The notes below the pieces were generated by a model. The model searched no databases. It was not told the DNA's origin and saw only the letters and a program-made list of their open reading frames with translations. The translations under genes and the position numbers were made by a program. From a virus (taxonomy: Duplodnaviria; Caudoviricetes), in IMG/VR virus record IMGVR_UViG_3300032024_000424, positions 1 through 55,711 of that record: a stretch of 55,711 nucleotides of DNA. One strand, 5' to 3'. This document shows positions 1 through 55,711 of this stretch, one piece after another. How positions within the stretch are numbered: the first letter of the stretch is position 1; every line of letters begins with the position of its first letter.

Positions 1-506
1 ATGCAGGACATCGCGACGCAACTCGCAGCCTTGGACGACATGACGACCGGCGAACTGGCCGACCTCTACCGGGAACTGCACGGCCAGCCCTGCCGCACCC
101 GCCACCGGGCCTACCTCGTCCGGAAGAACGCCTGGCGCATCCAGGCCAACGCCGAAGGCGACCTCTCCGAGCGGGCAATGAGGCGAGCCGTCGAACTGGC
201 TGACGACGCCGACGTGCGGGTGATGGCACCTAAGACCATGATCTGCCCACCACAGGCCGGCGAATCCGCGACGGTGACCCGCCCAGTCTCAAGAGGCCCT
301 GCCAGGCCGACTGACCCGCGCATCCCGCCACCCGGCACCGCACTCGTTCGCGAGTACAAGGGGCGCACGATCCGGGCCGTCGTCCTCGAGGACGGTCAAG
401 GTTTTGAGTGCAACGGTGAGCGCTTCCGCACGCTCAGCGCGCTGACGAAGAAGATCACCGGCAGCCACATGAATGGGTTCCGGTTCTTCAGACTGGGGGC
501 GCAGCG

Positions 507-510
<4 letters not shown>
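1..510 (+). CDS. DUF2924 domain protein
   Basis: PPGTALVREYKG and F-x-TLSAL..KITGSHMNGFRFF motifs; overlaps the recombinase start, as is typical. Confidence 0.85.
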
Positions 511-2074
<1,564 letters not shown>

Positions 2075-2078
<4 letters not shown>

Positions 2079-2494
2079 CAACCGTCACGCGACAGATCCA
2101 CTTCGCCCGCAAGACGCGCCGCAAGGTCATCAAGCCCGGCCCGCCACCCGAGCCGCCGACTCCCAACGGCCGAACCCCGCGCGTGTCGAAGCTGATGGCT
2201 CTGGCGATCCGCTTCGACCAGATGCTCGCCGATGGTCAAGTCGCCAGCATGTCCGAACTCGCTCGCCTCGCCCACGTCACGCAGCCACGCATGACCCAAA
2301 TCATGAACTTGCTGCATCTCTCGCCAGACATACAGGAGGAACTTCTCAACTTGCCGCCAGTGAAGGCCGGCGAGGATCCGATCACGGAGCGTGACCTGCG
2401 GTCGATCACGCGGATCAAGGATTGGCGAACTCAAAGGCATGGTTGGTTACACGCGAAGAACGATCGCCTGCGCCAAACCAGTGACACCAACTGA
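2075..2494 (+). CDS. Recombinase-associated HTH protein
   Basis: ELARLAHVTQPRMTQIMNLLHLSPDIQE; translationally coupled to the recombinase. Confidence 0.7.
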
Positions 2495-2501
2495 CAGATT
2501 C

Positions 2502-5500
2502 TCACACCTGCTCGCCCTCGGTTGTCCGAATCTGATCGTAAACATCCCTGAGCAAATGCTGGCTCACCGCCTCGCGGAACCGTTCTTCGTTCATGTAGCG
2601 GGCCGTGATCTCTTCATTCTGGTCCATACGATCGATGAATAATCCCTCCAGTGCTTTGCGAAAGACGTAGCCGAAGTTCTCCATCGTGTTCGCCAGTGCC
2701 GCCTGCCGCAGGCCGCTGTCCGCCACGGCATCTTCGCGGATCGATTCGAAGAAGAGCTGGTCGCCGGGCTTGAACTCGGTGCCGAACCGCTCGTTCAGGA
2801 TGTCGATCAGCCGCGACAACTCGATGTCGTCCGGATGGGCCGCTTTAGTTCCCACGGATGTCGGTCCATCGACCGGCTCGTTCTTGCCCGCCTCAAGATC
2901 AATCGAGCCTTCGCCGATCTTCTGCAGCCGGTAGTATTTGAGCGATACGTCATCATCGAAGTGGTACACCGGCCCGCTGTCGCCCTTGGGCAGCTTCGTC
3001 AGCAGGAACCGGATGTACGAGTACAGCTTCTCCAGGTCGGTATCCTTAAACGGGATAACCTGCGACAGGAACGAGTACAGGTTCCGAAAAGCCGTCAGCG
3101 TCTTGCGGAACTCCTCTCGCTCCTCTTCATCAAGCTCGGTGAACCGCCCGACGGCGGGGTCGATACAAGCATTCATCCGGGCATGGTCCGTCGGCGTCTG
3201 GTTCCGCCTGGGCTTGTAGAAGACCCGGCAGAACTCCTCGACCTCGGCCTTGTGGTAAACCTGTTGGGCGTCGAGCTTCGCCTGCAACTCGTAGAGTTGC
3301 TTCGGATCGGCCTGTTCACCAACCAGCGTCTGCTCGTAGTACGGCTGGAAGGCGGCAAGAATCTCTTCGGGCTCATTCACAAAGTCCAAGACGAACGTGT
3401 CCTCCTTGCCCGGGTGCGTGCGGTTTAGGCGCGACAGCGTCTGCACCGCTTGAATGCCCGCCAGCCGCTTGTCCACGTACATCGTGTGCAGCAGCGGCTG
3501 ATCGAAGCCCGTCTGGTACTTCTCGGCCACCAGCAGTACCTGGTATTCCTCGGTGGCGAACCGCTCGGGCAACTCCTTCTGGCCGATGTGCTTGCCCCGG
3601 GCGTCGACGTTCATCCCCGACTCGGTGTACTCGACCCCTGGCGCATCCGGGTCAATCACTGTGCCGGAGAAGGCCACCAGCGTCTTGATCTCCTTGTAGC
3701 CTTTCTCCTTGATGTACTTATCGAACGCCTGCTTGTACTTGACCGCATGCAGACGACTCGATGTGACCACCATCGCTTTGGCCTTGCCGCCGATCTTGTG
3801 CAGCGTAAAATGGCGGAAGTGCTCGACCATCACTTCGGTCTTCTGGGCGATGTTGTGCGGGTGCAGACTCATGAATCGGGCCAGCGCCCGGGCGGCTTTC
3901 CGCTTGTCGACCTTCGGATCGTCCTCGATAGACTTGATCAGCCGGTAGTAGGTCTTATAGGTCGTGTAATTCTTAAGCACGTCCAGGATAAAGCCTTCGT
4001 CGATGGCCTGTCGCATGCTGTAGAGGTGGAAAGGCAGAGGTTTGCCGTCTGACCCTGGCTGGCCGAAGACCTCCAGCGTCTTGTACTTGGGCGTGGCCGT
4101 GAAAGCGAAGAAGCTGATGTTCGGCTGCTTGCCTCGCTTGGCCATCGCCTTGAGAATCTCTTCCTCGTAATCGGGCAGGCCTTCCGCCTCGGCCTTGGCT
4201 TTCGCCTCCTCCTTGATCGCCGCGCCTGCCAGCACGCCCTTGAGTTCGGTCGCCGTCTCGCCGCCCTGGGAACTATGCGCCTCGTCGACGATAACCGCGT
4301 ACCGCTTCTTCGGCAGGTCGCCGATCTTCTCGGTCACGAACGGGAACTTCTGCAGCGTCGTGATAATGATCGGCGTCCCGGCACCCAGCGCCTCGGCCAG
4401 TTGCGTTGAGTTGATCTCGATCTTCTCCACGACACCTTGCTTGTGCTCGAACTGGTAGATCGTGTTCTGAAGCTGCTGGTCCAGCACGACCCGGTCGGTC
4501 ACGACGATCACGGAGTCGAACACCTTCTCGTCCTGCTCGTCGTACAGGCTGCTCAGCCGGTGCGCCAGCCAGGCGATGGAGTTGCTTTTCCCGCTACCCG
4601 CGGAGTGCTGCACGAGGTAGTTGTTCCCGACACCGCGCTCGCGTGCGTCCGCCACCATCTCCCGCACGCAGTCGAGCTGGTGGTAGCGGGGGAAGATCAT
4701 CGTCTGCTTCTTGACCTTCTTGTCACCGAGCTTCTTCTCCTCGATCTGCAGGTGGATGAATCGCGCCAGGATGTCCAGGAAGCTGTGCCGCTCCAGCACC
4801 TCTTCCCACAGGTAGGCCGTCTTGTATCCTTTAGGGTTGTCCGGGTTCCCGCCGCCGCCACCGCAGCCCTTGTTCAACGGCAGGAAGTACGTCTTGCTGC
4901 CCGACAACCGCGTGGTCATGTAGACCTCGTCGGTGTCCACGGCGAAATGCACCAGCGCCCGATGCTTGAACTGGAAGATCAGGTCGCCCGGGTCGCGGTC
5001 GTTCTTGTACTGCGTTACCGCGTGCCGCCAGGTCTGGGCGGTCATCGGGTTCTTCAGTTCCGCCGTCGCCACCGGGATGCCGTTGATCGCTAACGTCACG
5101 TCCAGCGTGTTGTTGTGCTTGGGCGAGTACTTCAGTTGCCGTGTGATCGTCAGCCGGTTGGCCTCGTACCGCTTCTTCGTCTCCGGGTTCATCCCGCTGA
5201 CCGGGGCGAAGTAAGCCACGTGAAACAGCTTGCCGAAGCACTTGAACCCGTGCCGCAGTACCGACAAACAGCCCTCGCGCTCAGAGTCCAGCGCCCGGCA
5301 TAGATCATCGAGCAGCGTCTCCTCAGCTTTGTCCTTCTGGATGCCCTCCAGGTACGCCCACTCATCCGGCTGCGTCGCCTTGATGAACGCCAGCACGTCG
5401 GTCGGGAAGATCGCTCGGTGCGGATCGAAGCCGTCTCGGTCGCCCTTGACGTACCCGCCCACCGTCGTCAGGTGGTGCTCGATGGCGGCTTCGAAGGCCT

Positions 5501-5522
5501 TCTCTTGGTGATCAACCGGCAT
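2502..5522 (-). CDS. hsdR: Type I restriction enzyme R subunit
   Basis: AELKN nuclease motif, HSAGSGKS, DEAH, FTATP, QTGFDQP. Start placed at MPVDHQEK. Confidence 0.95.
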   Translation of the reverse strand: MPVDHQEKAFEAAIEHHLTTVGGYVKGDRDGFDPHRAIFPTDVLAFIKATQPDEWAYLEGIQKDKAEETLLDDLCRALDSEREGCLSVLRHGFKCFGKLFHVAYFAPVSGMNPETKKRYEANRLTITRQLKYSPKHNNTLDVTLAINGIPVATAELKNPMTAQTWRHAVTQYKNDRDPGDLIFQFKHRALVHFAVDTDEVYMTTRLSGSKTYFLPLNKGCGGGGGNPDNPKGYKTAYLWEEVLERHSFLDILARFIHLQIEEKKLGDKKVKKQTMIFPRYHQLDCVREMVADARERGVGNNYLVQHSAGSGKSNSIAWLAHRLSSLYDEQDEKVFDSVIVVTDRVVLDQQLQNTIYQFEHKQGVVEKIEINSTQLAEALGAGTPIIITTLQKFPFVTEKIGDLPKKRYAVIVDEAHSSQGGETATELKGVLAGAAIKEEAKAKAEAEGLPDYEEEILKAMAKRGKQPNISFFAFTATPKYKTLEVFGQPGSDGKPLPFHLYSMRQAIDEGFILDVLKNYTTYKTYYRLIKSIEDDPKVDKRKAARALARFMSLHPHNIAQKTEVMVEHFRHFTLHKIGGKAKAMVVTSSRLHAVKYKQAFDKYIKEKGYKEIKTLVAFSGTVIDPDAPGVEYTESGMNVDARGKHIGQKELPERFATEEYQVLLVAEKYQTGFDQPLLHTMYVDKRLAGIQAVQTLSRLNRTHPGKEDTFVLDFVNEPEEILAAFQPYYEQTLVGEQADPKQLYELQAKLDAQQVYHKAEVEEFCRVFYKPRRNQTPTDHARMNACIDPAVGRFTELDEEEREEFRKTLTAFRNLYSFLSQVIPFKDTDLEKLYSYIRFLLTKLPKGDSGPVYHFDDDVSLKYYRLQKIGEGSIDLEAGKNEPVDGPTSVGTKAAHPDDIELSRLIDILNERFGTEFKPGDQLFFESIREDAVADSGLRQAALANTMENFGYVFRKALEGLFIDRMDQNEEITARYMNEERFREAVSQHLLRDVYDQIRTTEGEQV

Positions 5523-7428
5523 GTTTTGCCTCCTTCGGGCCAGACGTTGAGGCTGTGTACGCCTGGTCAGGGCGGTTCGGCTTGTCTGGATACCGCAGGC
5601 GAAGCTCACCTTCGTCAACCATGGGCTTGAGGAAACGGCCACGAAGCGCTGCCGGGCTGCGGTTCATCAACTCGCCCAGATGCGTTGCTGTCAGATATCG
5701 GCCTCGACATAGATCGGTAATCACGCGCCGGGTTTCAGCCGGCGCAAGTCGGTCCGACATCTGCGCCGGGAGCGCAATCTCTCGGAGATGCTTCAGATCG
5801 GCCTCGCCCATGTGTTCGAGCATCTGTGACGAGTCCCAAACCGCCTTGTGTGTGGAGTCGGCCTTGTGTGTGGAGCCTCCGCCCTTATGTGTGGAGTCGC
5901 CGTCCGAACGTGCGGACCCGACCACATCCCGTACAGGGCGTGCTGGGAGCCGATAACTTGCCCACCGTTTCTGCCCATCCTGGCTCAAAAACCCCCTCTG
6001 AACGAGCTTCTGCAGCATCTTGGTCAGGTCCGCCGAATGCTGGCTTGTGATCTCCCGCATTCGGGCGTTGGAGACCTGCCCCTCCACAGCAGCCGTCACC
6101 ACTGCCTGGACCTCGTCCTCCGACAGTTTCTCGAACTTCGCCCCAAACCGCTGCCGCAGTTCCGCCAACGTATCCTCCGGCATCAGGCTGACCATCGGCA
6201 TGATCAGCCGCACCCGCGAGGGCTGGACCTGCTCCTGAATGCTCGGCCACCGCCAGTGCTGCGACCGCCAGCCCTGCCGAATCTTATCGATCCCCGATCC
6301 CGCCTTCTCCGCAGCCCCGATCAACAGGAACATGGTCTGGAGCGCCTTGTTCCGGCATTCGCTCACGCCGCCCTTGAGTAGTTGATCCAACGACACCAGC
6401 AACGTACCGGGATTCGAAACCTCGAACCGATCCCGGTACTTCTCCACCACTACGCCACCTTCGCCGCGATAGTCCGCGTGGATCAATCCGTTCACCAGCG
6501 CTTCACGGATCGCCTCGTGAACCACCGTCTCGCCGCGACGGAATAGACCCTCGTCTAACTGGAACGGCAGCTTCAAATCCGCCGACAAACGCTGAATCAC
6601 CCGCTGGTAGAACTGGAACAGGTTCGCCTCCCATGTACCGTCTACCGTCAGCCGATCCGTCCATCGCACCGCCGGGTCGTCCGACAGCCGTTCCCGGTAA
6701 TCCACCTGATAGCCGGGAACGGCCTCGGCCGCCCGGATGGCGTCGGCCTTGCCAAACATCAGCAGCCCGGCGAGCGTCAGCCCCTCGCGCTCATCACGAC
6801 GGTCCAGCCGCCAGCCGCCCAGTTTCGTCAGAAACCCCTTCACATCCTCGCTCAGCCACGGGTGGTCCGGCGTTCGCGCCGAGAACCGCTGGCGGTACTG
6901 CTGCACGCTCGCCTCGTCCAGGTCATCCAACCCGAACCCGTCGAGGATCGCCGAATCCGCCGGCTCGTCCGCACGATCCGCCAGCATCCGTCCGACCTCC
7001 TGCTCCGAGCAGTGATAGTCGCCCTCGTAGTTGCGGCGATATGTCCCGGTCAACGGGTTCTGCCCGACATACACAGGCCGCTGCCGCCGATCGGCACGCG
7101 GAACCCGAATCATAAGGACCGCCTTGCCTTCTATCGTATGTTCCGCCACGTCCGCATCGGTCAGCAGGTTCGCGCTCACCTTGCCACGGTTGTTGGCCAC
7201 GTCCCAGAACTGCTTACGCATCGCGGCGGCATCGCCCAGCCCGGACACGCGACCGTCGTCCCCCACCCCCAGCACGATGACGCCGCCATCCGTGTTCGCC
7301 ATTGCGCTGTAGGTCTCCCACATGCTGCCCGGCAAGCCACCCTTGGCCGACTTGTACTCCAGGTCATGATCTTCAGGCAAACCGATTTGCTGATGCCAGG
7401 TGGGAACCCCTCGATGTCGCGCCATCAC
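5512..7428 (-). CDS. AlbA_2 (Schlafen-like) + HATPase_c_4 + HTH protein
   Basis: EDHDLEYKSA..SAMANTDGG, REALVNGLIHADY, NPG, EKAGSGI, C-terminal YPDKPNRPDQAY. Confidence 0.85.
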   Translation of the reverse strand: MMARHRGVPTWHQQIGLPEDHDLEYKSAKGGLPGSMWETYSAMANTDGGVIVLGVGDDGRVSGLGDAAAMRKQFWDVANNRGKVSANLLTDADVAEHTIEGKAVLMIRVPRADRRQRPVYVGQNPLTGTYRRNYEGDYHCSEQEVGRMLADRADEPADSAILDGFGLDDLDEASVQQYRQRFSARTPDHPWLSEDVKGFLTKLGGWRLDRRDEREGLTLAGLLMFGKADAIRAAEAVPGYQVDYRERLSDDPAVRWTDRLTVDGTWEANLFQFYQRVIQRLSADLKLPFQLDEGLFRRGETVVHEAIREALVNGLIHADYRGEGGVVVEKYRDRFEVSNPGTLLVSLDQLLKGGVSECRNKALQTMFLLIGAAEKAGSGIDKIRQGWRSQHWRWPSIQEQVQPSRVRLIMPMVSLMPEDTLAELRQRFGAKFEKLSEDEVQAVVTAAVEGQVSNARMREITSQHSADLTKMLQKLVQRGFLSQDGQKRWASYRLPARPVRDVVGSARSDGDSTHKGGGSTHKADSTHKAVWDSSQMLEHMGEADLKHLREIALPAQMSDRLAPAETRRVITDLCRGRYLTATHLGELMNRSPAALRGRFLKPMVDEGELRLRYPDKPNRPDQAYTASTSGPKEAKHAG

Positions 7429-8771
7429 GCCGCCTCCCCTCGAACGTCGATCTTACCGGTCACCGCAGCGGATATGAGGGCGATTCGATGTTCACGAAGC
7501 ATGGCGGCGCTTTCATCAACTCGCATTATCAAGTCATCGATCTTCCGCATCTGCTGGTGAAGGCGCGCGCATACTTCCAGTTGCTCCTGCTCATCTGGAA
7601 TGAAAACGCTGATGTTCTTCCAGAGGTCCGTACGGAGGCACTTCGTTCCGTGGGCGGATTCGTCGACGTGGGACAGCACCAAGCTGCTGATTCCCTCAAG
7701 AAGAAACGCCAAGTAGTCCGCAACAACGCCCCGTTCCGGCCGTAATGCCTTCATGTCTTGATTGATCGTGACGGGCGCAGTCGTTAGACCGACCGGGAAG
7801 GTATGAGCCAGTATCATCCCGCGCACGACAATCAACACCACGGGAGGTTCCAGTAAGCGGAGTCCGGTATCACTAACCGCCTCTTCGGAGACATGATCTT
7901 CCGAGTCGTTGATGCAACGCTTCTTCATGTCCTTTGGAGACACCCAAGGGATTGTGCCGCGCCAGTACGCCTCGTTGGACTTGCTTGGTGTGCATCCGCC
8001 ACTCATGGATGCGACGTATCCCAGCTTTCGGTGATACCAAGAAGCTGGGACATCCCCCAGCCATTCGATGCCGGAGTCTTTCATGGGGGCGTTGGGGTCG
8101 AGGCCCTTGGTGACGGCGTGGCTGATCAGGGCGGAGCGCTTCTCCTGGAGCAGCTCAATCTGCCGCCGCTTCTTCTCGATCAACGTGTCGATCCGCGCCG
8201 TCTCCCGATCCAGAAACGCCGCGATGGCTTTCTGCTCGTCGAGCGGTGGAAGGGTAATGCCGATATTACCCACCTCAGGCGAGTTGATGGCGGGGTAGCT
8301 GACGCCGGTCGAACGGGAAACGACCGTTTCCACGAAGAACGGCGACCGCAAGGCGTAGGACAGATAACCCGGATCGAGCGAGCGAGGTCGAACGACAGCG
8401 AAGCCGGTGGAGACGATGAGGCTGCCATCCGCGCCCTGAATCGGCGCGATGGCACGGAGGTAGGTGCGAACAGTGGAGACAATCGTGTCACCGTCGCGGA
8501 CGATACGCCTCGCTCGGGACGGCGCATCCTGAAAACGGTATGTTTCCGTTGCTACGATGCCTTTCGACGCATCGACGCTCCCTATATCAACGTAGGTGAA
8601 CTCGTAGTCTGGGTCGGTTGTCTCCGCCAGCGCTTCATCGTTGATGGTGGCTGTGTATTTAAGGCGGCGCACCTCCCAGTGCTCGGGAACATCACCGACC
8701 CAGTCCATCCCCGACGGCTTGTACGCCGGGTAGATCGCTCGCTTGCCTGTCTGGACGGATGGACCAGTCAC
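7425..8771 (-). CDS. hsdS: Type I R-M specificity subunit
   Basis: Two TRDs, PPLDEQKAIAAFLD, KDSGIEWLGDVP, LISAAVTGKIDV. Confidence 0.95.
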   Translation of the reverse strand: MTGPSVQTGKRAIYPAYKPSGMDWVGDVPEHWEVRRLKYTATINDEALAETTDPDYEFTYVDIGSVDASKGIVATETYRFQDAPSRARRIVRDGDTIVSTVRTYLRAIAPIQGADGSLIVSTGFAVVRPRSLDPGYLSYALRSPFFVETVVSRSTGVSYPAINSPEVGNIGITLPPLDEQKAIAAFLDRETARIDTLIEKKRRQIELLQEKRSALISHAVTKGLDPNAPMKDSGIEWLGDVPASWYHRKLGYVASMSGGCTPSKSNEAYWRGTIPWVSPKDMKKRCINDSEDHVSEEAVSDTGLRLLEPPVVLIVVRGMILAHTFPVGLTTAPVTINQDMKALRPERGVVADYLAFLLEGISSLVLSHVDESAHGTKCLRTDLWKNISVFIPDEQEQLEVCARLHQQMRKIDDLIMRVDESAAMLREHRIALISAAVTGKIDVRGEAA

Positions 8772-9883
8772 GGCTTACCCCCTGTGCCCGGCCCACGCTT
8801 GCGGCCTTTCTTTTTGCCCTTGGCCTGCTTCTTCTTCGGCGTTTTCTTCTTCCGCTGCTGCTCAAGGGCCTGGGCGGAGGTGCGCAGGTCTTCGACGTAT
8901 CGGGATTCGGCCTGGGCTTCGGCTTCGAGGCGGCGGCGCTCGGCGAAGGCGTCGTACTGCTCGTGCGCCCAATCCAGGGCATCATCGTGGCTGATCGAGC
9001 CGGCGCCTGGGAGGACGGGCAGTTCGGTGTCGTGCAGGAACTTGTCAAGAAACGCCTGCCAGTCGTGCATGTGGATGTTCTGGCGGCGCTGGGCGCGGAA
9101 CTCGGCCTGGTCGAGGAACATGACGGTGATGCGGTTGAGGGTGTCGATCTCCCGGGCGTCGAGGTAGTTCTTGGCGGTGCCCACGTCGCGTTTGATGACG
9201 CGGCCGCCTTTCCAGGCGGTCAGGCCCATATTGGGCAGCGTGCTGTCGGCCCGGCGGCGGATGATCTCGGCGGCGGTGTGGCCGGTGGCCGCGAAGTGCA
9301 TCTTGTTCTGCATGGTGGCGAAGAAGCGCTGGGTTTCCTGTTCGCCTTCGCGGTAATCGACGGCCAGGGCGAGGATTTCGCGGATGCGCTGGTAGACGCG
9401 GGCCTCGCTGGCGCGAATCTCGCGGATGCGGGCGAGCAGCTCGTCGAAGTAGTCGGTGACGCTGTCGGTGCCCTTGAGGCGGTCATCGTTGAGCGTGAAG
9501 CCCTTGACGAGGTACTCGCGGAGGCGGGCGGTGGCCCATTGACGGAAACGCGTAGCGACCGGCGATTTCACGCGGTAGCCGACGGCGATGATCACGTCGA
9601 GGTTGTAATGCTCGATGGGCCGACGGACGGTGCGCGAGCCTTCCTGACGAACTGTCAAATATTTTTTGACAGTTGCCTCCGGGGCCAGCTCGCCTTCCTC
9701 GTAAATGCTTTTGATATGGTAGCTTATGTTCTGCTTGCTGGTCTGGTACAGCTCGGCCAGCAGGTTCTGCGTCAGCCAGACGGTCTCGCCTTCGAGCAGG
9801 ACGCGGATCTGGTCGCTGCCCTGCCGGGGCTGGTAGAGGACGATCTCACCTTGGGGGCGGATGGGGCCGGGGTCTTCGGTCAT
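8768..9883 (-). CDS. rhuM: RhuM-family (virulence/DNA-binding) protein
   Basis: ETVWLTQ..AELY, YNLDVIIAVGYRVKS, FRQWAT, IRASE, QNKMHFA. Confidence 0.9.
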   Translation of the reverse strand: MTEDPGPIRPQGEIVLYQPRQGSDQIRVLLEGETVWLTQNLLAELYQTSKQNISYHIKSIYEEGELAPEATVKKYLTVRQEGSRTVRRPIEHYNLDVIIAVGYRVKSPVATRFRQWATARLREYLVKGFTLNDDRLKGTDSVTDYFDELLARIREIRASEARVYQRIREILALAVDYREGEQETQRFFATMQNKMHFAATGHTAAEIIRRRADSTLPNMGLTAWKGGRVIKRDVGTAKNYLDAREIDTLNRITVMFLDQAEFRAQRRQNIHMHDWQAFLDKFLHDTELPVLPGAGSISHDDALDWAHEQYDAFAERRRLEAEAQAESRYVEDLRTSAQALEQQRKKKTPKKKQAKGKKKGRKRGPGTGGKP

Positions 9884-11925
9884 TCGGTCACCTCCGCGAG
9901 CATGTCGGCGATCTCGCCTTCGATCTTCTTGAGGTCGGATTCGATCTCGTCGAGCGGCCGGGGCGGGGTGTACTGGTAGAAGTATCGGTTGAAGTTGATC
10001 TCGTAGCCGATCTTCGTCTTCGATTCATCGACCCAGGCATCGGGCATGTGCGGCAGAACCTCGCGCCGCATGTACTCGTCTATGTCTTCCTTGAGTGGGA
10101 CGTTCTCGTAGTCGCGCAGCTCGGGATCGGGTTCGGCCCCCGGATGTTTGCCCTTGGCGTCGGTGCAGACTTCGGCCGTCTCGTCGCGCTCGGCCAAGGC
10201 CATGAGGATCGCCTTGAACAGCGCGGCGTGCACCTTCAGGTCGGCCTTCTTGAACGCGGCTTTCATCTGATTCGAGAAGGCTTCGCGGTCCTTGACCACG
10301 CCGCTGCCTTGACTTCCGGGGGCGGCGAGCGTACGCAGGGCGGCGAGGATGGCTTCCTGCTGCTTACGACCAGCTTCGATCTCGGCCTGGGCGGCCTTGG
10401 TGTCCTTGCGCTTGCGGCTGGTGGCGAGCTTGGTGAACGGCGTGGCCTCCTGGAGGCGTGCGAGGCGTTCATCATTCACGGCGAAGTTCAGCCGGAGCGG
10501 ACGCTCGACGGTGATGCGCTGGTAGCCAAAGTCGGTGTTGTCGAAGATGCGGACGTGGTCGTCGTCAGAGAGTTGCCCGTAGAGGCGGGTGATGTCGTCG
10601 CGCTGGTCGTCGCAGACCTCGTTCCGCTTGTTACCGAGGCTCTTGCGCATCTTCTTGAAGAAGCTGGTGCCGTCGACCAGTTGAATCTTGCCCTTGCGGC
10701 CGGGCTCCTTGCGGTTGGTGACGATCCACAGGTAGGTGTAGATGCCGGTGTTGTAGAAGAGCTGGTCGGGCAAGGCGACGATGGCCTCGAGCCAGTCGTT
10801 CTCGATGATCCAGCGGCGGATTTCGCTTTCGCCTGAGCCCGCGCCGCCTGTGAACAGGGGCGAACCGTTGAAGACGATGGCCAGGCGGGTGACGCCGTCG
10901 CCTTCCGGGGGCGGGGCCTTCATCTTGCTGATCATGTGCTGGAGGAACAGCAGCGAGCCGTCGTTGATGCGAGGCAGCCCGGCACCGAAGCGGCCGCCGA
11001 AGCCCTGGCTCTCGTGCTCTCGCTTGATGGCATCCTGTTCCGGCTTCCACTCCACGCCGAAGGGCGGATTGGCGAGCATGTAGTCGAACTTGTGGCGGGG
11101 AAAGCGGTCGTCGGTGAAGCTGTCGCCGTAGGCGATGTGGTCGATGTTCTGGCCCTTGATCATCATGTCCGAGCCGCAGATGGCGTTGGCCTGGGCGTTG
11201 TAGTCCTGGCCGAATACCTCGAGCTGGGCGTCGGGGTTCAGCTCGCGGACGTAGTCTTCGGCGACGGAGAGCATGCCGCCGGTGCCGCAGGCGGGGTCGT
11301 AGAGCGTCTTGACGATGCCCTTGGTGGTCAGCACGTCGCTGTCGGGCATGAACAGCAGGTTGACCATGAGGCGGATGACCTCGCGCGGCGTGAAGTGGTC
11401 GCCCGCTTCCTCGTTCGATGCCTCGTTGAATCGCCGGATCAGCTCTTCGAAGACGTAGCCCATCTCGATGTTCGAGACACGGTCCGGGTGAAGGTCGATC
11501 TGGCAGAAGCGTGAGACGATCAGGTAGAGGCGGTCGGCCTTGTCCAGGCGGGCGATGTGCTCTTCGAAGCCGAACCGCTCAATGATCTCGCGGGCGCGGG
11601 TGGAGAAGCCCTTGATGTAGTTGGTGAGGTTGGCGGCGATGTTGTTCGGGTCGCCCTTGAGCTTCTCGAACGTGTAGCGGCTGGTGTTGTAAAAAGGGAC
11701 GCCGGTGACGCGACAGAGGATCGGCTCGACGTTCTTGACCTTGCCGCCTTCGAGCTTCTTCATGCGGTCGAGGACTTCGTCCTTGGTCGGCTCAAGCACG
11801 CAGTCCAAGCGGCGCAGGACGGTCAGCGGGAGCATGACGTCCTTGTACTGGTTGGGTCGGTACGGGCCGCGCAGCAGGTCCGCCACAGACCAAATGAAGC
11901 TGACTTTTTCGCCGAAGTTGTTCAC
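9880..11925 (-). CDS. hsdM: Type I R-M methyltransferase subunit
   Basis: HFTPREV, DPACGTGG, NPPFG. GTG start overlaps the upstream stop. Confidence 0.95.
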   Translation of the reverse strand: MNNFGEKVSFIWSVADLLRGPYRPNQYKDVMLPLTVLRRLDCVLEPTKDEVLDRMKKLEGGKVKNVEPILCRVTGVPFYNTSRYTFEKLKGDPNNIAANLTNYIKGFSTRAREIIERFGFEEHIARLDKADRLYLIVSRFCQIDLHPDRVSNIEMGYVFEELIRRFNEASNEEAGDHFTPREVIRLMVNLLFMPDSDVLTTKGIVKTLYDPACGTGGMLSVAEDYVRELNPDAQLEVFGQDYNAQANAICGSDMMIKGQNIDHIAYGDSFTDDRFPRHKFDYMLANPPFGVEWKPEQDAIKREHESQGFGGRFGAGLPRINDGSLLFLQHMISKMKAPPPEGDGVTRLAIVFNGSPLFTGGAGSGESEIRRWIIENDWLEAIVALPDQLFYNTGIYTYLWIVTNRKEPGRKGKIQLVDGTSFFKKMRKSLGNKRNEVCDDQRDDITRLYGQLSDDDHVRIFDNTDFGYQRITVERPLRLNFAVNDERLARLQEATPFTKLATSRKRKDTKAAQAEIEAGRKQQEAILAALRTLAAPGSQGSGVVKDREAFSNQMKAAFKKADLKVHAALFKAILMALAERDETAEVCTDAKGKHPGAEPDPELRDYENVPLKEDIDEYMRREVLPHMPDAWVDESKTKIGYEINFNRYFYQYTPPRPLDEIESDLKKIEGEIADMLAEVTE

Positions 11926-12116
11926 TGCCTCGCGCCTTTCTCGGGGTGCCGCTTGAGCCACTCGTCGATGGCCCCCTTGTGGAACCGCCACCGCTTGCCG
12001 ATCTTCTGCCCGGGGAGCTTATCCTCAACGGCCAGCTTGTAGAGCGTCGATTTGGAGATCTTCAGGTACTCCGCCAGCTCGTCCATGGTCATGATCTCGT
12101 GACGTTTAGTCGCCAT
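11922..12116 (-). CDS. Excisionase-like HTH DNA-binding protein
   Basis: MTMDELAEYLKISKSTLYKL...KIGKRWRF (HTH_17-like). Confidence 0.9.
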   Translation of the reverse strand: MATKRHEIMTMDELAEYLKISKSTLYKLAVEDKLPGQKIGKRWRFHKGAIDEWLKRHPEKGARQ

Positions 12117-12236
12117 GGCTGCTCCATGCGCTTCCGGGCCAATCCTGGTCTACGATCGCTCGTCAGTTGCTGCGGTAATTATCTGTTTTTCGCCGTTTTT
12201 CACAAGCGAGCCCCGTTTCAGCTCATCCGGGCCCCG

Positions 12237-13127
12237 TCACTCGTCGTCGTCCTCAAATAGGTCCTCCTCGGGGATCGTCAGGAGAACCAGCAAGGTCTGG
12301 GCAGAAGGCACGCCGAAGTAGTGTTCGGAAACCGGTGCTCGGGCTGCCCGGCCGTTGTCAAAGGTCTGGCACCACTCCCGCCCGAGCGATTGGCCATGAT
12401 CGTCCATCAGGCACCCGCTGGCGAACGATTGCCATTTACGCTGGGCCTCGGCCGGCGGACTGCTACCGCGCGGACGGGGGTAGCAGCCGCCTTCGATCAT
12501 CGCCTGCGAGTGGAAGCTAAAGGCGAGGCGTCCCTCCCGAATGCCGACCAGGGCGCACGGGAAGTCGGAAAGCTCCACGCTACGGCGGGCCGTGCTGGTG
12601 ATCGAGGTCCTGAACTCGCTGGCCCAGACTTCGATGTCCGCGAATGACATCTCACCTTCATTGACCAGCGGCCGCAGTAATCTCGATGGCATGAGCAGTC
12701 CGGCAGCGAACGCATCTGCCTCGGTCTCGATGGTTCGGTCGCTGAGGAACTCGCCCTTGGAAGGGTGCGACTTGCCGGTACGCAGCAGGTAGGCGCGGTG
12801 GGCATCAAGGAAGTAGTGCCCCAGTTCGTGCGCGATGGAGAACCGAGTGCGCGGATGGTGATCTCCGTTTGACGATCGGTCGTACTTGGTGTTGTAGAAG
12901 AGCAAGAAGCGATTCTTCGATCGGTGGTACTCCAACTGGCCATCGAACCTATCGCGGAAATCCCCGCCCATCGCGGTGAGCAACGGCTTCTCGCTGACCG
13001 CGACCGCCAGCGGGTCGATGGGGGCGGTGTTCATGCCCAGCGTTGCCAGCACCTCGGCCGCCTGATCAATCGCCTTATCTTGGCGGTTCCTGATCTCCGC
13101 CCATTCCAGTCGTGTCTTCTTGCCCAT
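12237..13127 (-). CDS. ImmA/IrrE-family metallopeptidase
   Basis: RFSIAHELGHY and ETEADAFAAGLLMP. Start uncertain (13127-13145). Confidence 0.9.
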   Translation of the reverse strand: MGKKTRLEWAEIRNRQDKAIDQAAEVLATLGMNTAPIDPLAVAVSEKPLLTAMGGDFRDRFDGQLEYHRSKNRFLLFYNTKYDRSSNGDHHPRTRFSIAHELGHYFLDAHRAYLLRTGKSHPSKGEFLSDRTIETEADAFAAGLLMPSRLLRPLVNEGEMSFADIEVWASEFRTSITSTARRSVELSDFPCALVGIREGRLAFSFHSQAMIEGGCYPRPRGSSPPAEAQRKWQSFASGCLMDDHGQSLGREWCQTFDNGRAARAPVSEHYFGVPSAQTLLVLLTIPEEDLFEDDDE

Positions 13128-13476
13128 CGTCGTGCCCATCCTCAAGCGCCTTGCGGCGTAGTTCTTCTAATAGTTCGTCGGCCTCCGCGTCAGCCTCCCC
13201 CTCGTTGCGATTAAGCTGCAGCACGTCTTCGTCGATGGACTCGCAGTCGAACTCCGGCATGTCGAACTCAGGAGTCGCCGGCGTCCAGTCAGTGAACTCG
13301 CCTGACGTCACACGCCCGACGATGTCTTCGATCTGGTCGTCGGCGAGCTTCTCATCGGGGAGCGACTCGAACTCCTTCTGCGCCTCATCGGGCGTCATCG
13401 GAGCATGGCCGGTGCGCCGGGCCAGGCCCTTCGCGATCTGTCGCCAGAACTTTTCTGATTCGGGGTTCATCGTCAT
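13075..13476 (-). CDS. Acidic hypothetical protein (possible sigma partner)
   Basis: Lies between the sigma-like and ImmA genes in the same operon. Confidence 0.6.
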   Translation of the reverse strand: MTMNPESEKFWRQIAKGLARRTGHAPMTPDEAQKEFESLPDEKLADDQIEDIVGRVTSGEFTDWTPATPEFDMPEFDCESIDEDVLQLNRNEGEADAEADELLEELRRKALEDGHDDGQEDTTGMGGDQEPPR

Positions 13477-13493
13477 CGCCTCTTTCCAGCGGA

Positions 13494-14099
13494 CTAGTCG
13501 GCAAGCTCGTCGACCCGCTTCTTGAGGTTCTCGTGCGCCTTGTTACGTGACACGTAGATACTGCCAATCGTGCTGCCATGGAGTTCCGCCAATCGCTGAG
13601 CGTCCGCCGTGCCGTCCGCAGCCAAGTCTGCCTTTACAATGGCCTTTTGCAGTGGTGGCAGCATCTCGATGGCCTTGAGGACGAGATCCCATTTAGGGTC
13701 GCCGTCGCCAAAGACCTGCGTCTCGTCGCCGTCGTCTTCGCTCGGCGCGGCGGGGTCGTAGTGGTCGTCGTACTCGAGATTCTTCGAGCGGAACGTGTGC
13801 TCCCGGCGCAACACGCTTTGGGCCGCTCTCTGGGTGATGCGGATGCACCAGGAGGAAAGCTGGCCTTTGCTCTCGTCGTACCGGTCGGCGAAGCGCCAGA
13901 TGGCGTGGATCGCCAAGTTGAGCGCCTCGTCTCTTTCGGCCTGCTGCAGGACTTGGCCGTAATGCTTGGTGAGGTAGGCTTTCATGCGTCCACCGTAGCG
14001 CTGCAGAAACAGGCGCAGACCTTCCTGGTCGCCCATGGCCATTGTCAGGGCGATGTCCGCATCAGTCACCGTGGCTTCACCGTCTGCCATCGCGTTCAC
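13494..14099 (-). CDS. ECF-type sigma-70-like factor
   Basis: Region 2-like (GDQEGL..RY, YDESKGQLSSW) and region 4-like (LPPLQK...GSIYVSRNKA). Confidence 0.75.
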   Translation of the reverse strand: MNAMADGEATVTDADIALTMAMGDQEGLRLFLQRYGGRMKAYLTKHYGQVLQQAERDEALNLAIHAIWRFADRYDESKGQLSSWCIRITQRAAQSVLRREHTFRSKNLEYDDHYDPAAPSEDDGDETQVFGDGDPKWDLVLKAIEMLPPLQKAIVKADLAADGTADAQRLAELHGSTIGSIYVSRNKAHENLKKRVDELAD

Positions 14100-14345
14100 C
14101 TTCTGCTGCCGTATTGACTACGCAACCCCCTTAACTGGTGAATCGAAGAATATTTCTGCTGCCCCCGGTTAAGGCGGCGAGCACCGCGCGCGTAATCCCA
14201 ACGAGGCCGGGCCGTTCCCGATTCCTCAAGTCAAGCAATCCGCTGCCAGTGTATCCGCACAAGTGCCGGATGGCTAGCGGGTTAGCGTGTCGCGACCCCT
14301 CCGCACCGCGCCACGATCCAACTGCGGAGCAAGGAGCCCTCAACC

Positions 14346-15530
14346 ATGGCCAAACCGTTCGATCCCCGAAAAGCCCTCAAACAAATCGCCAACCCCTTGC
14401 TCCGCGAGTTTTTCACACGGCGCGGCGAACTCACCGATGTGCCGTGGGATGACCTGAGCGAGCACAAGATCGACGCGATCTTCGAGGCGTGGCAGGCGCT
14501 GCCGGAGCGGCAGAAGGTTGAGGTGCAGGTCATCCTCCGCGACGTCTATGAGCTGGCCGACCATCGCGGGCGGGCGGTGCTCGCCGAGGAAATCCTCTGC
14601 CGATGCCCCGAACGCGCGCAAGAGTTCGAGTCGCAGGCGAGCAAGGCGGACAACGCGATGTGGGTCTACCTACACTTGCCGGAGGCCTTCGACGAGGCGG
14701 CGATGTTTGCCCGCGCCGATGCCTTGGCGGCTGGGCGGTATTGGAACCGCCGCAACAGCCTGCCGAAGAAGGCCCTGGTCGTTGACCAGCAGATGTGCAA
14801 CCGTTTGGCGGAGGGGCTGACCTCGTACTACGGGCCGACGCAGATGCGGGGCCGGTACTGCCACATCGTGCATTACCAGCGCTCGGGCGGGGGCGACTAT
14901 TTCTTCGCCTACCTTGATGACTATCCCGACAAGCACCTGGTCTTCGACGGCAACAGCGATCAGCCCATCGTGCGTGCGGACCGCTACGCATTCGAGAACG
15001 TCTTCGTCTACAACGAAAGCGACGGGTCGATGGAGCTGTACGCCCAAGGCGGCAAGAAACTGTGGGAGCCGCTGCAGACCGCGTTCTGCGAGGCGGTGCT
15101 GGATGAGCAGATCGATCCGGCTGATCCCATGCGGCCAGCGTACCAACTCGACCATCTGCTCGCGCCCGACTTCCCGCTGCCCACTGATCCGGCCGATCGC
15201 GTGGACGAAGCGCGTATCACGCTGCTCCGTATCGCTCCGCCCGGCTGCGGCGGATACATCGAGATCAAGGCCGACCTCAAAGGGCATCGCAACGACATCT
15301 ATCGCAAGATCGAACGATGGCTCAAGGCCGGCGTCGCGGTCGAAGGGGCGCGTGTCGTCAAAGCTTCCTTCCTCCTGAAGTTCCAGGGCAACGGACACGG
15401 CCGCCAGCCGACGATGCCCTTCGATGTGACCCCCAACTCAAGCAACCTCAAGAGCAAACCCGACGAGCAGCGTGAAGTTGCCGATCGCTGCCTGAAGGTG
15501 TGGAAGGTGGTGGAAGATGACGAGCAGTGA
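14346..15530 (+). CDS. Conserved hypothetical protein
   Basis: 394 aa ORF with AAGGAG RBS; first gene of the divergent operon. Confidence 0.75.
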   Translation: MAKPFDPRKALKQIANPLLREFFTRRGELTDVPWDDLSEHKIDAIFEAWQALPERQKVEVQVILRDVYELADHRGRAVLAEEILCRCPERAQEFESQASKADNAMWVYLHLPEAFDEAAMFARADALAAGRYWNRRNSLPKKALVVDQQMCNRLAEGLTSYYGPTQMRGRYCHIVHYQRSGGGDYFFAYLDDYPDKHLVFDGNSDQPIVRADRYAFENVFVYNESDGSMELYAQGGKKLWEPLQTAFCEAVLDEQIDPADPMRPAYQLDHLLAPDFPLPTDPADRVDEARITLLRIAPPGCGGYIEIKADLKGHRNDIYRKIERWLKAGVAVEGARVVKASFLLKFQGNGHGRQPTMPFDVTPNSSNLKSKPDEQREVADRCLKVWKVVEDDEQ

Positions 15531-16488
15531 TGTGTTCCAGGTGCTGCTGAACGCGCTCGACGACGTCGGGCGCGTATTCGATTACGATGACACCTCCCGC
15601 TGGCCACCGGGCGAGTTGGAGGCTTTGAAACAACTCGGGCTGGTGCGTCAGGCCACCGGCGGACTCCACGCACCATGCCCGAACTGCCACGAAGCGCACA
15701 TCGAACCTGTCACGATCCGGCAGGCCACAGATGGCACGCTGCGGTACTTCATCAGATGCCCGGAGTCGATGCGAGTCGAAGTAACCGCCGAGATGTGCAT
15801 CGGGTGGCAGGCCGACGGCGACGGTCTGGCAAAGGCCATATCCGCCGCCATGGACCTGAAGTCCGTGCCGAAGCCGATGGTCCCTGGGCGGCTCTGGCGA
15901 CTGGGCCGCACGCCGTGGAAAAAGGCAACGCGCGAGGTGGTGTTGGCGACCCGTCTGCACGACGCCGACGCGGCATCGGTCACAGCCCATCTCGGGCCAG
16001 GCGGACGCGCCATTGTGTTCGTGCCAAGCGAAGCGCCGGACGTACGCATCTGGCCCGGCCATGTGCCGGCGGTTGTCGCACTGTCGCGGGTCGCGACACT
16101 CACGCCGCAGGGCATCCAACTGGACGTGGCGGCAATCAGTAAGATTGTCAGCGACGCCGACGCCCTTGCCGAGACCCGTTCGGCGCTGCCCGTTGATCCT
16201 GACGTGAAGAAGCAGACGGTCCGACGGCAAGTTGCGGCACAACTGCAGTCGAAGGACTGGGACGACGCCCTGGTTGCGGCCTACAAGCAGCTTGGTTCGT
16301 ACCGCAAGGCGGCGACTGCGTTGACGGAGCAGACCGGGGAATCAATCACCAAGGACAAGGTCCGTCGCGCCGTCGAGCGGCGTGGCGGCATCGCCGAGGT
16401 CATGTCCGACTCAGACTCTCCCTCGGTCGCCCGAACTGTCGCGTCGCACCGCCGCGACAGGGCAAAAAAAGTTCTCGAACGTCGATAG
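15517..16488 (+). CDS. Hypothetical protein with CxxC and possible C-terminal HTH
   Basis: CPNC...RCPE; overlaps the upstream gene. Confidence 0.7.
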   Translation: MTSSDVFQVLLNALDDVGRVFDYDDTSRWPPGELEALKQLGLVRQATGGLHAPCPNCHEAHIEPVTIRQATDGTLRYFIRCPESMRVEVTAEMCIGWQADGDGLAKAISAAMDLKSVPKPMVPGRLWRLGRTPWKKATREVVLATRLHDADAASVTAHLGPGGRAIVFVPSEAPDVRIWPGHVPAVVALSRVATLTPQGIQLDVAAISKIVSDADALAETRSALPVDPDVKKQTVRRQVAAQLQSKDWDDALVAAYKQLGSYRKAATALTEQTGESITKDKVRRAVERRGGIAEVMSDSDSPSVARTVASHRRDRAKKVLERR

Positions 16489-16710
16489 TCCAGCATTTTC
16501 AATCACTTAGCACATGTCAGGCGGGCCGCGTGTCCACCTTTTTCATGCGCCAGCTGCGACAGCGGGGCCCACGGTCGAGGCCGGATCGGCTCAACACCGA
16601 TCAGCCCCGACCGCACCTGTGTATCCACGCGACGCGTTGTCGCGGCACAGACCTTCGATCGTGCGTGAGGGCGCTGATTCGGGAGCAAATCGACCGGCCT
16701 CGAGGTAACC

Positions 16711-17292
16711 ATGGCCTCGAGCCACTTCATCGTTTCGGACCCGTTCACCGCGACCCTCATCCGCGTCAAGGCCAAACAGCTCTGCCGTCGCTCCGACTTC
16801 TCCAAGTCGGACTACGACGAACTGCGTCAGGGCATGCGTCTTTACCTTTTGGAGAAGGCGCACCTGTTCGATCCCGAGCGCGGCAACCTTGAGGCATTCG
16901 TCACCAACGCCATCAAGACCTGGGTGGCCATGCAGCTGCGCTACCGCACCTGCGGCAAGCGGTGCCAAGACCTTACCGCGGTGTCGCTGGAAGGCACCAC
17001 CGTAGAGCACGAGGGCAACCTCACCAGCCTCGTCAGCGTGCTGCTGGCGGAGGACGGTCATCGGACCACCCAGTCCTACCCCAAGTCCGAAATCGAGCAG
17101 TTCGAGCTGCGCGAAGCGATCGCCCATGTGATGGCTCAGCTCGATCCGGACGACCGCGACCTCCTGATCAGTGTGGCTCAGAACGGTCTGAAGGCTACGG
17201 CGCGCCAGCTCGGGGTGTCGTGGCGGCAGGTGACCAACGCGCTCAATCGCATGCGTGGCATCTTCGAAAAGGCCGGCCTCGGCCCCAACTAA
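16711..17292 (+). CDS. Sigma-70-like phage regulator
   Basis: DELRQ..L..FDPERG..FV; C-terminal HTH (ARQLGVS). Confidence 0.75.
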   Translation: MASSHFIVSDPFTATLIRVKAKQLCRRSDFSKSDYDELRQGMRLYLLEKAHLFDPERGNLEAFVTNAIKTWVAMQLRYRTCGKRCQDLTAVSLEGTTVEHEGNLTSLVSVLLAEDGHRTTQSYPKSEIEQFELREAIAHVMAQLDPDDRDLLISVAQNGLKATARQLGVSWRQVTNALNRMRGIFEKAGLGPN

Positions 17293-17343
17293 TCGGGACG
17301 GGTGATCCTCTTCGGCATAGGTAACCAAAGAACACGACGCGTT

Positions 17344-17387
17344 CCCCACGAGGGCTCAGCCGGCCGAGCCGCGCGGCCCTCGTGGGG
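17344..17387 (+). promoter_or_regulatory. Strong hairpin upstream of the exonuclease gene
   Basis: CCCCACGAGGGC ... GCCCTCGTGGGG, a 12-bp perfect inverted repeat. Confidence 0.55.
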
Positions 17388-17416
17388 CGGCGGGAACTAT
17401 CCACACGAAAGGCATC

Positions 17417-18223
17417 ATGGAACTGACCATCGACCTCAATGTCCTCACGGCGGAACCCGCCGACACCTACCACGCCAAGGCCAGCCAGTACCTGTCCAGC
17501 CATCAATTGCTGGACTTCATGGCCTGCCCGTGGCTCTACCGCAAGAAACAGCTCGGGCTGCTGCCCGACACGGACTCGCCGGCGCTTCTGATCGGCCGCG
17601 CTGCGCACAGCCGCATCCTCGAGGGCCGCGACGCCTACGAGGCGCAGTTCGCCCTCGGCGGCCCGATCAATAAGTCCACCGGCAGGCCATTTGGCAAGGA
17701 CACACAAGCCTTCCGGGGGTGGTGCAAGGCGCAGGGCAAGCCGGGCGTCCACCACGACGACCTGGCGCTGATCGAAAATATGGCCAGCGGCGTGGCGATG
17801 AACAGCGAGGCGGTGGACCTGCTGCTCTACGGCCGCTCCGAGGGCGTGGTCCGCACGGACTACTGCGGCGTGCCGAGCCAGGTCCGATTGGACTGGGTGC
17901 ATCCGCACCGGGGCATCATCGATCTGAAAACCGTTTCAAATCTCGACGCGTTTCCCTACGAGGCCAAACGCTGGCGATACCACAACCAGTTGGCGTTTTA
18001 TCAAGCGGTGCTCGCCGAGGTAATTGGGCAATTCGTTCCCGTCTATTTGATCGCCATCGAGAAATCCGAGCCGTATCGCGCCGGCATGTGGCGACTCGGC
18101 GACCAGACGCTGGCGTCAGCACGCCGCGAGAACGAGGCGGCGATCGAACGGCTCAAGCACGCGTGGGCGAAAGATGAGTTCCCCACCGGCTACGAAAGCA
18201 TCAGGACATTGGAGATCGCATAG
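17417..18223 (+). CDS. PD-(D/E)XK exonuclease (DUF3799, RecE/ExoVIII-like)
   Basis: YHA..LSS, GRAAH, SE, RLD, IDLKT, YHNQLAFY. Confidence 0.85.
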   Translation: MELTIDLNVLTAEPADTYHAKASQYLSSHQLLDFMACPWLYRKKQLGLLPDTDSPALLIGRAAHSRILEGRDAYEAQFALGGPINKSTGRPFGKDTQAFRGWCKAQGKPGVHHDDLALIENMASGVAMNSEAVDLLLYGRSEGVVRTDYCGVPSQVRLDWVHPHRGIIDLKTVSNLDAFPYEAKRWRYHNQLAFYQAVLAEVIGQFVPVYLIAIEKSEPYRAGMWRLGDQTLASARRENEAAIERLKHAWAKDEFPTGYESIRTLEIA

Positions 18224-18224
18224 A

Positions 18225-18309
18225 GGCGCGGTGTGGCGAGTCAAGGTATGGCGAGGTCCGGCTTGGTCGGGCTGGGTGGGGCGTGGTTGGGCAAGGCATG
18301 GCATGGTCT
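18225..18309 (+). ncRNA. GGY-NN pentamer array 1 (putative VIPR-type guide RNA)
   Basis: 17 in-register pentamers (16 GGC/GGT, one GTC). NN = GC GT GA AA AT GA CC TT CG TG GG GT TG AA AT AT CT. Confidence 0.85.
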
Positions 18310-18326
18310 TTTTCAAAGGAATCAAA

Positions 18327-18962
18327 ATGATAACGACAGCGACCCCCGGAAAACAAACAGCCGTCGGGCCTGAAGCGACCAACGGCGCGGCTGGCGCCAT
18401 CGAGGCGGGCATTCCCTACATCGTCGATGTATTGATCGAAGGTGTCGCTGACCTGCTGTTCCACCGGTGGAATTGTGAAGCGGTGGCGGAGAAGGCCAAC
18501 GCCGCCAAGGGCAGCGCGGCCAAAAAGCGCGACGACATCGAATCGTACCTATACCGCAACGACGCGGGTGAAATCTGCCTGCCGGGCGAGTACGTGCGGC
18601 AGGCGGTCATCGGCGCGGCCAAATATCGCCAGGACCCGCGCAGCCCCCGCAAGAGCGCCACCGACCTGTTCAAGGCGGCGATTGTGTCGCTGACGCCCCT
18701 GGTGGGTCTGGGGATCGAATCACATCATTATGAACATCGGTGCCGCGTAACCGTCCAGCGCAGCGGCATCACGCGGATCCGGCCCGCGATCAAGAGCGGC
18801 TGGAGGGCGGAGATGTCGTTTCTGGTGAACCTGCCGGAATACATCGCGCCACAGATGCTGCACGAAGTGCTGACACAAGCCGGCCAATTGATCGGTGTGG
18901 GAGACTTCCGCCCGACCTACGGCCGCTTCCAGGTCCGCCGATTTGAAGTACGGCCAACGTAA
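18327..18962 (+). CDS. Cas7/RAMP-like protein 1 (Vipr-like)
   Basis: 211 aa; DLLFH, YRN..EICLPGE, RIRP, C-terminal G-loop AGQLIGVGDFRPTYGRF. AAGGA RBS directly after array 1. Confidence 0.8.
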   Translation: MITTATPGKQTAVGPEATNGAAGAIEAGIPYIVDVLIEGVADLLFHRWNCEAVAEKANAAKGSAAKKRDDIESYLYRNDAGEICLPGEYVRQAVIGAAKYRQDPRSPRKSATDLFKAAIVSLTPLVGLGIESHHYEHRCRVTVQRSGITRIRPAIKSGWRAEMSFLVNLPEYIAPQMLHEVLTQAGQLIGVGDFRPTYGRFQVRRFEVRPT

Positions 18963-18971
18963 CACTTCTCT

Positions 18972-19090
18972 GCGCCCGGGCGGGCCCCTCGTTCTGAAGG
19001 GGTAGGAAGCAGTCGTGCCGCAACGGCATGGATGCCTTATCAGGTTCCCCGGATGGAAGGCGGCTCTTCTTGCTTTGGCCGCCCGGGCGC
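18972..19090 (+). other. Structured intergenic element
   Basis: GCGCCCGGGCGG / CCGCCCGGGCGC closing stem with internal hairpins (TGCCGCAACGGCA; CCCCT...AGGGG). Confidence 0.5.
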
Positions 19091-19159
19091 TTCTTTTAGA
19101 TGTCGAGATAAGCAACAACGGACCGTGACGCGAACCCAAACAACCGAGAGGCACGACGC

Positions 19160-19978
19160 ATGACCCTGATGAACTCACTGATCAAGTCCACCACGCCCGC
19201 GCCGCCTAAGTTGATCGTCTACGGCCAGCCCGGCGTCGGCAAGACGACCTTCGCCGCGTCGGCCGGTGCGATCTTGCTGGACTGCGAGAACGGCGCCGGC
19301 GCTGTGCCCGGCCTGACCCGGACGCCGTACCTCGAGACCTGGCCGCAGATGCGCCAGTGGCTGGTCGAACTCGCCTCCGATCCGCCGCAGGGATTCTCGG
19401 CGCTGGCCATCGACACGATCGACTGGATGGTCCAGCGGATCGTCGAGCACGTGGTGCTGGAACTGGACGGTAAAGCGCGGGGCGACATCACCAACACGCT
19501 GGGCACCGCGCACGGCGGGTACTTCAAGGCCCGAGAGATCGTTCAGAACATCGTCTACCGCGACCTGCTGCCCATGCTCAACGCCGTGGCCGGCCGGGGC
19601 GCGGCCGTCATCCTGCTGGCCCACGCGGCCAACACGAAGCTGACCACGCCCGAGGGCTTCGACCAGCGCCTCGCCTCGCCGGACATCCCGCACTGGATCG
19701 CGCCACCCTTCATCGAATGGGCCGATGGCGTGTTGTACGCCTGTGCCGAAAAGGATCGGCGCGTGCTGAAGACCCAGGGCACCAACGTGATCCTGGCCAA
19801 GAACCGCTACAGCCTGCCCCCGGAAGTGCCGTTGTCCTGGCCCGCGCTGGTAGAGGGCATGAACTTCCCCACGAGCCCGACAAAACCAACCCCGCCCAAA
19901 CCTGAACCTACCCAGAACACCGAACCGCCGGCCGTCGTCGGCTTCGTCGGTCCCAACTCAACCAACCAGGAGAATTGA
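19160..19978 (+). CDS. AAA_24 / Sak4-like ATPase
   Basis: YGQPGVGKTT, IDTIDW, LAH, EWAD, AKNRY. Confidence 0.9.
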   Translation: MTLMNSLIKSTTPAPPKLIVYGQPGVGKTTFAASAGAILLDCENGAGAVPGLTRTPYLETWPQMRQWLVELASDPPQGFSALAIDTIDWMVQRIVEHVVLELDGKARGDITNTLGTAHGGYFKAREIVQNIVYRDLLPMLNAVAGRGAAVILLAHAANTKLTTPEGFDQRLASPDIPHWIAPPFIEWADGVLYACAEKDRRVLKTQGTNVILAKNRYSLPPEVPLSWPALVEGMNFPTSPTKPTPPKPEPTQNTEPPAVVGFVGPNSTNQEN

Positions 19979-19981
19979 TCC

Positions 19982-20443
19982 ATGGCCCATCTAAACGGCT
20001 TTGACGCGACCCAGGTGGAGCCCACAACCCCGTTCGAGCCGCTGCCGGCCGGGAAGTACGTAGCCTGCATCACGGCCAGCGAGATGAAAGCCACCAAGCA
20101 GGGAGACGGCAGCTATTTGCAGCTTGAACTCACCGTGCTCGAGGGCGAGTACAAGGGCCGCAAGGTATGGGACCGGCTGTGTCTGAACCACAGTAATCCC
20201 AAGGCGGTGCAGATCGCGCGGGGTACGTTGTCGGCGCTGTGCAGAAGCATCGGCGTTCTTCAACCTCGAGATTCGGCGGAGTTACACAACGTACCGCTGA
20301 TTGTCTCGGTTAAGTGCAAGAAGCGTAACGACACCCAGGAGATCGCTAACGAAATTGGTGGTTATGAATCGAAGTCCGCTGCGGTGCCGGACGCTTCCCG
20401 CCAGGCACCGGTGAACAATCAGACACCGCCCTGGAAACGCTGA
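19982..20443 (+). CDS. DUF669 phage ssDNA-binding protein
   Basis: FEPLPAGKY, GEYKGRKVWDRL, C-terminal PPWKR. Confidence 0.85.
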   Translation: MAHLNGFDATQVEPTTPFEPLPAGKYVACITASEMKATKQGDGSYLQLELTVLEGEYKGRKVWDRLCLNHSNPKAVQIARGTLSALCRSIGVLQPRDSAELHNVPLIVSVKCKKRNDTQEIANEIGGYESKSAAVPDASRQAPVNNQTPPWKR

Positions 20444-20497
20444 TTATCACCGATAAACAATCGTCGTGACTTGTTACAGCAGCGCGCGTTAAAGACT

Positions 20498-20600
20498 GGC
20501 TCGGCGCGGCATGGCTGGCCCAGGCGCGGTGTGGCGGGGTGTGGCATGGCCAGGCCCGGCAAGGCATGGCGCCCGCGCCGGTGGAAACACGGGCGCGGGC
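20498..20600 (+). ncRNA. GGY-NN pentamer array 2 with 3' GAAA hairpin (putative guide RNA)
   Basis: 15 pentamers (one GCC variant). NN = TC GC AT TG CA GC GT GG GT AT CA CC AA AT GC. Followed by GCCCGCGCCGGTG-GAAA-CACGGGCGCGGGC (20571-20600). Confidence 0.85.
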
Positions 20601-20629
20601 CATTCGGGAACCTCTACAGAGGCATCAGC

Positions 20630-21247
20630 ATGAACAAGCCAACCGCGATCGGCCCGGCAGTCACGAATGGGGCCGCGACCGCAATCGAATCCTCTTTACC
20701 CTACCGCATCGCAGTCACTATCCGCGGCGATTCGGACCTGCTGTTCCACCGCTGGAACTGCGAGGCGGTCGCGGCCAAGGCCAAGGCGGCCAAGGGCTCG
20801 GCGGCCAAGAAGACGGACGACGTCGAGTCCTATGTGTACCGCAACGACGACGGCGAACTGTGCATCCCGGGCGAGTACCTGCGTCAGGCGATCATCGGCA
20901 CCGCTAAGTTCCGCCAGGACCCTCGCTCGGCACGCAAGTCGGCCCAGGACCTGGTCAAGGCAGCTGTGATCAGCCTGACGCCGCTGGCGAGTTTGGGCGT
21001 CCGAGACTGGGACTACGAACACCGCTGCCGGGTCCAGGTGCAGCGCGCCGGTGTGACCCGCGTGCGGCCCGCGATCGCGGCCGGCTGGTCAGCCAGTTTC
21101 GTCTTCCTGGTCAATCTGCCCGAGTACGTGTCGCCGCAGATGCTCCACGGCCTGATCAGTGACGCGGGCAGGCTCGTCGGGATCGCGGACTTTCGTCCGA
21201 CCTACGGGCGATTCCAACTTACATGTTTCGAGATGCTCACCGACTGA
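20630..21247 (+). CDS. Cas7/RAMP-like protein 2 (Vipr-like)
   Basis: 205 aa paralog of 18327-18962; shares DLLFHRWNCEAVA, RQDPRS, YEHRCRV, DFRPTYGRFQ. Confidence 0.8.
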   Translation: MNKPTAIGPAVTNGAATAIESSLPYRIAVTIRGDSDLLFHRWNCEAVAAKAKAAKGSAAKKTDDVESYVYRNDDGELCIPGEYLRQAIIGTAKFRQDPRSARKSAQDLVKAAVISLTPLASLGVRDWDYEHRCRVQVQRAGVTRVRPAIAAGWSASFVFLVNLPEYVSPQMLHGLISDAGRLVGIADFRPTYGRFQLTCFEMLTD

Positions 21248-21248
21248 A

Positions 21249-21290
21249 CCCGACGCTACCACTGACAACACGCCGCCCTGGAAGCGCTGA
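21249..21290 (+). repeat. Orphan duplicate of the DUF669 gene 3' end
   Basis: Encodes PDATTDNTPPWKR*; ACGCCGCCCTGGAAGCGCTGA versus ACACCGCCCTGGAAACGCTGA at 20423-20443. Confidence 0.8.
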
Positions 21291-21329
21291 TCCACTTCCT
21301 CAGCTTCAAACACCACAAAGGACCCACCC

Positions 21330-21566
21330 ATGAGCCTGTTCGTCTCCCTATTCATCCTCTGGATCATCTGCGTGCCGGCGTGCTACCTGCTCCTACGCGA
21401 GGACCACATCGCGGCGACGCAGGGCCGATGGACGCAGATCGACCGCCTCTTCTGGCTGGGCATCTCGCTGGTCTACGGACCGGTCATGCTCATCGCTATA
21501 GTCGGTGTCGCGGTGTTCAACCGGCTCAGCGCTTCGAAGTGGGGCCAGCGCGAGGCCCGCTGGTGA
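21330..21566 (+). CDS. Small membrane protein
   Basis: Two hydrophobic segments; AAGGA RBS. Confidence 0.7.
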   Translation: MSLFVSLFILWIICVPACYLLLREDHIAATQGRWTQIDRLFWLGISLVYGPVMLIAIVGVAVFNRLSASKWGQREARW

Positions 21567-21805
21567 GGCTCGTCCTGCCGTACCCGCCATCCGTGAACCA
21601 CTACTGGCGCAGCTACCGCGGCCGGGTGGTACTGAGCGCCGAAGGCCGAGCTTACCGCGAGGATGTCTGCGACCTCCTGGCCACCGCCCCCGCAATGGGC
21701 GGCAACGGCCCGCGCAAGCCGCCCTCTGGCGGGCGGATCGCGCTGGGCATGGACGCGTTCCCGCCGGATCGGCGGAGGCGTGATACAGACACTGAACTCA
21801 ACTGA
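21563..21805 (+). pseudogene. rusA: Truncated RusA-family resolvase
   Basis: LPYPPSVNHYWR...FPPDRRRRD, then stops where the D-L-D-N motif and C-terminal half are expected. Confidence 0.75.
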
Positions 21806-21808
21806 ACG

Positions 21809-22618
21809 ATGAAGTTGCAACCGACCCTTACTTGCCAGTCGTGCGGAGTGGAGGCCATACGCACCGGGCCCACCCAGCGTTATTGCCGCGTCTGCTCGGA
21901 GTCGCGCGACTTCCTGCGGAAACGCCGCTGGGCGAGGCAACACGTGCCGAACGAGGAACAGCGGCGTCGGACTGGCGCGGGCCGTCGTCGCCGTACAGAG
22001 TTGGCCCGCGAGGCGGGCCGGCTCATCAACCGCCGGCACTGCCGATCGACGGATTGGAATTCCGGGGGCGCCGACAGGCCGCTTCTCTGGCGGGTGTGCG
22101 CCGCCGTGCCGTTCTCTTACGCGGCGTCGAAGAACCACATCTACGCGCTAACGCTCAAGAAAGGGCATGTGGCACTTCGCCGGGAGTCGAGGGCGTTGCG
22201 CGGCCGTATCACCGCGGCACTCCGGGCCGCGATCGGGGGTCGGCGCGTGGCGCACAACAAGGTCTGGATCGATGTGCTCGTTCAGAAGCCGAACCACAAG
22301 GGCGACGCGGTCAACGTGGTCGACCTGGTGTGCGACGCGGTGAAGGACGCGCTGCCCGTGGATGACCGCTGGTTCTGCATCCGCCGGCTGGACTGGGAGG
22401 TCTGCAAGAACGACGGCCAACTGATCGTCGGCGTCGGGCAGGAGTCCGATGCCGACAGCCAGGTGTGTTCCTATTGCGGCCTGATCAGGCCGCTGGCGGA
22501 GTTCAATGTCTCGCGGCATCAACCGCTTGGGGTGGGACGCGAGTGCAAACAATGCCGCCGGGAAGGCCGGCTACTCGCCAAGCAGAAGAACCCGCAGGAC
22601 ACGGGGGTGGCGGCATGA
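21809..22618 (+). CDS. Zn-finger-flanked divergent RusA-like nuclease
   Basis: CQSC/CRVC at the N-terminus; VPFS..SKN, GDAVN...DAVKD..VDD core; CSYC/CKQC at the C-terminus. Confidence 0.6.
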   Translation: MKLQPTLTCQSCGVEAIRTGPTQRYCRVCSESRDFLRKRRWARQHVPNEEQRRRTGAGRRRRTELAREAGRLINRRHCRSTDWNSGGADRPLLWRVCAAVPFSYAASKNHIYALTLKKGHVALRRESRALRGRITAALRAAIGGRRVAHNKVWIDVLVQKPNHKGDAVNVVDLVCDAVKDALPVDDRWFCIRRLDWEVCKNDGQLIVGVGQESDADSQVCSYCGLIRPLAEFNVSRHQPLGVGRECKQCRREGRLLAKQKNPQDTGVAA

Positions 22619-24337
22619 CCACGGGGGTCTCACCCTCCCAATCGATCCAACTCCGCCCCTACCAGGCCGAAGCAGTTAACGCGGTGTACGAGCATCTGCG
22701 CACGCGGGACGACAATCCCTGCGTGGTGATCCCCACCGCGGGCGGAAAAACCCCCGTGATGGCCACCATCTGCCGCGACGTGGTCCAGCAGTGGGACGGC
22801 CGGATCCTCATCCTCGCGCACGTGAAGGAACTGCTCGATCAGGCGGCCGACAAGCTGCACACCATGGCGCCGGACCTCTGGAACCGGATCGGCGTCTACT
22901 CGGCGGGTTTGAAAAGCCGCGACACGGACCACCCCATCATCGTCGCCGGGATCCAGAGCGTGTACCGCCGCGCGTGCGACCTGGGCCGCTTCGACCTGAT
23001 CCTCCTGGATGAATGCCACATGCTTCCGTCCGACGGCGAGGGTATGTACCGCGCGTTCCTAGCAGACGCGAAGGTGGTCAATCCGAACGTCCGCCTGATC
23101 GGCCTGACCGCCACGCCCTACCGCATGACCACGGGCACGATCTGCGGCCCGCCGCCCGATCACCTGCTCAACCACGTCTGCTACGAGGTGGGTGTGCGCG
23201 AGCTGATTGTCCAGGGCTACCTCTGCCCGCTGAAGACCAAGGCCGGCAAACGCAAGGCCGACTTCCAGAACCTGCACCTGCGAGGAGGTGAGTTTATTCC
23301 GGGGGAGGTCGAGGCCCTGATGGACGAGGACGGGCTTGTCAGCTCGGCGTGTTACGAGATCATCGAGCACACCAAGGACCGCCGCTCGGTGCTGATCTTC
23401 GCGGCGGGCGTCAAGCACGCTCAGCACGTGCAGCGCATCCTCAACGGCCTGGGCCACGAGTGCGGCTTCGTCTGCGGCGACACGCTGCCGTTCGACCGAA
23501 CCGAGACGCTCGAGCGCTTCAGATCCGGGGGCCTGAAGTACCTGGTCAATGTCAACGTGCTGACCACCGGCTTCGATGCCCCCGGAATTGATTGTGTGGT
23601 GTTGCTGCGCCCCACGAACTCGCCCGGCCTCTACTACCAGGCGGTTGGTCGTGGATTCCGCCTGCACCCGTCGAAGGAAGACTGCCTCGTTCTGGACTTC
23701 GGCGGCAATATCCTGCGCCACGGGCCGGTTGATGCGCTGCAGATCAAGGACCGCGCCCAAGGTAATGGCGATGCGCCGGCGAAGGAGTGCCCGCAATGCC
23801 AGACGGTGGTCCACGCCGCGTACAGCGTCTGTCCGGAGTGCGGCTTCGAGTTCCCGCCGCCCGATCGCCAGAGGCACGAGCGCGCGCGAGGCGGCCACGG
23901 TGGGCATCCTCAGCGGCGAAGTGACGGAGACGGAGTACGAGGTACAGGACGTCTATTACTCGGCGCACACCAAGCGCGGTGCCCCGGAAGGTCATCCCCG
24001 CACACTGCGGGTGGATTACTGCGTGGCGTTGGGCGATTACCGCAGCGAGTGGGTCTGCGTCGAACACCCGTCCGGCAGCTTCGCGCGGCAGAAGGCGGAT
24101 GCGTGGTGGCGGGCGCGGTCAAGTGAGCCGTGCCCGACCGATGCCGACGCGGCCGCCGAGTTGGCCACTGCCGGGGCGCTGGCTAAGAGCCGGGCGATCA
24201 CCGTGCGCAGCGTGACCGGCGAGAAGTACGACCGCATCGTCGCGCACGAACTCGACGAGGTCCCGCAGGCCGTGGGCGACTTAGCGGGCGGCGAGCCGGA
24301 CTACGTGCACATCCCCGACGAGGAAATCCCGTTCTGA
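22615..24337 (+). pseudogene. SF2 helicase (RadD/YejH-like), frameshifted near 23881-23888
   Basis: LRPYQ, PTAGGKT, DECH, LTATP, TTGFDAP, GRGFR, CPQC/CPEC. The plausible C-terminus ending DEEIPF is in another frame. Confidence 0.8.
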
Positions 24338-26610
24338 TGCTGGCCGACCACGCTGTATCCTACCTGCGGGCCGGCCTCTGCGTCCTGCCCGCCAAGCGCC
24401 TCGAGAAGCGCCCGGCTATCGGCGCGTGGAAGCAATACCAGAAGCGCGCGCCCACGGAGGCCGAGTTGTCGGCGTGGATGGCCAACCCCCGGAATCACCC
24501 CGACGCGGTCTGCATCCTGTGCGGAGCCGTCTCGGGCCACCTCGAGACCCTCGACTTCGACGCCGGCGGCGAACGGTTCGCGGCGTGGTGGGACCGCATC
24601 CCCGCCGCGTTACGCGACAGGCTCGTGGTCGAGACCACCCCTTCCGGCGGCATGCACGTGGTCTACCGATGCGCGGCGCCGGTCTGCGGCAACCTGAAGC
24701 TGGCGCAGCGCAAGGTCGGCAAAGAGGTCGAAACGCTCATCGAGACACGCGGCGAGGGCGGCCTGTTCCTGTGCGCGCCGACCCTGGGTTACATCCTCGC
24801 CCACGGCGACCTGTGCGATCTGCCCGTGCTCACCGAAGCAGAACGCGACGTCCTGCTCCAGGCGGCGTGGGAGCTGAACGAGTACATGCCGGCTGTGGTC
24901 GATGCCCCTGTCCGATCGTCAACTGCCGGGCAACTGCGCGCCGACGGGTGCGCGAGCGCCGACAGGCCGGGTGACGACTTTAACACCCGCGGCGACCCCC
25001 GGGTGGTGCTCGAACAGCACGGCTGGTCCCGCGTGGGTGGCGGCGAGAACGAATACTGGCGGCGCCCGGGCAAGGCCTCGGGTTGGTCGGCGACACTCAA
25101 AGAATGTTCCGGGGGCGGCGTGTTCTATGTGTTCAGCTCGAACGCGGCACCGTTCGAGCCCAACCGGGCCTATTCGCCGTTCTCGGTGTACGCGCTACTC
25201 AACCACGGCGGCGACTTCGAGCAGGCGGCGAGGTCGCTACGCGCGGCCGGCTACGGTAGCGACCTGCGGGGTGATGAACACCCGGGGGTGGACATCTCCG
25301 GCATCCTCGGCCAGGTCGACGGCAACGGTGCTGATCACGCCGGCGACGATGACGGTCAGCGTGACATCGCCGACCCCGGCCCGATCCCCGAATCCCTGTT
25401 CCGTGTGCCCGGCTTCGTGTCGCGGGTGATGGAGTTCACCCTGGCCAACGCGCCCTACCCGAACGTGGGCTTGGCGTTCTGCGGGGCCGTGGCGCTTCAG
25501 TCCTACCTCTGCGGCCGCAAGGTCTGCGACAGCGGTGACCTGCGCCCGAACCTCTACCTGCTGGCGCTGGCCAGCTCGGGCACGGGTAAGGACTTCCCAC
25601 GAAAGGTCAACGCCCGCGTGCTCTTCGAGGTCGGACACGTCGCGGCGCTGGGCGATAAGTTCGCCTCGGGCGAGGGCATCCAGGACGCCCTGGCCCGCAC
25701 CAGCGCCATGCTCTTCCAGAACGACGAGATGGACGGCGTGCTGCGGCAGATCAACCTCGACCGCGAGAACAAGCGCGAGTCGATCCCCAACGTCCTGCTG
25801 ACGCTCTACACCTCCGCCGCCGACGTGTACCCCATCCGCGTCAAGGCCGGGCAGAAGGAAGCGGCGCACATCGACCAGCCGCACCTGACGCTCTTCGGCA
25901 CCGCCACGCCGCAGTACTTCTACGAGTCGCTCAGCCAGCGGATGCTCACCAACGGCTTCTTCGCCCGCCTGATCATCGTGGACATCGGCAAGCGAGGCGA
26001 AGGCCAGACACCCGGAAGTGCCCGGCAACTCCCTGAACCGGTCGTGCAGGCCGCGCGCTGGTGGGCGGAGTTCCAGCCCGGATCGCGCCGTGCGAACCTG
26101 CTGGAGGTTCATCCCGAGCCCAGGGTCGTGCCCGCAACACCCGAGGCGCAGGAGGCGATCAGGGCGCTACAGCGCCAGACCGAGCGGGAGTACGACGCCG
26201 CGCACGAACGCAACGACGAGGTCGCGCGCGTCGCGTGGAGCCGCACGCTGGAGAACGCCAAGAAGCTGGCGCTGATCTACGCCTGCAGCGAGAACCACGA
26301 GGACCCGATCATCGGTCTGCCCGCGGTGGAATGGGCGCGGACGTTCGCTATGCACCAGACGCGCAGGCAGCTGTACCTGGCGGGGAGCTACATGGCCGAG
26401 AACCCGTTCCACGCCGAGTGCCTGAAACTGATGCGGAAGTTAAAAGCAGCGCCCGACCAAAGGATGGACCACAGCAGCCTCTTACAGCGCATGCACACCA
26501 AGGCAACGGATTTCCGCGAACTGATCCAGACGCTGGTGCAGCGCGGCGAGATCGAAGTGATCACAACCCCAAGGGCCGGGAGCCACAAGGTGGAGTATCA
26601 CGTTCTATGA
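24337..26610 (+). CDS. Bifunctional primase-polymerase + DUF3987 helicase-like protein
   Basis: KRP..WK.YQ, LDFD, TPSGGMH, ETRGEGG; ASSGTGKD P-loop. Confidence 0.85.
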   Translation: MLADHAVSYLRAGLCVLPAKRLEKRPAIGAWKQYQKRAPTEAELSAWMANPRNHPDAVCILCGAVSGHLETLDFDAGGERFAAWWDRIPAALRDRLVVETTPSGGMHVVYRCAAPVCGNLKLAQRKVGKEVETLIETRGEGGLFLCAPTLGYILAHGDLCDLPVLTEAERDVLLQAAWELNEYMPAVVDAPVRSSTAGQLRADGCASADRPGDDFNTRGDPRVVLEQHGWSRVGGGENEYWRRPGKASGWSATLKECSGGGVFYVFSSNAAPFEPNRAYSPFSVYALLNHGGDFEQAARSLRAAGYGSDLRGDEHPGVDISGILGQVDGNGADHAGDDDGQRDIADPGPIPESLFRVPGFVSRVMEFTLANAPYPNVGLAFCGAVALQSYLCGRKVCDSGDLRPNLYLLALASSGTGKDFPRKVNARVLFEVGHVAALGDKFASGEGIQDALARTSAMLFQNDEMDGVLRQINLDRENKRESIPNVLLTLYTSAADVYPIRVKAGQKEAAHIDQPHLTLFGTATPQYFYESLSQRMLTNGFFARLIIVDIGKRGEGQTPGSARQLPEPVVQAARWWAEFQPGSRRANLLEVHPEPRVVPATPEAQEAIRALQRQTEREYDAAHERNDEVARVAWSRTLENAKKLALIYACSENHEDPIIGLPAVEWARTFAMHQTRRQLYLAGSYMAENPFHAECLKLMRKLKAAPDQRMDHSSLLQRMHTKATDFRELIQTLVQRGEIEVITTPRAGSHKVEYHVL

Positions 26611-26624
26611 AAGCCCTTCCCACG

Positions 26625-26875
26625 TTTAACCCAGATTTAGCAGGTTTAGCAAATCGGCCGGGCTTGACCGCCCAAAACGCCTCCAGGCTTAGCAGGTTTG
26701 ACACCAGGTTTAACACGGGCCCGCTAAACGTGGGAATCGCCCTAAGTATAGTAATAGTAATAACTCACACTCTCTCTTCTCTCACCTTTAGCACTTTAAC
26801 CCCCACCCCCTCTCATATGGGGTTTTAGGCCCCCGCGCGTTCGCGCGAGGGGTGTGTTAATCGAGACCTGCTAAA
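26625..26875. promoter_or_regulatory. Candidate replication origin
   Basis: TTAGCAGGTTT direct repeats (26637, 26689), inverted ACCTGCTAAA (about 26866) and an AT-rich tract, directly after the primase gene. Confidence 0.5.
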
Positions 26876-26904
26876 GCAGCCTCTACCAACCCGAAAGGAT
26901 TCAC

Positions 26905-27213
26905 ATGACCACGACCCCGTCCTGCGTCGACTGCCGCTACTTCGTACCCGAGGGGCGCCTACACAACGATCTCGATGAAGAAGAAGCCGCACGCCCCGAC
27001 CGCGTGGATGGCGAATGCCGGCGCCACTGCCCGACTCTGGGCCCGATGCTCACTGATCGGCACGGCGACGAGTTCCGCCACTACGGCGAATGGCCAAAGG
27101 TCATGGGCTGCGATAGCTGCGGCGAGTTTCGACTACGCGAACGCGCAGCGCAGCACGCGCCGCAGCCAATCGAAGACGCGTCGTGCGCGTGCGCAGAGCG
27201 CGCCGCTTCGTAA
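26905..27213 (+). CDS. Small Cys-rich hypothetical protein
   Basis: CVDCRYF, GECRRH.P, WP.V..CDSCGEF; AAGGA RBS. Confidence 0.7.
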   Translation: MTTTPSCVDCRYFVPEGRLHNDLDEEEAARPDRVDGECRRHCPTLGPMLTDRHGDEFRHYGEWPKVMGCDSCGEFRLRERAAQHAPQPIEDASCACAERAAS

Positions 27214-27454
27214 CAGGTCGCACACGTTGGCCCGTGTTGCGCCGGGCGCGCGCGGTCGTACACCACTACGACCAACACAGCGCGCCAACACGGGCGAACG
27301 TGGGCGATCGAGTGGGGTGCCAGTATGGCAGGATTTGAATAGGTACTTCCGTGTACCGACTGCCAGAATGGCACGGGAACGCGTCGGTTGTGGAGGAAGA
27401 GTTTGTATGGGACGCGCCGATTTTGGCGCTCCCCTGATGAGGAGCACTAAATGC

Positions 27455-27744
27455 ATGGATGCCAAGGAGATACGGGCAGCATGGCGGCCACGGCGGCTGC
27501 CAGCGGGGCCTGTGTCGCCACTGCGGCGGGCTGTTCTATGTGACCCGCTCCGACGGCCGTGACTGCCGGCCGACGTGTCGCCAGCAGGCGTACCGGACGA
27601 CGACGCCCCGCACCGCACGCCCGCCACTCAACAACACCAAAGGACGGACACAACCGCTGTCTCATCGAGCCCCGCAACATTGACGGCATCCGCTTGCTTG
27701 AGCGGAACCTGCGAATCAACGAGCCAGCGGTCGAAGCCGCCTGA
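27455..27744 (+). pseudogene. Probable frameshifted Zn-finger gene
   Basis: GAGGAG RBS; MDAKEIR, CRHCG..TRSD..C...CRQQAYR and ...AVEAA* lie in different frames. Confidence 0.4.
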
Positions 27745-27787
27745 GGGGCACGTTGGGTTTTGAAGGTCGCCGGGGATCGCATCGGTG

Positions 27788-27895
27788 GGCGTGGCATGGC
27801 ATGGCGCGGCGGGGCCAGGCACGGCCGGGCTGGGTAAGGCGCGGCGCGGCATGGACAGGTCCGGCGGGGGTAACGCCCCGGCGGGCCGTTGGACC
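27788..27895 (+). ncRNA. GGY-NN pentamer array 3 (orphan putative guide RNA) with 3' hairpin
   Basis: 13 perfect GGY pentamers. NN = GT AT AT GC GG CA AC CG TG AA GC GC AT, then GGACA and a GGTCCGGCGG...CCGTTGGACC stem. Confidence 0.8.
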
Positions 27896-27922
27896 GGATC
27901 ATTCAAACATGGAGGTTTGCTT

Positions 27923-30151
27923 ATGCAGGTGAGCTTGTGGCCGATTGAGCGTGTGAAGCCGTATGAGAACAACCCCCGCGTTGTGGAGAAGGCGGTGGAG
28001 CCGGTGGCCCGATCCATCCAGGAGTTCGGCTGGCGTCAGCCGCTGGTGGTGGACGAAGAGGGCGTGCTGATCGTGGGCCACGTTCGGCTGCTGGCCGCCC
28101 GGAAGCTCGGCCTGAAGGAGGTGCCGGTCCACGTCGCCACCGGCCTTTCGCCGGAGAGGGTCCGCGCCTACAGGCTTGCCGACAACAAGACCGGCGAGCT
28201 GGCTAAGTGGGACATGGATATCCTGCCCATCGAGCTGAACGAGCTGCGTGAGGGTGGATTTGATATGGGGGTGCTGGCGTTTGATGACGAAGAACTGGCG
28301 AAGCTGATCAACGCGGCGGCGGGTGTCACGGAGGGGCTGACCGACCCTGACGAGGTGCCCGAGCCGCCCGACGACCCGATCACGCAGCGCGGGGACATCT
28401 GGGTGCTCGGCGACCACCGCCTCATGTGCGGCGACTCGTCGAAGGCCGAGGACCTGGACCGTCTGCTGGACGGCGCGAACATCGACCTGTTTGCGAGTGA
28501 CCCGCCCTATAACGTCCGTGTCGAACCTCGCAGCAACAACGCGATCGCGGCGGGCAACTCCTCGTTCAAGGCGTCGGGCAAGAAGGCTGGTTCCGGGGGT
28601 GTTTCCGGGGGTGTTTCCGGGGGCGGCGGCCACCATCAGAAGATGGACCTGGCCCGCCACCCGGGCAAGGCCAAGGGCACGCACAAGCAGATGCGGGCCA
28701 AGGACCGGCCGCTCGCCAACGACTTCGTCCCCCCGGAAGTTTTCGACGAGATGCTGTTAGCTTGGTTCGGCAACGCGTCGCGCGTGCTCAAGCCCGGCGG
28801 CTCGTTCTACATCTGGGGCGGCTACGCCAACCTCGGCAACTACCCCGGCCCGCTGAAGGCGGCGGGCCTGTACTTCAGCCAGGGGATCGTCTGGGACAAA
28901 CAGCACCCGGTGCTGACGCGCAAGGACTTCATGGGCGCGTTCGAGCTGTGCCAACCGCCCGACACGAAGGTCATGACACCCGCGGGAGAATCGCGACTCA
29001 GCGCACTTTGTGATGACGATGAGGTAGTGACATTCGCCAAGAGTTCCGGCGCAATCATCGGTCACCGGCGTGGTCCGAAGGTTCGGGTCGGCACGCGTCA
29101 TTACGGCGGCCCGCTCTACGGCGTCACGGCTGAGGCAAAGACCACTTGGTGCACCGATGGTCACCAGTTCAGCGTCAGGCTGGCGCCTCATGTTCGCAAT
29201 GTCTGGTGCGTGTATCTCATGCGGCGTGGGCGGTGGTGGCGTGTTGGCAAATCAAAGCTCCTGACCACGTGGGGGCTTGGGGTGAAGCAGCGCCTGGAGA
29301 AGGAAGGGGGTGAGGAGGCGTGGATTCTCAGCACCCATATGTCAAACACCGAGGCGGCCTGCGCGGAGCAGATCGTTTCGGCCCGCTACGGAATCCCCAC
29401 GACGTATTGGACCGAAACGAAAAGTTCCAAGCGCACGCACTCGCAGATCGCTCGCATCTACGAGCGGATTGATCCGATGGCGCTGCACCGAAGCGCGCTG
29501 TGGGCGCTATCCGACTATCACCGCCGAATCGAATATCCGTTCATTGAGCGGCAAAACACCCGGCCCAAATATGGCCGTCGCGTTTCCTTCGTCACCCGTG
29601 CCTGCAACCTGCTGCCGGGCGTCATGGAATTGCCCGTTCCCACTGGGGGCCCACACTATCGGTGGACGCCGATTCGCCACGTCGATGTGCAGGATTACAG
29701 CGGGCAGGTCTACTCACTCGATGTGGCAAAGCACCACCACTATATCGCCGACGGCATGGTCACGCACAACTGCTTCTACGGCTGGAAGGAGGGCGCGGGC
29801 CACCACTTCTACGGCCCGAACAACGCGACCGACCTCTGGCACGTCAAGAAGGTGAACCCGCAGAGCATGGTCCACCTGACCGAGAAGCCGGTCGAGCTGG
29901 CGGTGCGCGCGATCCAGTACTCGTCCAAGCCCGGAGAAAACGTGCTGGACCTCTTCGGTGGCAGCGGCTCGACGCTGATCGGCTGCGAGCAGACGGACCG
30001 GCGTGCGTTCCTGATGGAGATCGACCCGGCGTATTGTGACGTTATTGTCCAGAGGTGGGAGCAGTTCACGGGGAAGAAGGCGGAGCGGACCGAGGCCGGC
30101 ACACCAGGCGATGCGGCGGCCGAGCCCGTGGGTGCGGAGGCTTCCTCATGA
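27923..30151 (+). CDS. ParB-like domain + N6/N4 DNA methyltransferase, intein-containing
   Basis: PYENNPR, GHxR, ADNKT; DPPY; HLTEKPVEL; DLFGGSGST. GGAGG RBS before ATG 27923. Confidence 0.92.
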   Translation: MQVSLWPIERVKPYENNPRVVEKAVEPVARSIQEFGWRQPLVVDEEGVLIVGHVRLLAARKLGLKEVPVHVATGLSPERVRAYRLADNKTGELAKWDMDILPIELNELREGGFDMGVLAFDDEELAKLINAAAGVTEGLTDPDEVPEPPDDPITQRGDIWVLGDHRLMCGDSSKAEDLDRLLDGANIDLFASDPPYNVRVEPRSNNAIAAGNSSFKASGKKAGSGGVSGGVSGGGGHHQKMDLARHPGKAKGTHKQMRAKDRPLANDFVPPEVFDEMLLAWFGNASRVLKPGGSFYIWGGYANLGNYPGPLKAAGLYFSQGIVWDKQHPVLTRKDFMGAFELCQPPDTKVMTPAGESRLSALCDDDEVVTFAKSSGAIIGHRRGPKVRVGTRHYGGPLYGVTAEAKTTWCTDGHQFSVRLAPHVRNVWCVYLMRRGRWWRVGKSKLLTTWGLGVKQRLEKEGGEEAWILSTHMSNTEAACAEQIVSARYGIPTTYWTETKSSKRTHSQIARIYERIDPMALHRSALWALSDYHRRIEYPFIERQNTRPKYGRRVSFVTRACNLLPGVMELPVPTGGPHYRWTPIRHVDVQDYSGQVYSLDVAKHHHYIADGMVTHNCFYGWKEGAGHHFYGPNNATDLWHVKKVNPQSMVHLTEKPVELAVRAIQYSSKPGENVLDLFGGSGSTLIGCEQTDRRAFLMEIDPAYCDVIVQRWEQFTGKKAERTEAGTPGDAAAEPVGAEASS
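28949..29770 (+). mobile_element. Intein (274 aa) with GIY-YIG-like insert
   Basis: Starts CQPPDTKV; TDGH block B; VYSLDV..HHYIADGMVTHN followed by extein Cys. Removal restores FEL-CFYGWKEG. Confidence 0.9.
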
Positions 30152-30387
30152 TCTTCCACCCGCGGGTCAATCAGCGAGTGCGCGTCCATTACACCCGCCG
30201 AGCGGCGGCGCACATGCCGCTGCACGGCAAGGTGGGCGTGGTGCGGGTCGTAGCTACAGGACGGGGCCCGCGTAACGTGGGCGTCGAGATCGACGGCCGT
30301 GTGTTCGTGATCCCCCGCGGCAATCTTGTGGCCGTGCCGGAGAAAACCTCGACCGGTCAGGCCGAGGTGGAAGGGATGGGCAAGTGA
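30148..30387 (+). CDS. Small KOW/SH3-like hypothetical protein
   Basis: Overlaps the MTase stop; HGKVGVV..GPRNVGVEIDG. Confidence 0.6.
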   Translation: MIFHPRVNQRVRVHYTRRAAAHMPLHGKVGVVRVVATGRGPRNVGVEIDGRVFVIPRGNLVAVPEKTSTGQAEVEGMGK

Positions 30388-30392
30388 TGGAG

Positions 30393-30763
30393 TCAGTATG
30401 GCGCTTCGGCCAGGTACATGAACTCGATCATGGCGTCTTCGTAGAGCGCGCCGGAGGCGGGGTAGGTGCGTCGCATGCGGACCTCGACGCAGCCGCGTTC
30501 CTTCATGAAGGCCAGCGCGACGTTGACCTGCGTGAAGGGCGCATCCATCGCCTGGGCGAGTTCCTCGAGCGTCGTGCCGCCCGCCGCGTGCTCCTCGATG
30601 GTGAATGCGACCTCGCGGAAGATGTGGCGGGTGCAGCGGTGGAGGTAACCTCTGTCCGGGGCGTCGGGGAACGAAACCTTCATCTCAAGGTGGTCGTCCA
30701 CACCACGTCGAAGGTCACGACTCTATTCCGGGGGCGGTTCCGGGGGCGGGGGTGGGTTGCCAT
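30393..30763 (-). pseudogene. Small HTH-like protein, likely 2-nt frameshift near 30702
   Basis: ATG 30763 (after AAGGAG) reads MATHP..VTFDVV; the continuation DDHLEMKV is out of frame. Confidence 0.5.
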
Positions 30764-30766
30764 GGG

Positions 30767-30982
30767 TCAGACTCCTTTGAAGCGGCCGCGTTCGACTCGC
30801 TCGATCCTGCCCTGCTTCGCCAGTTCCGCGAGCCGCACCGACATCTGAAGCTTGGTGACGGCGATGCCCCAGGCATTGAGCTTTTCGGTCAGTTGATTGG
30901 CGTTGATGGCGGTCTCACTCGCGACGACGGTGCCGATGATGATCCGGGTCAATTCGCCGCGTTCCAGGTTGCGTTTTTCCAT
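30767..30982 (-). CDS. Small wHTH hypothetical protein
   Basis: RLAELAKQGRIERVERGRF; AAGGAG RBS. Confidence 0.65.
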   Translation of the reverse strand: MEKRNLERGELTRIIIGTVVASETAINANQLTEKLNAWGIAVTKLQMSVRLAELAKQGRIERVERGRFKGV

Positions 30983-30985
30983 GGT

Positions 30986-31228
30986 TCACGCTCCTTTCTC
31001 GCGCATGGCGATGGCTCGGCGACGCGCGTACTGGACGGCGTTGCGCCAGTCGGAGAACGTTGCCAGCACGTTCGTGCCGTCCATCGTGCCCGGCGCGTGG
31101 ATGTAGAACCGGTTGTCGTCGGGATTGAACGTGGCGGGGGAGCCATGCACGAGTCCCTGCTCAACCATCGGCTCACCGTTCGGGTGAGTCTTAAGTCGGT
31201 AAGGCGGGCCCATATCCTGTTGCTGCAT
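30986..31228 (-). CDS. Hypothetical protein
   Basis: AAGGAG RBS; tight operon spacing. Confidence 0.6.
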   Translation of the reverse strand: MQQQDMGPPYRLKTHPNGEPMVEQGLVHGSPATFNPDDNRFYIHAPGTMDGTNVLATFSDWRNAVQYARRRAIAMREKGA

Positions 31229-31231
31229 CGG

Positions 31232-32275
31232 TCACGCTCCTTTCCGGGTCTGGAACCGGCCGCGCTCGGCTTTCTGGAACCGGGCGTCTTTGCCCTTCTT
31301 CTGCAGCTCGCGGAGGATCGCGCTGTAGAGTGTCGCGTGCGGCGTCTTGCCACCGCTGCGGGGCGACCAGAGGTTCTGCTTGGTGATCTTCTCGATCATC
31401 TCCTTAGTGTTCATGGGTTCCTTGGCATTGCCGAGGACCTGCACGGCCGCGTCGATGAGGCTCATGGGGCGGGGCTTGGCGCTGGTCTTCTTATCGCCGC
31501 TCGTGTGGGTCATCCACTTGCCGAGGCTGATGCCGATGGCGGACGACGTCTTGCCGGTCGCGGCCTTGACCGCCTGGCGGACCGCGTCGGCGCCGGTGTG
31601 CAGCAGCGCGGCACCATCGCTGCGGTAGCCGTCACCGTCGAGTGCCGTGGTCGCCTTGACCTTCCACACGGCGGGCGAGCCGTTGTGCTCGCGGAAGTAG
31701 AGTTCATAGATGACGCCGTTACGGCCGAAGGCGATGTGCCCGTGGCTGACCGGCAGGTCGGCGATGGCCTTGGCCAGAGCGTCGCGGTCGGCCCGCGTCT
31801 CGGCGGACACCCGGCCCTTGGCGCCTGGCGTCTTCGGCTTTGTCGAGGTGGCCATCGCCCGTTCACCCCCGGATGTGCCCCCGGATATGCCCCCGGATGT
31901 GGCGGTCATGCCGTCGCTGCTCTTGGCCCGCTCGCCCCCGGAACCGCGGACCCGTGCGTTATTCCGGGGGTCTTGATCGGCATCCGTCTGGGCCCGCAGC
32001 CCGGCAGAGCGGGCTTTGCGCTCGGCGGCGGTGAGCTTCTTCTTGATCGGCGGCTTCGCGCCGGGCTTCGCGTTGCCGGCGTCCGCGTCCGTGACGGGAG
32101 CGCTCACGCGGCCGCGCAGGCGCTGGGCGCTCTTGATGCGGATTTGCTTGTTTGTCACCAGGTTGGTGGCGTCCCATCCCCCTCGCGGGTTCACCTTGTC
32201 GATCCGCACGGGCACGACCTTGTCGCTGACCTTGGCGGTGTACGTTTCGCCGATCTTGATCTCGTCTTTCTTCAC
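31232..32275 (-). CDS. HARE-HTH (HB1/ASXL-type winged helix) protein
   Basis: SLIDAAVQVL..PM..KEMIE..GKTPHATLYSAILRE..RF.K.ERG.F. Confidence 0.8.
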   Translation of the reverse strand: MKKDEIKIGETYTAKVSDKVVPVRIDKVNPRGGWDATNLVTNKQIRIKSAQRLRGRVSAPVTDADAGNAKPGAKPPIKKKLTAAERKARSAGLRAQTDADQDPRNNARVRGSGGERAKSSDGMTATSGGISGGTSGGERAMATSTKPKTPGAKGRVSAETRADRDALAKAIADLPVSHGHIAFGRNGVIYELYFREHNGSPAVWKVKATTALDGDGYRSDGAALLHTGADAVRQAVKAATGKTSSAIGISLGKWMTHTSGDKKTSAKPRPMSLIDAAVQVLGNAKEPMNTKEMIEKITKQNLWSPRSGGKTPHATLYSAILRELQKKGKDARFQKAERGRFQTRKGA

Positions 32276-32317
32276 GATGGTTCTCCTTTCTGGAGGGTTA
32301 ATGAACGCGAGCCGGGT

Positions 32318-32617
32318 TTACAGTCCCAGCTCGTCACAGAGTCGTTCGTATTCGCTGGTCCCCAGCTCATCGATCAGCATCTCGGCGAACCAGCCGCACT
32401 CGCGCTCGGCCCGTTGGCCGGCTTCGCCTTTGACGTAGCAGGGCTGGAGCTTGGCGGCGATCAGGCAGACGGCCTCGGGCGAGAGGTTTTCGCGGATGGC
32501 GTCGATCAGCAGTTCATGGGGTTTGGGGTCGTCGGGGACGGTGATCCGGACGGTGGAGCCGTCGGATCGCGTGTGCTTGTAGGTCTTGGGGCCGTTTTCG
32601 TCGTGGGTCTTGGACAT
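32318..32617 (-). CDS. Hypothetical protein
   Basis: GAGGAG RBS; member of the minus-strand operon. Confidence 0.6.
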   Translation of the reverse strand: MSKTHDENGPKTYKHTRSDGSTVRITVPDDPKPHELLIDAIRENLSPEAVCLIAAKLQPCYVKGEAGQRAERECGWFAEMLIDELGTSEYERLCDELGL

Positions 32618-32650
32618 GGCGTTCTCCTCTTGTGTGTGGGTAAAGATGGT

Positions 32651-32914
32651 TCAGTCCGCGAAGCGTTGAAGCTCGCGCAGGTAGTCGTGGATCATGCTGT
32701 TGGTGCCGCGCACCCCGTCGAGTTGCAGCTGCAGGCATTCGGCCATCGACCAGAGGTCGTCTTCGCTGTCGGCCTGGACGTGGTGGACCCGGCCGTCGGG
32801 CTGCGCGGGCGTGAGGATCGTGACGATGATGTGCTCGCTATTCCGGGGGCGGGTGATGGTGGCGTAGTGGCCGCTTCCGGCGTCGCCTTCGAGATCGATT
32901 CGGGTGGTACGCAT
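32651..32914 (-). CDS. Hypothetical protein
   Basis: AGGA RBS; member of the minus-strand operon. Confidence 0.6.
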   Translation of the reverse strand: MRTTRIDLEGDAGSGHYATITRPRNSEHIIVTILTPAQPDGRVHHVQADSEDDLWSMAECLQLQLDGVRGTNSMIHDYLRELQRFAD

Positions 32915-32947
32915 GGTGGTTTTCCTGTCGCGCGTGGCGGTGCGTGG

Positions 32948-33142
32948 TTACTTCTTGGTCCGGCTCTTTTTGCCTGCTTCGAACCCGGCGGCGTAGGCGT
33001 CCAGCAGCGCTTGCTTGATGCTCCAGACCGCCTGCTCCTTGAAGTCGAGGCTGTCCATCTTGCGCTCTTCGAGCGTCTCGAGGTCGAGCACCTCCCGGGC
33101 GATCCGGTCGGCGGTGGCGAGGGCGTGCTTGGTGGCGGTCAT
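32948..33142 (-). CDS. DUF6900-like small protein
   Basis: LETLEERKMDSLDF....VWSIKQAL.AAY.AG. Confidence 0.75.
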   Translation of the reverse strand: MTATKHALATADRIAREVLDLETLEERKMDSLDFKEQAVWSIKQALLDAYAAGFEAGKKSRTKK

Positions 33143-33157
33143 GGTTTGTGCTCCGTG

Positions 33158-33379
33158 TCAGGCGTTGTTCTGGAACTCGCTGAAAAGGATGAAGTCGCGG
33201 CGCTGCCAGCGTTCGATGCCGTACTGCGTCGTGACCTCGTACTCGGTCCAGCCGCCGGTGTCGGGATCGAAGGCGAAGCCGATGAGGATGTGGCCGGGTT
33301 CGCCGTCCTGCGTGTTCAGGACGCGCGTGCCGCCGGGCAGCGGTTGGGCGGGATCGGTCGGTTGCGTGGTGGGTCGCAT
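33158..33379 (-). CDS. Hypothetical protein
   Basis: AAGGA RBS before MRPTT; DGEPG...EYEV.T.YGIERW. Confidence 0.6.
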   Translation of the reverse strand: MRPTTQPTDPAQPLPGGTRVLNTQDGEPGHILIGFAFDPDTGGWTEYEVTTQYGIERWQRRDFILFSEFQNNA

Positions 33380-33405
33380 GGCTCGGGTCCTTTCGTAGTT
33401 GGGGT

Positions 33406-33612
33406 TCAGTCCTTGGCGAGGCGGTCGCGCGTCCAGTCCTCCAAGCCGTGCCGCTTGGCGAGCCGGGCGACGCGCTGGCCCAGGGCGTCGAGTCGGCGTT
33501 TCCGCGCCGCGGCCCAGCCGGTTTGGCCCGCGATCAGGGCGTCGGCGTATCGCCCGGCCAGGGCGTCGTGCTGCTTTAGGAGGGTTCGAATCCGTGTCTT
33601 GGCGTTGGTCAT
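33406..33612 (-). CDS. Hypothetical protein
   Basis: AAGGAG RBS; first gene of the minus-strand cluster. Confidence 0.55.
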   Translation of the reverse strand: MTNAKTRIRTLLKQHDALAGRYADALIAGQTGWAAARKRRLDALGQRVARLAKRHGLEDWTRDRLAKD

Positions 33613-33741
33613 GCCTATCTCCTTGTGAATGCTGGTCTTGCACGCACATTAAGCCAGCATTCCGGCCAAACATCAAGGCCATTAACCGCTTGTGGCCAAA
33701 TAACTTACAGATTGCCCTAAGCTGGCACGGGGGCTAGAGAT

Positions 33742-33951
33742 ATGACCGCCGAATCCTTAAAAATCACGGCCCTGACGCCCGCCCAGGCCGCCCAGGTCCT
33801 CGCCACCGCCTACAAGCGGCGGATCGACGAGGCCCAGGTCCGCCGGGTGGCCGAGGAAGGCCAGTTGCTGCGCGCCGACGGCACGTTCAGCCTGATCGAA
33901 TACGTGGCCTTCCTGGCCCAAGAGGTAACGAATGCCCCCGCCCCCGGATAA
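33742..33951 (+). CDS. Small DNA-binding protein (possible terminase small subunit)
   Basis: Precedes the terminase; ADGTFSLIEYVAFL echoes TVDLFRYAAWL in the terminase N-terminus. Confidence 0.55.
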   Translation: MTAESLKITALTPAQAAQVLATAYKRRIDEAQVRRVAEEGQLLRADGTFSLIEYVAFLAQEVTNAPAPG

Positions 33952-36301
33952 CACCCCGCCCCCGGGTAACACCCCGCCCCCGCCCCCGGGTAAAGCTCCC
34001 GCCGCGATCAACCCGCGCCGGCTGCGCCCCGCCGACCTGTTACGCCTGGTCAACGCCACCGACATCGCCCAGGCCGGCGATTCCGGGGCTTCCGGCGGTG
34101 TGCTGACCGAGTTCCAGCTGCGCCGCCACCGCAATCGGGCGGGGTACACCATCGGCGATGCGCGCACGGTGGACCTGTTCCGCTACGCGGCCTGGCTGAC
34201 GCTCGAGTACTTTAAGCCGAAGTCTCGGAATGAACCGCTCACCTACGCCGAGCAGAAAGCCCGCCAGGCGGAGCGCAACGCCGAGGCGGTCCGCGCCGCC
34301 CAGGACATCGGCGAGATCCCCGCCGTCACCGACCCCGAACGCAAGGCGCGGTGCGGCAACGTGCCCGGGGGCTTCCGCGCGTTTTGCGAGACCTACTTCG
34401 CCGAGGTGTTCTACTTCGACTGGTCGCCGGACCATCTGCGTGTGATCGACAAGATCGAGAAGGCGGTGCGCACTGGCGGCCTCTTCGCCATGGCCATGCC
34501 TCGAGGATCGGGCAAGACCGTGATGTGTCAGACGGCGGTGCTGTGGTCGGCGCTGATCGGCGCGACGCCTTTTGTGTGCCTGATCGCCGCCAGCGCGGAG
34601 CGGGCCCGGGACCTACTCGAGAACATCAAGGTCTGGCTCGAGACCAACCCGCTCTTGGCGGAAGACTTCCCCGAGGTGACGTACCCGATCAAGTGCCTGG
34701 AGCGCATTACTAACCGGCAGAAGGGCCAGAAGTACCGGGGCGAGCCCACGCGGATCGACTGGTCCTCGGACCGCATCGTCCTACCGACGATTGCCGGGTC
34801 GAAGGCTTCCGGGGTGGTGATCTCCAGTTCGGGCATGAAGGGCAGCGACATCCGCGGGCAGAACTACGCCCGCGCCGACGGGCAGGTGGTGCGCCCGCAG
34901 TTGGTGCTGGTCGACGACCCGCAGACGACCGAGTCGGCGTGGTCGCCCTCGCAATCCCAGCGGCGCGAGGCGATCCTGGCCGGCGACGTATTAGGCATGG
35001 CCGGACCGGGCAGGAAGATCGCGGGGCTGATGGCCTGCACGGTGATCCGCCCCGGCGACATGGCGGACAACATCCTCGACCGCGACAAACACCCCGAGTG
35101 GCAGGGCGAACGGACCAAGATGGTCTACGCCTTCCCGTCTGATGAGAAACGCTGGGCCAGATATGCCGAACTGCGCGCCGACTCGCTGCGCAACGACGGC
35201 GACGGGTCGGAGGCGACCGCGTTCTACCGCGCCAACCGTGAGGCGATGGACGCCGGCGCTATCGTGGCCTGGCCGCAGCGCTTCAACGAGGACGAGCTGT
35301 CCGCCGTCCAGCACGCGATGAACCTCAAGCTGCGCGACGAGGCCGCGTTCTTCGCCGAGTACCAGAACGAGCCCATCGTCGAGGCCGTCGGCGAGGAGAT
35401 GCTCACCCCGGAACAGATCGCGGCCAAAACCAACGGCTACCCCCGGAACGGGGTTCCGTTGGGCTGTAACTACCTGACCATGTTCATCGACGTGCAGCAG
35501 CGGGTGCTGTTCTGGATGCTCTGCGCTTGGGAGGAGAACTTCACGGGCTACATCGTCGACTACGGCGCCTGGCCCGAGCAGCGCCGGTCGTACTACACCC
35601 TCAACGACCTCACCGCCACGCTCGGCCGGGCTATTCCGGGGGCGGGGGTGGAAGGGCAGATCTACGGCGGGCTTGAAAAACTCACCGCCGAACGCCTGGG
35701 CCGGGTCTACCGCCGCGAGGACGGCGCGGAGCTGCGGGTCGACCGCTGCCTGATCGACGCCAACTGGGGCCAGAGCACGGACGTGGTCTACCAGTTCTGC
35801 CGGCAGAGCACGCACGCAGGTCTATTGCTGCCCAGCCACGGCAAGTACGTCGGCGCTTCGAGCGTACCGTTTAGCGAGTACCGGCGCAAGCGCGGCGACC
35901 GCGTCGGCCTGCACTGGCGCATTCCGAGCACCATCGGCAAACGACAAGTGCGGCACGTGCTGGTCGACACCAACTACTGGAAGACCTTCGCGCACGCGCG
36001 CCTGGCGGTGGCGATGGGCGACCCGGGGTGCCTGTCGCTGTTCGGACACGACGATAAAACGCACCGGATGCTGGCCGACCACCTGACCGCCGAGTACCGG
36101 GTCAAGGCGACAGCGCAGGGCCGCACCGTCGACGAGTGGAAGCTCCGCCCCACCCGGCCGGACAACCACTGGCTGGACTGCCTGGTGGGCTGCGCCGTGG
36201 CGGCGTCGATCCAGGGCGCATCGCTGCCGGGCGTCGAACTGCGTGCGACGGTGGCCCGGCCGCGTGTGCGACTATCTGAGCTACAAGGGAGCAGGCGGTA
36301 G
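33932..36301 (+). CDS. Terminase large subunit (GpA-like)
   Basis: MPRGSGKT Walker A, LVLVDDPQ Walker B, FIDVQ, DNHWLDC nuclease. Confidence 0.9.
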   Translation: MPPPPDNTPPPGNTPPPPPGKAPAAINPRRLRPADLLRLVNATDIAQAGDSGASGGVLTEFQLRRHRNRAGYTIGDARTVDLFRYAAWLTLEYFKPKSRNEPLTYAEQKARQAERNAEAVRAAQDIGEIPAVTDPERKARCGNVPGGFRAFCETYFAEVFYFDWSPDHLRVIDKIEKAVRTGGLFAMAMPRGSGKTVMCQTAVLWSALIGATPFVCLIAASAERARDLLENIKVWLETNPLLAEDFPEVTYPIKCLERITNRQKGQKYRGEPTRIDWSSDRIVLPTIAGSKASGVVISSSGMKGSDIRGQNYARADGQVVRPQLVLVDDPQTTESAWSPSQSQRREAILAGDVLGMAGPGRKIAGLMACTVIRPGDMADNILDRDKHPEWQGERTKMVYAFPSDEKRWARYAELRADSLRNDGDGSEATAFYRANREAMDAGAIVAWPQRFNEDELSAVQHAMNLKLRDEAAFFAEYQNEPIVEAVGEEMLTPEQIAAKTNGYPRNGVPLGCNYLTMFIDVQQRVLFWMLCAWEENFTGYIVDYGAWPEQRRSYYTLNDLTATLGRAIPGAGVEGQIYGGLEKLTAERLGRVYRREDGAELRVDRCLIDANWGQSTDVVYQFCRQSTHAGLLLPSHGKYVGASSVPFSEYRRKRGDRVGLHWRIPSTIGKRQVRHVLVDTNYWKTFAHARLAVAMGDPGCLSLFGHDDKTHRMLADHLTAEYRVKATAQGRTVDEWKLRPTRPDNHWLDCLVGCAVAASIQGASLPGVELRATVARPRVRLSELQGSRR

Positions 36302-36541
36302 ATGGATTCAACCACGCGCAACCCATCACCCGGCCCTAAGCGGGGTCCGGGGGCTGGTTCGGGGGCTGGGGTCCGGGGGGCTGGGGTCCGGGGGCTGGCG
36401 TGCCCCCGTTGCGGCTGCGCCCACTTCCGCGTGCTCTATACCCGCGGCGCGTTGGGCGGGCGCCTGCTGCGCCGCCGCGAATGCCGCCACTGCGGGCGGC
36501 GCATCACGACGTATGAACAGGCCGCCGTGATCGCACGGTAG
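36302..36541 (+). CDS. Zn-ribbon protein (NrdR-N/Ogr-like)
   Basis: CPRCG...RRRECRHCG.RITTYE. Confidence 0.75.
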   Translation: MDSTTRNPSPGPKRGPGAGSGAGVRGAGVRGLACPRCGCAHFRVLYTRGALGGRLLRRRECRHCGRRITTYEQAAVIAR

Positions 36542-36676
36542 CCCGCGTCCGCGCTGTCGGGTTCTATATGCGGAACATTCATCGTAATCCTGATCGGTTT
36601 TTCGGGGTCAGGCGGCGCACCGCGTCCGGCACGGCATAGGTAACCAATGGCGGGACACCCTTGCCGGGACGCGTAC

Positions 36677-36874
36677 ATGGGCGATGAACTCGACAACACC
36701 ATCAAGACCAACGCCGAGGGCCCGGCCAAGGCCAGCGGCGACTCGGTTTCGGTCGAGCAGCACAAGCTCACCGAGCAGATCGCCGTCGATAAGTACCTGG
36801 AGTCCAAGAAAGCCAGCCGGTCGAAGGGACTCGGCATCAAGCTGGCGAAGATTTCGCCGGGAGGGACCGTTTGA
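36677..36874 (+). CDS. Head completion protein (gpW position)
   Basis: Small gene between terminase and portal. Confidence 0.65.
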   Translation: MGDELDNTIKTNAEGPAKASGDSVSVEQHKLTEQIAVDKYLESKKASRSKGLGIKLAKISPGGTV

Positions 36875-38382
36875 TGTGGCCGTTCCGCAGGAGGTCAGGG
36901 AAGACCACCCCCGGCAAGCGGTCCCTTCCGGTGACGTTGCGGGCCCGTTACGACGCGGCGCAGACCACCGCCGACAACGCCCGGCACTGGGCAATGGCCG
37001 ATGCCCTGTCGGCCGACGCCGCGGCCGCGCCGGGTGTCCGCAAGAAGCTGCGCGAACGTGCCCGCTATGAGGTGGCCAACAACAGCTACGCCAAGGGCAT
37101 CGTGCTGACACTCGCCAACGACTGCATCGGCACCGGCCCGCGCCTGCAACTGCTCAGCGACGACGCCGAGACGAACAACCGTGTCGAGAAGGCGTTTGCC
37201 CAGTGGGCCAGGGCGGTCAACCTGGCCGGGAAGCTGCGGGCCATGCGGATGGCCAAGGCGACCGACGGCGAGGTGTTCGCTGTGCTCACCGATAACCCGC
37301 ATCTTGACTCGCCCGTCCAGCTCGACGTGCAGTTAGTCGAGGCCGACCGCGTGGCGTTCCCCTGGTTCGCGGGCGCGCCGCTACATCCAGATGTCAGCGT
37401 ACTTCCCGGGGTCGACGGCGTGATCCTTGATCGCTTCGGCAACCCGCTAACCTACACCGTCCTGCGTCAGCACCCGGGCGACCCCCCCGGAAGTTCCCCC
37501 GGAAGTTCCCCCGGAAGGTGGACAGGCGGAGACTACGACGAGGTGCCCGCTGACGCCGTGATCCACTGGTTCCGCGCGGACCGGCCGGGCCAGCACCGGG
37601 GTGTCCCCGAGATCACGCCGGCGCTGCCGCTCTTCGCCCAGTTGCGCCGCTACACGCTGGCGGTGATCGCCGCCGCCGAAACCGCCGCGGACTTCGCGGC
37701 CGTGCTCTTCACCGACGCCCCGGCCAACGGTGAAGCGCAAGCGCTTGAGCCCATGGACGTGGTGGAACTCGAGAAACGCATGGCCACGGTGCTGCCCGAC
37801 GGTTGGCGGCTCGGGCAGATCGAGGCGCAGCAGCCGGCGACCGGGTACGCGGAGTTCAAGCACGAGATCCTCAACGAGATCGCACGGTGCCTGAACCTGC
37901 CGTTCAACGTCGCCGCCGGCAACAGCGCCGGCTACAACTACGCCTCCGGCCGGCTGGACCACCAGACCTACTTTAAGTCCATCCGCGTCGAGCAGGCGCA
38001 CCTCGCCGAGACGGTGCTCGACCCCATACTGACCGCCTGGCTCGATGAGGCGGTGCTGATCAACGAGTTCGCGTCGCTGCGCAACGCGGGCAGACCGGCA
38101 CATCAGTGGTTCTTCGATGGCACGGAGCACGTCGACCCGGCCAAGGAGGCCAACGCCCAGGCGACGCGGTTAGCCAGCAACACCACCACGCTCGCCGCCG
38201 AGTTCGCCCGGCAGGGCAAGGACTGGGAAGTTGAATTGCGCCAGCGTGCCAAGGAGCAGACGCTGATGAAAGAGTTGGGCTTGTCAATGGCGCCCGCGCA
38301 GGACCCAACCGCACCCACCGAAGATGAAGTCGAAGAGGAGACCGACACGGATGCCCTCCCAAGCGCACCAAACAACCAATGA
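36874..38382 (+). CDS. Lambda-family portal protein
   Basis: RYDAA, LRERAR, DGEVF, RPGQHRGVP, NYASGRLD, VDPAKE. Confidence 0.92.
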   Translation: MWPFRRRSGKTTPGKRSLPVTLRARYDAAQTTADNARHWAMADALSADAAAAPGVRKKLRERARYEVANNSYAKGIVLTLANDCIGTGPRLQLLSDDAETNNRVEKAFAQWARAVNLAGKLRAMRMAKATDGEVFAVLTDNPHLDSPVQLDVQLVEADRVAFPWFAGAPLHPDVSVLPGVDGVILDRFGNPLTYTVLRQHPGDPPGSSPGSSPGRWTGGDYDEVPADAVIHWFRADRPGQHRGVPEITPALPLFAQLRRYTLAVIAAAETAADFAAVLFTDAPANGEAQALEPMDVVELEKRMATVLPDGWRLGQIEAQQPATGYAEFKHEILNEIARCLNLPFNVAAGNSAGYNYASGRLDHQTYFKSIRVEQAHLAETVLDPILTAWLDEAVLINEFASLRNAGRPAHQWFFDGTEHVDPAKEANAQATRLASNTTTLAAEFARQGKDWEVELRQRAKEQTLMKELGLSMAPAQDPTAPTEDEVEEETDTDALPSAPNNQ

Positions 38383-40636
38383 CGCACCGCTCGAGTACCT
38401 GACCTTCGTCTGCCCGCTGACCTTCGAGGCGGCCCGTGACGAGCAGAAGCAGGCGCCGACCTTCCGCATGGTCGCGTACACCGGCGGGGTCATGCGGGTC
38501 AGCGGCTTCCCGCACCCGGTGGTGGTCGACCTCGAAGGCCTGGCCATCGATCGGCAGGACATCCCGGTGCGTCTGGACCACAACCCCCGCCAAGGCGTCG
38601 GGCACACGCAGCGCGTGGCCGTTGAGAACGGGTCCGTGATCGCCGAGGGCGTAATCAGCCGCGACACGGCCTGGGCCCGCGACGTAGCCAAGAGCGCCGC
38701 CAACGGCTTCCCCTGGCAGGCGAGCATCGGCGCCGCGGTCGTGGACGCCGAGTTCGTGCCCAACGGCCACCGCGTCACCGTCAACGGCCGGACGTTCGAC
38801 GGCCCGCTGCATGTGGTCCGCAAGGCCGTGCTCAAAGAGATCTCGTTCGTCGATAGCGGCGCCGACGCCCACACGAGCGCCCGCGTCGCCGCCCAACGCA
38901 ACCCCGACAATCACACCCCCTCGCAGGAGCAGCTTTCCATGCCTACCGACCAAGTCCCCAGCAGCGATACCAGCAGCAACGCAACCGCCACCACGGATCC
39001 GGCGGGTTCCACCGATCAGCCCGGTACCACGGGCAACGCCGCGCAGGATGCGCCCGCCCAGTCGCCCGCAGGCGACAACGGCCAGGCGACGGGCAACAAG
39101 GGGTCGGTCACACCCGGCGCACCCGCAATGGGCAAGCCCGACGGTTCGCCGGCGCCGGGCGCCACGCAGCGGAACCAAGCGCCGGCGTCGTTACACGCCG
39201 CCGATACGACAAACACATCCAGGGGCGCGTCCACGCGCGAGGTCGACGTCGACCCTATGTTGCAGATGCGCCAGCGTGTGGCGGCTGAATCGCGGCGCAT
39301 CGAGGCCGTCCGCAAGATCTGCAACGGCAAGTACCCATCGATCGAAGCCCAGGCCATCGAATCGGGCTGGGACGCCACCCGCACCGAGCTGGAGGTGCTG
39401 CGCGCCTCGCGGCCCAAGGCCCCGATGGTCCAGACGCACAGTTCGAATGATGGACCCGCCCCCGGAGGCAATGGGCACGTACTCGAAGCCGCGTGCATGC
39501 TCACCGCCAAGCTCGGCGATGTCGAGAAGCTCTATGATGAGCGCACGCTCGACGCCGCCAGCAAGCGCTACCGTGGCGGCATCGGGCTGCAGGAGCTGCT
39601 GCTGGAGGCGGCGTGGGCCAACGGCTACACCGGCCGGAACTTCCGCGACCCCCGGAACGTGCTGCGCCACGCCTTCGGCACGCCGGGCGCCGGGTATCCG
39701 GGGGCGGGACTTCCGGGGGCGGGGGCGGGAGTAGAAGCCGCGTTCTCGACGGTCGATGTCGGTGGCATCCTGTCCAACGTCGCCAACAAGTTCCTGCTCG
39801 AGGGCTTCTTCAGCGTCGAGCGGACCTGGCGGAACATCACCGCCATCCGCAACGTCAGCGACTTCAAGACCGTTACCAGCTACCGCCTGATCGGTAAGGA
39901 CCAGTACGAGCAGGTCGCCCCGGGCGGCGAACTCAAGCACGGCACGCTGGGCGAGGAGCAGTACTCGAACAAGGCCGACACGTACGGGCTGCTCTTGTCG
40001 ATCGACCGGCGCGACATCATCAACGACGACCTGGGCGCGATCACGACCGTGCCCCGCAAGCTCGGGCGTGGCAGCGGCCTGAAGATCAACGACGTGTTCT
40101 GGACCACGTTCCTCAACAATGCCGCGTTCTTCAATTCCGGGGACAAGAACTTCATCAGCGGCGCGGGCACGGCCCTGTCGATCGACGGGCTGACCTCGGG
40201 CGAGACGGCCTTCATGGACCAGGTCGATTCCGACGGCAAGCCGATCGGGATCATGCCTGCGGTGTTGCTGGTGCCCACGGCGCTCAGTGCCATCGCCACC
40301 ACGCTCTGGAAGTCGCTGGAGATCCGCGACGCCAGCACTTCCGGGGGGAAGTACCCGGTCGCCAACCCGCACCAGGGCAAGTTCCGCGTCGAGGTCAGCC
40401 GCTACCTCTCTAACAGCACCTATGCCGGGGGCAGTGCCAAGGCGTGGTACCTGCTGGCCGACCCCAACGACCTGCCGGTGATCGAAACCGCGTTCTTGAA
40501 CGGTCAGGAGTCACCCACCATCGAGACCACCGAGGCGGACTTCAACGTGCTGGGCGTGCAGATGCGCGGCTACCACGACTTCGGCGTCGCCCTGCAGGAC
40601 CCGCGCAGCGGCGTCAAGGCCAAGGGCGAGGCGTGA
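38351..40636 (+). CDS. Prohead protease-scaffold-major capsid fusion
   Basis: AYTGG, LDH, WQASIG, EISFV..GAD protease; low-complexity linker; capsid domain (VSDFK, FLNGQESP, DFGV). Confidence 0.88.
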   Translation: MPSQAHQTTNDAPLEYLTFVCPLTFEAARDEQKQAPTFRMVAYTGGVMRVSGFPHPVVVDLEGLAIDRQDIPVRLDHNPRQGVGHTQRVAVENGSVIAEGVISRDTAWARDVAKSAANGFPWQASIGAAVVDAEFVPNGHRVTVNGRTFDGPLHVVRKAVLKEISFVDSGADAHTSARVAAQRNPDNHTPSQEQLSMPTDQVPSSDTSSNATATTDPAGSTDQPGTTGNAAQDAPAQSPAGDNGQATGNKGSVTPGAPAMGKPDGSPAPGATQRNQAPASLHAADTTNTSRGASTREVDVDPMLQMRQRVAAESRRIEAVRKICNGKYPSIEAQAIESGWDATRTELEVLRASRPKAPMVQTHSSNDGPAPGGNGHVLEAACMLTAKLGDVEKLYDERTLDAASKRYRGGIGLQELLLEAAWANGYTGRNFRDPRNVLRHAFGTPGAGYPGAGLPGAGAGVEAAFSTVDVGGILSNVANKFLLEGFFSVERTWRNITAIRNVSDFKTVTSYRLIGKDQYEQVAPGGELKHGTLGEEQYSNKADTYGLLLSIDRRDIINDDLGAITTVPRKLGRGSGLKINDVFWTTFLNNAAFFNSGDKNFISGAGTALSIDGLTSGETAFMDQVDSDGKPIGIMPAVLLVPTALSAIATTLWKSLEIRDASTSGGKYPVANPHQGKFRVEVSRYLSNSTYAGGSAKAWYLLADPNDLPVIETAFLNGQESPTIETTEADFNVLGVQMRGYHDFGVALQDPRSGVKAKGEA

Positions 40637-40689
40637 TCCACCGGTCAAGCAGTCAACCATTGAACTACACCCATGAGGAGCGATGATCG

Positions 40690-41037
40690 ATGCCCAAAGC
40701 AATCTTTATCCATGACGGCAACACGATCGACCACACCCCCGCCCCCGGAAGCGACCTGGCGGCCGGCGACGTGGTGGTCCAAGGCGACCTGATCGGCGTC
40801 GCCCGCACCCCGATCGCCGCCAACGCGCTCGGTTCGCTGGCCGTCGCCGGCGTGTTCGACCTGCCCAAGACGGTCGGCGTCGGCGCGGCGATCGGCGCGG
40901 GCCTGAAGGTCTACTGGGACGAGGCCGAGCAAGTGGCCAAGACCGACGCCGAGGCCGGGGCCAACAAGCTCCTGGGCAAGACGGTCCGTCAAGCCGACGA
41001 TGAAGACGCGACCGTCCACGTGCGGTTGGAACAGTGA
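40690..41037 (+). CDS. DUF2190 capsid cement/decoration protein
   Basis: G..IDHTP, AGDVVV, GVFDLPK, VYWD. Confidence 0.85.
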   Translation: MPKAIFIHDGNTIDHTPAPGSDLAAGDVVVQGDLIGVARTPIAANALGSLAVAGVFDLPKTVGVGAAIGAGLKVYWDEAEQVAKTDAEAGANKLLGKTVRQADDEDATVHVRLEQ

Positions 41038-41133
41038 AGGAGCAATGCTGAAGTATGAAGGAGGAATGCTGAAGTAAAGAAGCGCTTAGCGTTCAAACTT
41101 CAGCGCTCATACCTCATACCTCATACCTCAGCT
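41036..41133. repeat. Palindromic heptamer-repeat element
   Basis: TGAAGGAGSAATGCTGAAGTA x2, facing ACTTCAGC and three CTCATAC units. Confidence 0.65.
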
Positions 41134-41142
41134 CTCACCCAC

Positions 41143-41562
41143 TTGGGAGTGTCGGTCTTGCCCCCCGGAAATGATCTTCTCCGCCAGGGCTCGCAGTGGC
41201 TGGAGCAGATGCGCACGGCGTACTGTTCGAGCCCCGTCATCTACCGCCGGGCCGGTCAGCCCGACGCGCAGGTCAACGCGACGTTCGGCAAGACCGACTA
41301 CGAGGCCGCCGACGAGTCGGGCTTTACGACGGGCGGGCACGTCTGGGACTTTTTGATCCTGGCCGACGAACTATGGCTCGCGTTCGGCGAGCCGGAAGCG
41401 GGTGACACGATCGTGGCCGAGGGCAGGCGGCATGAGGTGCTGGCGCTGGGCAATGACGTGAAGGGGTGGCGGTGGAGCGATCCGTACCGGCGGACCTACC
41501 GCATCCACACCAAGGACATCGGACCCCCGGACCCCCCGGAACCCCCGGACCCCCCGGAATAG
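41143..41562 (+). CDS. Head-tail joining protein
   Basis: Position; DFLI, EPEAGD.I, WRWSD..R.HTK. Start uncertain. Confidence 0.7.
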   Translation: MGVSVLPPGNDLLRQGSQWLEQMRTAYCSSPVIYRRAGQPDAQVNATFGKTDYEAADESGFTTGGHVWDFLILADELWLAFGEPEAGDTIVAEGRRHEVLALGNDVKGWRWSDPYRRTYRIHTKDIGPPDPPEPPDPPE

Positions 41563-41566
41563 ACAC

Positions 41567-41797
41567 ATGAGCAGTGACAGCCAACAGAGCGACCCGATCC
41601 GGCGCCAGTTCGAGGCGATCCACGAGAAGCTCGATCGGCTTGACGTGGCCATTCGGGGGAACGGCAAGCCCGGCATCCTGATCCGCCTGGACCGGCTCGA
41701 GCAGGATGCCAAGCGTCAGAGCCGGTTGATCTGGCTGATCGTCGGCGCGGTCGTCACCGCGCTGGCGTCGGGGATCGCCAACTGGATCGCGGGCTAG
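41567..41797 (+). CDS. Small coiled-coil + TM protein
   Basis: RGNGKPGI..RLDRLE with a C-terminal TM helix. Confidence 0.65.
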   Translation: MSSDSQQSDPIRRQFEAIHEKLDRLDVAIRGNGKPGILIRLDRLEQDAKRQSRLIWLIVGAVVTALASGIANWIAG

Positions 41798-41820
41798 CGA
41801 CCCATTCAATCACACAACAC

Positions 41821-43239
41821 ATGGAGGCAAACATGAAGGATACGAGACGTAAACACGGGTTGTGGAACAGCTGCGCCATCGCCGGCGTGGTAGCGATGAT
41901 CATCGCCCTGCTGCCCAGCGCCCAGGCCCAGACGGTGACGGTCACCGGCGAAGTCAAAGGGCATGCGGATGTAAGCGCGCTGGTCGAGCGTCTCGACGAC
42001 CTGCAATCACAGATCGACGACCTCCGTGAGGCGATCGGAGTCGCCTCGGATGAATCGCCCGCCCCGCCCCCGGAATCCCCGGAACCCGCCCCGGAACCCC
42101 CGGACTCCGACCCCGCAGCCTCGAACACCGGCAAGATCGGTATGAACGCGGGCTTCGTCTGGCGATCCAACTTCACCCATCCCGACCAGCCGGGCGCCCC
42201 CGCCCCCACCCCCGCCCCCGGAATTGGCGTTGGCGACTACTACGACCTGCTCCGGCCGGTCTGCTCGGTCTACCGGCCGATGAATTGGAACAGGATCAAC
42301 GACTTTCGGCCCGAGGTCGATTCAATCGAAGATCCGCACCTGTACGAGGGCAAGACGTGGCGCGACGCGCTGGCCGCGCAGGTCGGGGTGTGCAACGCCG
42401 TCGGCGCATCCGGGGGCACATCCGGGGGCGTATCCGGGGGCGCGGGGTTTTATTTCAACGTCCCGGTGCGAGCGACGCCGGGGTTCGTGCGCGAGGCGGT
42501 CGCGTTCATCCGCACCAACCTGCACGCCCCGGGAAAGATATACATCGCCTACGCCAACGAGGTGTGGTTGCCGGGCCGCTTCCCGTATGACCATCTTAAG
42601 GACGTCTCGGGTGTCGATCCGGGGGCGGGTGACAACGCCTTCTTCGACCTGTGGGCGGAGAAGCTCGACATGACGTTCACCGCCGCGCGCGAGGCGGACC
42701 CCAAGTGCATCCGCGTCGTCGAGACCAAGACGGCGCGCGACGGCACGTGGTTCACCGAGCAGATCGTCAAACGCTTGACGCTCCGGGGGTCGGATTACGA
42801 CGCCGTGGCGGGAACGCTGTACTTCTCGCCGAAGTGGCCAAGCGGCTATTGGGAAACGATGAGCGTGGCTGACGCGTTCGGCGAGGCCCAAAAGGAGTGG
42901 ACAGACGACGACCGTAAGTGGCAGGAGGCGAATATCCGGTGGGCAAAGGACCGGGGCAAGCTGGCGATCGCTTACGAGGCAGGCCAGCACTTCCACGACA
43001 TCAGCATGCGTCCCGCTTTAGTCAAGACGCTGGAGCGATGCCAGACCGACCCGCGCATGGGCGATCTCTACAAGACCGTCTACGGCCACGCCCTGGACGC
43101 CGGCATCGACCTGATTATCGACTTCGACTGGATCGATTGGTCGAACCGGCACGGTTACTGGGGCAAGGCCCCGACGCTCGAGGAGCTGCCCGGATCGATC
43201 AAATACCGAGCCGTGAATGAGATCGCAGTGAGCTATTGA
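41821..43239 (+). CDS. Secreted glycoside-hydrolase-like moron
   Basis: Signal peptide (AQA), Pro-rich linker, YANEVW and AYEAGQH motifs resembling clan GH-A catalytic glutamates. Confidence 0.6.
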   Translation: MEANMKDTRRKHGLWNSCAIAGVVAMIIALLPSAQAQTVTVTGEVKGHADVSALVERLDDLQSQIDDLREAIGVASDESPAPPPESPEPAPEPPDSDPAASNTGKIGMNAGFVWRSNFTHPDQPGAPAPTPAPGIGVGDYYDLLRPVCSVYRPMNWNRINDFRPEVDSIEDPHLYEGKTWRDALAAQVGVCNAVGASGGTSGGVSGGAGFYFNVPVRATPGFVREAVAFIRTNLHAPGKIYIAYANEVWLPGRFPYDHLKDVSGVDPGAGDNAFFDLWAEKLDMTFTAAREADPKCIRVVETKTARDGTWFTEQIVKRLTLRGSDYDAVAGTLYFSPKWPSGYWETMSVADAFGEAQKEWTDDDRKWQEANIRWAKDRGKLAIAYEAGQHFHDISMRPALVKTLERCQTDPRMGDLYKTVYGHALDAGIDLIIDFDWIDWSNRHGYWGKAPTLEELPGSIKYRAVNEIAVSY

Positions 43240-43256
43240 TCGACAGGGAGGCATGG

Positions 43257-43700
43257 ATGTCGCTGGCCTTGGACATCGCGGACGCCGTGGCGGCGGAACT
43301 CAATGCCGCGCCATCGGGCACATTCGATCTCACCTTCACAGCCGAGCGGCGCGTGCTGCCGGTGTTCGACCTGGCGGAGATGGCCGAGCTGCACGTCAGC
43401 GTGGTGCCCCGCGCCGTCGAGATCGCCGGCGCGACCCGATCGATGAGCCAGTACGACGTGCAGATCGACATCGGCGTGCAGCAAAAGCTGGCATCCGGCG
43501 ATGATCTTGATCAGCGGGTGCCTGTGTTGTGCGAGCTGGTTGATCAGATCGTCACCTACCTGATGCGCCGTGTTTTGCAGGCTATTCCGGGGGCCGTTTG
43601 GGTGCGGGCAGCGAACGAGCCCATCTACGCGCCCGAGCACCTGGCGCAGCTGCGCCAGTTCACCAGTGTCCTGACACTCACCTACCGGATCACGAGGTAA
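43257..43700 (+). CDS. Tail terminator-like protein
   Basis: Position; IADAVAAELN...FTSVLTLTYR. Confidence 0.65.
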   Translation: MSLALDIADAVAAELNAAPSGTFDLTFTAERRVLPVFDLAEMAELHVSVVPRAVEIAGATRSMSQYDVQIDIGVQQKLASGDDLDQRVPVLCELVDQIVTYLMRRVLQAIPGAVWVRAANEPIYAPEHLAQLRQFTSVLTLTYRITR

Positions 43701-43703
43701 ACG

Positions 43704-44069
43704 ATGAGCGCCAACCACAGCCAGGTCGTCCGAACGGTCCTGGGTTCCGTCAAATCCGTGGCGTTGAACCAGGCGGACGACCCTGTCACCGTGGTCGCGG
43801 CCGTGCCCGGCAAACGCATCTGCGTGCTGGGTGTTTACGGCACGGTTCCCACGACGATCACCGTGACGTTCTACTCCGGCCCGCCGGCCAACGGCAAGCC
43901 GTTGAGCGGGGCCATCATCGTGAGCAGCTCGATGCCGCTGAAACTGCAGCCGACGGGCCACCCGGACGTCCCCTGGATGGCCACGGACGTGGGTGAGGCG
44001 CTGGTGTTGGACCCGACGATATCCAACGTGCTCAAGGGTGTGCTGATCTTCTGCGAGGCGGACGCATGA
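43704..44069 (+). CDS. Hypothetical virion-associated protein
   Basis: Beta-rich ORF in the tail operon; GAGG RBS. Confidence 0.55.
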   Translation: MSANHSQVVRTVLGSVKSVALNQADDPVTVVAAVPGKRICVLGVYGTVPTTITVTFYSGPPANGKPLSGAIIVSSSMPLKLQPTGHPDVPWMATDVGEALVLDPTISNVLKGVLIFCEADA

Positions 44070-44521
44070 GCCCCGGACATATCCCCGGAGCCCCACGACC
44101 CAAACAGTTCGGCTTCGAGATCACCAAGCTGTTCTTCGATAAGAAAGCGGTGACGAACAAGGTCGACGCCGGCACGCGTCGGGTGCTGTCGAGGTTCGGC
44201 GCGTTCGTCCGCCGCACCGCGCGCAGCAGCATCCGCCCCCGGAAGCGGATCAGCAACCCCGGCGAACCGCCCAGCAGCCACATCGGCCTGCTGAAGAAGT
44301 TCATCTTCTTCGGCTACGACCCCGGTCCCCGGAGTGTTGTCATTGGGCCGGTGCGGCTCAGCCAGAACGGACGCGGCGAAGCGCCCGCCCTGCTGGAACA
44401 CGGAGGCACGGGAAAAGTCGGCAAGCAACGCGCCAAGTACAAGCCCCGCCCGTTCATGGGCCCAGCCTTCCAGAAAGAACTACCCCAATTGCCCGCCATG
44501 TGGCGGAATAGTGTGCGCTAA
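44066..44521 (+). CDS. Tail completion protein (HK97 gp10-like)
   Basis: PGEPP, LEHGG, RPFMGPA. Confidence 0.7.
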   Translation: MSPGHIPGAPRPKQFGFEITKLFFDKKAVTNKVDAGTRRVLSRFGAFVRRTARSSIRPRKRISNPGEPPSSHIGLLKKFIFFGYDPGPRSVVIGPVRLSQNGRGEAPALLEHGGTGKVGKQRAKYKPRPFMGPAFQKELPQLPAMWRNSVR

Positions 44522-44533
44522 GGAGACCTATCA

Positions 44534-44971
44534 ATGTCACAAGAATTCCTGTTGGGCATGAACGCCAAGATCTACCAGGGGCCGACGGGCACCGCGCTCG
44601 CCACCCTGACCGAGATGGACAACGTCAAGGACGTGACATTGAACCTCGAAGCGGGTGAGGCGGACGTGACCACCCGCGCCAACCAGGGCTGGCGGGCCAC
44701 CGCGCCGACCCTGCGCGAATGCACGGTCGAGTTCGAGATGCTCTGGAAGCCCGGCGACGCCGGCTTCGACGCCATCAAGACCGCGTTCCTGACCTCGGCC
44801 ACGCTCCGCCTGGCCGTACTCACCGGCGACAGCACCGCGTCGGGCACCGAAGGCCCGATGGGCGACTTCAGCATCACCAACTTCAGCCGCAACGAGCCGC
44901 TCGAGGAAGGTGTGACCGTCAGCGTCACCGCCAAACTTGCGGTGTTCGATTCGTGGGTGGAAGTGGCGTGA
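44534..44971 (+). CDS. Major tail tube protein
   Basis: ADVTTR..GW, FSRNEPLEE; position before the chaperone gene. Confidence 0.75.
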   Translation: MSQEFLLGMNAKIYQGPTGTALATLTEMDNVKDVTLNLEAGEADVTTRANQGWRATAPTLRECTVEFEMLWKPGDAGFDAIKTAFLTSATLRLAVLTGDSTASGTEGPMGDFSITNFSRNEPLEEGVTVSVTAKLAVFDSWVEVA

Positions 44972-45036
44972 TAGCCGTTAGCCATTAGCCATTAGCCAGA
45001 TCCGATCCCCAATCCCCAACCCCGAACCCCCAATCA
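44972..45036. repeat. Tandem heptamer repeats (TTAGCCA, CCCCAAT-like)
   Basis: Read directly from the sequence. Confidence 0.7.
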
Positions 45037-45038
45037 CT

Positions 45039-45518
45039 ATGAAAACCTTCACCGACGCCGCCGGCCGCACCTGGTCGTTGACACTCAACCTCGGCACCGC
45101 GATGGCCGTCAAAGCCAAGCTGGGTGTGGACCTGCTCCAACCCGAAGCGGGCGACCCGCCCTTGCTGACACGGCTCGGCACGGATGAGATGTTGCTGGGT
45201 GAGGTGCTCTGCGCCATGCTCGAAGGGCAGTTCGAGACGCACAAGGTCACCGACGCCGACGTGCGGAACAGTTTTGACGGGCAGACATTGCTGGCGGCGC
45301 AGAAGGCGTTCTATGAGGAACTCATTGATTTTTTCCGGGGGCGCGGCCGCAACGACCGGGCCAAGGCGGTCGCCAAGCAGATGGCCATGATCGACGCGGC
45401 GGTCACCGCGATCGAGACGAAACTCGATCAGATCAGTGTGGAGCAGATGATCGCTGGCGCGATGTCTGGCGCATCGCAGGATCACTCGGACTTGGGCCCA
45501 GCGGACTTGGACGGCTGA
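45039..45518 (+). CDS. Tail assembly chaperone (gpG-like)
   Basis: Follows the tail tube gene; EELIDFF with slippery TTTTTTC. Confidence 0.75.
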   Translation: MKTFTDAAGRTWSLTLNLGTAMAVKAKLGVDLLQPEAGDPPLLTRLGTDEMLLGEVLCAMLEGQFETHKVTDADVRNSFDGQTLLAAQKAFYEELIDFFRGRGRNDRAKAVAKQMAMIDAAVTAIETKLDQISVEQMIAGAMSGASQDHSDLGPADLDG

Positions 45519-45751
45519 CACTGCGCCAACTGCTGTGGATGGCGGAGGGCTTAGGCAGAGAGCGTTGGGCCCACACTTCGCTGATCTGTGCCCTGATCGC
45601 CAATAGCAACCGCGACCCGAAGAAGCACCGGCCGTTCAAGCCGTCGGATTTCGACCCTTACGCACGCACCGATCGACGATCACGGAAGGTCGCCGAGAAA
45701 GAGTCGCTACAGGTTCTTAGAGAGGCCCTCGAAGCCCGCCCCCGGAAGTAG
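45335..45751 (+). CDS. gpT-like -1 frameshift extension
   Basis: -1 frame open from the slippery site through LTLRQLLWMAEG...RDPKK..F.P.DF.P. Confidence 0.65.
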   Translation, partial: PGARPQRPGQGGRQADGHDRRGGHRDRDETRSDQCGADDRWRDVWRIAGSLGLGPSGLGRLTLRQLLWMAEGLGRERWAHTSLICALIANSNRDPKKHRPFKPSDFDPYARTDRRSRKVAEKESLQVLREALEARPRK

Positions 45752-45805
45752 CCCGGAAGTAACCCCGGAAATAACCCCGCAACCCCTAACTGAAAGGCAA
45801 CTGGC

Positions 45806-46180
45806 ATGGACGTCTCCGCCATCCTCGAATCGTTGAGCGACCTCTTCAACTCCGCCTTCGGCTTCGCCGTCATCTGGGCGGCGCTGGTCGGGCTGTTCTT
45901 CTGGCTGTCGAGCAAGTTCAACCCCTTCCAGGAGAAGTGGAAAGAGTGGGAAGGCTCGATCATCACCGGCATTCGTCTGGCAGAGAAGGAGATTCCCGAC
46001 GACACGCCCAACGCGGGGCTGGCCAAGCTCGACGCGGCACTACGCTTCGTGATTCGAGCCTATGCGGACGCCAACAACGGCAAGCAGCCGCCCGCGAAGG
46101 TCATCGAGCAGATCAAGCAAGGCATCCAGATCAAGCACGCCGACCTCGACCGCTTCGGCGGGCTGTCCAGCAAGTCCTGA
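45806..46180 (+). CDS. Membrane protein (holin-like?)
   Basis: N-terminal TM; ..AEK.....G.AKLD.A pattern. Confidence 0.55.
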   Translation: MDVSAILESLSDLFNSAFGFAVIWAALVGLFFWLSSKFNPFQEKWKEWEGSIITGIRLAEKEIPDDTPNAGLAKLDAALRFVIRAYADANNGKQPPAKVIEQIKQGIQIKHADLDRFGGLSSKS

Positions 46181-46226
46181 CCCCCGGAATTCGATCTCTC
46201 TCAACCCCCACGAAAGAGGACCGCAC

Positions 46227-46562
46227 ATGAAGACCGCTCAAACCCTACTGATCTTGATCATGCTGCTGGCGACTGTCTCCGCCGCCGGCTGCGCCGCCAC
46301 CCCGGAAGATCGGTGGTATCAGCAGCGCGAAGCGCTGAACACCGCCAACCGCATCTACCTGGCCCACGTGCCGAGGATGAGCGACGAGCAGATCCTCCAC
46401 TACGGCGAACTGCTGCAGACCGCCCGGGCCCAACTGGATGAAGCTCATACCCACCTGCCGGAGGGCGGGTCATCATTCGATACCACGCTCGACCTCGTCG
46501 AGTCGATCCTGATCCGCATCACCACGCAGGCGGATGCCGACATCGCGGACACAGCGAATTAA
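46227..46562 (+). CDS. Putative lipoprotein
   Basis: MK + hydrophobic stretch + AAGC lipobox; GAGGA RBS. Confidence 0.65.
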   Translation: MKTAQTLLILIMLLATVSAAGCAATPEDRWYQQREALNTANRIYLAHVPRMSDEQILHYGELLQTARAQLDEAHTHLPEGGSSFDTTLDLVESILIRITTQADADIADTAN

Positions 46563-46595
46563 GCAGTACCAGCCACCAGCCACAGGAACCCCTCC

Positions 46596-46826
46596 ATGAC
46601 CGCCCCTGAAATCCTCGCCCTGATCCAGTCCGCCCGCGCCCTGCTCGACCTGGGCCTGTCCCAGTACCGGCTCGCGGAGCAGGCCGGCCGGCTCACCGAC
46701 CAGCAGAAGGCCGCCATCCTCGCCGCGGCGCAGCTCACCGACGGCCAGGTCGACAACGCCGTTGAAGCCGCGCGGCAGCGCCTCGCCAATGCGCCAACAT
46801 CGAGTTCCAGAACCTCCGGGGGCTGA
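46596..46826 (+). CDS. Hypothetical protein
   Basis: AGGA RBS; in the operon. Confidence 0.55.
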   Translation: MTAPEILALIQSARALLDLGLSQYRLAEQAGRLTDQQKAAILAAAQLTDGQVDNAVEAARQRLANAPTSSSRTSGG

Positions 46827-46829
46827 CCC

Positions 46830-49064
46830 ATGGCATCCACACGGGGCATCCGAGCCGGGCGCGCCTTCGTCGAGCTGTTCGCCGACGACAGCCGGCTCGT
46901 GCGCGGCCTGCGCCGGGCCGAGAAAAAGCTCAAGGCATTCGGCGCCTCGGTGCGTAACCTGGGCCTGAAGGTCACGGCCCTGGGCGCGGCGGCGGCCGCG
47001 CCTTTTGTGCTTAGCGCCCGGACCTTCGCCGGCTTCGAGCAGCAGATGGCAAGGGTGCGGGCGTTGACCGGGGCCTCGGAAAAGGACTTTCAGCGCCTAA
47101 GCGACGCGGCGAAGAGGCTCGGCGAGACCACCGTCTTCTCCGCGTCGCAGGCGGCCGAGGCCATGAGCTTCTTCGCCCTGGCCGGGTTCGGGGTCGACCA
47201 GATCCTGGGCGCGATCGGCCCGGCGCTGGACCTGGCCGCCGCCGGGCAGATCGAGATCGCCCAGGCCGCCGACATCGCCGCCAAGATCATGGCCGGCATG
47301 GGCCTAAGCGCCGGGGAACTGGGCCGGGCGGTGGACGTGCTCACCAAGGCGATGACCACGGCGAACACGGACCTGGGCCAGCTCGGCGACGCGATGAAGT
47401 TCGTCGGGCCCGTGGCCAAGAGCGCCGGGCGCGGCCTGGAAGAGATTGTCGCGGCGATCCAGCTCCTATCCAACGCCGGCATCCAGGGCGAGATGGCCGG
47501 CACGACCCTGCGCGGCGTGTTGTTGACGCTGACCAGCCCGAGCAAGGAGGCCGCCGACGAGTTGGCTCGCCTGGGCGTGCGGGTGCTGGACGCCCAAGGC
47601 GACGTGCGCAGTCTGGCCGACATCATCGATGATGTGAATCGGGGCCTGGCGGGCCTGGGCGGCGGCGAGCGGCTCGGGGCGATCGGCCGCATCTTCGACG
47701 CCCGCCAGGCGGCGGGCTTCGCCGAGCTGCTGGCCCAGGGCGGCGACCGTCTCCGCGAGTTCACCGCCGCGCTGGGCGACTCCCAGGGCGTGGCGCAGAA
47801 GATCGCCGACATCCAGTTGGACACGCTGACCGGTGACGTGACCATCCTCCGCAGCGCCCTGGAGGGCCTGCGGATCGCTATCGGCGAGGCGCTGGTCGAA
47901 TCCTTGCGTAAGACCACGCGGATCATCACGCGCGCGGTGGGAGGGATCGCCCAATGGGCGCGGCAGAACCAGCAGGTCGTGGTCAGCGCCGCCAAGATCG
48001 TCGCGCTCGTGCTGGCCGGCGGCGCGGCGCTGGTTGTGCTGGGCACGTTGATCTCTGGGTTAGGCGCGGTCTTGGGCGGGCTGGCGACGATCCTCGCCAC
48101 GGCGGGCGCGGCGCTGGGCGTGATGGGCACAGCACTTGGGGCGCTGCTGTCGCCCGTCGGCCTGGTGGTGGCGGCGATCGTCGCGCTGGGCACGACGTTG
48201 CTGACCATGTCGGGCGCGGCGAGCGAGGGGTTGGACTTACTGACCGATCGGATCAAGTCGCTGGCCGCGCCGGTGCTCGAGACGCTGGGCGTGATCGCCG
48301 ACGCGGTCATGGCCGGCGAGATCGACGCGGCGTTCGAGGTGCTGTGGGCGTCGGTGAAGCTGATCTGGCAGAAGGGCCTGAGCACGCTGACCGGCGCGTG
48401 GCTGGACTTCAAGACCGGGTTCCTCAAGCTCGCCTCGGACGCCTTCTTCGGCATGGTCAAAATCGCCGTCAACGCCCTGGACGCCGTGCGCTCGGCCTTC
48501 ACAATCGCCACGGGGTTCCTGGCCAAACAGTTCCTGAAGCTGCAGGGTCTGTTCGACGAAACGCTGGACGTGCAGGGCGCGATCGATCTGGTGGACCAGG
48601 AAACGCAAGGCAGACTGGCATCGATCGGCGAGAAGAACCTCAAATCGATCGCGGACATTGAATCCACGACCGAGGCGGCGCGGGCGTTGCTGGATTCCGA
48701 GGCCGAGGCGAACAGGGCCGAGTCGGAGGCCGAGCTGGCAAAGGCGCGGGCGGCGTTTGACAAGGCCGTCGCAGACGCTCGTGCGGCCTCGGTGGGCGGG
48801 CCCGACAGCGAAGGCTCCGGGGGTGGAGGCGTGGCGGACAGGATCAGGCAACTGATCGATTCATTGGGTTCCGCTGACAGCGGGGTCGGTCAGCAACTGC
48901 GTAACGCCGCCGCCGTGCGGGGCACGTTCAACGCCGCCGCGATCCAGGGCCTGATGACCGACGGCGGCGTCGCCGAGCGCACCGCCAAGGCCACGGAGGA
49001 CACGGCGCGGAATACCAAGCGGATCGAACGCGCCATCAACGACAACGCGATCGCGTTCGCGTGA
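46830..49064 (+). CDS. Tail tape measure protein (TP901 family)
   Basis: FEQQMARVRA, TVFSASQAAEA, AGIQGEMAGT.LR, L.GD...L.SA. Confidence 0.93.
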   Translation: MASTRGIRAGRAFVELFADDSRLVRGLRRAEKKLKAFGASVRNLGLKVTALGAAAAAPFVLSARTFAGFEQQMARVRALTGASEKDFQRLSDAAKRLGETTVFSASQAAEAMSFFALAGFGVDQILGAIGPALDLAAAGQIEIAQAADIAAKIMAGMGLSAGELGRAVDVLTKAMTTANTDLGQLGDAMKFVGPVAKSAGRGLEEIVAAIQLLSNAGIQGEMAGTTLRGVLLTLTSPSKEAADELARLGVRVLDAQGDVRSLADIIDDVNRGLAGLGGGERLGAIGRIFDARQAAGFAELLAQGGDRLREFTAALGDSQGVAQKIADIQLDTLTGDVTILRSALEGLRIAIGEALVESLRKTTRIITRAVGGIAQWARQNQQVVVSAAKIVALVLAGGAALVVLGTLISGLGAVLGGLATILATAGAALGVMGTALGALLSPVGLVVAAIVALGTTLLTMSGAASEGLDLLTDRIKSLAAPVLETLGVIADAVMAGEIDAAFEVLWASVKLIWQKGLSTLTGAWLDFKTGFLKLASDAFFGMVKIAVNALDAVRSAFTIATGFLAKQFLKLQGLFDETLDVQGAIDLVDQETQGRLASIGEKNLKSIADIESTTEAARALLDSEAEANRAESEAELAKARAAFDKAVADARAASVGGPDSEGSGGGGVADRIRQLIDSLGSADSGVGQQLRNAAAVRGTFNAAAIQGLMTDGGVAERTAKATEDTARNTKRIERAINDNAIAFA

Positions 49065-49138
49065 GGAAAAGCAGGAAAGCAGGAAAGCAGGAAATCCGAT
49101 CCCCAACCCCCAATCCCTAACCCCTAATCCCCACCCCC
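49065..49138. repeat. (GGAAAGCA)n plus CCCCAAT/CCCTAAC heptamer repeats
   Basis: Read directly; shares ATCCGATCCCCAA with the repeat near 45000. Confidence 0.7.
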
Positions 49139-49936
49139 ATGCCCACCGTTGAGGAAAAGTTCGGCCGCGTGCTCTCCGATGACTCGGCGGAGATCACCTA
49201 CGTCATCCGCGACTCCCTGACCGACGTGGATGCGCGGGCCCAACTGCTGACCGCCTCGCCGACCACCAACAACGCCCTGTTGCGCAGCGACGTGCAGGTC
49301 GAGGAACTCCACGAGGGCATCTGGCTGGGCACGGTGCGTTACGCGCCCTCGGCATCGAACCCGCCGCAGGCTGGCGAGTCCAGCTTCGCCTTCGAGACGC
49401 GCGGCGGCACGCAGCACATCACCCAGTCGCTGGCCACGGTGTCGAGTCACAAATCACCCGACCTTCCGGGGGCGGCTGCGCCCAACTTCGACGGGGCGAT
49501 CGGCGTAACCGAGGACAACGTCGAGGGCGTGGACATCACCGTGCCGGTCTACACGTTCAGCGAGACGCACTTCTTCAGCCCGTCGTTCGTGGGCGCGGCG
49601 TACAAGAACACCCTGTTCGGGCTCACCGGCCGGGTGAATGATGCGCCGTTCAAGGGCCTGGCAGCGGGCGAGTGCCTGTTCCTGGGCGCGGCCGGCACCC
49701 AGCGCGGGGACAGTCCCTGGGAAATCAGCTTCGCGTTCGCCGGCTCGCCCAATGTCACCGGACTGTCCGTCGGTTCGATCGTGGGCATCGAGAAGAAGGG
49801 CTGGGAATACCTTTGGATTAGATACCAGGCCGCCGAGGACGCGACCGCCAGGATGCTGATCCGTAAGCCCATGGCCGCTTATGTCGAGCGCGTCTACCGC
49901 GAGGGCAGCTTTGGTTCTCTGGGTATTGGCACATGA
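49139..49936 (+). CDS. Tail protein (distal tail/hub position)
   Basis: Directly after the tape measure; ECLFLGA, KKGWEYLW. Confidence 0.7.
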   Translation: MPTVEEKFGRVLSDDSAEITYVIRDSLTDVDARAQLLTASPTTNNALLRSDVQVEELHEGIWLGTVRYAPSASNPPQAGESSFAFETRGGTQHITQSLATVSSHKSPDLPGAAAPNFDGAIGVTEDNVEGVDITVPVYTFSETHFFSPSFVGAAYKNTLFGLTGRVNDAPFKGLAAGECLFLGAAGTQRGDSPWEISFAFAGSPNVTGLSVGSIVGIEKKGWEYLWIRYQAAEDATARMLIRKPMAAYVERVYREGSFGSLGIGT

Positions 49937-50865
49937 ATCTTAAGCACGTCCAATCCGGCCAGCCGCTGCGCATTCCGGCGGGCGATTGGAACGCGACCAT
50001 CGACGCCACGCGCGCGTTCTACGAGCGCCAGACGAACGTGGCATCCAACAAGCCGGCCGGTTTGGGTGGCCAGTCAACCGGCATCGTCTACGTCAAGAAC
50101 ACCTCCGGTGCCGATCAGGACCGGTTCGCGGTGCTGGGCATCGACACGCCGATCATCCTGCCAGATGAATCATCCGGTGGACACGAAGAGGAATTCAAAC
50201 GCCAGGTCGCGCTGTCATGCGTGGTGCCGATCGTGCCTACACATTCAGGCCGATTCGTGATTCTCACTGAACCCCTGGCCGACGGGGCCATCGGCCGTGC
50301 CTATATCGATGGTGTGTGCGTGGTTCGTCTGCGCGTGCCGAACAATCTCAACACGGGCATGCAGGCCAACATTGTTGACGGTGACAGCACCGTGCTTGAA
50401 CTGAAGGCGGGCAATTCCGGGGCGCAGGTGATCTGGCGCGAGGAGGTAACCACATCGCCCGGCGAGTGCTGGGCGATCGTGCGGCTAGGTCCCGCCACCC
50501 GGGACGGCTACTGGGCACGCATCTACGGCAGCGCCGATCAGTCCGGCCACGTCTGGCACTACGGCTTCGACGAGGTCGCCTACGACGGCACGGACTGGGC
50601 AGCCGTGCCCGGGGGCCGCTACGGCGACTCGATCGACCCCAACACCCACGCGCTCAACACCGCTGAGGCGGGCAACGCACCCACAGGCGTTCAGGGCAAC
50701 GGCGTCAACGTGGACAACCTCAACCCGGGATTATCCATCCAGCCCGCGCCGGACAACGTCGTGGTCTGGATGCGGGATGAACCCATTGGAGGAACCACCC
50801 CCGGAATCCCGCCTGTCCGGGCCACCTTCTTCTACCTCAACGGCGTGGACGGGACCTGCATCTGA
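49933..50865 (+). CDS. Tail tip protein
   Basis: V..GQPLRIPA..WN, WAIVRLG; coupled to both neighbours. Confidence 0.65.
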   Translation: MNLKHVQSGQPLRIPAGDWNATIDATRAFYERQTNVASNKPAGLGGQSTGIVYVKNTSGADQDRFAVLGIDTPIILPDESSGGHEEEFKRQVALSCVVPIVPTHSGRFVILTEPLADGAIGRAYIDGVCVVRLRVPNNLNTGMQANIVDGDSTVLELKAGNSGAQVIWREEVTTSPGECWAIVRLGPATRDGYWARIYGSADQSGHVWHYGFDEVAYDGTDWAAVPGGRYGDSIDPNTHALNTAEAGNAPTGVQGNGVNVDNLNPGLSIQPAPDNVVVWMRDEPIGGTTPGIPPVRATFFYLNGVDGTCI

Positions 50866-52901
50866 TGACCAGCACCGCGAGCAACCGCTGCTGCTGTGAC
50901 TGTACCGGCATGGGCCTGCCGATCTTCACCGATTGGAAGGTCAACCGGAGCAAGTGGCTCGATGCCGAGTCCTACGCCGTGGGCGACCTGGTCTTCTTGG
51001 GCAGCCCGGCGGTCTATTACGTCTGCCACCTCGCCCACATATCCGAAGCGGGCACGAACTCGCCGCCCAACGCGACCTACTGGACGGTCGCCGATCGGGC
51101 ACTCAAGTGCCTCTATATTGCAACCGCCGGCATCGGCCTGAAGGATTGCATCCCCCTGGTCGGGATCGAGGACGGCGAAGACCCGACCGCCACCGGAGCC
51201 CGCAACCGCCTGGCGCTGGCGAACGTGCAACTCAACGACAAGTGGCTGCTACGCCAGCGCAATCCCCGCGCGGACTCAAACGGTAACCAGAACACGATCC
51301 TGGCCACCTACGAAGGTGCGCTCGGCTCCGCCTGCTGGTGGCAGCACATCTGCGACTGCACCCGCGACATCTACACCGAGGTCACCACTGTCCAGACCCA
51401 GGTCGGGTTGATCACGGTGTGGACGGATTCCTACTCCTCATCCTTCATCATCCAGGTCGCCTTCACGCCCACGCCCCCGGAGCCCCCGGGGCCCCCGGGG
51501 GTGGAGGTCGTGATCGCCGGCAGCTTCACGCCCATGAGTTCGGGCGCGGACGGTGACCACGAACCCGACAAGCTCACCGACACGCCGTGCGTGCATCCGA
51601 CCCTCTGGACCAGTGTTTTTACGGAGTACTTCCGCGGCACGGCCAGCATCCCCGCGAACTGGATCGACGCTTACGGCGTGCCCACTTCCGACATCGTCAT
51701 ATCCAACCAGCATAGTTGTGCGGACATCGGCACCATCCTGGACCCCGGCGTGGTGCCGACCGGGCATTTCTTACCGATCGACCGATCGATCATCGCGGGC
51801 GGCGGCGGGACCGTCACGCTCACCGCGCCGTTCGCCCCCGGCTGGCAGAACACCATCGGCAACGCGGCGGTCAGTTGCGGCGCGGTGCCGGCGTGCGACG
51901 CGGGCGACCCGCCGGTGCCGCCGCCGCCTTGGTGTCCGGACTGCGGCCCCGGAGGCGGCGGGGGTGGTGGAGGGGGCGGCGGCGATATTCCTCCCCCGCC
52001 ACCCCCGCCGAGACGGCCCTGGCGCAAGCTCAATAAGTGTGACGGCGGCGGGTTCAGCGGCTTGTGGGTGTCGGGCGCGAGCTACGGCCGGGCGGGCATC
52101 GTCATCAAGGCCGACCTGGCCAGCGGTGAAACCTGCCTGGTCACCGGCGAGTTGCAAAACAGCGCCTGGCCGCCCGGGCCGCTGCTGAACAGCACAGTAC
52201 TGGGCATCTTCGACACCTGCGCCGACTGCGACCAGTGCTGGAAGCTCGTCGGCTGCCCGGGCTCGACCATGGGCACCGTCCACACCGACGTAGACCTGAG
52301 CGCCTGGGAAGGCCGGGTCGTCGAGGTCCTGAGCATCGACGGTGTGGATCAGGAAGGCCAATGCGCGACGGTCAGCAGCGCCAGCAACTGCCCGGAGACG
52401 CAGGACGCGATCATCGGCGCGACGCTCACCGGCTGCGACGACCCCGCGTGCGGGGCCTGCCAGTGCGGAGAGTGCTGTTACAAGACGAGCACGACGCTGG
52501 ATGTGAATTACACATCTTTCTTTGAATCCGAAGCAGGCACCACGACAACCACCATCACCGGCACGCTTGAAATGGGTGAGGCATGTGGCGTGTTTGGGGG
52601 GACGCTCACCAAGCACCAGGAGAAAACCGTGGCTAACGGTCCACCTCCTGAACCCACTCCCGACGTGGAGTTGGATGGGGCCGTGGTGTGGGTGGACTGC
52701 GGTAGCGCCGCGTGGAACTGGAACTCAGAATCAGGCCTGCCGGCCAAGGCTGATCTAACCAACAAGGTTAATAATGATGGTGCTATGCTGGACGAAGATT
52801 GCACCAGCCTTACCTACAACTTTGACGACGGCTTTCCCGTCGTATTTGGCCACAGCACCGAAGACCTCGCCCTCACGCCCAGCAACAGCTCATGTTCATA
52901 A
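50865..52901 (+). CDS. Cys-rich putative receptor-binding/fibre protein
   Basis: CCC N-terminus, CBM5/12-like W...Y..GD.V...YVC..AH.S...P...W, Pro/Gly linker, many CxxC. Confidence 0.6.
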   Translation: MTSTASNRCCCDCTGMGLPIFTDWKVNRSKWLDAESYAVGDLVFLGSPAVYYVCHLAHISEAGTNSPPNATYWTVADRALKCLYIATAGIGLKDCIPLVGIEDGEDPTATGARNRLALANVQLNDKWLLRQRNPRADSNGNQNTILATYEGALGSACWWQHICDCTRDIYTEVTTVQTQVGLITVWTDSYSSSFIIQVAFTPTPPEPPGPPGVEVVIAGSFTPMSSGADGDHEPDKLTDTPCVHPTLWTSVFTEYFRGTASIPANWIDAYGVPTSDIVISNQHSCADIGTILDPGVVPTGHFLPIDRSIIAGGGGTVTLTAPFAPGWQNTIGNAAVSCGAVPACDAGDPPVPPPPWCPDCGPGGGGGGGGGGGDIPPPPPPPRRPWRKLNKCDGGGFSGLWVSGASYGRAGIVIKADLASGETCLVTGELQNSAWPPGPLLNSTVLGIFDTCADCDQCWKLVGCPGSTMGTVHTDVDLSAWEGRVVEVLSIDGVDQEGQCATVSSASNCPETQDAIIGATLTGCDDPACGACQCGECCYKTSTTLDVNYTSFFESEAGTTTTTITGTLEMGEACGVFGGTLTKHQEKTVANGPPPEPTPDVELDGAVVWVDCGSAAWNWNSESGLPAKADLTNKVNNDGAMLDEDCTSLTYNFDDGFPVVFGHSTEDLALTPSNSSCS

Positions 52902-54130
52902 CCCGTCCCACCGCCGCCGAGTTTGAGTTTGATGGGTCGGCCCCGCCCGAGCCAACCGCTGCGGCATTGATCGTGGCGGGCATATGTGCCATGCACCGCG
53001 ACGGCTATACCCACACCCCGCCGGACCCCGGGTTCGACGTGTGCGTCGAACTGGACCCGGCCGGCCGCCGGGCGCGTAATGCCCTGGAAGTCAAGACCAG
53101 GTGGCTTTCCACGAACGACTGGCTGGCCGGCGGTGTTGTAGATCGGCTTCTGGATGTGCTGCGCCGCCAGGATGCAAAAATAGATCACCGGGCGGCGCTG
53201 CACGTTCGAGTTGAAGCGCCTGATTTGGTGTCCGATTGGGAACGGCTCAGAAGTTTAACGCACTTGGTCTATCACTATGAACACGTCATCTTCGGGCTGG
53301 TACACACCGAAGCTAAGCGGATGGGCAGTTGGTTAATGCCCAGCCTGACGCGGATCAACGCGTGCCGCACCGCTGCGAATTTCAAGGCCTACCTCGAAGG
53401 TTCGAGCCGGTGGCTGGGGATGAACGTGCGAGGCCTGCTCAGCAGCGAACGACCACACGTCGAGTTCCGATGGCGGCAAAGCACCCTGGACCACGGCGAT
53501 GCCGTGCTGTGGACTGCGCTGATGTGCCGGCTCGTGGACCACGCTGTTCATAATGACTGCCCGGCGCTGCCCCGAATCCACAACGACCGCGAAGCCCTGG
53601 ATTCGTTTATCCAGGCGCTCGGCCTGCCCGATCCGGAGGGGCGGGTTTTGCGCAGCATGTACCGGGTTGATCCGCCCCCGCCGCGCCCGCCGGCTTATCA
53701 AAAGCCGCGCTCCCAGGCTCCGCAGCCTCAAAACGCCAAGCCAGCCTCCGACACGGGCGCATCTCCGCCTAGACCCATACGAGAACACACACCCAGGCCG
53801 GGGGCGACACCGCCCCAGCCAGGCAAGACGCGCCAGACTTTGAACGTCATCCGCCATGCCGGCCACGCGGCACGCAGCGTCGCCAAAACCACCCTCGGCA
53901 TCGACCGGGCCAGTGAAGCACAGGTCGAAGCGCGGCTGAACGTCTGCCGTCAATGCCCGGGCGGACATGCGGTGTGGACCCCCGGGGGCCCCAGGGGCGG
54001 GGACGTGCATACCTGCGGACCGATGCTCCAGTCAATGCGCGACGCAGGCGAGGGAACCTGTGGCTGCATCCTCCATAAGAAAGCCCGCGATCGGGCCGAA
54101 GACTGCCCGTTCGGGTGGTGGTCGAAATGA
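52892..54130 (+). CDS. Amidoligase-like domain fused to a Cys-rich C-terminal domain
   Basis: EFE, LEV, LHVRV, EFR motifs; RLNVCRQC..CG..CGC..K....CP..W. Confidence 0.6.
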   Translation: MFITRPTAAEFEFDGSAPPEPTAAALIVAGICAMHRDGYTHTPPDPGFDVCVELDPAGRRARNALEVKTRWLSTNDWLAGGVVDRLLDVLRRQDAKIDHRAALHVRVEAPDLVSDWERLRSLTHLVYHYEHVIFGLVHTEAKRMGSWLMPSLTRINACRTAANFKAYLEGSSRWLGMNVRGLLSSERPHVEFRWRQSTLDHGDAVLWTALMCRLVDHAVHNDCPALPRIHNDREALDSFIQALGLPDPEGRVLRSMYRVDPPPPRPPAYQKPRSQAPQPQNAKPASDTGASPPRPIREHTPRPGATPPQPGKTRQTLNVIRHAGHAARSVAKTTLGIDRASEAQVEARLNVCRQCPGGHAVWTPGGPRGGDVHTCGPMLQSMRDAGEGTCGCILHKKARDRAEDCPFGWWSK

Positions 54131-54562
54131 TCCTGAACGCTGCGGCACACGGGAACCGTCAAACGATGAGACTTTGAGACTGATCGCGATAAGTCACACG
54201 CCACCCACTAATTGTAACGGTGCTTTTGATCTCATCGGGACAACTGGTGAACTCCCAGTTTAAACCTTCAAGCGTCCATCACACCTTAAACTCGAGGTCG
54301 TTTGAAGTGCCTGTCCGCCTCGCGACGAAGGTCATTCAGTTCGGACTCGATGCCGCGAACAACCCATCGAACTCCTTGACCGTCCGGCATTCTGCCCCAA
54401 TCCGCCCGTCCGGTTGCCCGGCGTAGACGTAGGCCACCATGGGTAGCCCAAAACCCAACTGCAAAGCTTCGTGGTCCATATTCCAGCAACCACACGGGGG
54501 GTCGCAGGCTGCCCATGGGACCTTTCTCTCCTCTCGTAGTCAAAGGCCCGTTCGCCGATTTT

Positions 54563-54617
54563 AGACAAAATGTCTCATACGGGCTTGACAATTAGTCGAT
54601 TGTTAGACAAAATGTCT
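54563..54617 (+). promoter_or_regulatory. higBA promoter with two palindromic operators
   Basis: AGACAAAATGTCT at 54563 and 54605; TTGACA (54585)-17 nt-CAAAAT (54608). Confidence 0.75.
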
Positions 54618-54619
54618 AT

Positions 54620-54922
54620 GTGCGGGTGATCAGCCTCAAGCCATTACGCGAGTTCTGGGAGCAGCACGCCGACGCCGAAACCCCGCTGAGGCAGTGGTAC
54701 AAGCTGGCCACCAACGCCCGGTGGGGGAACCTGCAGGAACTGCGGGCAGACCTTCCCCGGACCGACGGCGTGACCAACAAGCAGGGCGAGACGCTGACCG
54801 TGTTCAATATCGGCGGCAACAAGTACCGCCTGATCGCCCGCATCCGGTACGACTACCAGCTGATCAACGTCCGTGAGATTTTGACACACGCTGAGTACGA
54901 CAAAGAGAAGTGGAAGGATTGA
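54620..54922 (+). CDS. higB: HigB toxin
   Basis: MRVIS...LREFW, VFNIGGNKYRLI, THAEYDK. Confidence 0.93.
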   Translation: MRVISLKPLREFWEQHADAETPLRQWYKLATNARWGNLQELRADLPRTDGVTNKQGETLTVFNIGGNKYRLIARIRYDYQLINVREILTHAEYDKEKWKD

Positions 54923-54926
54923 CACC

Positions 54927-55349
54927 ATGGGCAAGACCCGGCACGACCAAGAAAAGCTGCCCGGCCGCTTCGAGGAGTTGGTCCGGTTGATGCCGCCCCA
55001 GGCGATTGCCGACGACATCCAACTCGATAACGCGATCGAGATGATTGACCGTCTCATGGCTATCCCGAAGCTGACCAAGGGACAGGCTCTCTACCTCGAA
55101 ACCCTCACGCAGCTCGTAGGGGTTTATGAGTCCGAACATCACACCATCGATACGAACGGGATCAGCGGATTGGATTCGCTCAAGCATCTGCTAGAGGAGA
55201 ACGGCATGAGCGGCGCCGACCTCGCCAAGCTGCTCGGCGTCCACGCCAGCATGGGATCGAAGATCATCAAGGGTGAACGGAACCTCACCGCGGACCATCT
55301 CCGGAAACTGACCGAGCGGTTCCATGTGCAGGCGTCGCTATTTCTCTGA
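54927..55349 (+). CDS. higA: HigA antitoxin (HTH)
   Basis: L..LV..YE.EH, LKHLLEE.GMS..DLA, S.I..G.R.LT. Confidence 0.9.
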   Translation: MGKTRHDQEKLPGRFEELVRLMPPQAIADDIQLDNAIEMIDRLMAIPKLTKGQALYLETLTQLVGVYESEHHTIDTNGISGLDSLKHLLEENGMSGADLAKLLGVHASMGSKIIKGERNLTADHLRKLTERFHVQASLFL

Positions 55350-55350
55350 T

Positions 55351-55529
55351 TTACTGATCCCCAGATACGCTTTCTTCGTCCGATCGCACTTGGGACGGGT
55401 TCGTATTTGGCTGGTTACGCCTTTGCGAAGCGGTGGCGTGTAGGACCGCTCTTTCGTGAAGCCTAATCACGCCCCGTGCTAACAGATCCACAATCTTCGC
55501 ATGGACTTCCTCGGGGTCATTGTTGTATT
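55351..55529 (-). pseudogene. Small gene interrupted by IS66
   Basis: EEVHAKIVDLLARGVIRL reading frame runs into the IS end. Confidence 0.4.
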
Positions 55530-55711
55530 GTAAGCGTTCTGTGAACCCACCTTCCCTTCCGTGACTTGAGCGGTCATGCTTGCGGGTCATGAGCAAGTAC
55601 GAGCGTGACGCGGACAAGGAGGCGTTCTGGCGGCTGGCGCTGGGCGAGCAGCGGGACGGCGGGCTGAGCGGGCGTGCGTTCTGTGCTCGGAAGGGGTTGA
55701 CGGAGAGCAAC
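55530..55711 (+). mobile_element. IS66-family element, left end (truncated by window)
   Basis: Terminal GTAAGCGTTCTGTGAACCCACCTT followed by a TnpA-like ORF. Confidence 0.85.
55589..55711 (+). CDS. tnpA: IS66 TnpA accessory protein (partial)
   Basis: MSKYERDADKEAFWR...GLSGRAFCARKGL. Confidence 0.8.
   Translation, partial: MSKYERDADKEAFWRLALGEQRDGGLSGRAFCARKGLTESN

Follow-up and report, generated by a model that had tools for sequence, protein, structure and literature searches.

Why would a temperate phage repeat one short DNA word dozens of times across its genes, in places several times in a row? The window, by which the whole analysed stretch of 55,711 nt is meant, is a temperate lambda-like siphovirus of Planctomycetota (Phycisphaerae). 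Copies of a ten-letter word, (G/A)CCCCCGGAA, are dispersed through the genes of this phage, of its relatives and of some host bacteria, in places amplified in tandem. The full form of the word is R-CCCCCGGAA-G, with the 8-mer CCCCCGGA as its core. The flanks in rich phages display R at -1 and A/G at +9/+10, and beyond the bare 9-11-nt word rich phage DNA has no longer conserved flank.

The core, counted as CCCCCGGA and TCCGGGGG, is found 62 times in the window, 31 times on each strand, and is the most over-represented 8-mer in the contig. Dinucleotide shuffles of the window gave a mean of 4.93 copies (sd 2.2, maximum 12) and reached 62 in 0 of 100 trials, while the order-3 Markov expectation is 2.7. 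For the 9-mer CCCCCGGAA, 40 copies were observed versus 0.63 expected. The copies fall within genes in 59 cases out of 62 (29 sense, 30 antisense, three intergenic) and all six phases are used. A sequence-only reading of this DNA had described a pervasive motif on both strands and in different frames, and had named a Markov background or an assembly artefact as what could undo that claim. The background accounts for about five copies, and independently assembled Logan contigs (runs X1/X2, probably from the source sample) show 0 differences over 28-48 kb, with pieces spanning at least nine arrays. The word also recurs across many unrelated assemblies.

The copies are confined to the central part of the window:

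1..10136: motif-free left cargo, 0 copies, GC 0.62
10137..51481: motif-bearing core with all 62 CCCCCGGA copies (40 of them CCCCCGGAA), 1.5 per kb, 46 loci
51482..55711: motif-free right end including a HigB/HigA-like pair, 0 copies

GC is similar in the ends and in the core. The left cargo encodes DUF2924, a serine integrase, hsdR, a Schlafen/AlbA_2 protein, hsdS and RhuM, and a homologous R-M cargo in the relative L299 holds 1 copy in 9 kb. The cargo is of recent acquisition and has yet to gain copies; to call the motif scarce in the first 10 kb was an understatement.

The 46 loci are made up of 37 single copies and nine arrays of two to four. The sites of most concern here are the following:

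10137..10911: hsdM, three single copies (10137 plus, 10315 minus, 10904 minus)
28591..28623, minus strand: ParB_N-methylase linker, three 12-nt units encoding GSGGVSGGVSGG
30726..30752, minus strand: between two small minus-strand ORFs, two 12-nt units
31866..31898, plus strand: HARE-HTH gene (antisense), three 12-nt units encoding TSGGISGGTSGG
33936..34003, plus strand: start of the large terminase gene, array with 18/24-nt period, one perfect copy and CCCCCGGG variants
35635..35642, minus strand: conserved 'PGAG' site of TerL, single copy
36342..36398, minus strand: NrdR-like zinc-ribbon ORF, three copies with a period of about 15 nt
37484..37517, plus strand: portal, three 12-nt units encoding PPGSSPGSSPG
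39697..39729, minus strand: capsid linker directly before the major capsid domain, two 15-nt units
41520..41559, plus strand: C-terminal tail (PPDPPEPPDPPE) of the head-tail joining protein, four back-to-back 9-nt units
42052..42115, plus strand: 472-residue protein (no family assigned), two perfect and two 7-mer copies
42403..42443, minus strand: the same 472-residue protein, three 12-nt units encoding GASGGTSGGVSGGA
45739..45779, plus strand: gene end and following spacer, one perfect copy and two CC(C)CGGAA variants
51473..51500, plus strand: 678-residue tail protein, one perfect copy and two CCCCCGGGG variants with 9-nt period

All 12 tandem arrays that had been listed are present. Nine contain two to four perfect 8-mers, while those at 33936-34003, 45739-45779 and 51473-51500 have one perfect 8-mer each together with close variants. 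The peptides quoted for the ParB-methylase (GSGGVSGGVSGG) and the portal were also right. The terminase array overlaps the end of an upstream 69-codon ORF, a convergent inverted pair follows the HARE-HTH array at 31935-31970, and the capsid protein carrying the array has 770 residues. Compared with the nearest homologue, two of the hsdM copies lie in insertions of three and five residues and one in a variable loop.

The word belongs to the genome and not to the protein; it is an iterated DNA word, not a protein motif. Since it is read in six frames and on both strands, and codon choice is bent toward it, the signal acts on DNA, as had been proposed. In rich phages 18 of the 41 PPE tripeptides are written with the word, where 2.7 would be expected, and so are 85 of the 149 SGG tripeptides, where 4.7 would be; the numbers for poor phages are 0 of 38 and 1 of 129. 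The SGG/PPE tripeptides are about 2.8-fold commoner in rich phages. Rich phage DNA, 388 kb in total, holds 315 copies of the 9-mer CCCCCGGAA, compared with 5 copies in the 1,012 kb from poor kin. The spacing of the copies is mildly clustered rather than even (variance/mean 1.35-1.65), and 18% of them have a same-strand neighbour within 8-24 nt, where the median over 8,717 words is 0.

Copies are gained by two routes, point substitution and local tandem duplication. Substitutions in compatible codons, some of which complete the word by changing an amino acid, were seen directly; the TerL copy at 35635..35642 is such a case, consisting of codon choice and an A/T/V-to-I/L replacement, and is not an insertion. 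In the duplication route the units are 9-18 nt, that is the word and 0-9 neighbouring bases, and the gains occur beside proto-motifs. Alignment of homologues bore out the idea that units are inserted: 71 of 187 copies in orthologous genes (38%) overlap insertions, versus 1.3% of residues. The portal array is a nine-residue insertion relative to nearly all orthologues shown and adjoins a conserved His-Pro-Gly proto-motif, and independent array expansions are found in other lineages. Of the 49 sites in 12 prophages with 82-96% identity, 24 are private. Single sites thus turn over fast, while the total density is maintained. The copies accumulate under directional pressure on duplex DNA, and purifying selection retains them only where they keep the frame and the site is tolerant, as in linkers, loops, termini and spacers. 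The Rickettsia palindromic elements, mobile palindromes of 100-150 nt inserted in frame in genes, are similarly DNA-level elements that lengthen proteins at tolerant sites, but here there is only the bare 9-11-nt word.

The word tops the 8-mer ranking in 18 of 82 long related loci, but it is not restricted to the window's relatives. A second phage family carries it without having any protein in common with the window, and so does an integrative element. Across the order, with 151 genomes compared, the ratio of motif to control lies between about 0.3 and 21; the genome G063 has 2,335 copies versus 112 for the control, and 80 triple arrays. Because the word is top 8-mer in loci with GC from 0.53 to 0.68 and is enriched in G057 (52% GC), it is independent of base composition. 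Host genes with copies include SSB, ThyA, S6, GreA, FtsW/RodA and a RF-1-domain gene, and arrays are present inside housekeeping genes of rich hosts. On a DprA tree richness is clustered, with 6 changes versus 13 when shuffled and 0 of 500 shuffles as low. The word is thus a heritable trait of certain Planctomycetota clades of the Phycisphaerae group, and it is several-fold denser in the temperate phages and other mobile elements of those clades. A comparison of element and host, which had been suggested as a check, showed prophages to be denser in 9 of 9 pairs, by 3-30 times (for instance 2.7 vs 0.22, 0.65 vs 0.054 and 0.56 vs 0.03 copies per kb), keeping in mind that host assignments on short MAG contigs may be binning errors. 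Within one genome the prophage has 0.45 and the host 0.14 copies per kb. Three reliably integrated rich prophages (in G001, G002 and G158) sit in chromosomes that are barely enriched. This descriptive account as a whole (iterated word, clade trait, excess in mobile elements, two routes of gain, turnover) we hold with high confidence.

What drives the accumulation is a harder question. Two unrelated phage families share the word and a comparison of rich and poor loci found no phage gene that tracks it, which favours a determinant on the host side, as does the presence of ComEC and DprA in nearly all of the 40 genomes tested (39 and 38, respectively); neither of these two separates rich from poor. 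A T2SS-like cluster is found in 9 of 20 rich and 1 of 20 poor genomes, a difference confounded by phylogeny. Among the four functions offered in the sequence-only reading, a HIP1/DUS-like site fits best, because the word is genome-wide in host clades and leaves proteome footprints of the uptake type. HIP1 of cyanobacteria is palindromic and linked to methyltransferases. Like the present word it is a genome-wide hyper-abundant 8-mer within genes and its primary function is obscure, but here the word is asymmetric (CCCCCGGAA is not its own reverse complement, and orientations were counted separately), forms arrays and is densest in phages. An excess driven by VSP repair was also considered and rejected: Vsr is not associated with richness (found in 6 of 20 rich and 5 of 20 poor genomes), and transition neighbours are not strongly depleted. 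The density of neighbour words is 0.36 to 6.8 times that in poor phages, the mildly low ones being only the two CpG-transition words, with small counts. The lack of HIP1-like palindromy, the higher density in phages than in hosts and the repeated independent array insertions all go beyond what had been noticed from the sequence alone.

Our leading explanation, to which we give a probability of about 0.35, is a recognition word in duplex DNA under density-dependent drive by machinery of the host clade, closest to uptake signal sequences such as those of Neisseria and Haemophilus; an uptake-type function as such is held equally tentatively. Machinery encoded by the host clade would exert the pressure, read the word in either orientation and have an effect that rises with copy number. 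The nearest working model is molecular drive of the USS/DUS type, where copy-rich DNA would be preferentially captured and inherited. Temperate phages would reach equilibrium faster and at a higher density than their hosts because they evolve more quickly, tolerate insertions better and may have an extra transmission route in phage DNA uptake.

The USS of Pasteurellaceae and the DUS of Neisseriaceae are likewise asymmetric words of 9-12 nt that occur hundreds to thousands of times, on either strand and with a clade-specific distribution, and they accumulate in the temperate phages of their hosts. In those systems competent cells use a specific receptor and favour DNA that carries the word. Encodable tripeptides are about 2-fold enriched, every frame is used, poorly conserved positions are favoured and newly acquired genes lack copies, according to the available part of PMC2817400. 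All four of these USS-like footprints are found here. A hyper-abundant word in host chromosomes including core genes is found in the rich clades, although not in G001, G002 and G158. The differences are the in-frame tandem arrays (period 9-18 nt), the clustered spacing and the phage density. In the available part of PMC2817400 'tandem' occurs 0 times and arrays are not described for USS/DUS, whereas here 18% of copies are paired. Phages of Pasteurellaceae saturate near the host level of the word (PMC6776037), while the prophages exceed it in all nine pairs here. Dialects were not seen either, as a search of two poor genomes found no alternative word. Our literature search found no paper on uptake sequences in Planctomycetota, and to our knowledge natural transformation is not known in this phylum.

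A somewhat unlikely alternative is that the word forms a site array for another DNA reader of the host clade, either an abundant protein of the nucleoid or of segregation, or a defence component to which DNA bearing the word counts as self. Mobile elements would then be the most strongly selected for many sites, and tandem copies would raise avidity. Such a reader would account for the excess in all nine pairs, the rich prophages within barely enriched chromosomes, the single host that holds rich prophages from two distant portal lineages, the sharing of the word by an unrelated phage family and an integrative element, and arrays that are motif-specific while orientation is immaterial. The arrays within housekeeping genes of rich hosts are however odd for a silencer, and neither the phage loci, Vsr nor the poor-kin comparisons gave a candidate gene. 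We know of no such system with an unoriented 9-11-nt word at 0.2-2.7 copies per kb.

Rather improbable is a functionless, self-propagating mutational product, the copies templating each other via microhomology-mediated template switching or short-patch conversion. Near-matches would be converted and units duplicated, fastest in phages with recombination genes of their own, with spill-over into heavily lysogenised chromosomes. The gains by unit duplication beside proto-motifs, the very rapid turnover and the mild enrichment of one-mismatch neighbours are consistent with this, as are the phages of highest word density, which encode PDDEXK, AAA_24 and DUF669 recombination genes, and G057 with at least 12 prophages and an enriched backbone. 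However, poor kin also have homologues of the helicase, DUF669 and AAA_24, with PDDEXK in 2 of 6, and no prophage of the window's family was seen in the richest hosts, G063 and G116. General tandem repeats have the same density in rich phages as in poor ones, so that there is no overall slippage excess, arrays are not formed by other C5 words, and mosaic junctions have no excess of copies. The non-synonymous changes that complete the word at the conserved terminase site further suggest a benefit.

A Chi-like signal would attenuate the host AddAB/RecBCD nuclease and be mimicked by phages to protect their ends, tandem copies making recognition likelier. Chi is also an over-represented, clade-specific short word that could benefit phages. 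Such a signal would account for the arrays, the phage excess and the clade specificity, and an AddB-like PD-(D/E)XK protein was found, only in one host contig (G003). We nevertheless consider it very unlikely, since there is no strand polarity: strands are balanced within every contig (heterogeneity p = 0.64), even where GC skew is +/-0.1, sense and antisense copies number 29/30 in the window and 63/65 in G063, and a tally of positions showed no switch of orientation across the presumed cos region. The word is also longer than known Chi sites, which are 5-8 nt, and some hosts of rich prophages are poor in it (G001 has only 1 copy per 19 kb).

Slightly less credible still is a function intrinsic to the phage, for example recognition by the small subunit of the terminase, by a ParB-type protein or by a stoperator-like repressor, with the host copies being secondary. 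Phages do have the highest density, one array is situated where the terminase gene begins, and copies in poor hosts concentrate in the window's phage family. The window itself encodes a ParB_N-methylase; among the loci compared, however, 11 of 23 rich and 47 of 72 poor ones have the ParB-methylase, which counts against such a function. A phage-specific compaction or packaging site, as had been suggested, is not supported, given the phage family that shares no protein with the window and the host-wide occurrence, with arrays in housekeeping genes. The stoperators of cluster A mycobacteriophages are 13-14-nt asymmetric sites, dozens of them across a temperate phage genome; they are specific to the phage, lie mainly between genes and follow the direction of transcription. 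Here genes hold 59 of the 62 copies, orientation is random relative to transcription, and host chromosomes and unrelated phages share the word.

The least probable explanation is a G-quadruplex or i-motif formed by the G5/C5 runs: arrays of at least four units (41520-41559 in the window, many in G063) fit the G4 pattern, but 37 of 46 window loci are single and only one has four units, the invariant GGAA part would be superfluous, other C5 words are not amplified, and single copies are as enriched as arrays.

Returning to a word read by host-clade machinery, the odds are about even that a clade of Planctomycetota (Phycisphaerae group) and its temperate phages share a copy-number-dependent identity word, which would be either the first uptake-signal system outside Proteobacteria or a new 'self' tag. 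If the former is true, phages exploit the system so that naked phage DNA gets taken up; if the latter, mobile elements mimic an unoriented tag. Either way, the pressure would be strong enough to place tandem insertions, in frame, in the portal, capsid and terminase genes as well as in SSB and ThyA, and thus to reshape proteomes.

Pfam scans identify the window as a temperate lambda-like siphovirus with the following content.

Features of the window from Pfam scans (window coordinates)
1-2078, left end: DUF2924 and serine integrase
2502-5642: hsdR, type I R-M cargo block
7425-8771: hsdS, type I R-M cargo block
9880-11991: hsdM, type I R-M cargo block
inserted among the type I R-M genes of the cargo: Schlafen/AlbA_2 gene and RhuM gene
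early/replication region: sigma-70-like protein, PD-(D/E)XK nuclease, AAA_24, DUF669, helicase, PrimPol-DUF3987
27785-30151, early/replication region: ParB_N-methylase
33932-36301, structural genes: gpA-type large terminase (TerL)
36871-38382, structural genes: lambda-family portal
38324-40636, structural genes: capsid protein, 770 residues
structural genes: cement, head-tail joining, tube and tape-measure proteins
right end: HigB/HigA-like pair

Near and distant DNA searches gave no match to the window in the phage collection. Portal relatives are found in 433 genomic stretches and at least 599 viral stretches, and among the matches listed nearly all named ones belong to Planctomycetota, chiefly Phycisphaerae, Phycisphaerales or Phycisphaeraceae. 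The type I R-M cargo (2502-11991) is 50-65% identical to that of prophages in the host genomes G128 and G001 (loci L299, 1065-9146, and L317); the Schlafen/AlbA_2 and RhuM genes lie between the R-M genes in the window's copy. The ParB_N-N6/N4 methylase (788 aa) contains a seeming intein of ~320 residues, with a Pfam Intein_splicing match at residues 626-662, and the shorter orthologues in L164, L166 and L300 (451-469 aa) align as two pieces flanking the insert. The major capsid domain occupies residues 474-766 of the capsid protein, and the long N-terminal part preceding it is possibly a fused scaffold or protease. The capsid ORF shares 59 nt with the end of the portal gene.

The sequence-only reading had proposed that a short motif pervades this DNA on both strands, and this is borne out. 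The 8-mer CCCCCGGA, hereafter the word, is by far the most over-represented 8-mer of the window, with 62 copies against 4.9 in dinucleotide shuffles (maximum 12) and 2.7 expected under an order-3 Markov model, so the counts do not fit such a model. The copies are split 31/31 between the strands, occupy all six phases, and comprise 29 sense, 30 antisense and three intergenic ones. The scarcity suspected in the first 10 kb is real, as window 1-10136 has no copy; neither has 51482-55711, while the stretch between carries 1.5 per kb at a similar GC content (0.62 and 0.65). The twelve tandem arrays and the copies in hsdM are also present as described. The arrays were checked for assembly artefacts against Logan contigs, not raw reads, of the sequencing runs X1 and X2, and 0 differences were found across the listed pieces of window 28001-48000, arrays included. 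The two runs are probably the source sample of the window filed twice and are thus not independent data, yet they do represent an independent assembler. One of their contigs stops inside a 9-nt-period array at ~41528, and one links 41559 to 30726, apparently via repeats; run X3 holds diverged relatives only. The Logan agreement, together with the recurrence of the word in isolates, MAGs and viral contigs, excludes an assembly artefact.

The extent of the word was determined by pooling the window core (10001-51600) with 23 related loci rich in it (388 kb in all) and comparing this set with poor relatives of similar GC (1,012 kb). Copies of the 8-mer number 400 in the rich set and 30 in the poor set; those of the 9-mer CCCCCGGAA number 315 and 5, a density ratio of ~160. 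In the rich set, 81% of the copies have G or A at position -1, 83% have A at +9 and 47% have G at +10. No longer conserved flank is found there, and the word is therefore a bare 9-11-nt unit, not part of a larger element. Its one-mismatch neighbours are mildly enriched or neutral in rich relative to poor phages; only the two CpG-transition neighbours fall somewhat below this (0.54 and 0.36, from small counts). Among close inverted pairs, counted within 60 nt in the rich phage loci and at window 31935-31970, 12 are convergent (CCCCCGGAA ... TTCCGGGGG) and one is divergent; the convergent pairs could form hairpins with a 9-bp stem.

The tandem arrays are specific to the word. A same-strand neighbour within 8-24 nt is found for 18% of its copies. 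The corresponding share is 0-6% for other C5 words and has a median of 0 over 8,717 common words, and slippage of C5 runs was rejected on these figures. General proneness to slippage was likewise rejected, as rich and poor phages have 17.2 and 18.3 non-motif tandem repeats per 100 kb, while their motif arrays differ 39-fold. Within genes the arrays have periods of 9, 12, 15 and 18 nt; periods of 10, 11, 13 and 14 nt are rare and occur chiefly in host data. Copies of the word are not evenly spaced (variance/mean 1.35-1.65).

Perfect or near-perfect 7-8-nt tandem repeats (3.4-5.7 copies) are found in window spacers directly upstream of structural genes.

Short tandem repeats in spacers of the window
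41106-41130: CTCATAC repeat
44972-44998: TAGCCAT repeat
45005-45035: ATCCCCA repeat
49068-49094: AAAGCAGG repeat
49101-49139: CCCCAAC repeat

Period-7 arrays, for instance (TTCGTCA)n and (GGAGACA)n, number 39 in 231 kb of the host genome G063 and four in the 1,012 kb of poor phage loci; they are a lineage trait separate from the word.

When it comes to how copies arise, alignment of homologues had been suggested as a way to see whether the units are insertions, and many of them are. Of 187 copies in alignments of orthologues from relatives (TerL, portal, capsid and the genes beside them), 71 overlap columns that are inserted relative to the window, against 1.3% of the aligned residues. Compared with almost every one of the 45 orthologues shown, the portal array (37484-37517, PPGSSPGSSPG) is an insertion of nine residues. 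It adjoins a conserved His-Pro-Gly proto-motif (CAC CCC GGN), and the same loop has expanded independently in L008, L009, L031 and L090. At the conserved 'PGAG' site of TerL (35635-35642), rich phages have changed codons, and the preceding A, T or V has become I or L, completing TTCCGGGGG. Twelve prophages of the host genome G057, 82-96% identical to each other in DNA, have 49 word sites, of which 24 are private and none occurs in more than seven prophages. Prophages lacking the word at one of these sites show a gap there in 171 cases and a substitution in ~230. The most recent differences include gains of one or two bases, and whole units gained or lost.

The word has left a footprint on the proteins, where its copies are placed in linkers, loops and termini. 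The tripeptide P-P-E is encoded as CCC-CCG-GAA in 18 of 41 cases in rich phages (2.7 expected), 15 of 24 in the G063 host and 0 of 38 in poor phages. The corresponding figures for S-G-G as TCC-GGG-GGN are 85 of 149 (4.7 expected), 33 of 62 and 1 of 129. Per codon, each tripeptide is ~2.8 times commoner in rich than in poor phages.

Among 82 related loci of at least 12 kb, the word is the top 8-mer in 18 (GC 0.53-0.68, portal identity 59-85%) and absent from the others. A portal tree was built with FastTree from 106 rows, 54 of 160 loci being excluded for intermediate density, short length or duplicate portal sequence. On it richness requires eight changes against 21 with shuffled labels, and none of 500 shuffles is as low. 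The main rich clade has 15 members, among them the window, and at least five further lineages are rich. Tandem pairs of the 9-mer occur in at least 118 stretches of the viral collection, and 54 of 79 new loci among the matches listed have no protein in common with the window in the DNA compared. Several of these make up a second, unrelated phage family, whose portal, protease and capsid are of HK97 type and whose TerL is a Terminase_6; the density of the word in it is 0.4-1.7 per kb. No proteins common to this family and that of the window were found. Some contigs that match by a single array, one CRESS-like, one T4-like (in one ORF) and one of 35% GC, are probably low-complexity matches and unrelated. 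A second recurrent word, GGGTGAAA/CTTTCACC, is present in 6-8 copies per locus in L012, L032, L048, L051, L073, L097, L102 and L113, in relatives with or without the main word, and may be a regulatory site of the window's phage family.

Host genomes carry the word as well. In 151 genomes of the order of G003, probably Phycisphaerales, the ratio of the motif to a control word ranges from ~0.3 to 21 and is at least fourfold in ~27 (counted by eye); the unpublished genome G111 is one row of this table, and no claim is based on it. Word and control counts are 2,335 and 112 in G063, 1,539 and 120 in G149, 1,087 and 72 in G116, 747 and 56 in G057, and 440 and 31 in G079, and forward and reverse counts are about equal in every genome of the 151. 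Copies and arrays lie in ordinary genes of rich genomes (SSB tail, ThyA N-terminal extension, FtsW/RodA, an RF-1-domain gene, flagellar hook genes, sugar enzymes) and near S6, GreA and NuoA. The G063 sample (231 kb, 10 contigs) is biased, since seven of the ten contigs were picked for arrays; the three largest contigs have 0.38-0.50 copies per kb. On a tree of a single gene, DprA, from 38 of 40 selected extreme genomes, host richness takes six changes against 13 when shuffled (0 of 500 as low), with three supported rich clades and the poor G146 nested among rich genomes; G062 and G107 are rich sisters of G146. No other hyper-abundant 'dialect' word was found in 200 kb each of the poor genomes G021 and G007, the best word of G021 being GGAAGTCGAA with 17 copies. 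In G021:C1 (L277-L286) a moderately over-represented (A)GGAAGTCGAAGA(T) is seen, the 10-mer having 17 copies in 200 kb against 0.5 expected; this may reflect no more than the coding of a common acidic peptide.

Prophages are denser in the word than their hosts: L090 has 2.72 per kb against 0.22 in G003, L083 0.65 against 0.054 in G001, L082 0.56 against 0.03 in G002, L088 0.74 against 0.044 in G137, and L140 0.68 against 0.035 in G128. For L081, L084 and L113 the values are 1.38, 1.30 and 0.37, with 9-mer densities of 0.046, 0.085 and 0.013 in their hosts. Mis-binning is possible for short MAG contigs; L083, L082, L113 and the G057 prophages sit in large contigs. G001 is the complete chromosome of an isolate (ZRK34), and outside the prophage it has about one copy per 20-40 kb, a few islands excepted. 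In twelve prophage-centred 20-kb stretches of one 7.4-Mb contig of G057 there are 108 copies (0.45 per kb), and in eight stretches of the backbone 22 copies (0.14 per kb) and one of the control word. That contig, G057:C1, holds at least 12 prophages of the window's family (L195, L204, L207-L216, L219-L230), with 72-75% portal identity to the window; nine are clustered between 2.68 and 3.35 Mb, and 11 of 12 have one orientation. Most word-dense contigs of the poor hosts G128 and G157 belong to additional members of the family, one of which has the same R-M cargo as the window, with a single word copy in 9 kb. The MAG G002, whose chromosome is barely enriched in the word, has rich prophages of two distant portal lineages and one poor prophage of the same family (L082, L126, L135, L164-L166).

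The data require a pressure on duplex DNA that is sequence-specific and orientation-independent, rises with copy number, is inherited with the host clade, and is stronger or faster on mobile elements. The known system fitting most features of the word is that of the DNA uptake signal sequences (USS/DUS) of Pasteurellaceae and Neisseriaceae (Findlay and Redfield, 2009; Szafranski et al.). According to Findlay and Redfield (2009; PMC2817400), uptake sequences show tripeptide enrichment, use all frames, lie at poorly conserved positions and are missing from genes without homologues. By analogy, the word may be a signal of the uptake type, a reading to which we give a probability of about 0.35. 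It differs from USS/DUS in two defining features, namely a phage density above that of the host and the tandem arrays. Faster evolution and better tolerance of insertions might let phages reach a higher equilibrium of the word sooner than chromosomes, which would reconcile their density with uptake, and they would gain directly if their own DNA can be taken up. Nearly all genomes examined for ComEC and DprA have them, and these genes are thus uninformative on richness. A low-GC (0.57) island of G001 (L161, G001:C1:990001-1010000, ~4.6-15 kb) holds a T2SS/pseudopilus-like cluster with secretin, a GspE-like ATPase with MshEN domain, a GspF platform protein and pseudopilins. It has eight word copies in 4 kb, and orthologues of the cluster (platform protein at least 48% identical) occur in nine of 20 rich and one of 20 poor genomes, a comparison confounded by phylogeny; its tie to the word is a lead only.

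Another host reader, recognizing the word as a nucleoid site or a defence 'self' tag, is possible, if rather unlikely. That the word has no function and templates its own copies is improbable. A Chi-like signal is quite improbable. Chi of E. coli has a polarity of 77:23, which would yield a large chi-square, and strand polarity was rejected for the word, with balanced use within contigs (heterogeneity p = 0.64) even at a GC skew of +/-0.1. It is very doubtful that the site is intrinsic to the phages. No phage gene cleanly tracking richness was found within +/-10 kb of the portal or in the extended early regions of ten rich and six poor prophages; ORF 32651-32914 is present in 10/10 rich and 0/6 poor ones in the early-region comparison, and in 14/23 and 26/72 in the portal-flank comparison. 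A G4 structure is hardly to be expected as the explanation. Two further candidates were rejected, namely a Vsr-driven excess (Vsr in six of 20 rich and five of 20 poor genomes; neighbour words mostly neutral or mildly enriched) and a role at mosaic junctions (flank conservation 0.55 against 0.49, junction score 0.084 against 0.110).

The word belongs to a known kind, the iterated genomic word. To our knowledge, few such words have a known reader (USS/DUS, Chi, KOPS), all of them from a small number of model groups. Among the papers listed by a full-text literature search, the word appeared in primers and constructs only, and in the literature searched, with subscription-only papers and supplements outside the search, we found no description of an iterated word or uptake sequence in Planctomycetota, nor an earlier one of in-frame tandem amplification that is specific to one motif and reaches its highest density in phages. 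The word is found in a phylum with little genetics and can be detected across many genomes and viral contigs. It could serve as a host-prediction marker for uncultured Phycisphaerae phages, as a gauge of the residence time of cargo genes in an element, and as a candidate tag for better DNA delivery into such bacteria, which are hard to transform. It also makes it testable whether Planctomycetota take up DNA selectively, whether phages exploit the DNA-recognition words of their hosts, and how far a drive acting at the DNA level can remodel proteins.

Follow-up and report, generated by a model that had tools for sequence, protein, structure and literature searches.

The DNA analysed here, referred to as the window, is the whole stretch of 55,711 nucleotides (positions 1–55,711) of virus record IMGVR_UViG_3300032024_000424 (Duplodnaviria; Caudoviricetes). 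It carries genes for a DUF3799 exonuclease, a DUF669 single-strand-binding-like protein and a ParB-N6/N4 DNA methyltransferase (ParB-MTase), each of which adjoins a run of pentamers of the form GGYNN (Table 1). A scan of both strands for GGY recurring every 5 nt (in 6 or more of 8 units) found three arrays and no others, at 18220–18319 (A1), 20493–20582 (A2) and 27778–27872 (A3); all lie on the + strand, and their number agrees with an earlier note on this DNA. Tandem Repeats Finder reported periods of 10, 10 and 20, and direct reading counted 17, 15 and 16 units, a few of them degenerate (GTCAA, GCCCA, GGACA). The units that match a target (see below) number 13 of 17 in A1, 13 of 15 in A2 and 12 of 16 in A3, and shortly after this part all three arrays carry the sequence GGCATGG, which the earlier note had listed as shared. 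The 3′ parts of A2 and A3 are predicted to fold (MFE −30.1, z −2.0 and MFE −32.3, z −2.15, respectively); no stable fold was found for the 3′ part of A1 (z 0.29).

Two arrays had been said to abut Cas7-like genes, and A1 and A2 indeed lie directly upstream (18 bp and 58 bp) of the paralogues vipr1 and vipr2. A3 is a solo array without an adjoining vipr gene, and the ParB-MTase gene begins 56 bp downstream of it. The distance from A3 to vipr is 6.5 kb. Each guide is on the same strand as its neighbour gene, and probably also in the same transcription unit.

Table 1. Features of the three array loci and their neighbouring genes (positions in the window)
Feature	Position	Strand	Remarks
DUF3799 / PD-(D/E)XK exonuclease gene, resident allele	17417..18223	+	Pfam PF12684 E=7e-26; phrog_412 exonuclease VIII
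Resident near-cognate site of A1 (AIEKSEPYRAGMW, over ExK motif)	18053..18091	+	19/26 nt, 8/13 units
vrRNA A1, guide units 1–13 (GGYNN)	18225..18289	+	spells A V E K I/M E P F R C G V W
A1 3′ part	18290..18314	+	GGCAA GGCAT GGCAT GGTCT then T-run; no target match
vipr1, Cas7-like RAMP protein	18327..18962	+	PDB 36pp_D, AF2/Foldseek, phrog_4652
Sak4-like AAA_24 annealing protein	19160..19978	+	recombination-module context
DUF669 single-strand-binding-like gene, resident allele	19982..20443	+	Pfam PF05037 E=1e-17; phrog_6015
Resident near-cognate site of A2 (SALCRSIGVLQPR)	20231..20269	+	17/26 nt, 7/13 units
vrRNA A2, guide units 1–13	20498..20562	+	spells SAICHAVGVMQPK
A2 3′ part	20563..20600	+	GGCAT GG then G+C-rich hairpin
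vipr2, vipr1 paralogue	20630..21247	+	68% identity to vipr1; 80 homologous loci
vrRNA A3, guide units 1–12	27788..27847	+	spells VIIAGHTRWKAA
A3 3′ part	27848..27890	+	GGCAT GG then hairpin
ParB-N6/N4 DNA methyltransferase gene with intein insertion, resident allele	27923..30151	+	
Resident near-cognate site of A3 (VLIVGHVRLLAA)	28064..28099	+	16/24 nt, 7/12 units

The vipr1 product matches the Vipr protein of phage SUSP1 (PDB 36pp_D; phmmer E = 4.7e-5), which was also the sole PDB match of a profile built from 22 Vipr homologues (E = 2.3e-9, residues 69–197 vs 59–188). When its AF2 model (pLDDT 81) was compared with known structures by Foldseek, type VII Cas7/Csm3 subunits matched (E about 2e-6; TM about 0.5). 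Arrays are also present at 67 of the 80 homologous vipr loci. Together with its three guide RNA genes, the window's pair of Vipr paralogues very probably makes up a VIPR system. VIPR and its wobble-skipping code have already been published (bioRxiv 10.64898/2026.04.26.720920, 10.64898/2026.04.26.720927), and the GGY/NN RNAs with gapped recognition that the earlier note had named are in print there with the same code.

The guides were decoded by the published VIPR rule of leaving out every third base of the target. Read in this way, A1 matches DUF3799 loci at 25, 24, 23 and 22 of 26 bases in 31, 22, 6 and 6 of 65 IMG/VR loci, respectively, with no perfect target among these 65. Of 63 DUF669 loci, 4 match A2 at 26/26, 5 at 25 and 24 at 24 (over 12 units, 24/24 in 18 of 65 loci), and A3 is matched at 24/24 by 8 and at 23 by 20 of 69 ParB-MTase loci. 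The target sites of the relatives are the homologous site of the gene adjoining each guide, in frame. At the skipped positions, one to four different bases occur among 21, 13 and 45 distinct target DNAs, consistent with the suggested blindness of the guides to wobble changes. Exact IUPAC scans covering 596 Gb of genomes returned 2 hits for A1 (26/26, both Planctomycetota MAG contigs), 5 for A2 (genome contigs) and 32 for A3 (genome stretches), against about 0.0003–0.004 expected by our own arithmetic. Every one encodes AVEKIEPFRCGVW, SAICHAVGVMQPK or VIIAGHTRWKAA, and perfect A1 and A3 sites occur together on one contig. The hits are mostly from Planctomycetota, which fits the host phylum guessed earlier, and the DNA is read as a provirus of Planctomycetota, most likely Phycisphaerae. 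Searches for vipr found none in the fetched target-locus stretches (0/65 and 0/69) or in whole target records (0/5, four of them at least 96% complete), the positive control being two hits in the window's own record. The expected near-perfect hits in homologues of cassette-free relatives were thus found for DUF3799, DUF669 and ParB-MTase.

All three resident sites are in frame, with the guide bases on codon positions 1–2, and the match counts given in the earlier note proved exact. They amount to 73%, 65% and 67% of the informative bases, or 54–62% of units. The resident copies differ from the guides at 5–6 of 12–13 units, and matched units never run to more than two in a row, although an even spacing of the mismatches was not significant (P 0.07, 0.23, 0.16). 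No self target of at least 80% was found on the same contig, the best full-array matches in the window being 20/34, 19/30 and 22/32. The resident allele is the worst match in its family: among vipr-free relatives with at least 55% identity and the site covered, none scored as low (0/65, 0/59 and 0/48), so that relatives' homologues do match the guides better than the resident gene, as had been predicted. Guides therefore match rival sibling alleles while the resident copies match poorly.

At the A1 site, which reads A[VI]EK.EPFRCGVW in the relatives, RCG is changed to RAG, RAA or RTG at 3 of 7 vipr-carrying loci vs 0 of 65 vipr-free loci (Fisher p=0.0006). Residues seen only in the resident allele are enriched in the DUF3799 site (3/13 vs 11/255, p=0.024); their excess is not significant for DUF669 (1/12 vs 12/140, p=0.67) or ParB (1/12 vs 7/201, p=0.38). 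The proposed escape of the resident alleles by recoding agrees with their scores, the lowest of each family, while a directional excess is significant for DUF3799 only.

G+C-rich coding DNA and G-rich dinucleotides could together give spurious in-frame matches. An unbiased NNx scan with the full arrays, run over the whole window on both strands (about 110,500 positions), ranked the neighbour sites of A1, A2 and A3 1st, joint 2nd and 3rd. The probability of such a hit at most 300 bp away was 0.04, 0.08 and 0.03 by nucleotide count, so the resident matches by themselves are only moderately unlikely. Of 200 guides with shuffled unit order, 0 (A1), 6 (A2) and 4 (A3) did as well as the resident match at a site no more than 300 bp away. 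This partial match follows from homology to the perfect targets present elsewhere, and it is the relatives that speak against chance. In their 1.4 Mb pool, order-shuffled guides exceeded 21/26, 20/26 or 19/24 in 0 of 200 trials each, so the permutation check called for by the earlier note came out in favour of its claim. The exact patterns of 24–26 bases fell in the homologous gene every time in the genome scans, and A3 reached a maximum of 17/24 in an off-target control on 65 loci without a ParB gene. A chance or compositional origin is refuted by the shuffles, the genome-wide exact scans and this control, and its probability is negligible.

The layout is repeated at a sibling locus, L206, where arrays with guides different from those of the window lie beside DUF3799, DUF669 and a helicase gene. 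Its guides match rival alleles at 24/26 (DUF3799), 21/22 (DUF669) and 20/20 (helicase), and its own adjacent copies at 19/26 (DUF3799) and 16/22 (DUF669); a helicase site in L206 itself was not located. The intergenic slot that follows DUF3799 and the one separating DUF669 from vipr are occupied in both loci, with the guides of the window and of L206 aimed at different motifs of the same gene, which shows guide turnover in place. The window itself is a perfect target of the L206 helicase guide. Under the drive module considered below, these differing guides, this perfect match and the convergent RCG-to-RAG putative escape alleles in vipr-carrying lineages would be signs of an arms race. All nine arrays that have a target in the pool (9/9) adjoin the resident homologue of that target, a count that sees only the targets of those genes because the pool was built from homologues of the window's own module; the pool contained a target for just 6 of the 198 arrays called outside the window.

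Very probably, the locus represents a provirus VIPR system whose guides adjoin the provirus's own genes and spell the alleles of vipr-free siblings, the resident alleles having been recoded below match. By analogy with the experiments in print on SUSP1 and P. fulva, the guides would be transcribed and then coated by Vipr filaments, and the Vipr–guide complex would bind the rival's gene as double-stranded DNA, so that its early replication/recombination operon would no longer be transcribed. Resident alleles would match too poorly to be bound, and their immunity is suggested by the 80% threshold of published surveys. A selective reason for the linkage may be that the guide and the immune allele, being tightly linked, would move as one unit, and recombination with a sensitive sibling could not yield guide and sensitive allele in one genome.

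It is possible, though doubtful, that guide and immune allele also make up a selfish, nuclease-free drive module. If so, VIPR would shut the sibling's replication/recombination operon in a shared cell at codons of catalytic motifs, a run that the sibling cannot cheaply change. Only genomes or recombinants with the linked recoded allele and guide would then replicate, so that cassettes would spread gene by gene, and an arms race would be visible in the phage population.

Other readings give the proximity of guide and gene a different meaning. Acting through the partial match, the guides might tune expression of the resident exonuclease, SSB-like and ParB-MTase genes, since among all sites in the window the neighbour gene ranks best or nearly best for each guide and is probably co-transcribed with it on the same strand. 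Such autoregulation is very improbable, as the perfect or one-off matches belong to relatives and the resident match, lowest of its family, falls short of the 80% cut-off applied to natural targets and contains no run of more than two matched units; disturbing the NN pairing abolished silencing in the first VIPR paper (of 10.64898/2026.04.26.720920, 10.64898/2026.04.26.720927). A process that writes a GGYNN guide at the locus of a copied gene, as might happen when a co-infecting sibling recombines with the phage, would explain the linkage without selection as its cause, and the window and L206, with different guides to different motifs of the same gene in the same slots, are in keeping with it. 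Selection on linked cassettes predicts the in-place turnover equally, no acquisition genes were seen among the window's annotated genes, and we know of no mechanism for turning NNx into GGYNN, leaving such templated origin a slim chance.

Free-standing phage homing endonuclease genes adjoin the resistant allele of their own target and act on a conserved motif of the rival's allele, with weapon and immunity linked. The arrays have the same layout, a weapon beside a resistant allele and aimed at the rival's conserved catalytic motif, and a true homing drive, with the rival allele cut by a guide-directed nuclease and then repaired by copying in the cassette and the immune allele, could draw on RusA or on the weakly HNH/endonuclease VII-like ORF 21809–22618 (E 2e-5 to 3e-4), both downstream of vipr2. 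Nuclease vap genes do occur in some VIPR types (first VIPR paper, of 10.64898/2026.04.26.720920, 10.64898/2026.04.26.720927). RusA, however, also occurs in 55 of 65 vipr-free relatives, and ORF 21809 has homologues at 2 of the 65 vipr-free loci and at none of the 80 that carry vipr, so that it is no conserved partner of vipr. A Pfam search with the window's Vipr proteins (E up to 0.01) gave no family and hence revealed no nuclease domain. Neither cassette has a vap gene, there being no ORF to separate vipr1 from Sak4 or vipr2 from RusA, nor was a nuclease or other extra ORF found within them. Homing in this sense is thus very unlikely. Of the homing-endonuclease logic put forward in the earlier note, the poorly matching resident allele and the site in cassette-free alleles appear to hold at the level of sequence, and no nuclease was detected.

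The VIPR reading preferred here differs from free-standing homing endonucleases in having an RNA-guided, predicted binder with no nuclease detected. Poison-antidote, or toxin-antidote, selfish elements tightly link a harmful agent to insensitivity. The window's cassettes share this linkage of harm and insensitivity, but the 'antidote' is a recoded target site and not a second gene product, and the harm would fall on co-resident relatives and not on progeny lacking the element.

In published VIPR, one nucleotide is skipped, the skip aligns with the wobble position, competitors are silenced and no self hit reaches 80% or more; vrRNAs consist of 9–16 tandem GGY/NN pentamers, a vap accessory gene beside vipr is the typical layout and is used for typing, and a pseudoknot tail is described for the SUSP1 clade (bioRxiv 10.64898/2026.04.26.720920, 10.64898/2026.04.26.720927). 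The window resembles the systems of Escherichia phage SUSP1 and the P. fulva prophage in its small Cas7-like Vipr, its pentamer vrRNAs, its 1-nt-skip code on the codon wobble, its phage- or provirus-borne setting, and guides whose matches of 80% or above lie in competing mobile elements instead of their own contig. It departs from them in that its vipr genes have no adjoining vap, in having two vipr paralogues with one upstream vrRNA each plus a solo vrRNA, in its host phylum (Planctomycetota), and in vrRNA 3′ parts that are simple hairpins or a T-run. Its targets, moreover, are the siblings' homologues of the gene adjoining each guide, the resident copy being kept and recoded. A guide linked to a recoded resident allele of its own target was not found in the papers searched.

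Close parallels are also seen in the solo vrRNAs of VIPR-null SUSP1-like phages and the vrRNA-targeting vrRNAs (bioRxiv 10.64898/2026.10.15.759431). These too are aimed at homologous loci of relatives and placed where the rival has the targeted gene; their self-match scores lie below the non-self scores, so that autoimmunity is avoided, and active-site codons are targeted, so that escape costs function. Those phages either have the resident target (vipr-vap1) deleted or aim the guide at another vrRNA. In the window, by contrast, the resident target is an intact replication/recombination gene that differs from the guide at 5–6 units, and the arrangement recurs for three different genes in one genome.

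Exactly three GGYNN arrays (A1, A2 and A3) were found in the window, a provirus record of 55.7 kb for which CheckV estimates about 80% completeness, when both strands were scanned for GGY at a 5-nt period. All three lie on the plus strand, and their positions and neighbours are listed in the table. In each array the sequence GGCATGG directly follows the target-matching part, and 3′ of it lies a G+C-rich hairpin in A2 and A3 and a T-run in A1. The motif ATCGCAT occurs just upstream of the first unit in A1 (18214–18224) and A3 (27776–27787), is absent at A2, and may represent a start or processing signal. No Rfam match was found in the whole window at gathering thresholds, and a scan of 17300–28300 for sigma-70 promoter and terminator consensus sequences returned nothing at the arrays. 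The public sequencing runs listed for 17900–21300 included none of RNA.

Arrays, neighbouring genes and other features of the window, with the arrays of locus L206 and the ParB-methyltransferase loci of CP087563.1
Feature	Location	Strand	Remarks
DUF3799/PD-(D/E)XK exonuclease gene	17417–18223		precedes A1
A1	18225–18309	+	17 units; starts 2 bp past the stop of the DUF3799/PD-(D/E)XK exonuclease gene; ends 18 bp before ORF 18327–18962
DUF669 SSB-like gene	19982–20443		precedes A2
A2	20498–20572	+	15 units; between the DUF669 SSB-like gene and ORF 20630–21247
A3	27788–27867	+	16 units; 56 bp upstream of the ParB-N6/N4-methyltransferase gene
ParB-N6/N4-methyltransferase gene	27923–30151		downstream of A3
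CCCCCGGAA, example sites	28591–28623, 30726–30746, 37484–37516, 41533–41559
L206 array	L206:649–713		after DUF3799; rival DUF3799 DxK motif 24/26, own adjacent copy 19/26
L206 array	L206:2098–2152		between DUF669 and vipr; rival DUF669 21/22, own adjacent copy 16/22
L206 array	L206:3354–3438		just upstream of helicase gene; helicase motif VNVLTTGFDA 20/20
ParB-MTase loci of CP087563.1	L227, L231, L232, L234, L235, L237, L239, L241, L246–L248, L251

The ORFs adjoining A1 and A2 are paralogues with 68% identity. Pfam assigned no family to either, and both matched phrog_4652, of unknown function. A profile of 22 homologues searched against the PDB gave a sole match, 'SUSP1 Vipr protein' (E = 2.3e-9; E = 4.7e-5 with a single sequence), and an AlphaFold model (pLDDT 81) resembled Cas7-type subunits (type VII Cas7, Csm3) with E of about 2e-6 and TM of about 0.5. 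This identifies the products of ORFs 18327–18962 (vipr1) and 20630–21247 (vipr2) as Vipr proteins; the arrays are built like vrRNAs. ORF 21809–22618 was considered as a vap candidate and rejected, as it is not conserved with vipr.

When each variable dinucleotide is read as two target bases with the third skipped (NNx decoding), every array finds a site in its neighbouring gene, in frame and at codon positions 1–2. The resident site of A1 at 18053 matches at 8/13 units (19/26 bases), that of A2 at 20231 at 7/13 (17/26), and that of A3 at 28064 at 7/12 (16/24), which reproduces exactly the counts of the earlier note. Scored with the full arrays over the whole window on both strands, these sites rank first, joint second and third among about 110,500 positions. 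When the unit order was shuffled 200 times per guide, 0 (A1), 6 (A2) and 4 (A3) of the shuffles reached the resident score at a site no more than 300 bp away. The mismatches to the resident genes were examined for even spacing, and the test was not significant.

Far better matches were found in relatives, sampled as 65 IMG/VR loci carrying DUF3799 relatives (55–75% identity; most also with Sak4, DUF669 and RusA) and a second set of 69 loci carrying ParB-MTase relatives. The best site for A1 (13 units) was the homologous codon run in all 65 loci, with scores of 25/26 in 31, 24/26 in 22, 23/26 in 6 and 22/26 in 6. The first 12 units of A2 matched at 24/24 in 18/65 loci, and its 13 units at 26/26 in 4, 25/26 in 5 and 24/26 in 24 of 63 loci. 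Of the 69 ParB-MTase loci, 8 matched A3 (12 units) at 24/24 and another 20 at 23/24; as an off-target control, A3 scored at most 17/24 across the 65 loci without ParB. The earlier note had predicted near-perfect sites in the DUF3799, DUF669 and ParB-MTase genes of vipr-free relatives, beyond the reach of shuffled arrays. Such sites were present (A1 25/26, A2 26/26, A3 24/24), and no order-shuffle of A1, A2 or A3 (0/200 each) rose above 21, 20 and 19 matched bases in the relatives' pool of 1.4 Mb.

One genome from each prokaryotic species was scanned for the exact IUPAC patterns, which gave 2 (A1), 5 (A2) and 32 (A3) matches, with far below one expected by chance by our own arithmetic. The genomes concerned are mostly Phycisphaerae or other Planctomycetota, and all of the matches encode AVEKIEPFRCGVW, SAICHAVGVMQPK or VIIAGHTRWKAA. 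Sites for different guides also occur together: perfect A1 and A3 sites lie on one 23 kb contig, and among the genome stretches matched in these scans L218 matches A2 at 26/26 and A1 at 24/26, and L252 matches A1 at 26/26 and A2 at 23/26. The complete Planctomycetes chromosome CP087563.1 contains 13 ParB-MTase genes, every one of which has a perfect match to A3. Twelve of them were compared and share only 74–90% DNA identity, so that this single genome houses a large family of diverged elements, all of them predicted targets of the one guide A3.

Two properties of the guides bear on what they recognise. Sites no more than one base from perfect comprise 21, 13 and 45 distinct DNA sequences for the three guides, with up to four different bases at the skipped third positions; the guides therefore match codon positions 1–2 and not copied DNA. 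All three guides read in the same sense as the coding strand, which precludes pairing with mRNA and fits DNA targeting.

A tblastn search found no vipr homologue in the 65 and 69 fetched stretches, nor in five whole relative records, four of them at least 96% complete; as a positive control, vipr1 and vipr2 were both detected in the record of the window itself. The gap between DUF669 and RusA was estimated at about −210 to +140 bp in 54/55 vipr-free loci and is 937 bp in the window, where A2 and vipr2 occupy it.

The earlier note had proposed that the resident alleles are recoded away from their guides. Judged by rank, this is supported, the resident copy being the lowest scorer of its family: no vipr-free relative with at least 55% identity and the site present scored as low (0/65, 0/59 and 0/48), and five apparent exceptions were records ending before the site. 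Judged by how many residues unique to the resident fall within the site, the excess is significant for DUF3799 (p = 0.024) and not for DUF669 (p = 0.67) or ParB (p = 0.38), and thus movement of the resident allele is best supported by rank. Most changes in the resident alleles are conservative (V>I, F>Y, V>M, I>L, A>S, M>L, T>V), and one (RCG>RAG) removes a Cys that is invariant among the aligned vipr-free relatives. DUF3799 with RAG, RAA or RTG was found in 3/7 loci with vipr versus 0/65 without (p = 0.0006).

The ParB-MTase is interrupted by an extra segment of about 273 aa (residues about 344–616), which is missing in 12 homologues of one Planctomycetes chromosome, where residues 1–343 abut 617–733. 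It matches Pfam Intein_splicing (E = 1.3e-5) at 25.5 bits, below the family's curated cut-off of 35.8, and is probably an intein. A separate repeat, the 9-mer CCCCCGGAA, occurs at 40 sites on both strands of the window, against about one expected, and more than 4 sites were seen in 0/100 shuffles. Some of these sites are arranged as 12-nt tandem repeats whose tail varies (also at 31866–31901 and 45740–45779), and some lie inside coding regions.

A search with vipr2 gave at least 80 vipr loci, and arrays were present in 67 of the 80 listed. The pool of possible targets was this gene module, in which most arrays of the vipr loci have no target; a target was called at 11 units with at least 20/22 or 12 units with at least 22/24 bases. 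Among 198 other arrays in the fetched loci, the 12-unit threshold gave matches from L135, L160 and L206 only, and the 11-unit threshold gave six arrays with matches. Wherever a target was found, it was a homologue of a gene beside the array, which with the window included amounts to 9/9 arrays with a target, in a pool biased to this module.

The gene order of L206 is that of the window, and its three guides all differ from the window's; as a target, L206 itself scores only 19/26 against A1 and 20/26 against A2. The layout recurs with other guides, so guides have been exchanged while their intergenic slots stayed fixed. L206's own helicase site was looked for and not located. The window's helicase motif VNVLTTGFDA (23551–23580) matches the guide core of the third L206 array at 20/20, and its DUF669 gene (20069–20098) matches the second at 18/20; a sibling's VIPR is thus predicted to target the window in turn. 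Two further guides, at L160:951–1035 and L159:2825–2919, lie directly downstream of vipr and spell the last vipr codons and stop of rivals. The former matches rival vipr at 21/22 (22/24 over 12 units) and the end of its own vipr, 5 bp away, at 19/24; the latter matches a rival at 20/22. Both fit the published vipr-targeting vrRNAs. In L135, a guide against rusA adjoins the locus's own rusA. Partial self-matches near arrays of other loci (8/15 at 18/24 or better within 400 bp) reduce to about four near versus about four far independent cases, and are only suggestive. Very long GGYNN tracts, many of them in a locus and the longest running to 71 consecutive units, were seen up- or downstream of vipr in L157, L159, L161, L169 and L187; no targets for them were found in the module-limited pool. 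Within this Vipr clade, at least, the layout is a general one.

According to published experiments (bioRxiv 10.64898/2026.04.26.720920, 10.64898/2026.10.15.759431, 10.64898/2026.04.26.720927), the vrRNA lies within a coat of Vipr protomers that display each of its dinucleotides, and the complex binds double-stranded DNA with every third base skipped and represses transcription from either strand. By analogy, A1–A3 would each bind one gene in sibling phages or resident prophages (exonuclease, SSB-like protein and ParB-MTase, respectively) and would shut down the rivals' co-directional replication/recombination operon, the resident alleles presumably falling below the match level needed for binding. 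Adjacency then probably reflects selected linkage of weapon and immunity, because siblings recombine often in this module and a recombinant combining a guide with a sensitive allele would silence itself. The earlier note likened the arrangement to free-standing homing endonucleases; homing in the strict sense lacks support, as neither a nuclease nor a vap gene lies in the cassettes. The locus suggests that RNA-guided silencing, with no nuclease involved, can give population dynamics like those of homing endonucleases or poison-antidote elements.

The organising rule, that a guide gene lies next to the provirus's own, recoded version of the gene attacked in siblings, would ease target prediction, since the neighbouring gene is inspected and then its homologues. 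The contested phage functions include the exonuclease ExK and DxK motifs, the SSB-like protein, the ParB GHxR motif and the helicase motif. Targets matching at 12–13 of 13 units and immune alleles with 5–6 interspersed differing units form natural self/non-self pairs, which are ready material for reporter measurement of mismatch tolerance.

The window resembles known VIPR systems in its Vipr protein, its GGYNN vrRNAs, its in-frame targets with a 1-nt skip and the absence of a self target at 80% or more. It differs in that its cassettes have no vap gene, so the VIPR type is not assignable. VIPR was first described in 2026, and its known natural targets come mainly from phages of E. coli and Pseudomonas. 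Already in print are the code, wobble logic, competitor targeting and a 'self-match lower than non-self' (10.64898/2026.04.26.720920, 10.64898/2026.10.15.759431). A keyword search of the main text of the VIPR papers found no case of guides placed next to intact but recoded resident alleles of the genes they target, repeated for several replication genes. The present finding extends the published system, and its apparent addition, not found in that search, is the rule that places a guide beside the recoded resident copy of its target.

Follow-up and report, generated by a model that had tools for sequence, protein, structure and literature searches.

Displacement of a phage DUF669 gene by a foreign allele linked to a VIPR-type guide cassette, as suggested by an orphan gene end

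Why should a phage recombination locus hold the end of one gene twice? In the viral DNA studied here, a stretch of 55,711 nucleotides hereafter referred to as the window, the 3' end of a DUF669 gene recurs as an orphan on the far side of a small cassette, which consists of a repeat array and a gene, paralog 2. The features that frame this duplication are the following:
19982-20443, plus strand: live DUF669 (SSB-like) gene, the putative incoming allele; its tail, 20387-20443, ends in ...PDASRQAPVNNQTPPWKR and stop
20630-21247, plus strand: vipr2 (paralog 2), Vipr RAMP protein by homology; stop codon at 21245-21247
21249-21290, plus strand: orphan DUF669 tail, PDATTDNTPPWKR and stop, a remnant of the displaced resident allele
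21330-21566, plus strand: gene for a 78-aa predicted membrane protein, a backbone gene that adjoins the orphan after a 39-nt spacer

The live gene belongs to the DUF669 family (Pfam DUF669, E 1e-17; phrog_6015, SSB, E 3.5e-46), and the orphan is a genuine second copy of its C-terminus, with 21248 as the sole base between the paralog-2 stop and the orphan. When the 55.7-kb window is translated in all six frames, the motif PPWKR followed by a stop turns up exactly twice, once in the live tail and once in the orphan tail. The broader pattern [APS]PW-basic-basic-stop was present in 138 of 209 sequences, nearly always at the DUF669 terminus; the PPWKR-type motif is the conserved C-terminal tip of the family. 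At the nucleotide level, a repeat search found a direct repeat of 22 nt with 91% identity (20/22) between 20423-20444 and 21270-21291. When the last 60 nt of DUF669 were compared with the 2 kb downstream in the 156 loci that have a complete gene, three loci only rose above the downstream background (at most 11), namely L093 (46), L084 (21) and the window (15). The controls gave at most 14 upstream and at most 22 in reverse complement, the 22 coming from the GC-rich palindromic L093. Taken by itself, the nucleotide repeat of the window barely clears the background, and the identity of the orphan is secure because of its protein motif with the stop, its position and its homology to the relative L154. 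An earlier, sequence-only reading, which had described a duplicated DUF669 tail bracketing cassette 2, is borne out on this point.

That reading had also called the orphan tail in-frame, which needs correction. DUF669 and paralog 2 are both in frame 2, the orphan is in frame 0, and it is in frame with neither; the frame that it does share is that of the downstream 21330 gene, and the same is true of the intact tail in L154. Since the orphan is +1 relative to vipr2 and begins one base past the vipr2 stop, and since the ORF 21159-21290 is open, the second tail could be imagined to be functional, as a small ORF or as a frameshift extension that gives Vipr2 an SSB tip, or else to be there by chance. 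However, related contigs from runs X3 and X4, which have the same arrangement, carry 2-nt deletions inside the tail, at 21257 and 21249, there is no recognisable slippery site, and homology to L154 accounts for the tail fully. A functional or accidental tail is thus extremely improbable, and a fusion of Vipr2 with the tail by +1 frameshifting was rejected on these grounds. The deletions imply that the remnant is non-coding; no indels were listed in the X3 and X4 contigs across 19671-21247. The X3 arrangement is seen in a single contig of 2103 nt, about 93% identical over 19671-21775. Placement of reads and contigs gave no contig that joins across cassette 2, and a joint in X5, from 17057 to 19222, was set aside with only 27 letters on its shorter side.

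The origin of the orphan is indicated by two cassette-free relatives, L154 and L155. Each has a single DUF669 tail, ..QAPATDNTPPWKR and stop (..ATDNTPPWKR-stop), which is of the orphan type and runs into a homolog of the 21330 gene. The last 30 nt of the orphan agree with the L154 tail at 28/30 positions and with the live tail at 22/30. The spacer between the DUF669 tail and the 21330 gene is 39 nt long both in the window, after the orphan, and in L154 (identity 27/39), and a BLAST block aligns 21261-21783 with L154 3932-4451 at 85.7% identity. These comparisons uphold the proposal that the orphan is the original resident tail, which cassette-free relatives were expected to match.

The two tails could also have arisen by duplication in situ, the insertion having copied the gene's own tail, as a long target-site duplication or through a single crossover of a circular intermediate, with later divergence of the copies. 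A second case, L093, lends itself to this explanation: about 50 nt of the DUF669 3' end are directly repeated on the two sides of vipr and its array there, and the two copies differ by one indel and one substitution. Furthermore, the relatives' arrays lie within 400 nt upstream of vipr in 52/165 cases and within 400 nt downstream in 51/165, which would fit permuted circular intermediates. Nevertheless, the orphan of the window is nearer to the L154 tail than to the live tail, the spacer after it, unlike the sequence past the live stop, is homologous to L154, the live gene belongs in its entirety to another lineage, and L154 and L155 are recipient-like phages with the orphan-type tail. We consider duplication in situ unlikely. 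Integrative elements that enter the 3' end of a gene are known to restore that gene with a copy of their own, as at tRNA genes. The locus resembles such insertions in its intact live gene and in the displaced partial 3' copy at the far end of the insert, and differs from them in that the window has no integrase, the copies agree at 20/22 nt and do not form an identical core, and the whole gene appears to have been replaced.

The limits of the foreign DNA were traced against the backbone, which includes, on the left:
19160-19978, plus strand: AAA_24 ATPase gene (Pfam AAA_24, E 1.6e-23), backbone common to L154 and L155

The AAA_24 protein has 80% amino acid identity to L154, and the 78-aa protein has 81% to L154 and L155; Pfam had no match for the 78-aa protein or for a 269-aa protein. 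Across AAA_24 the nucleotide identity to L154 is 0.80-0.88; from 19987 on it is down to about 0.63, and it remains within 0.55-0.70 along DUF669. In a sliding comparison it is 0.88 at 19927-19986 and then 0.63 at 19987-20046. By percent identity, L154 and L155 rank first for the exonuclease, AAA_24, the 78-aa gene and RusA, and eighth to ninth of 165 loci for DUF669. The live DUF669 protein has 57% amino acid identity to that of L154, and the lengths are 153 and 165 aa, with a difference in the linker. These comparisons mark out a probable foreign block made of the whole DUF669 gene and the cassette, about 19985-21248. Its left junction is at the AAA_24 3' end or the DUF669 start, about 19978-19990, and its right junction is within 21248-21260. 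The idea that the incoming DNA brought only a replacement 3' end has to be given up, as the identity breaks at the start codon, at about 19985, and the entire DUF669 gene appears to have come. L154 and L155, whose flanks are only 76-86% identical, are proxies for the ancestor and not the ancestor itself. DUF669 might simply evolve faster than AAA_24, which counts against a foreign block. It also counts against such a block that scans of viral, genome and metagenome sequences for a donor lineage gave no DUF669 relative above 66% identity, the closest being at 65-66%.

In temperate phages, modules are exchanged in a mosaic manner at short conserved sequences at gene boundaries. The left junction, at the conserved boundary of the AAA_24 stop and the DUF669 start, is of this kind; moreover, the locus encodes a recombination module (exonuclease, AAA_24, SSB-like protein and RusA), and genes that adjoin one another differ as to which relative is nearest. 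Unlike a usual mosaic joint, the right junction is intragenic and leaves a remnant of 13 codons, and the block has an identifiable selfish rationale.

A smaller insertion has also to be weighed, namely a mobile cassette composed of the leader and paralog 2, which entered the 3' end of DUF669 and supplied a replacement tail with a resistant site of the homing type, everything else being native. The two tails do bracket the cassette. In addition, the first 12 nt of the orphan, CCCGACGCTACC, match the live linker, CCGGACGCTTCC, at 10/12 positions, which would be explained if a small part of the linker had come in with the cassette; the orphan might then be a donor/recipient chimera, no more than a suggestion, as a simple in-register crossover fails to reproduce the orphan sequence. 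Against this explanation, the identity to L154 falls at the DUF669 start codon and does not recover within the gene, sensitive and resistant alleles are told apart by a site in the gene body (20230-20274) and not in the tail, and Pfam and PHROGs gave no nuclease, integrase or transposase domain in the cassette. Segment 20444-21248 has no integrase or transposase gene, and no inverted repeats flank the cassette. We judge the smaller insertion to be quite improbable. The mobility that had been ascribed to the cassette is retained in the sense that the DNA was apparently acquired horizontally by recombination, and not in the sense of autonomous movement or homing, for which the cassette encodes no endonuclease, integrase or transposase. 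We prefer, as the probable account of the locus, that the orphan is the remnant of the original DUF669 gene, displaced by a recombined foreign block that carries a VIPR system and a copy of the target which the guide does not match.

The nature of the cassette follows from its protein and from its array, both of which recur in the window:
18225-18309, plus strand: vr1, array of 17 GGYNN pentamers that begins one base past the exonuclease stop
18327-18962, plus strand: vipr1 (paralog 1), Vipr RAMP protein by homology; phrog_4652, member of alignment A5
20498-20572, plus strand: vr2, array of 15 GGYNN pentamers, one unit irregular
27788-27872, plus strand: vr3, array of 17 GGYNN units, solo, lacking an adjacent vipr; the ParB-methylase gene (27923-30151) lies downstream

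The products of vipr1 and vipr2 are 68% identical. Pfam recognised no domain in either paralog, and PHROGs gave only phrog_4652, of unknown function. A profile of 34 homologs (A5) matched PDB entry 36pp_D, 'SUSP1 Vipr protein', with an E value of 1.7e-18 over 171 residues, and vipr2 as a single sequence matched it with 4.7e-5. The AF2 model of Vipr2 has a pLDDT of 86.7, and its top Foldseek matches are Csm3/Cas7 subunits (E 2.5e-7, TM about 0.5). The A5 alignment has a glycine-rich C-terminal block with invariant G180, G184, D187, R189, P190, G193 and F195. An array scan found three arrays in the window, all on the plus strand, for a shuffle expectation of 0.08 per window. A hairpin follows vr2 at about 20571-20599 (-39 kcal/mol, z -2.7), another follows vr3 (z -2.2), and none follows vr1 (z +1.3); no Rfam family matched in 17000-31000, and the runs listed as containing the stretch included no RNA run. 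A block, GGCAAGGCATGG, is common to vr1, vr2 and some relatives (12/165 arrays). Judged by the protein matches and the arrays, the cassette is a VIPR system, a predicted Vipr RAMP protein with a GGYNN guide-RNA array.

VIPR, the Viral Interference Programmable Repeat, is described in 2026 preprints (10.64898/2026.04.26.720920, 10.64898/2026.10.15.759431, 10.64898/2026.04.26.720927). In VIPR as described there, the vrRNA gene has 9-16 tandem pentamers with a conserved GGY and a variable NN, on the same strand beside vipr, and a conserved structured 3' tail past the repeat tract; Vipr is a minimal RAMP with an RRM core, a glycine-rich loop and a thumb; and an accessory vap gene is typical, varying between types. 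In these systems, recognition leads to repression and not to cleavage, and the targets so far are satellites, lysis-lysogeny or prophage regulators and other VIPR loci. The 1-nt-skip rule and the silencing come from type II systems of E. coli and Pseudomonas phages (10.64898/2026.04.26.720920), not from the clade of the window. As far as these descriptions go, the window resembles VIPR in its phage or provirus location, a small RAMP homologous to SUSP1 Vipr, adjoining same-strand GGY/NN pentamer arrays, a solo vrRNA (vr3), coding targets under the 1-nt-skip rule in which the skipped base falls on the wobble position, and the lack of a self-target at or above 80%. Between backbone genes, cassettes 1 and 2 hold an array and vipr alone and apparently no vap, which would be a difference.

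The guides were decoded by the published 1-nt-skip rule, in which GGY is replaced by one skipped base, with a cut-off of at least 80% NN match. The sites in the window that bear on the result are:
17417-18223, plus strand: PD-(D/E)XK exonuclease gene (Pfam DUF3799, E 7.3e-26)
18052-18102, plus strand: the window's own, mismatched target site of vr1, within the exonuclease gene
20230-20274, plus strand: the window's own version of the vr2 site, SALCRSIGVLQPRD, predicted resistant, in the body of live DUF669

The first 12 units of vr2 matched 24/24 in L154 and L155 only, among 208 loci, and 17/24 at the own site, with a maximum of 19 in 100 shuffles; here the last 3-4 units of the guides are dropped, as we infer that the 3' block common to vr1 and vr2 is not guide, and some targets do match the dropped units. 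With full-length guides, L154 is at or under the 80% cut-off of the preprint, namely 24/30 (80%) for vr2 and 26/34 (76%) for vr1. The full vr2 guide scored at least 24/30 in 40/166 DUF669 sequences (165 loci and the window), at one wobble-aligned site; the best match was 26/30, the own gene gave 18/30 and shuffled guides at most 22. At the own site, 5/12 units are disrupted, and non-synonymous changes are present in 5 of the 12 codons. The L154 counterpart of this site is at 3712-3756. The resistant target site that had been postulated in the replacement tail does exist, in the DUF669 body and with respect to an RNA guide; nothing marks the tail as a target.

The other two arrays behave likewise. 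The vr1 guide decodes to an exonuclease motif of relatives, AVEKKEPFRCGVWK; over its full length it scored 20/34 in the own exonuclease, 26/34 in L154 and 29/34 in the best match overall, and over its first 13 units 19/26 and 25/26 in the own and the L154 exonuclease, respectively. In the first database, composed of DUF669 and vipr loci, vr3 gave nothing above control (23/34, control maximum 24). Its target was predicted beforehand, from the adjacency pattern, to be in the neighbouring ParB-methylase gene and was then found in 80 homolog loci: vr3 decodes to a ParB_N motif, VIIAGHTRWKAAKKLGL, with 30/34 in the best match (L213), at least 27 in 30/81 sequences (80 loci and the window), 20/34 at the own site at 28063 and a shuffle maximum of 24. 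Each guide's matches are at one wobble-aligned site of one gene family. The best scores anywhere in the window were 20/34 for vr1, 19/30 for vr2 and 22/34 for vr3, which leaves no self-target at or above 80%, and the shuffled full guides reached 24, 22 and 24, respectively. The three arrays are predicted to target rival alleles of the genes that they adjoin (DUF669, exonuclease and ParB-methylase).

Nine arrays, seven of relatives and two of the window, have guides that match at least 5 loci at 80% or more; 9/9 target the gene that flanks the array, in a database built from the same genes, which biases the targets that could appear. In the locus that holds the array, the highest score is 59-75%. 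The L088 array, for example, targets DUF669 with matches in 87 loci, and the targets in relatives include RusA, the helicase and AAA_24. Most guides were without a match: 37/486 guides or 15-unit sub-windows, from 165 arrays, reached at least 80%. Many of the 37 are short single-match guides or overlapping sub-windows of the L115 array and were treated as noise, and no target was found for the long arrays of L093 and L084.

The guide data also bring forward the possibility that no gene was swapped, and that the cassette was inserted near the tail while the resident DUF669 diverged in place, escaping its own or rival guides. The five non-synonymous changes in the 12 codons of the own site fit such an escape, as does the targeting of DUF669 by other relatives' vrRNAs, for instance that of L088. 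However, escape mutations would cluster at the target site, whereas the divergence is spread evenly along the gene and sets in abruptly at the start codon; in addition, the linker differs in length, and the orphan tail of the L154 type is left unexplained. Divergence in place is accordingly improbable.

Under the preferred account, replacement by a foreign block, an ancestor like L154 and L155 would have carried exonuclease, AAA_24, DUF669, the 78-aa gene and RusA. Recombination would have swapped its DUF669 for a foreign block of about 1.26 kb with a diverged DUF669 allele, vr2 and a vipr gene. The left crossover would have been at the conserved AAA_24-stop/DUF669-start boundary (about 19985), and the right one 1-13 nt past the vipr2 stop, inside the resident C-terminal linker, so that the last 13 codons, all that survives of the displaced allele, persist as non-coding DNA. 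By the published rule, Vipr2 with vr2 would bind the coding site in the DUF669 gene of rival phages and silence its transcription. The displaced allele was presumably sensitive to the guide, and a recombinant that took up the guide while keeping such an allele would shut off its own operon. For this reason the weapon and the immune allele would be kept adjacent, and the whole gene, not the cassette alone, would be exchanged.

A wider reading, which we put forward tentatively and with somewhat more doubt than belief, is that a guide and its adjoining resistant allele form a weapon-and-shield block that spreads among sibling phages by allele replacement, separated recombinants silencing themselves. 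The guides would be aimed at the closest kin, in their core genes for recombination and replication, and only transfers of the whole block would survive. The orphan gene end at 21249-21290 and others like it, together with the 50-nt repeat of L093, would be the footprints of the block, and they may in turn provide homology on the right-hand side when it is next transferred. The free-standing homing endonuclease genes of T-even phages are known for intronless homing and marker exclusion, and spread as selfish genes with a resistant copy of the target, a sensitive copy in relatives and co-inherited flanks. A resistant own site and sensitive relatives are found here in an RNA-guided form (17/24 and 24/24 for vr2), and the block would, by analogy, be an RNA-guided, cleavage-free counterpart of homing or marker exclusion. 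The window differs in having no endonuclease; recognition would be by RNA and, going by the preprints' account, would end in repression. With repression in place of cleavage, spread would hinge on selection among recombinants and not on double-strand-break repair.

Compared with the VIPR systems of the preprints, the window and its relatives have targets in core recombination and replication genes of sibling phages, each guide in the window directly adjoins a copy of its target gene that belongs to the same genome and is mismatched to it, and the recombination scar indicates that gene and cassette arrived together. A word search of the main texts of 10.64898/2026.04.26.720920 and 10.64898/2026.10.15.759431 found no such arrangement described. 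The locus adds to VIPR a Planctomycetota-associated clade in which the predicted targets of the guides are genes essential for recombination and replication in sibling phages. It also adds a simple, testable rule, by which a guide is aimed at the rival allele of whichever gene it adjoins and by which the target of the third array was correctly predicted, and a physical scar suggesting joint acquisition of the guide and the resistant allele. Should the linkage prove general, the locus by itself would suffice to predict VIPR targets. Some of the sharp mosaic boundaries and the allele turnover in phage replication modules would then be explained as well, and the class of selfish weapon-plus-immunity elements would gain an RNA-guided member.

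Cassette 1 has no duplicated exonuclease tail; past the vipr1 stop, the likeness to the sequence after the L154 exonuclease stop is confined to some 19 nt of GC-rich DNA. The gene order DUF669-vipr occurs in 38 loci, and it counts against the preferred account that a tail remnant is present in only 3/38.

The window, a 55.7-kb provirus record from IMG/VR, has a phage recombination and replication module around its DUF669 gene.

Genes of the module around DUF669
17417-18223, PD-(D/E)XK exonuclease (DUF3799)
18327-18962, paralog 1 (vipr1)
19160-19978, AAA_24 ATPase
19982-20443, DUF669, SSB-like (the live gene)
20630-21247, paralog 2 (vipr2)
21330-21566, 78-aa membrane protein
21566-21805, RusA fragment
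21809-22618, 269-aa protein, with a helicase gene after it

The live DUF669 C-terminus is ..PDASRQAPVNNQTPPWKR followed by a stop, and segment 21249-21290, which starts one base past the stop of paralog 2, encodes PDATTDNTPPWKR and a stop. These two ends have a 22-nt repeat of 91% identity in common, and PPWKR followed by a stop is present at just these two places in a six-frame translation of the whole window. The duplicated tail that the sequence-only reading placed around cassette 2 (the GGYNN array vr2 plus vipr2) is therefore real. The C-terminus conserved across this DUF669 family consists of a low-complexity linker and the tip motif [A/P]PW-basic-basic-stop, which makes the orphan tail part of a DUF669 gene rather than a chance match. 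The orphan was also described as in-frame, which did not hold: it is in frame with neither DUF669 nor paralog 2, and its frame is that of the next gene downstream.

A viral-contig search with the 78-aa protein gave two cassette-free loci, L154 and L155, which have the same coordinates and scores in every comparison and thus count as two samples of a single lineage. On the flanks they are the nearest relatives (amino acid identity of 80% for AAA_24; 81% for the 78-aa gene, 92% for RusA and 88% for the helicase), and neither paralog nor any GGYNN array was found in 8.2 kb of each locus. Their sole DUF669 gene ends with ..QAPATDNTPPWKR and a stop, shares its frame with the gene downstream, as the orphan does, and is followed by a 39-nt spacer and the 78-aa gene. 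The last 30 nt of the orphan match L154 at 28 positions, compared with 22 of 30 for the live tail. The spacer after the orphan matches that of L154 at 27 of 39 positions, and the sequence 3' of the live DUF669 stop gave no alignment with the L154 spacer. A BLAST block 85.7% identical to L154 extends from 21261, within the L154 DUF669 coding sequence, to 21783. As had been predicted, the cassette-free tail matches the orphan and leads to the homolog of the 21330 gene; these relatives have one tail, of the orphan type, rather than both tails or a match to the upstream one only.

Sliding nucleotide identity to L154 is 0.80-0.88 over AAA_24 to 19986, 0.63 from 19987, and 0.55-0.70 along the entire DUF669 gene. 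Furthermore, the flanking genes have their top-ranked match in L154/L155, which come 8th-9th of 165 for DUF669. The drop in identity and the change in rank indicate that the foreign block consists of the whole DUF669 gene and the cassette, about 1.26 kb. The observation of the sequence-only reading was thus confirmed and its insertion-scar interpretation supported in part: a resident tail was displaced and the orphan is L154-like, but the incoming DNA comprised more than the cassette and a new 3' end. The nearest DUF669 relatives of the live gene are L033 and L156 (65-66%), whose neighbours differ, and no closer donor lineage was found in genome, viral and metagenome scans.

No Pfam domain was found in either paralog. 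A profile of 34 homologs matches PDB 36pp_D 'SUSP1 Vipr protein' (E 1.7e-18), and the AF2 model of vipr2 (pLDDT 86.7) resembles Csm3/Cas7 RAMP subunits. Runs of GGYNN pentamers are located upstream of paralog 1 (vr1, 17 units) and paralog 2 (vr2, 15 units), and a third run (vr3, 17 units, 27788-27872) is ahead of a ParB-methylase gene. The three runs share the + strand; the expectation from shuffles is 0.08. Since a Vipr homolog and a GGYNN array are the two parts described in bioRxiv 10.64898/2026.04.26.720920, the cassette is a member of the recently described VIPR systems. According to the main text of that preprint, Vipr coats a vrRNA of repeated GGY/NN units whose NN dinucleotides read double-stranded DNA, skipping one base per unit, and binding silences transcription, the natural targets being competing mobile elements. 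Identity between the two paralogs is 68%, vipr2 is up to 83% identical to the vipr of other phages, and a vipr is found 3' of DUF669 in 38 of 166 sequences (165 loci and the window), which argues for separate acquisitions of the two cassettes. Duplication within this genome was rejected, as vipr2 is nearer to the vipr of other phages.

Targets were searched with the preprint rule, GGY being read as one wildcard base, on both strands of 208 related loci and the window (1.46 Mb), a database limited to these modules; scores are NN letters matched over total. The target of vr2 is one wobble-aligned site in DUF669, with consensus SAICRAVGVMQPKD. The full guide scores at least 24/30 in 40 of 166 sequences (165 loci and the window; best 26/30), with 24/30 in L154/L155, 18/30 in the window's own gene and at most 22 for shuffled guides. 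All six mismatches to L154 are within the last three units, which fall in a block, GGCAAGGCATGG, common to vr1, vr2 and 12 of 165 arrays. The first 12 units score 24/24 in L154 and L155 only, among the 208 loci, and 17/24 at the own site (at most 19 in 100 shuffles), where five codons have non-synonymous changes; we infer this trimming of the guide, and the trimmed units do match in some targets. The target of vr1 is the exonuclease site AVEKKEPFRCGVWK (best 29/34). It scores 26/34 at full length and 25/26 over the first 13 units in L154, compared with 20/34 and 19/26 in the own gene. Thus, vr1 and vr2 are each directly downstream of the window's own mismatched copy of the gene targeted in relatives.

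Compared with L154 (window 18963-19000, L154 2412-2450), cassette 1 (vr1 plus vipr1) looks like a clean insertion that separates the exonuclease stop from a GC-rich stretch, TCTCT..GCGCCCGGGCGG, and no duplicated tail was found. The exonuclease gene may have been exchanged as well, being just 67% identical to that of L154. In sequencing run X5, one contig joins 17057 to 19222, without the exonuclease and cassette 1, but its shorter side, of just 27 letters, makes it too weak as evidence.

We propose that an allele replacement left the orphan tail behind as its scar: a block of guide-resistant DUF669 allele, vr2 and vipr2 would have replaced a resident L154-type allele matched by the guide. The left junction is at a conserved gene boundary and the right junction in the resident linker, 1-13 nt past the vipr2 stop. 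The whole gene would have come along because a genome that combined the guide with a sensitive allele inside its operon would silence itself, and the remnant, having no target site, would be harmless. At 10 of its first 12 nt the orphan matches the live linker, a hint that the incoming block may already have had a tail fragment, as in the related locus L093, but a simple in-register crossover fails to reproduce the orphan sequence. In L093, about 50 nt of the DUF669 3' end are present twice in direct orientation (3934-3988 and 4793-4848), on either side of vipr and array, the copies being near-identical, with one indel and one substitution. A corresponding repeat in L084 (about 1495-1524 and 2350-2379) has a more decayed second copy. 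Both arrays, of 36-39 units, are downstream of vipr, and no targets for them were found in the related-locus database. A tail remnant is present in 3 of 156 loci with complete DUF669, and the L093 and L084 repeats indicate that remnants beside this cassette arose more than once.

In run X3, from a study other than that of the likely source runs, one 2103-nt contig spans 19671-21775 (144 differing letters, 7 gaps, about 93% identity). Its arrangement is identical to that of the window, scar included, so the replacement is older than the divergence of X3 and the window. Run X4, which belongs to the X3 study, covers this span in three contigs. X3 and X4 have 2-nt deletions at 21257 and 21249, and no indel is listed in 19671-21247, which indicates that the remnant is free of coding constraint.

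In relatives, seven arrays match at least five loci, and all seven target a flanking gene (RusA, helicase in three cases, DUF669, exonuclease and AAA_24). With vr1 and vr2 this makes nine of nine, with a best score of 59-75% in the array's own locus. Most guides had no target: 37 of 486 guides or sub-windows matched at 80% or more, many of them single matches of short guides, which were treated as noise. This adjacency predicts the ParB-methylase gene as the target of vr3. No match above control was obtained in the first database, of DUF669 and vipr loci. After 80 ParB-methylase homolog loci were fetched, vr3 matched the ParB_N motif VIIAGHTRWKAAKKLGL (best 30/34 in full and 27/28 over the first 14 units; at least 27/34 in 30 of 81 sequences, the 80 loci and the window). 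The own site at 28063, VLIVGHVRLLAARKLGL, scores 20/34, and shuffled guides at most 24. Thus, the decoded vr3 corresponds to the ParB_N motif in rival alleles.

The vr3 array is solo, with no vipr beside it, upstream of the ParB_N/N6_N4 methylase gene (27923-30151), which has a segment resembling an intein (Pfam Intein_splicing, E 1.3e-5). Solo vrRNAs are reported in 10.64898/2026.10.15.759431. Arrays without an adjacent vipr are also found beside their own target gene in L145 (649-718, after the exonuclease) and L088 (695-744, before DUF669). The L039 array (2983-3032) scores 20/20 on an AAA_24 type that shares only about 30% identity with the AAA_24 of L039 itself; the resistant copy in this case is another type of gene and not a point variant.

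VIPR is already known from preprints (10.64898/2026.04.26.720920, 10.64898/2026.10.15.759431, 10.64898/2026.10.21.760802 and 10.64898/2026.04.26.720927). The main text of the second states that vrRNA-targeting vrRNAs have a lower self-match than non-self match. Relevant main-text passages of the first two describe no guide that sits next to a resistant target copy, and their supplements may include target tables of relevance here. What is new in the window is the block that joins a guide to a resistant allele, together with its scar. Resistant alleles also flank the gene of free-standing homing endonucleases, a similar logic, although the window cassette has no nuclease.

Of RusA, the window has just the N-terminal 76 codons, with 92% identity to the full 143-aa RusA of L154, and homology to L154 stops in this region, at 21783. 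In the 269-aa protein, one stretch weakly resembles RusA (E 0.084, below the cut-off) and the C-terminus is zinc-ribbon or HNH-like (PHROG matches, about 1e-5). The RusA fragment and the 269-aa gene may be the mirror-image scar of another gene replacement. RusA alleles are the target of an array in L074. The helicase match is interrupted by about 1 kb in several relatives (L024, L049, L053-L055, L057 and L154-L155), that of L154 being in two pieces, 6095-6208 and 7235-8230, which suggests an intein or inserted gene that is absent from the window helicase.

Follow-up and report, generated by a model that had tools for sequence, protein, structure and literature searches.

The window, meaning the whole 55,711-nt stretch of phage DNA analysed here, contains a tract of GGY-NN pentamers immediately upstream of a DNA methyltransferase gene (Table 1). 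The 12 units of this array, called vrRNA3, read GGCGT, GGCAT, GGCAT, GGCGC, GGCGG, GGCCA, GGCAC, GGCCG, GGCTG, GGTAA, GGCGC, and GGCGC (27788-27847) and give the NN series GT AT AT GC GG CA AC CG TG AA GC GC, the array lying where an earlier sequence-only reading of this DNA had placed it and the series being the one written down there. Tandem Repeats Finder called the same tract as 27788-27850, with a period of 20 and a score of 63. The tail hairpin folds at -31.3 kcal/mol (z -2.66), a value equalled by two of 200 shuffles. An ATGG junction also closes the two other arrays of this phage (A1 and A2) and those of the related loci L017, L029, and L078, and the complete layout of ATGG followed by A or C, a GC hairpin, and CATTC recurs after A2 and after the syntenic array of L017. 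GGY-NN arrays of at least five units occur three times in the whole 55.7-kb genome, each time on the + strand and in the direction of the genes, and the - strand has none. As 20 block-shuffled genomes yielded a single array in total, their presence goes beyond chance. A terminator scan found no T-run terminator at the vrRNA3 tail, no Rfam family matched anywhere in the window at gathering thresholds, and a CRISPR-type array, with direct repeats separating contiguous spacers, is absent from the tandem-repeat list of the window. A megablast of positions 17400-30200 against GenBank phages gave no match.

Table 1. Features of the three arrays, the candidate protein partners, and the methyltransferase gene (positions in the window)
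Feature	Position	Strand	Remark
vrRNA1 array (A1), 17 units, 16 conforming	18225..18309	+	between exonuclease gene and vipr1; without hairpin tail
vipr paralog 1 (phrog_4652)	18327..18962	+	candidate trans-acting protein partner
vrRNA2 array (A2), 15 units, 14 conforming, hairpin tail	20498..20572	+	between DUF669 SSB gene and vipr2
vipr paralog 2 (phrog_4652)	20630..21247	+	candidate trans-acting protein partner
vrRNA3 guide part	27788..27847	+	12 perfect GGY-NN units
Four degenerate units GGCAT GGACA GGTCC GGCGG	27848..27867	+	'ATGGA' junction and start of 3' tail
GC-rich tail hairpin	27854..27896	+	followed by CATTC at 27900-27904
Ribosome-binding site GGAGG of methyltransferase gene	27911..27915	+	read directly; 7 nt before ATG 27923
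ParB-N / N6_N4 DNA methyltransferase gene with intein-like insert	27923..30151	+	resident, mismatched copy of targeted family
Resident ParB-motif codons VLIVGHVRLLAA	28064..28099	+	homologous to target site, codon 48 onward

Array and hairpin form the leader of the methyltransferase gene, 18 nt upstream of its ribosome-binding site. The encoded protein matches PF01555 (1.1e-23) and phrog_498 (4.5e-120), and, below the cut-off, ParB_N (6e-05) and Intein_splicing (1.3e-05). Its true start is the ATG at 27923, the proteins of relatives aligning with the product of this start from the first residue onward. The frame is also open further upstream, from a GTG at 27785 into the gene.

The only RAMP-like genes of the genome are the two vipr paralogs, which are 66% identical, possess each their own upstream array, and have recombination and replication genes as neighbours. 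They are placed inside a Sak4-SSB-helicase-primase module with no obvious vap gene. A profile built from 33 phrog_4652 proteins matches the PDB entry 36pp_D, 'SUSP1 Vipr protein', with an E value of 1.2e-09, over a span of only about 75 C-terminal residues, the Vipr proteins of this phage being distant from that of SUSP1. In a Foldseek search, the AlphaFold model of a paralog (pLDDT 85.7) ranked Csm3/Cas7 subunits from CRISPR complexes of types III-A and VII highest (best E 2.3e-07) among 129 matches with E values of 0.001 or below, and the predicted fold is thus that of a Csm3/Cas7-like RAMP protein. An NCBIfam search with the paralogs gave no match. As had been pointed out from the sequence, no Cas7-like gene adjoins vrRNA3, so that the vipr paralogs, located 6.5-9.5 kb upstream, would act in trans. 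The proposal that the array is a guide RNA for a Cas7-like protein also stands, since it fits a RAMP-protein guide, with the two paralogs as its candidate partners.

These elements correspond to VIPR systems (for Viral Interference Programmable Repeat), described in 2026 in three bioRxiv preprints and mainly from Escherichia and Pseudomonas phages. In these preprints, a Vipr RAMP protein associates with vrRNAs made of GGY/NN repeats, and the vrRNA reads double-stranded DNA with the wobble base skipped (bioRxiv 10.64898/2026.04.26.720920, 10.64898/2026.04.26.720927). Natural targets are called there at an 80% NN match, no self match in the sets analysed lies above 80%, and silencing is abolished when NN pairing is perturbed (bioRxiv 10.64898/2026.04.26.720920). 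Solo vrRNAs using Vipr in trans have been described as well, including decoy-type ones for satellites (bioRxiv 10.64898/2026.10.15.759431).

The 12 NN pairs of vrRNA3 are identical to the first two bases of the codons for VIIAGHTRWKAA (V-I-I-A-G-H-T-R-W-K-A-A) in the ParB-methyltransferase genes of relatives, with 24/24 bases matching. When the order of the units was shuffled 200 times and compared over 2.94 Mb, the best match was 20/24. The reading of the pairs as codon prefixes, put forward beforehand, is therefore borne out far beyond the shuffles. With a 13-unit series and a 1-nt skip, the best match is 25/26, and 53 of 151 loci attain at least 80%. Skips of 0, 2, or 3 give at best 19-20/26 for the 13 units and no locus at 80% or more, the same as shuffles. 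Each of the 53 matches is in frame and in the sense of the gene, and the bases at the third codon position differ from one match to another. The target sites begin in frame 141 nt (47 codons) past the gene start, which places the skipped bases on wobble positions. The match ends at the degenerate units (27848-27867).

A quintuplet decoding, with the pentamers taken as NNG or NNC codons, was tried and rejected: it gave 9/12 and 10/12 against the consensus, compared to 12/12 for codon prefixes, and the NNG reading also fails at D and S of the L025 array.

The first 70 target loci were chosen by homology to the resident methyltransferase, whereas scans with the exact pattern were independent of homology. 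A search for the NN pattern, as suggested in the sequence-only reading, recovered 72 exact 24-base sites (40 in IMG/VR stretches and 32 in bacterial-genome stretches), all of them in frame and within ParB-methyltransferase genes. Planctomycetota account for 28 of the 32 bacterial-genome sites, and this phylum is likely that of the phage's host. One bacterial chromosome alone bears 12 exact sites, in prophage-like copies that have diverged (72-98% alike where they align). No GGY-NN array was found within the 3-kb flanks of the 63 methyltransferase-relative loci examined among the 70 fetched, and the VIPR-less status of the target-bearing phages and prophages rests on stretches of 1-15 kb. The best target of vrRNA1 is found in L186 (28/34), and that of vrRNA2 in the SSB gene of L037 (27/30), with 20 loci at 80% or more and 18/30 for the self match. 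At least four rival contigs bear sites for all three guides.

That the tract is a chance G-rich stretch, or that it is translated as an extension at the N-terminus of the methyltransferase, can practically be dismissed. The frame open from 27785 into the gene would accommodate an extension, but relatives start at the equivalent of ATG 27923, which is preceded by its own GGAGG, and the methyltransferase homologue of L017 begins just past its own array and hairpin. Chance is opposed by the three arrays against one per 20 shuffled genomes, by the 24/24 match against a shuffle maximum of 20, and by the presence of the same GGY-NN repeat type on the flanks of the vipr genes of related loci.

These related loci were surveyed as a family of 81, comprising 80 IMG/VR loci encoding a homologue and the GenBank phage locus L001. 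They contain 163 NNGGY arrays of at least seven units, of which 162 run on the strand of the gene. Among the 2716 units of related loci, all 16 NN dinucleotides are present, and Y is C in 1971 and T in 745. L017 possesses its own array at the syntenic position, which spells V-I-I-C-G-H-T-R-F/L-K-V and matches 20/22 in five other loci. Conserved motifs are also spelled by further arrays of the clade, among them VTDVGAGAGS (10/10), LCNVNVLTTGfD (11/12), and IVDLKT... Compared with proteins of their own locus, the arrays display no enrichment (mean best-of-12 of 6.69 against 6.55 when shuffled, 99 arrays). Compared with other loci, 9/88 real arrays reach 10 or more against 3/88 shuffled ones, and in a separate comparison 10/10 is reached by 4/154 real arrays against 0/308 shuffles. 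At the level of sequence matching, the enrichment is seen only against other loci.

Taken on this sequence evidence, the segment 27788-27905 is very probably a VIPR vrRNA of 12 repeats with a hairpin tail, aimed at sister phages and resident prophages and sparing the resident allele. By analogy with the mechanism described in the preprints, one Vipr paralog or both would polymerise on vrRNA3 to form a filament burying each GGY and presenting each NN. The NN bases would pair with double-stranded DNA, every third base being skipped, and transcription would be blocked. vrRNA3 would then serve as a weapon against VIPR-less sister phages and resident prophages, with the resident allele spared.

The resident gene deserves attention in this respect, as the array had been supposed to spell the motif of, and to target, the methyltransferase just downstream. 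Positions 28064-28099 do encode VLIVGHVRLLAA as reported, and the array does spell the motif of this gene family. Its full match, however, is with the genes of relatives, whereas the resident site reaches only 16/24 NN bases and 7/12 codons with the 12-unit guide, 5/12 being different in a motif that is strongly conserved. With 13 units, the best self sites are 19/26 (33543, - strand) and 17/26, i.e., 65% (28061), so that no self site of vrRNA3 attains an 80% NN match, compared to 25/26 or 24/24 in other phages and prophages. The resident gene as target is thus not retained: by sequence, the phage's own gene matches vrRNA3 far less well than the genes of relatives, although the guide may act weakly on the resident site (16/24).

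An autoregulatory role, in which vrRNA3 would control its own methyltransferase through 28064-28099 or as a structured 5' leader, is nevertheless worth weighing, because array and hairpin sit in the leader, this arrangement is syntenic in L017, and the resident site ranks second among self matches, its 7/12 codon matches within the resident methyltransferase being reached by only one in 2000 order shuffles. We consider it very unlikely. Had selection fitted the guide to its own gene, that gene should be its best match, whereas self matches are 65% here and 15/22 (68%) in L017, against foreign matches of 96-100% and 91%, respectively. Moreover, silencing is reported to be lost upon NN mispairing, and no self match exceeded 80% in the sets of that preprint (bioRxiv 10.64898/2026.04.26.720920).

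The location of the array apart from both vipr genes and the degeneracy of its four 3' units could also point to a decayed relic that has ceased to be loaded, or to a decoy soaking up the Vipr of rivals, the latter recalling the decoy-type solo vrRNAs known in satellites. A scan of 27400-28000 for sigma-70-like promoters gave none, which goes in the same direction, though the phage encodes its own sigma-like gene. Against this very unlikely explanation, the array retains 12 consecutive perfect units, and its guide matches exactly a widespread natural site (72 occurrences). Furthermore, the L017 copy has altered NN bases and yet still spells a variant of the ParB motif carried by other phages, which speaks for maintained selection.

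The guide directed at foreign copies thus remains the preferred explanation for vrRNA3. An excess of resident substitutions in the methyltransferase guide footprint is only suggestive, with p values of 0.034 at 90% conservation and 0.13 at 80%, and the effect is not established. In the same test, neither the exonuclease (p 0.8) nor the SSB (p 0.26 and 0.71) showed an excess.

With type II VIPR systems, as described for Escherichia phage SUSP1 and for a prophage of Pseudomonas fulva, vrRNA3 and its candidate protein partners share the GGY/NN pentamers, a unit number within the range of 9-16, a RAMP protein of small size, a skip of 1 nt that falls on the wobble base, probable targets that belong to competing phage elements, and the lack of self matches at 80% or more. 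The hairpin after vrRNA3 may be a counterpart of their structured 3' tail, but it is simple, unlike the SUSP1 pseudoknot, and A1 has none. In the SUSP1 filament, 12 protomers were resolved, and vrRNA3 comprises 12 units. This phage differs from the type II systems described there by its two vipr paralogs, by the lack of an obvious vap gene, by a host that is likely of the Planctomycetota, and by dispersed vrRNAs, each located beside a resident copy of the gene family targeted. With solo or orphan vrRNAs (bioRxiv 10.64898/2026.10.15.759431), vrRNA3 shares the absence of an adjacent vipr gene, the need for Vipr in trans, a self match below the rival match, and wobble-aligned targets in conserved coding sequence. 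However, those solo vrRNAs come from VIPR-null phages and satellites, whereas this phage is VIPR-positive and its 'orphan' is merely dispersed, with Vipr supplied by the phage itself. Their targets are vipr, other vrRNAs, satellites, and host repeats, in contrast to the ParB-methyltransferase of VIPR-less relatives here.

The likeness to Cas7/Csm3 of Class 1 CRISPR systems concerns the RAMP fold and a filament presenting its guide in periodic segments. Here, the period is 5 nt with two informative bases, instead of 6 nt with five, and CRISPR repeats, a contiguous spacer, and other cas genes are missing, the guide being hard-wired and not acquired. Free-standing phage homing endonucleases, known for intronless homing and marker exclusion, offer another parallel: they recognise a conserved coding motif of relatives, tolerate wobble variation, and adjoin a resident allele that escapes recognition. 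This likeness is one of layout only, as recognition here involves RNA, and the effect described in the preprints is silencing and not cleavage. An RNA-guided homing element was considered as a candidate and survives only as an analogy, the VIPR match explaining the data better. VIPR likewise fits better than a binding site for a TRAP-like ring protein, tracts forming G-quadruplexes or R-loops, or iterons.

The mechanism is not new, and the locus is a clear new example of the published VIPR. It adds a clean natural case, unambiguous in its target, from a distant clade whose members are probably Planctomycetota phages. The 12 diverged prophage-like copies matched by one guide illustrate what wobble skipping achieves, and all three guides aim at genes for replication and recombination in VIPR-less sister phages. 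The case bears on self/non-self discrimination, on mismatch tolerance, and on the co-travel of guides and spared alleles. A bolder proposal, which we put forward tentatively and with more doubt than confidence, is that VIPR is organised here as dispersed cassettes combining a guide with a spared allele, each vrRNA lying beside a mismatched resident gene (exonuclease, SSB, or ParB-methyltransferase) and aimed at the conserved motif of its counterparts in VIPR-less sister phages and prophages. Such an architecture and its evolutionary dynamic do not appear in the available portions of the three VIPR preprints. If this proposal is true, tight linkage would keep recombinants from self-targeting, and guide and resistant allele could spread together in co-infections, leading to amino-acid change in conserved motifs.

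The contig of 55,711 bp (64% G+C) is the whole assembly and has the gene content of a tailed phage. It carries three GGY-NN arrays, every one of them on the + strand; 20 block-shuffled genomes yielded one array altogether. Array A3, the subject of this section, is intergenic, and a hairpin stands 3' of its repeats. Re-read at 27788-27847, its NN series is identical to that of the sequence-only reading, which had also considered that the segment could be a translated N-terminal extension of the methyltransferase. This is not so: the open frame from 27785 was rejected as such an extension because the alignment with methyltransferase relatives begins at the first residue of the ATG 27923 product and GGAGG (27911-27915) precedes this ATG.

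Arrays, genes in order between 16.7 and 30.2 kb, and short tandem repeats of the phage genome
Feature	Position	Strand	Remark
A1	18225-18309	+	between exonuclease gene and first phrog_4652 gene
A2	20498-20572	+	between SSB gene and second phrog_4652 gene
A3, perfect units	27788-27847	+	12 GGY-NN pentamers
A3, degenerate units	ending 27867		four, directly after the perfect units
Gene 1			sigma-like
Gene 2			PD-(D/E)XK exonuclease
Gene 3	18327-18962		phrog_4652
Gene 4			Sak4-like ATPase
Gene 5			DUF669 single-strand-binding protein (SSB)
Gene 6	20630-21247		second phrog_4652
Gene 7			SF2 helicase
Gene 8			primase-polymerase
Gene 9	27923-30151		ParB-N/N6_N4 methyltransferase with intein-like insert
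CCCCCGGA / TCCGGGGG-core repeats	28591-28623; 30726-30749; 31866-31901; 33936-34003; 37484-37517; 41520-41559; 42052-42115; 45740-45779; 51473-51500

The N6_N4 methylase domain of the methyltransferase lies in two stretches split by the insert, with a weak Intein_splicing match at residues 579-616 (E 1.3e-05, below cut-off). Short tandem repeats with a CCCCCGGA / TCCGGGGG core and periods of 9-24 recur at nine or more sites. Both strands carry them and some are intragenic, as in the run GGVSGGVSGGGG inside the methyltransferase gene.

The two phrog_4652 proteins are 66% identical to each other. One structure in the PDB was hit by a profile built from 33 phrog_4652 proteins: 36pp_D 'SUSP1 Vipr protein' (E 1.2e-09, with about 75 C-terminal residues covered). 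The best Foldseek matches of the AlphaFold model (pLDDT 85.7) are Csm3/Cas7 subunits. Vipr is the RAMP protein of the systems named VIPR (Viral Interference Programmable Repeat), known from three 2026 preprints (bioRxiv 10.64898/2026.04.26.720920, 10.64898/2026.04.26.720927 and 10.64898/2026.10.15.759431). According to the available parts of these preprints, the guide RNA (vrRNA) consists of 9-16 YNNGG repeats and a structured 3' tail, on which Vipr forms a filament hiding each GGY and presenting each NN. Double-stranded DNA is read with a one-base skip, usually at the wobble position, and competing phages, prophages and satellites are transcriptionally silenced. Solo vrRNAs using Vipr in trans are described there, as are self-matches lower than rival matches. 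The sequence-level features tested in the phage largely agree with this partial description, and by these features the system belongs to the VIPR family, itself described only recently.

The spelling of the ParB motif by A3, whose NN dinucleotides read as codon prefixes, is confirmed as real and highly non-random. All 24 informative bases match the ParB-methyltransferase gene of relatives, against a best of 20/24 for 200 shuffles over 2.94 Mb. Among the 63 methyltransferase-relative loci examined (70 fetched), the closest carry G-VIIAGHTRWKAA-KKLG, a string for which A3 matches 12/12 codons in nine loci. In the phage's own (resident) methyltransferase, seven of the 12 residues of VLIVGHVRLLAA are matched, a score reached there by 1 of 2000 unit-order shuffles. 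The match to relatives depends on one skipped base between dinucleotides. The 13-unit series scores up to 25/26 under a 1-nt skip, and at least 80% in 53 of 151 loci; skips of 0, 2 and 3 nt give at best 19-20/26 and no locus of the 151 at 80% or more, the same as shuffles. The 53 hits all follow the coding sense and the reading frame, with variable bases at the skipped third positions.

The first reading had proposed a guide directed at the resident gene. It was right in kind and wrong in the target, as the resident site (28064-28099) matches A3 at only 16/24 bases; the 13-unit version, at 17/26 (65%), falls below the 80% NN-match criterion for targets stated in the available part of bioRxiv 10.64898/2026.04.26.720920. 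A search for the exact 24-base NN pattern, of the kind the first reading had suggested, located it in 40 IMG/VR and 32 bacterial-genome stretches, and each of these 72 sites lies within a ParB-methyltransferase gene and in frame. By title, 28 of the 32 genomic stretches come from Planctomycetota, a phylum that includes Phycisphaerae and Planctomycetia, and the host of the phage is probably a member of this phylum. Twelve exact-site stretches (within L199-L223) lie on the complete Planctomycetes chromosome CP087563.1, in diverged prophage-like elements. These are 72-98% alike over aligned parts and all keep the exact 24-base target; each has a ParB-methyltransferase (about 460-490 aa for those with an intact frame) and ten have a primase-polymerase homologue.

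The 72 target-bearing loci share with the phage a primase-polymerase (43 loci) and a helicase (29), and its exonuclease, Sak4 and SSB were each found in 10-13 of them. Within the 1-15 kb fetched per locus, none has a vipr match and only one has GGY-NN arrays. From the shared genes and this near absence of VIPR components, the targets of A3 are predicted to be VIPR-less sister phages and prophages. In the phage itself, the best A3 match (33505-33540, - strand, ALIAGQTGWAAA, 8/12 codons) lies in a small ORF (33406-33612), and the 13-unit series scores 19/26 NN bases at 33543, below the 80% criterion. This self match may be due to chance or be a weak decoy or self site.

The two other guides are predicted to point the same way, to VIPR-less relatives over self. 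For A2, the score against SSB genes of relatives is up to 27/30, with at least 80% in 20 loci, versus 18/30 for the phage's own SSB, and A1 matches the exonuclease gene of one locus (L186) at 28/34 versus 20/34 in its own genome. Four contigs with an exact A3 site (L159, L166, L180 and L187) also rank among the six best for A1 and likewise for A2. An independent replicate of the A3 arrangement is found in a VIPR-positive relative, L017, which has directly before its methyltransferase its own array, an 'ATGGA' junction, a hairpin and a CATTC motif. Its NN bases differ from those of A3 and nevertheless spell V-I-I-C-G-H-T-R-F/L-K-V, a variant of the ParB motif. This guide scores 20/22 in five other loci and at least 80% in 45, versus 15/22 in its own gene; the best of 50 shuffles is 18/22.

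The resident allele may have diverged under selection for escape from the guide; a test for excess substitutions in guide footprints gave a weakly positive result in the methyltransferase and negative results in the exonuclease and SSB. It is rather unlikely that guide and resident allele form a linked cassette. At 20228-20272, where the resident SSB gene has its homologue of the A2 target site, the codons include ones unusual for the phage (TTG, AGA, GTT, CTT, CAA, CCT, CGA and GAT), with 8/15 ending in G/C versus 84% genome-wide (13,241 codons). Of 993 Arg codons, 14 are AGA, and at the TTG an NN match is lost that CTN would have preserved. In the resident ParB site of L017, Arg is likewise AGA and not CGN. 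Anecdotally, resident sites may escape synonymously through six-fold codons.

The wider family was surveyed in 80 IMG/VR loci encoding a phrog_4652 homologue and the GenBank phage locus L001. By tblastn, within the stretches fetched, 80 of the 81 loci have one vipr copy longer than 150 aa and one has none. They contain 163 NNGGY arrays of at least seven units, 162 on the gene's strand. Arrays of the family spell VTDVGAGAGS (10/10) and LCNVNVLTTGfD (11/12, f being the unmatched unit) of replication genes and IVDLKT.. of the exonuclease in other loci, whereas own-locus proteins are spelled no better than by shuffles. In L027 the sequence spelled by an array is the Vipr (phrog_4652) C-terminus of relatives, so it might be speculated that a second, diverged vipr copy is an insurance against vipr-targeting guides of rivals.

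The longest GGY-NN tract runs uninterrupted over 142 units (710 nt, L031 6301-7010), and uninterrupted tracts of 56-71 units were also observed in L024, L026, L028 and L054. They far exceed one vrRNA of 9-16 units and may correspond to what the available part of bioRxiv 10.64898/2026.04.26.720920 calls 'staggered arrays with overlapping vrRNAs'. Downstream of vipr in L078 (3160-3565), five arrays of 12-16 units are separated by a conserved 54-nt repeat present in four copies, a layout resembling a CRISPR array. The repeat forms a strong hairpin (z -4.22) and matched no Rfam family at E 0.1 or better. Two similar intergenic elements of L031 (2001-2082 and 2663-2747), adjoining no GGY-NN array, match the twister-P5 ribozyme below threshold, at 36.2 and 30.9 bits versus a gathering score of 37.6.

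Following the mechanism outlined in the available parts of the preprints, an RNA from about 27788 to 27905 would be transcribed and processed, loaded in trans by Vipr from either paralog, and would pair with the gene of the rival in a gapped R-loop or triplex, so silencing that gene. What the phage adds to VIPR is a natural target that is very clean, a distant clade in which guides are dispersed and vipr has two paralogs, and likely a new host phylum.
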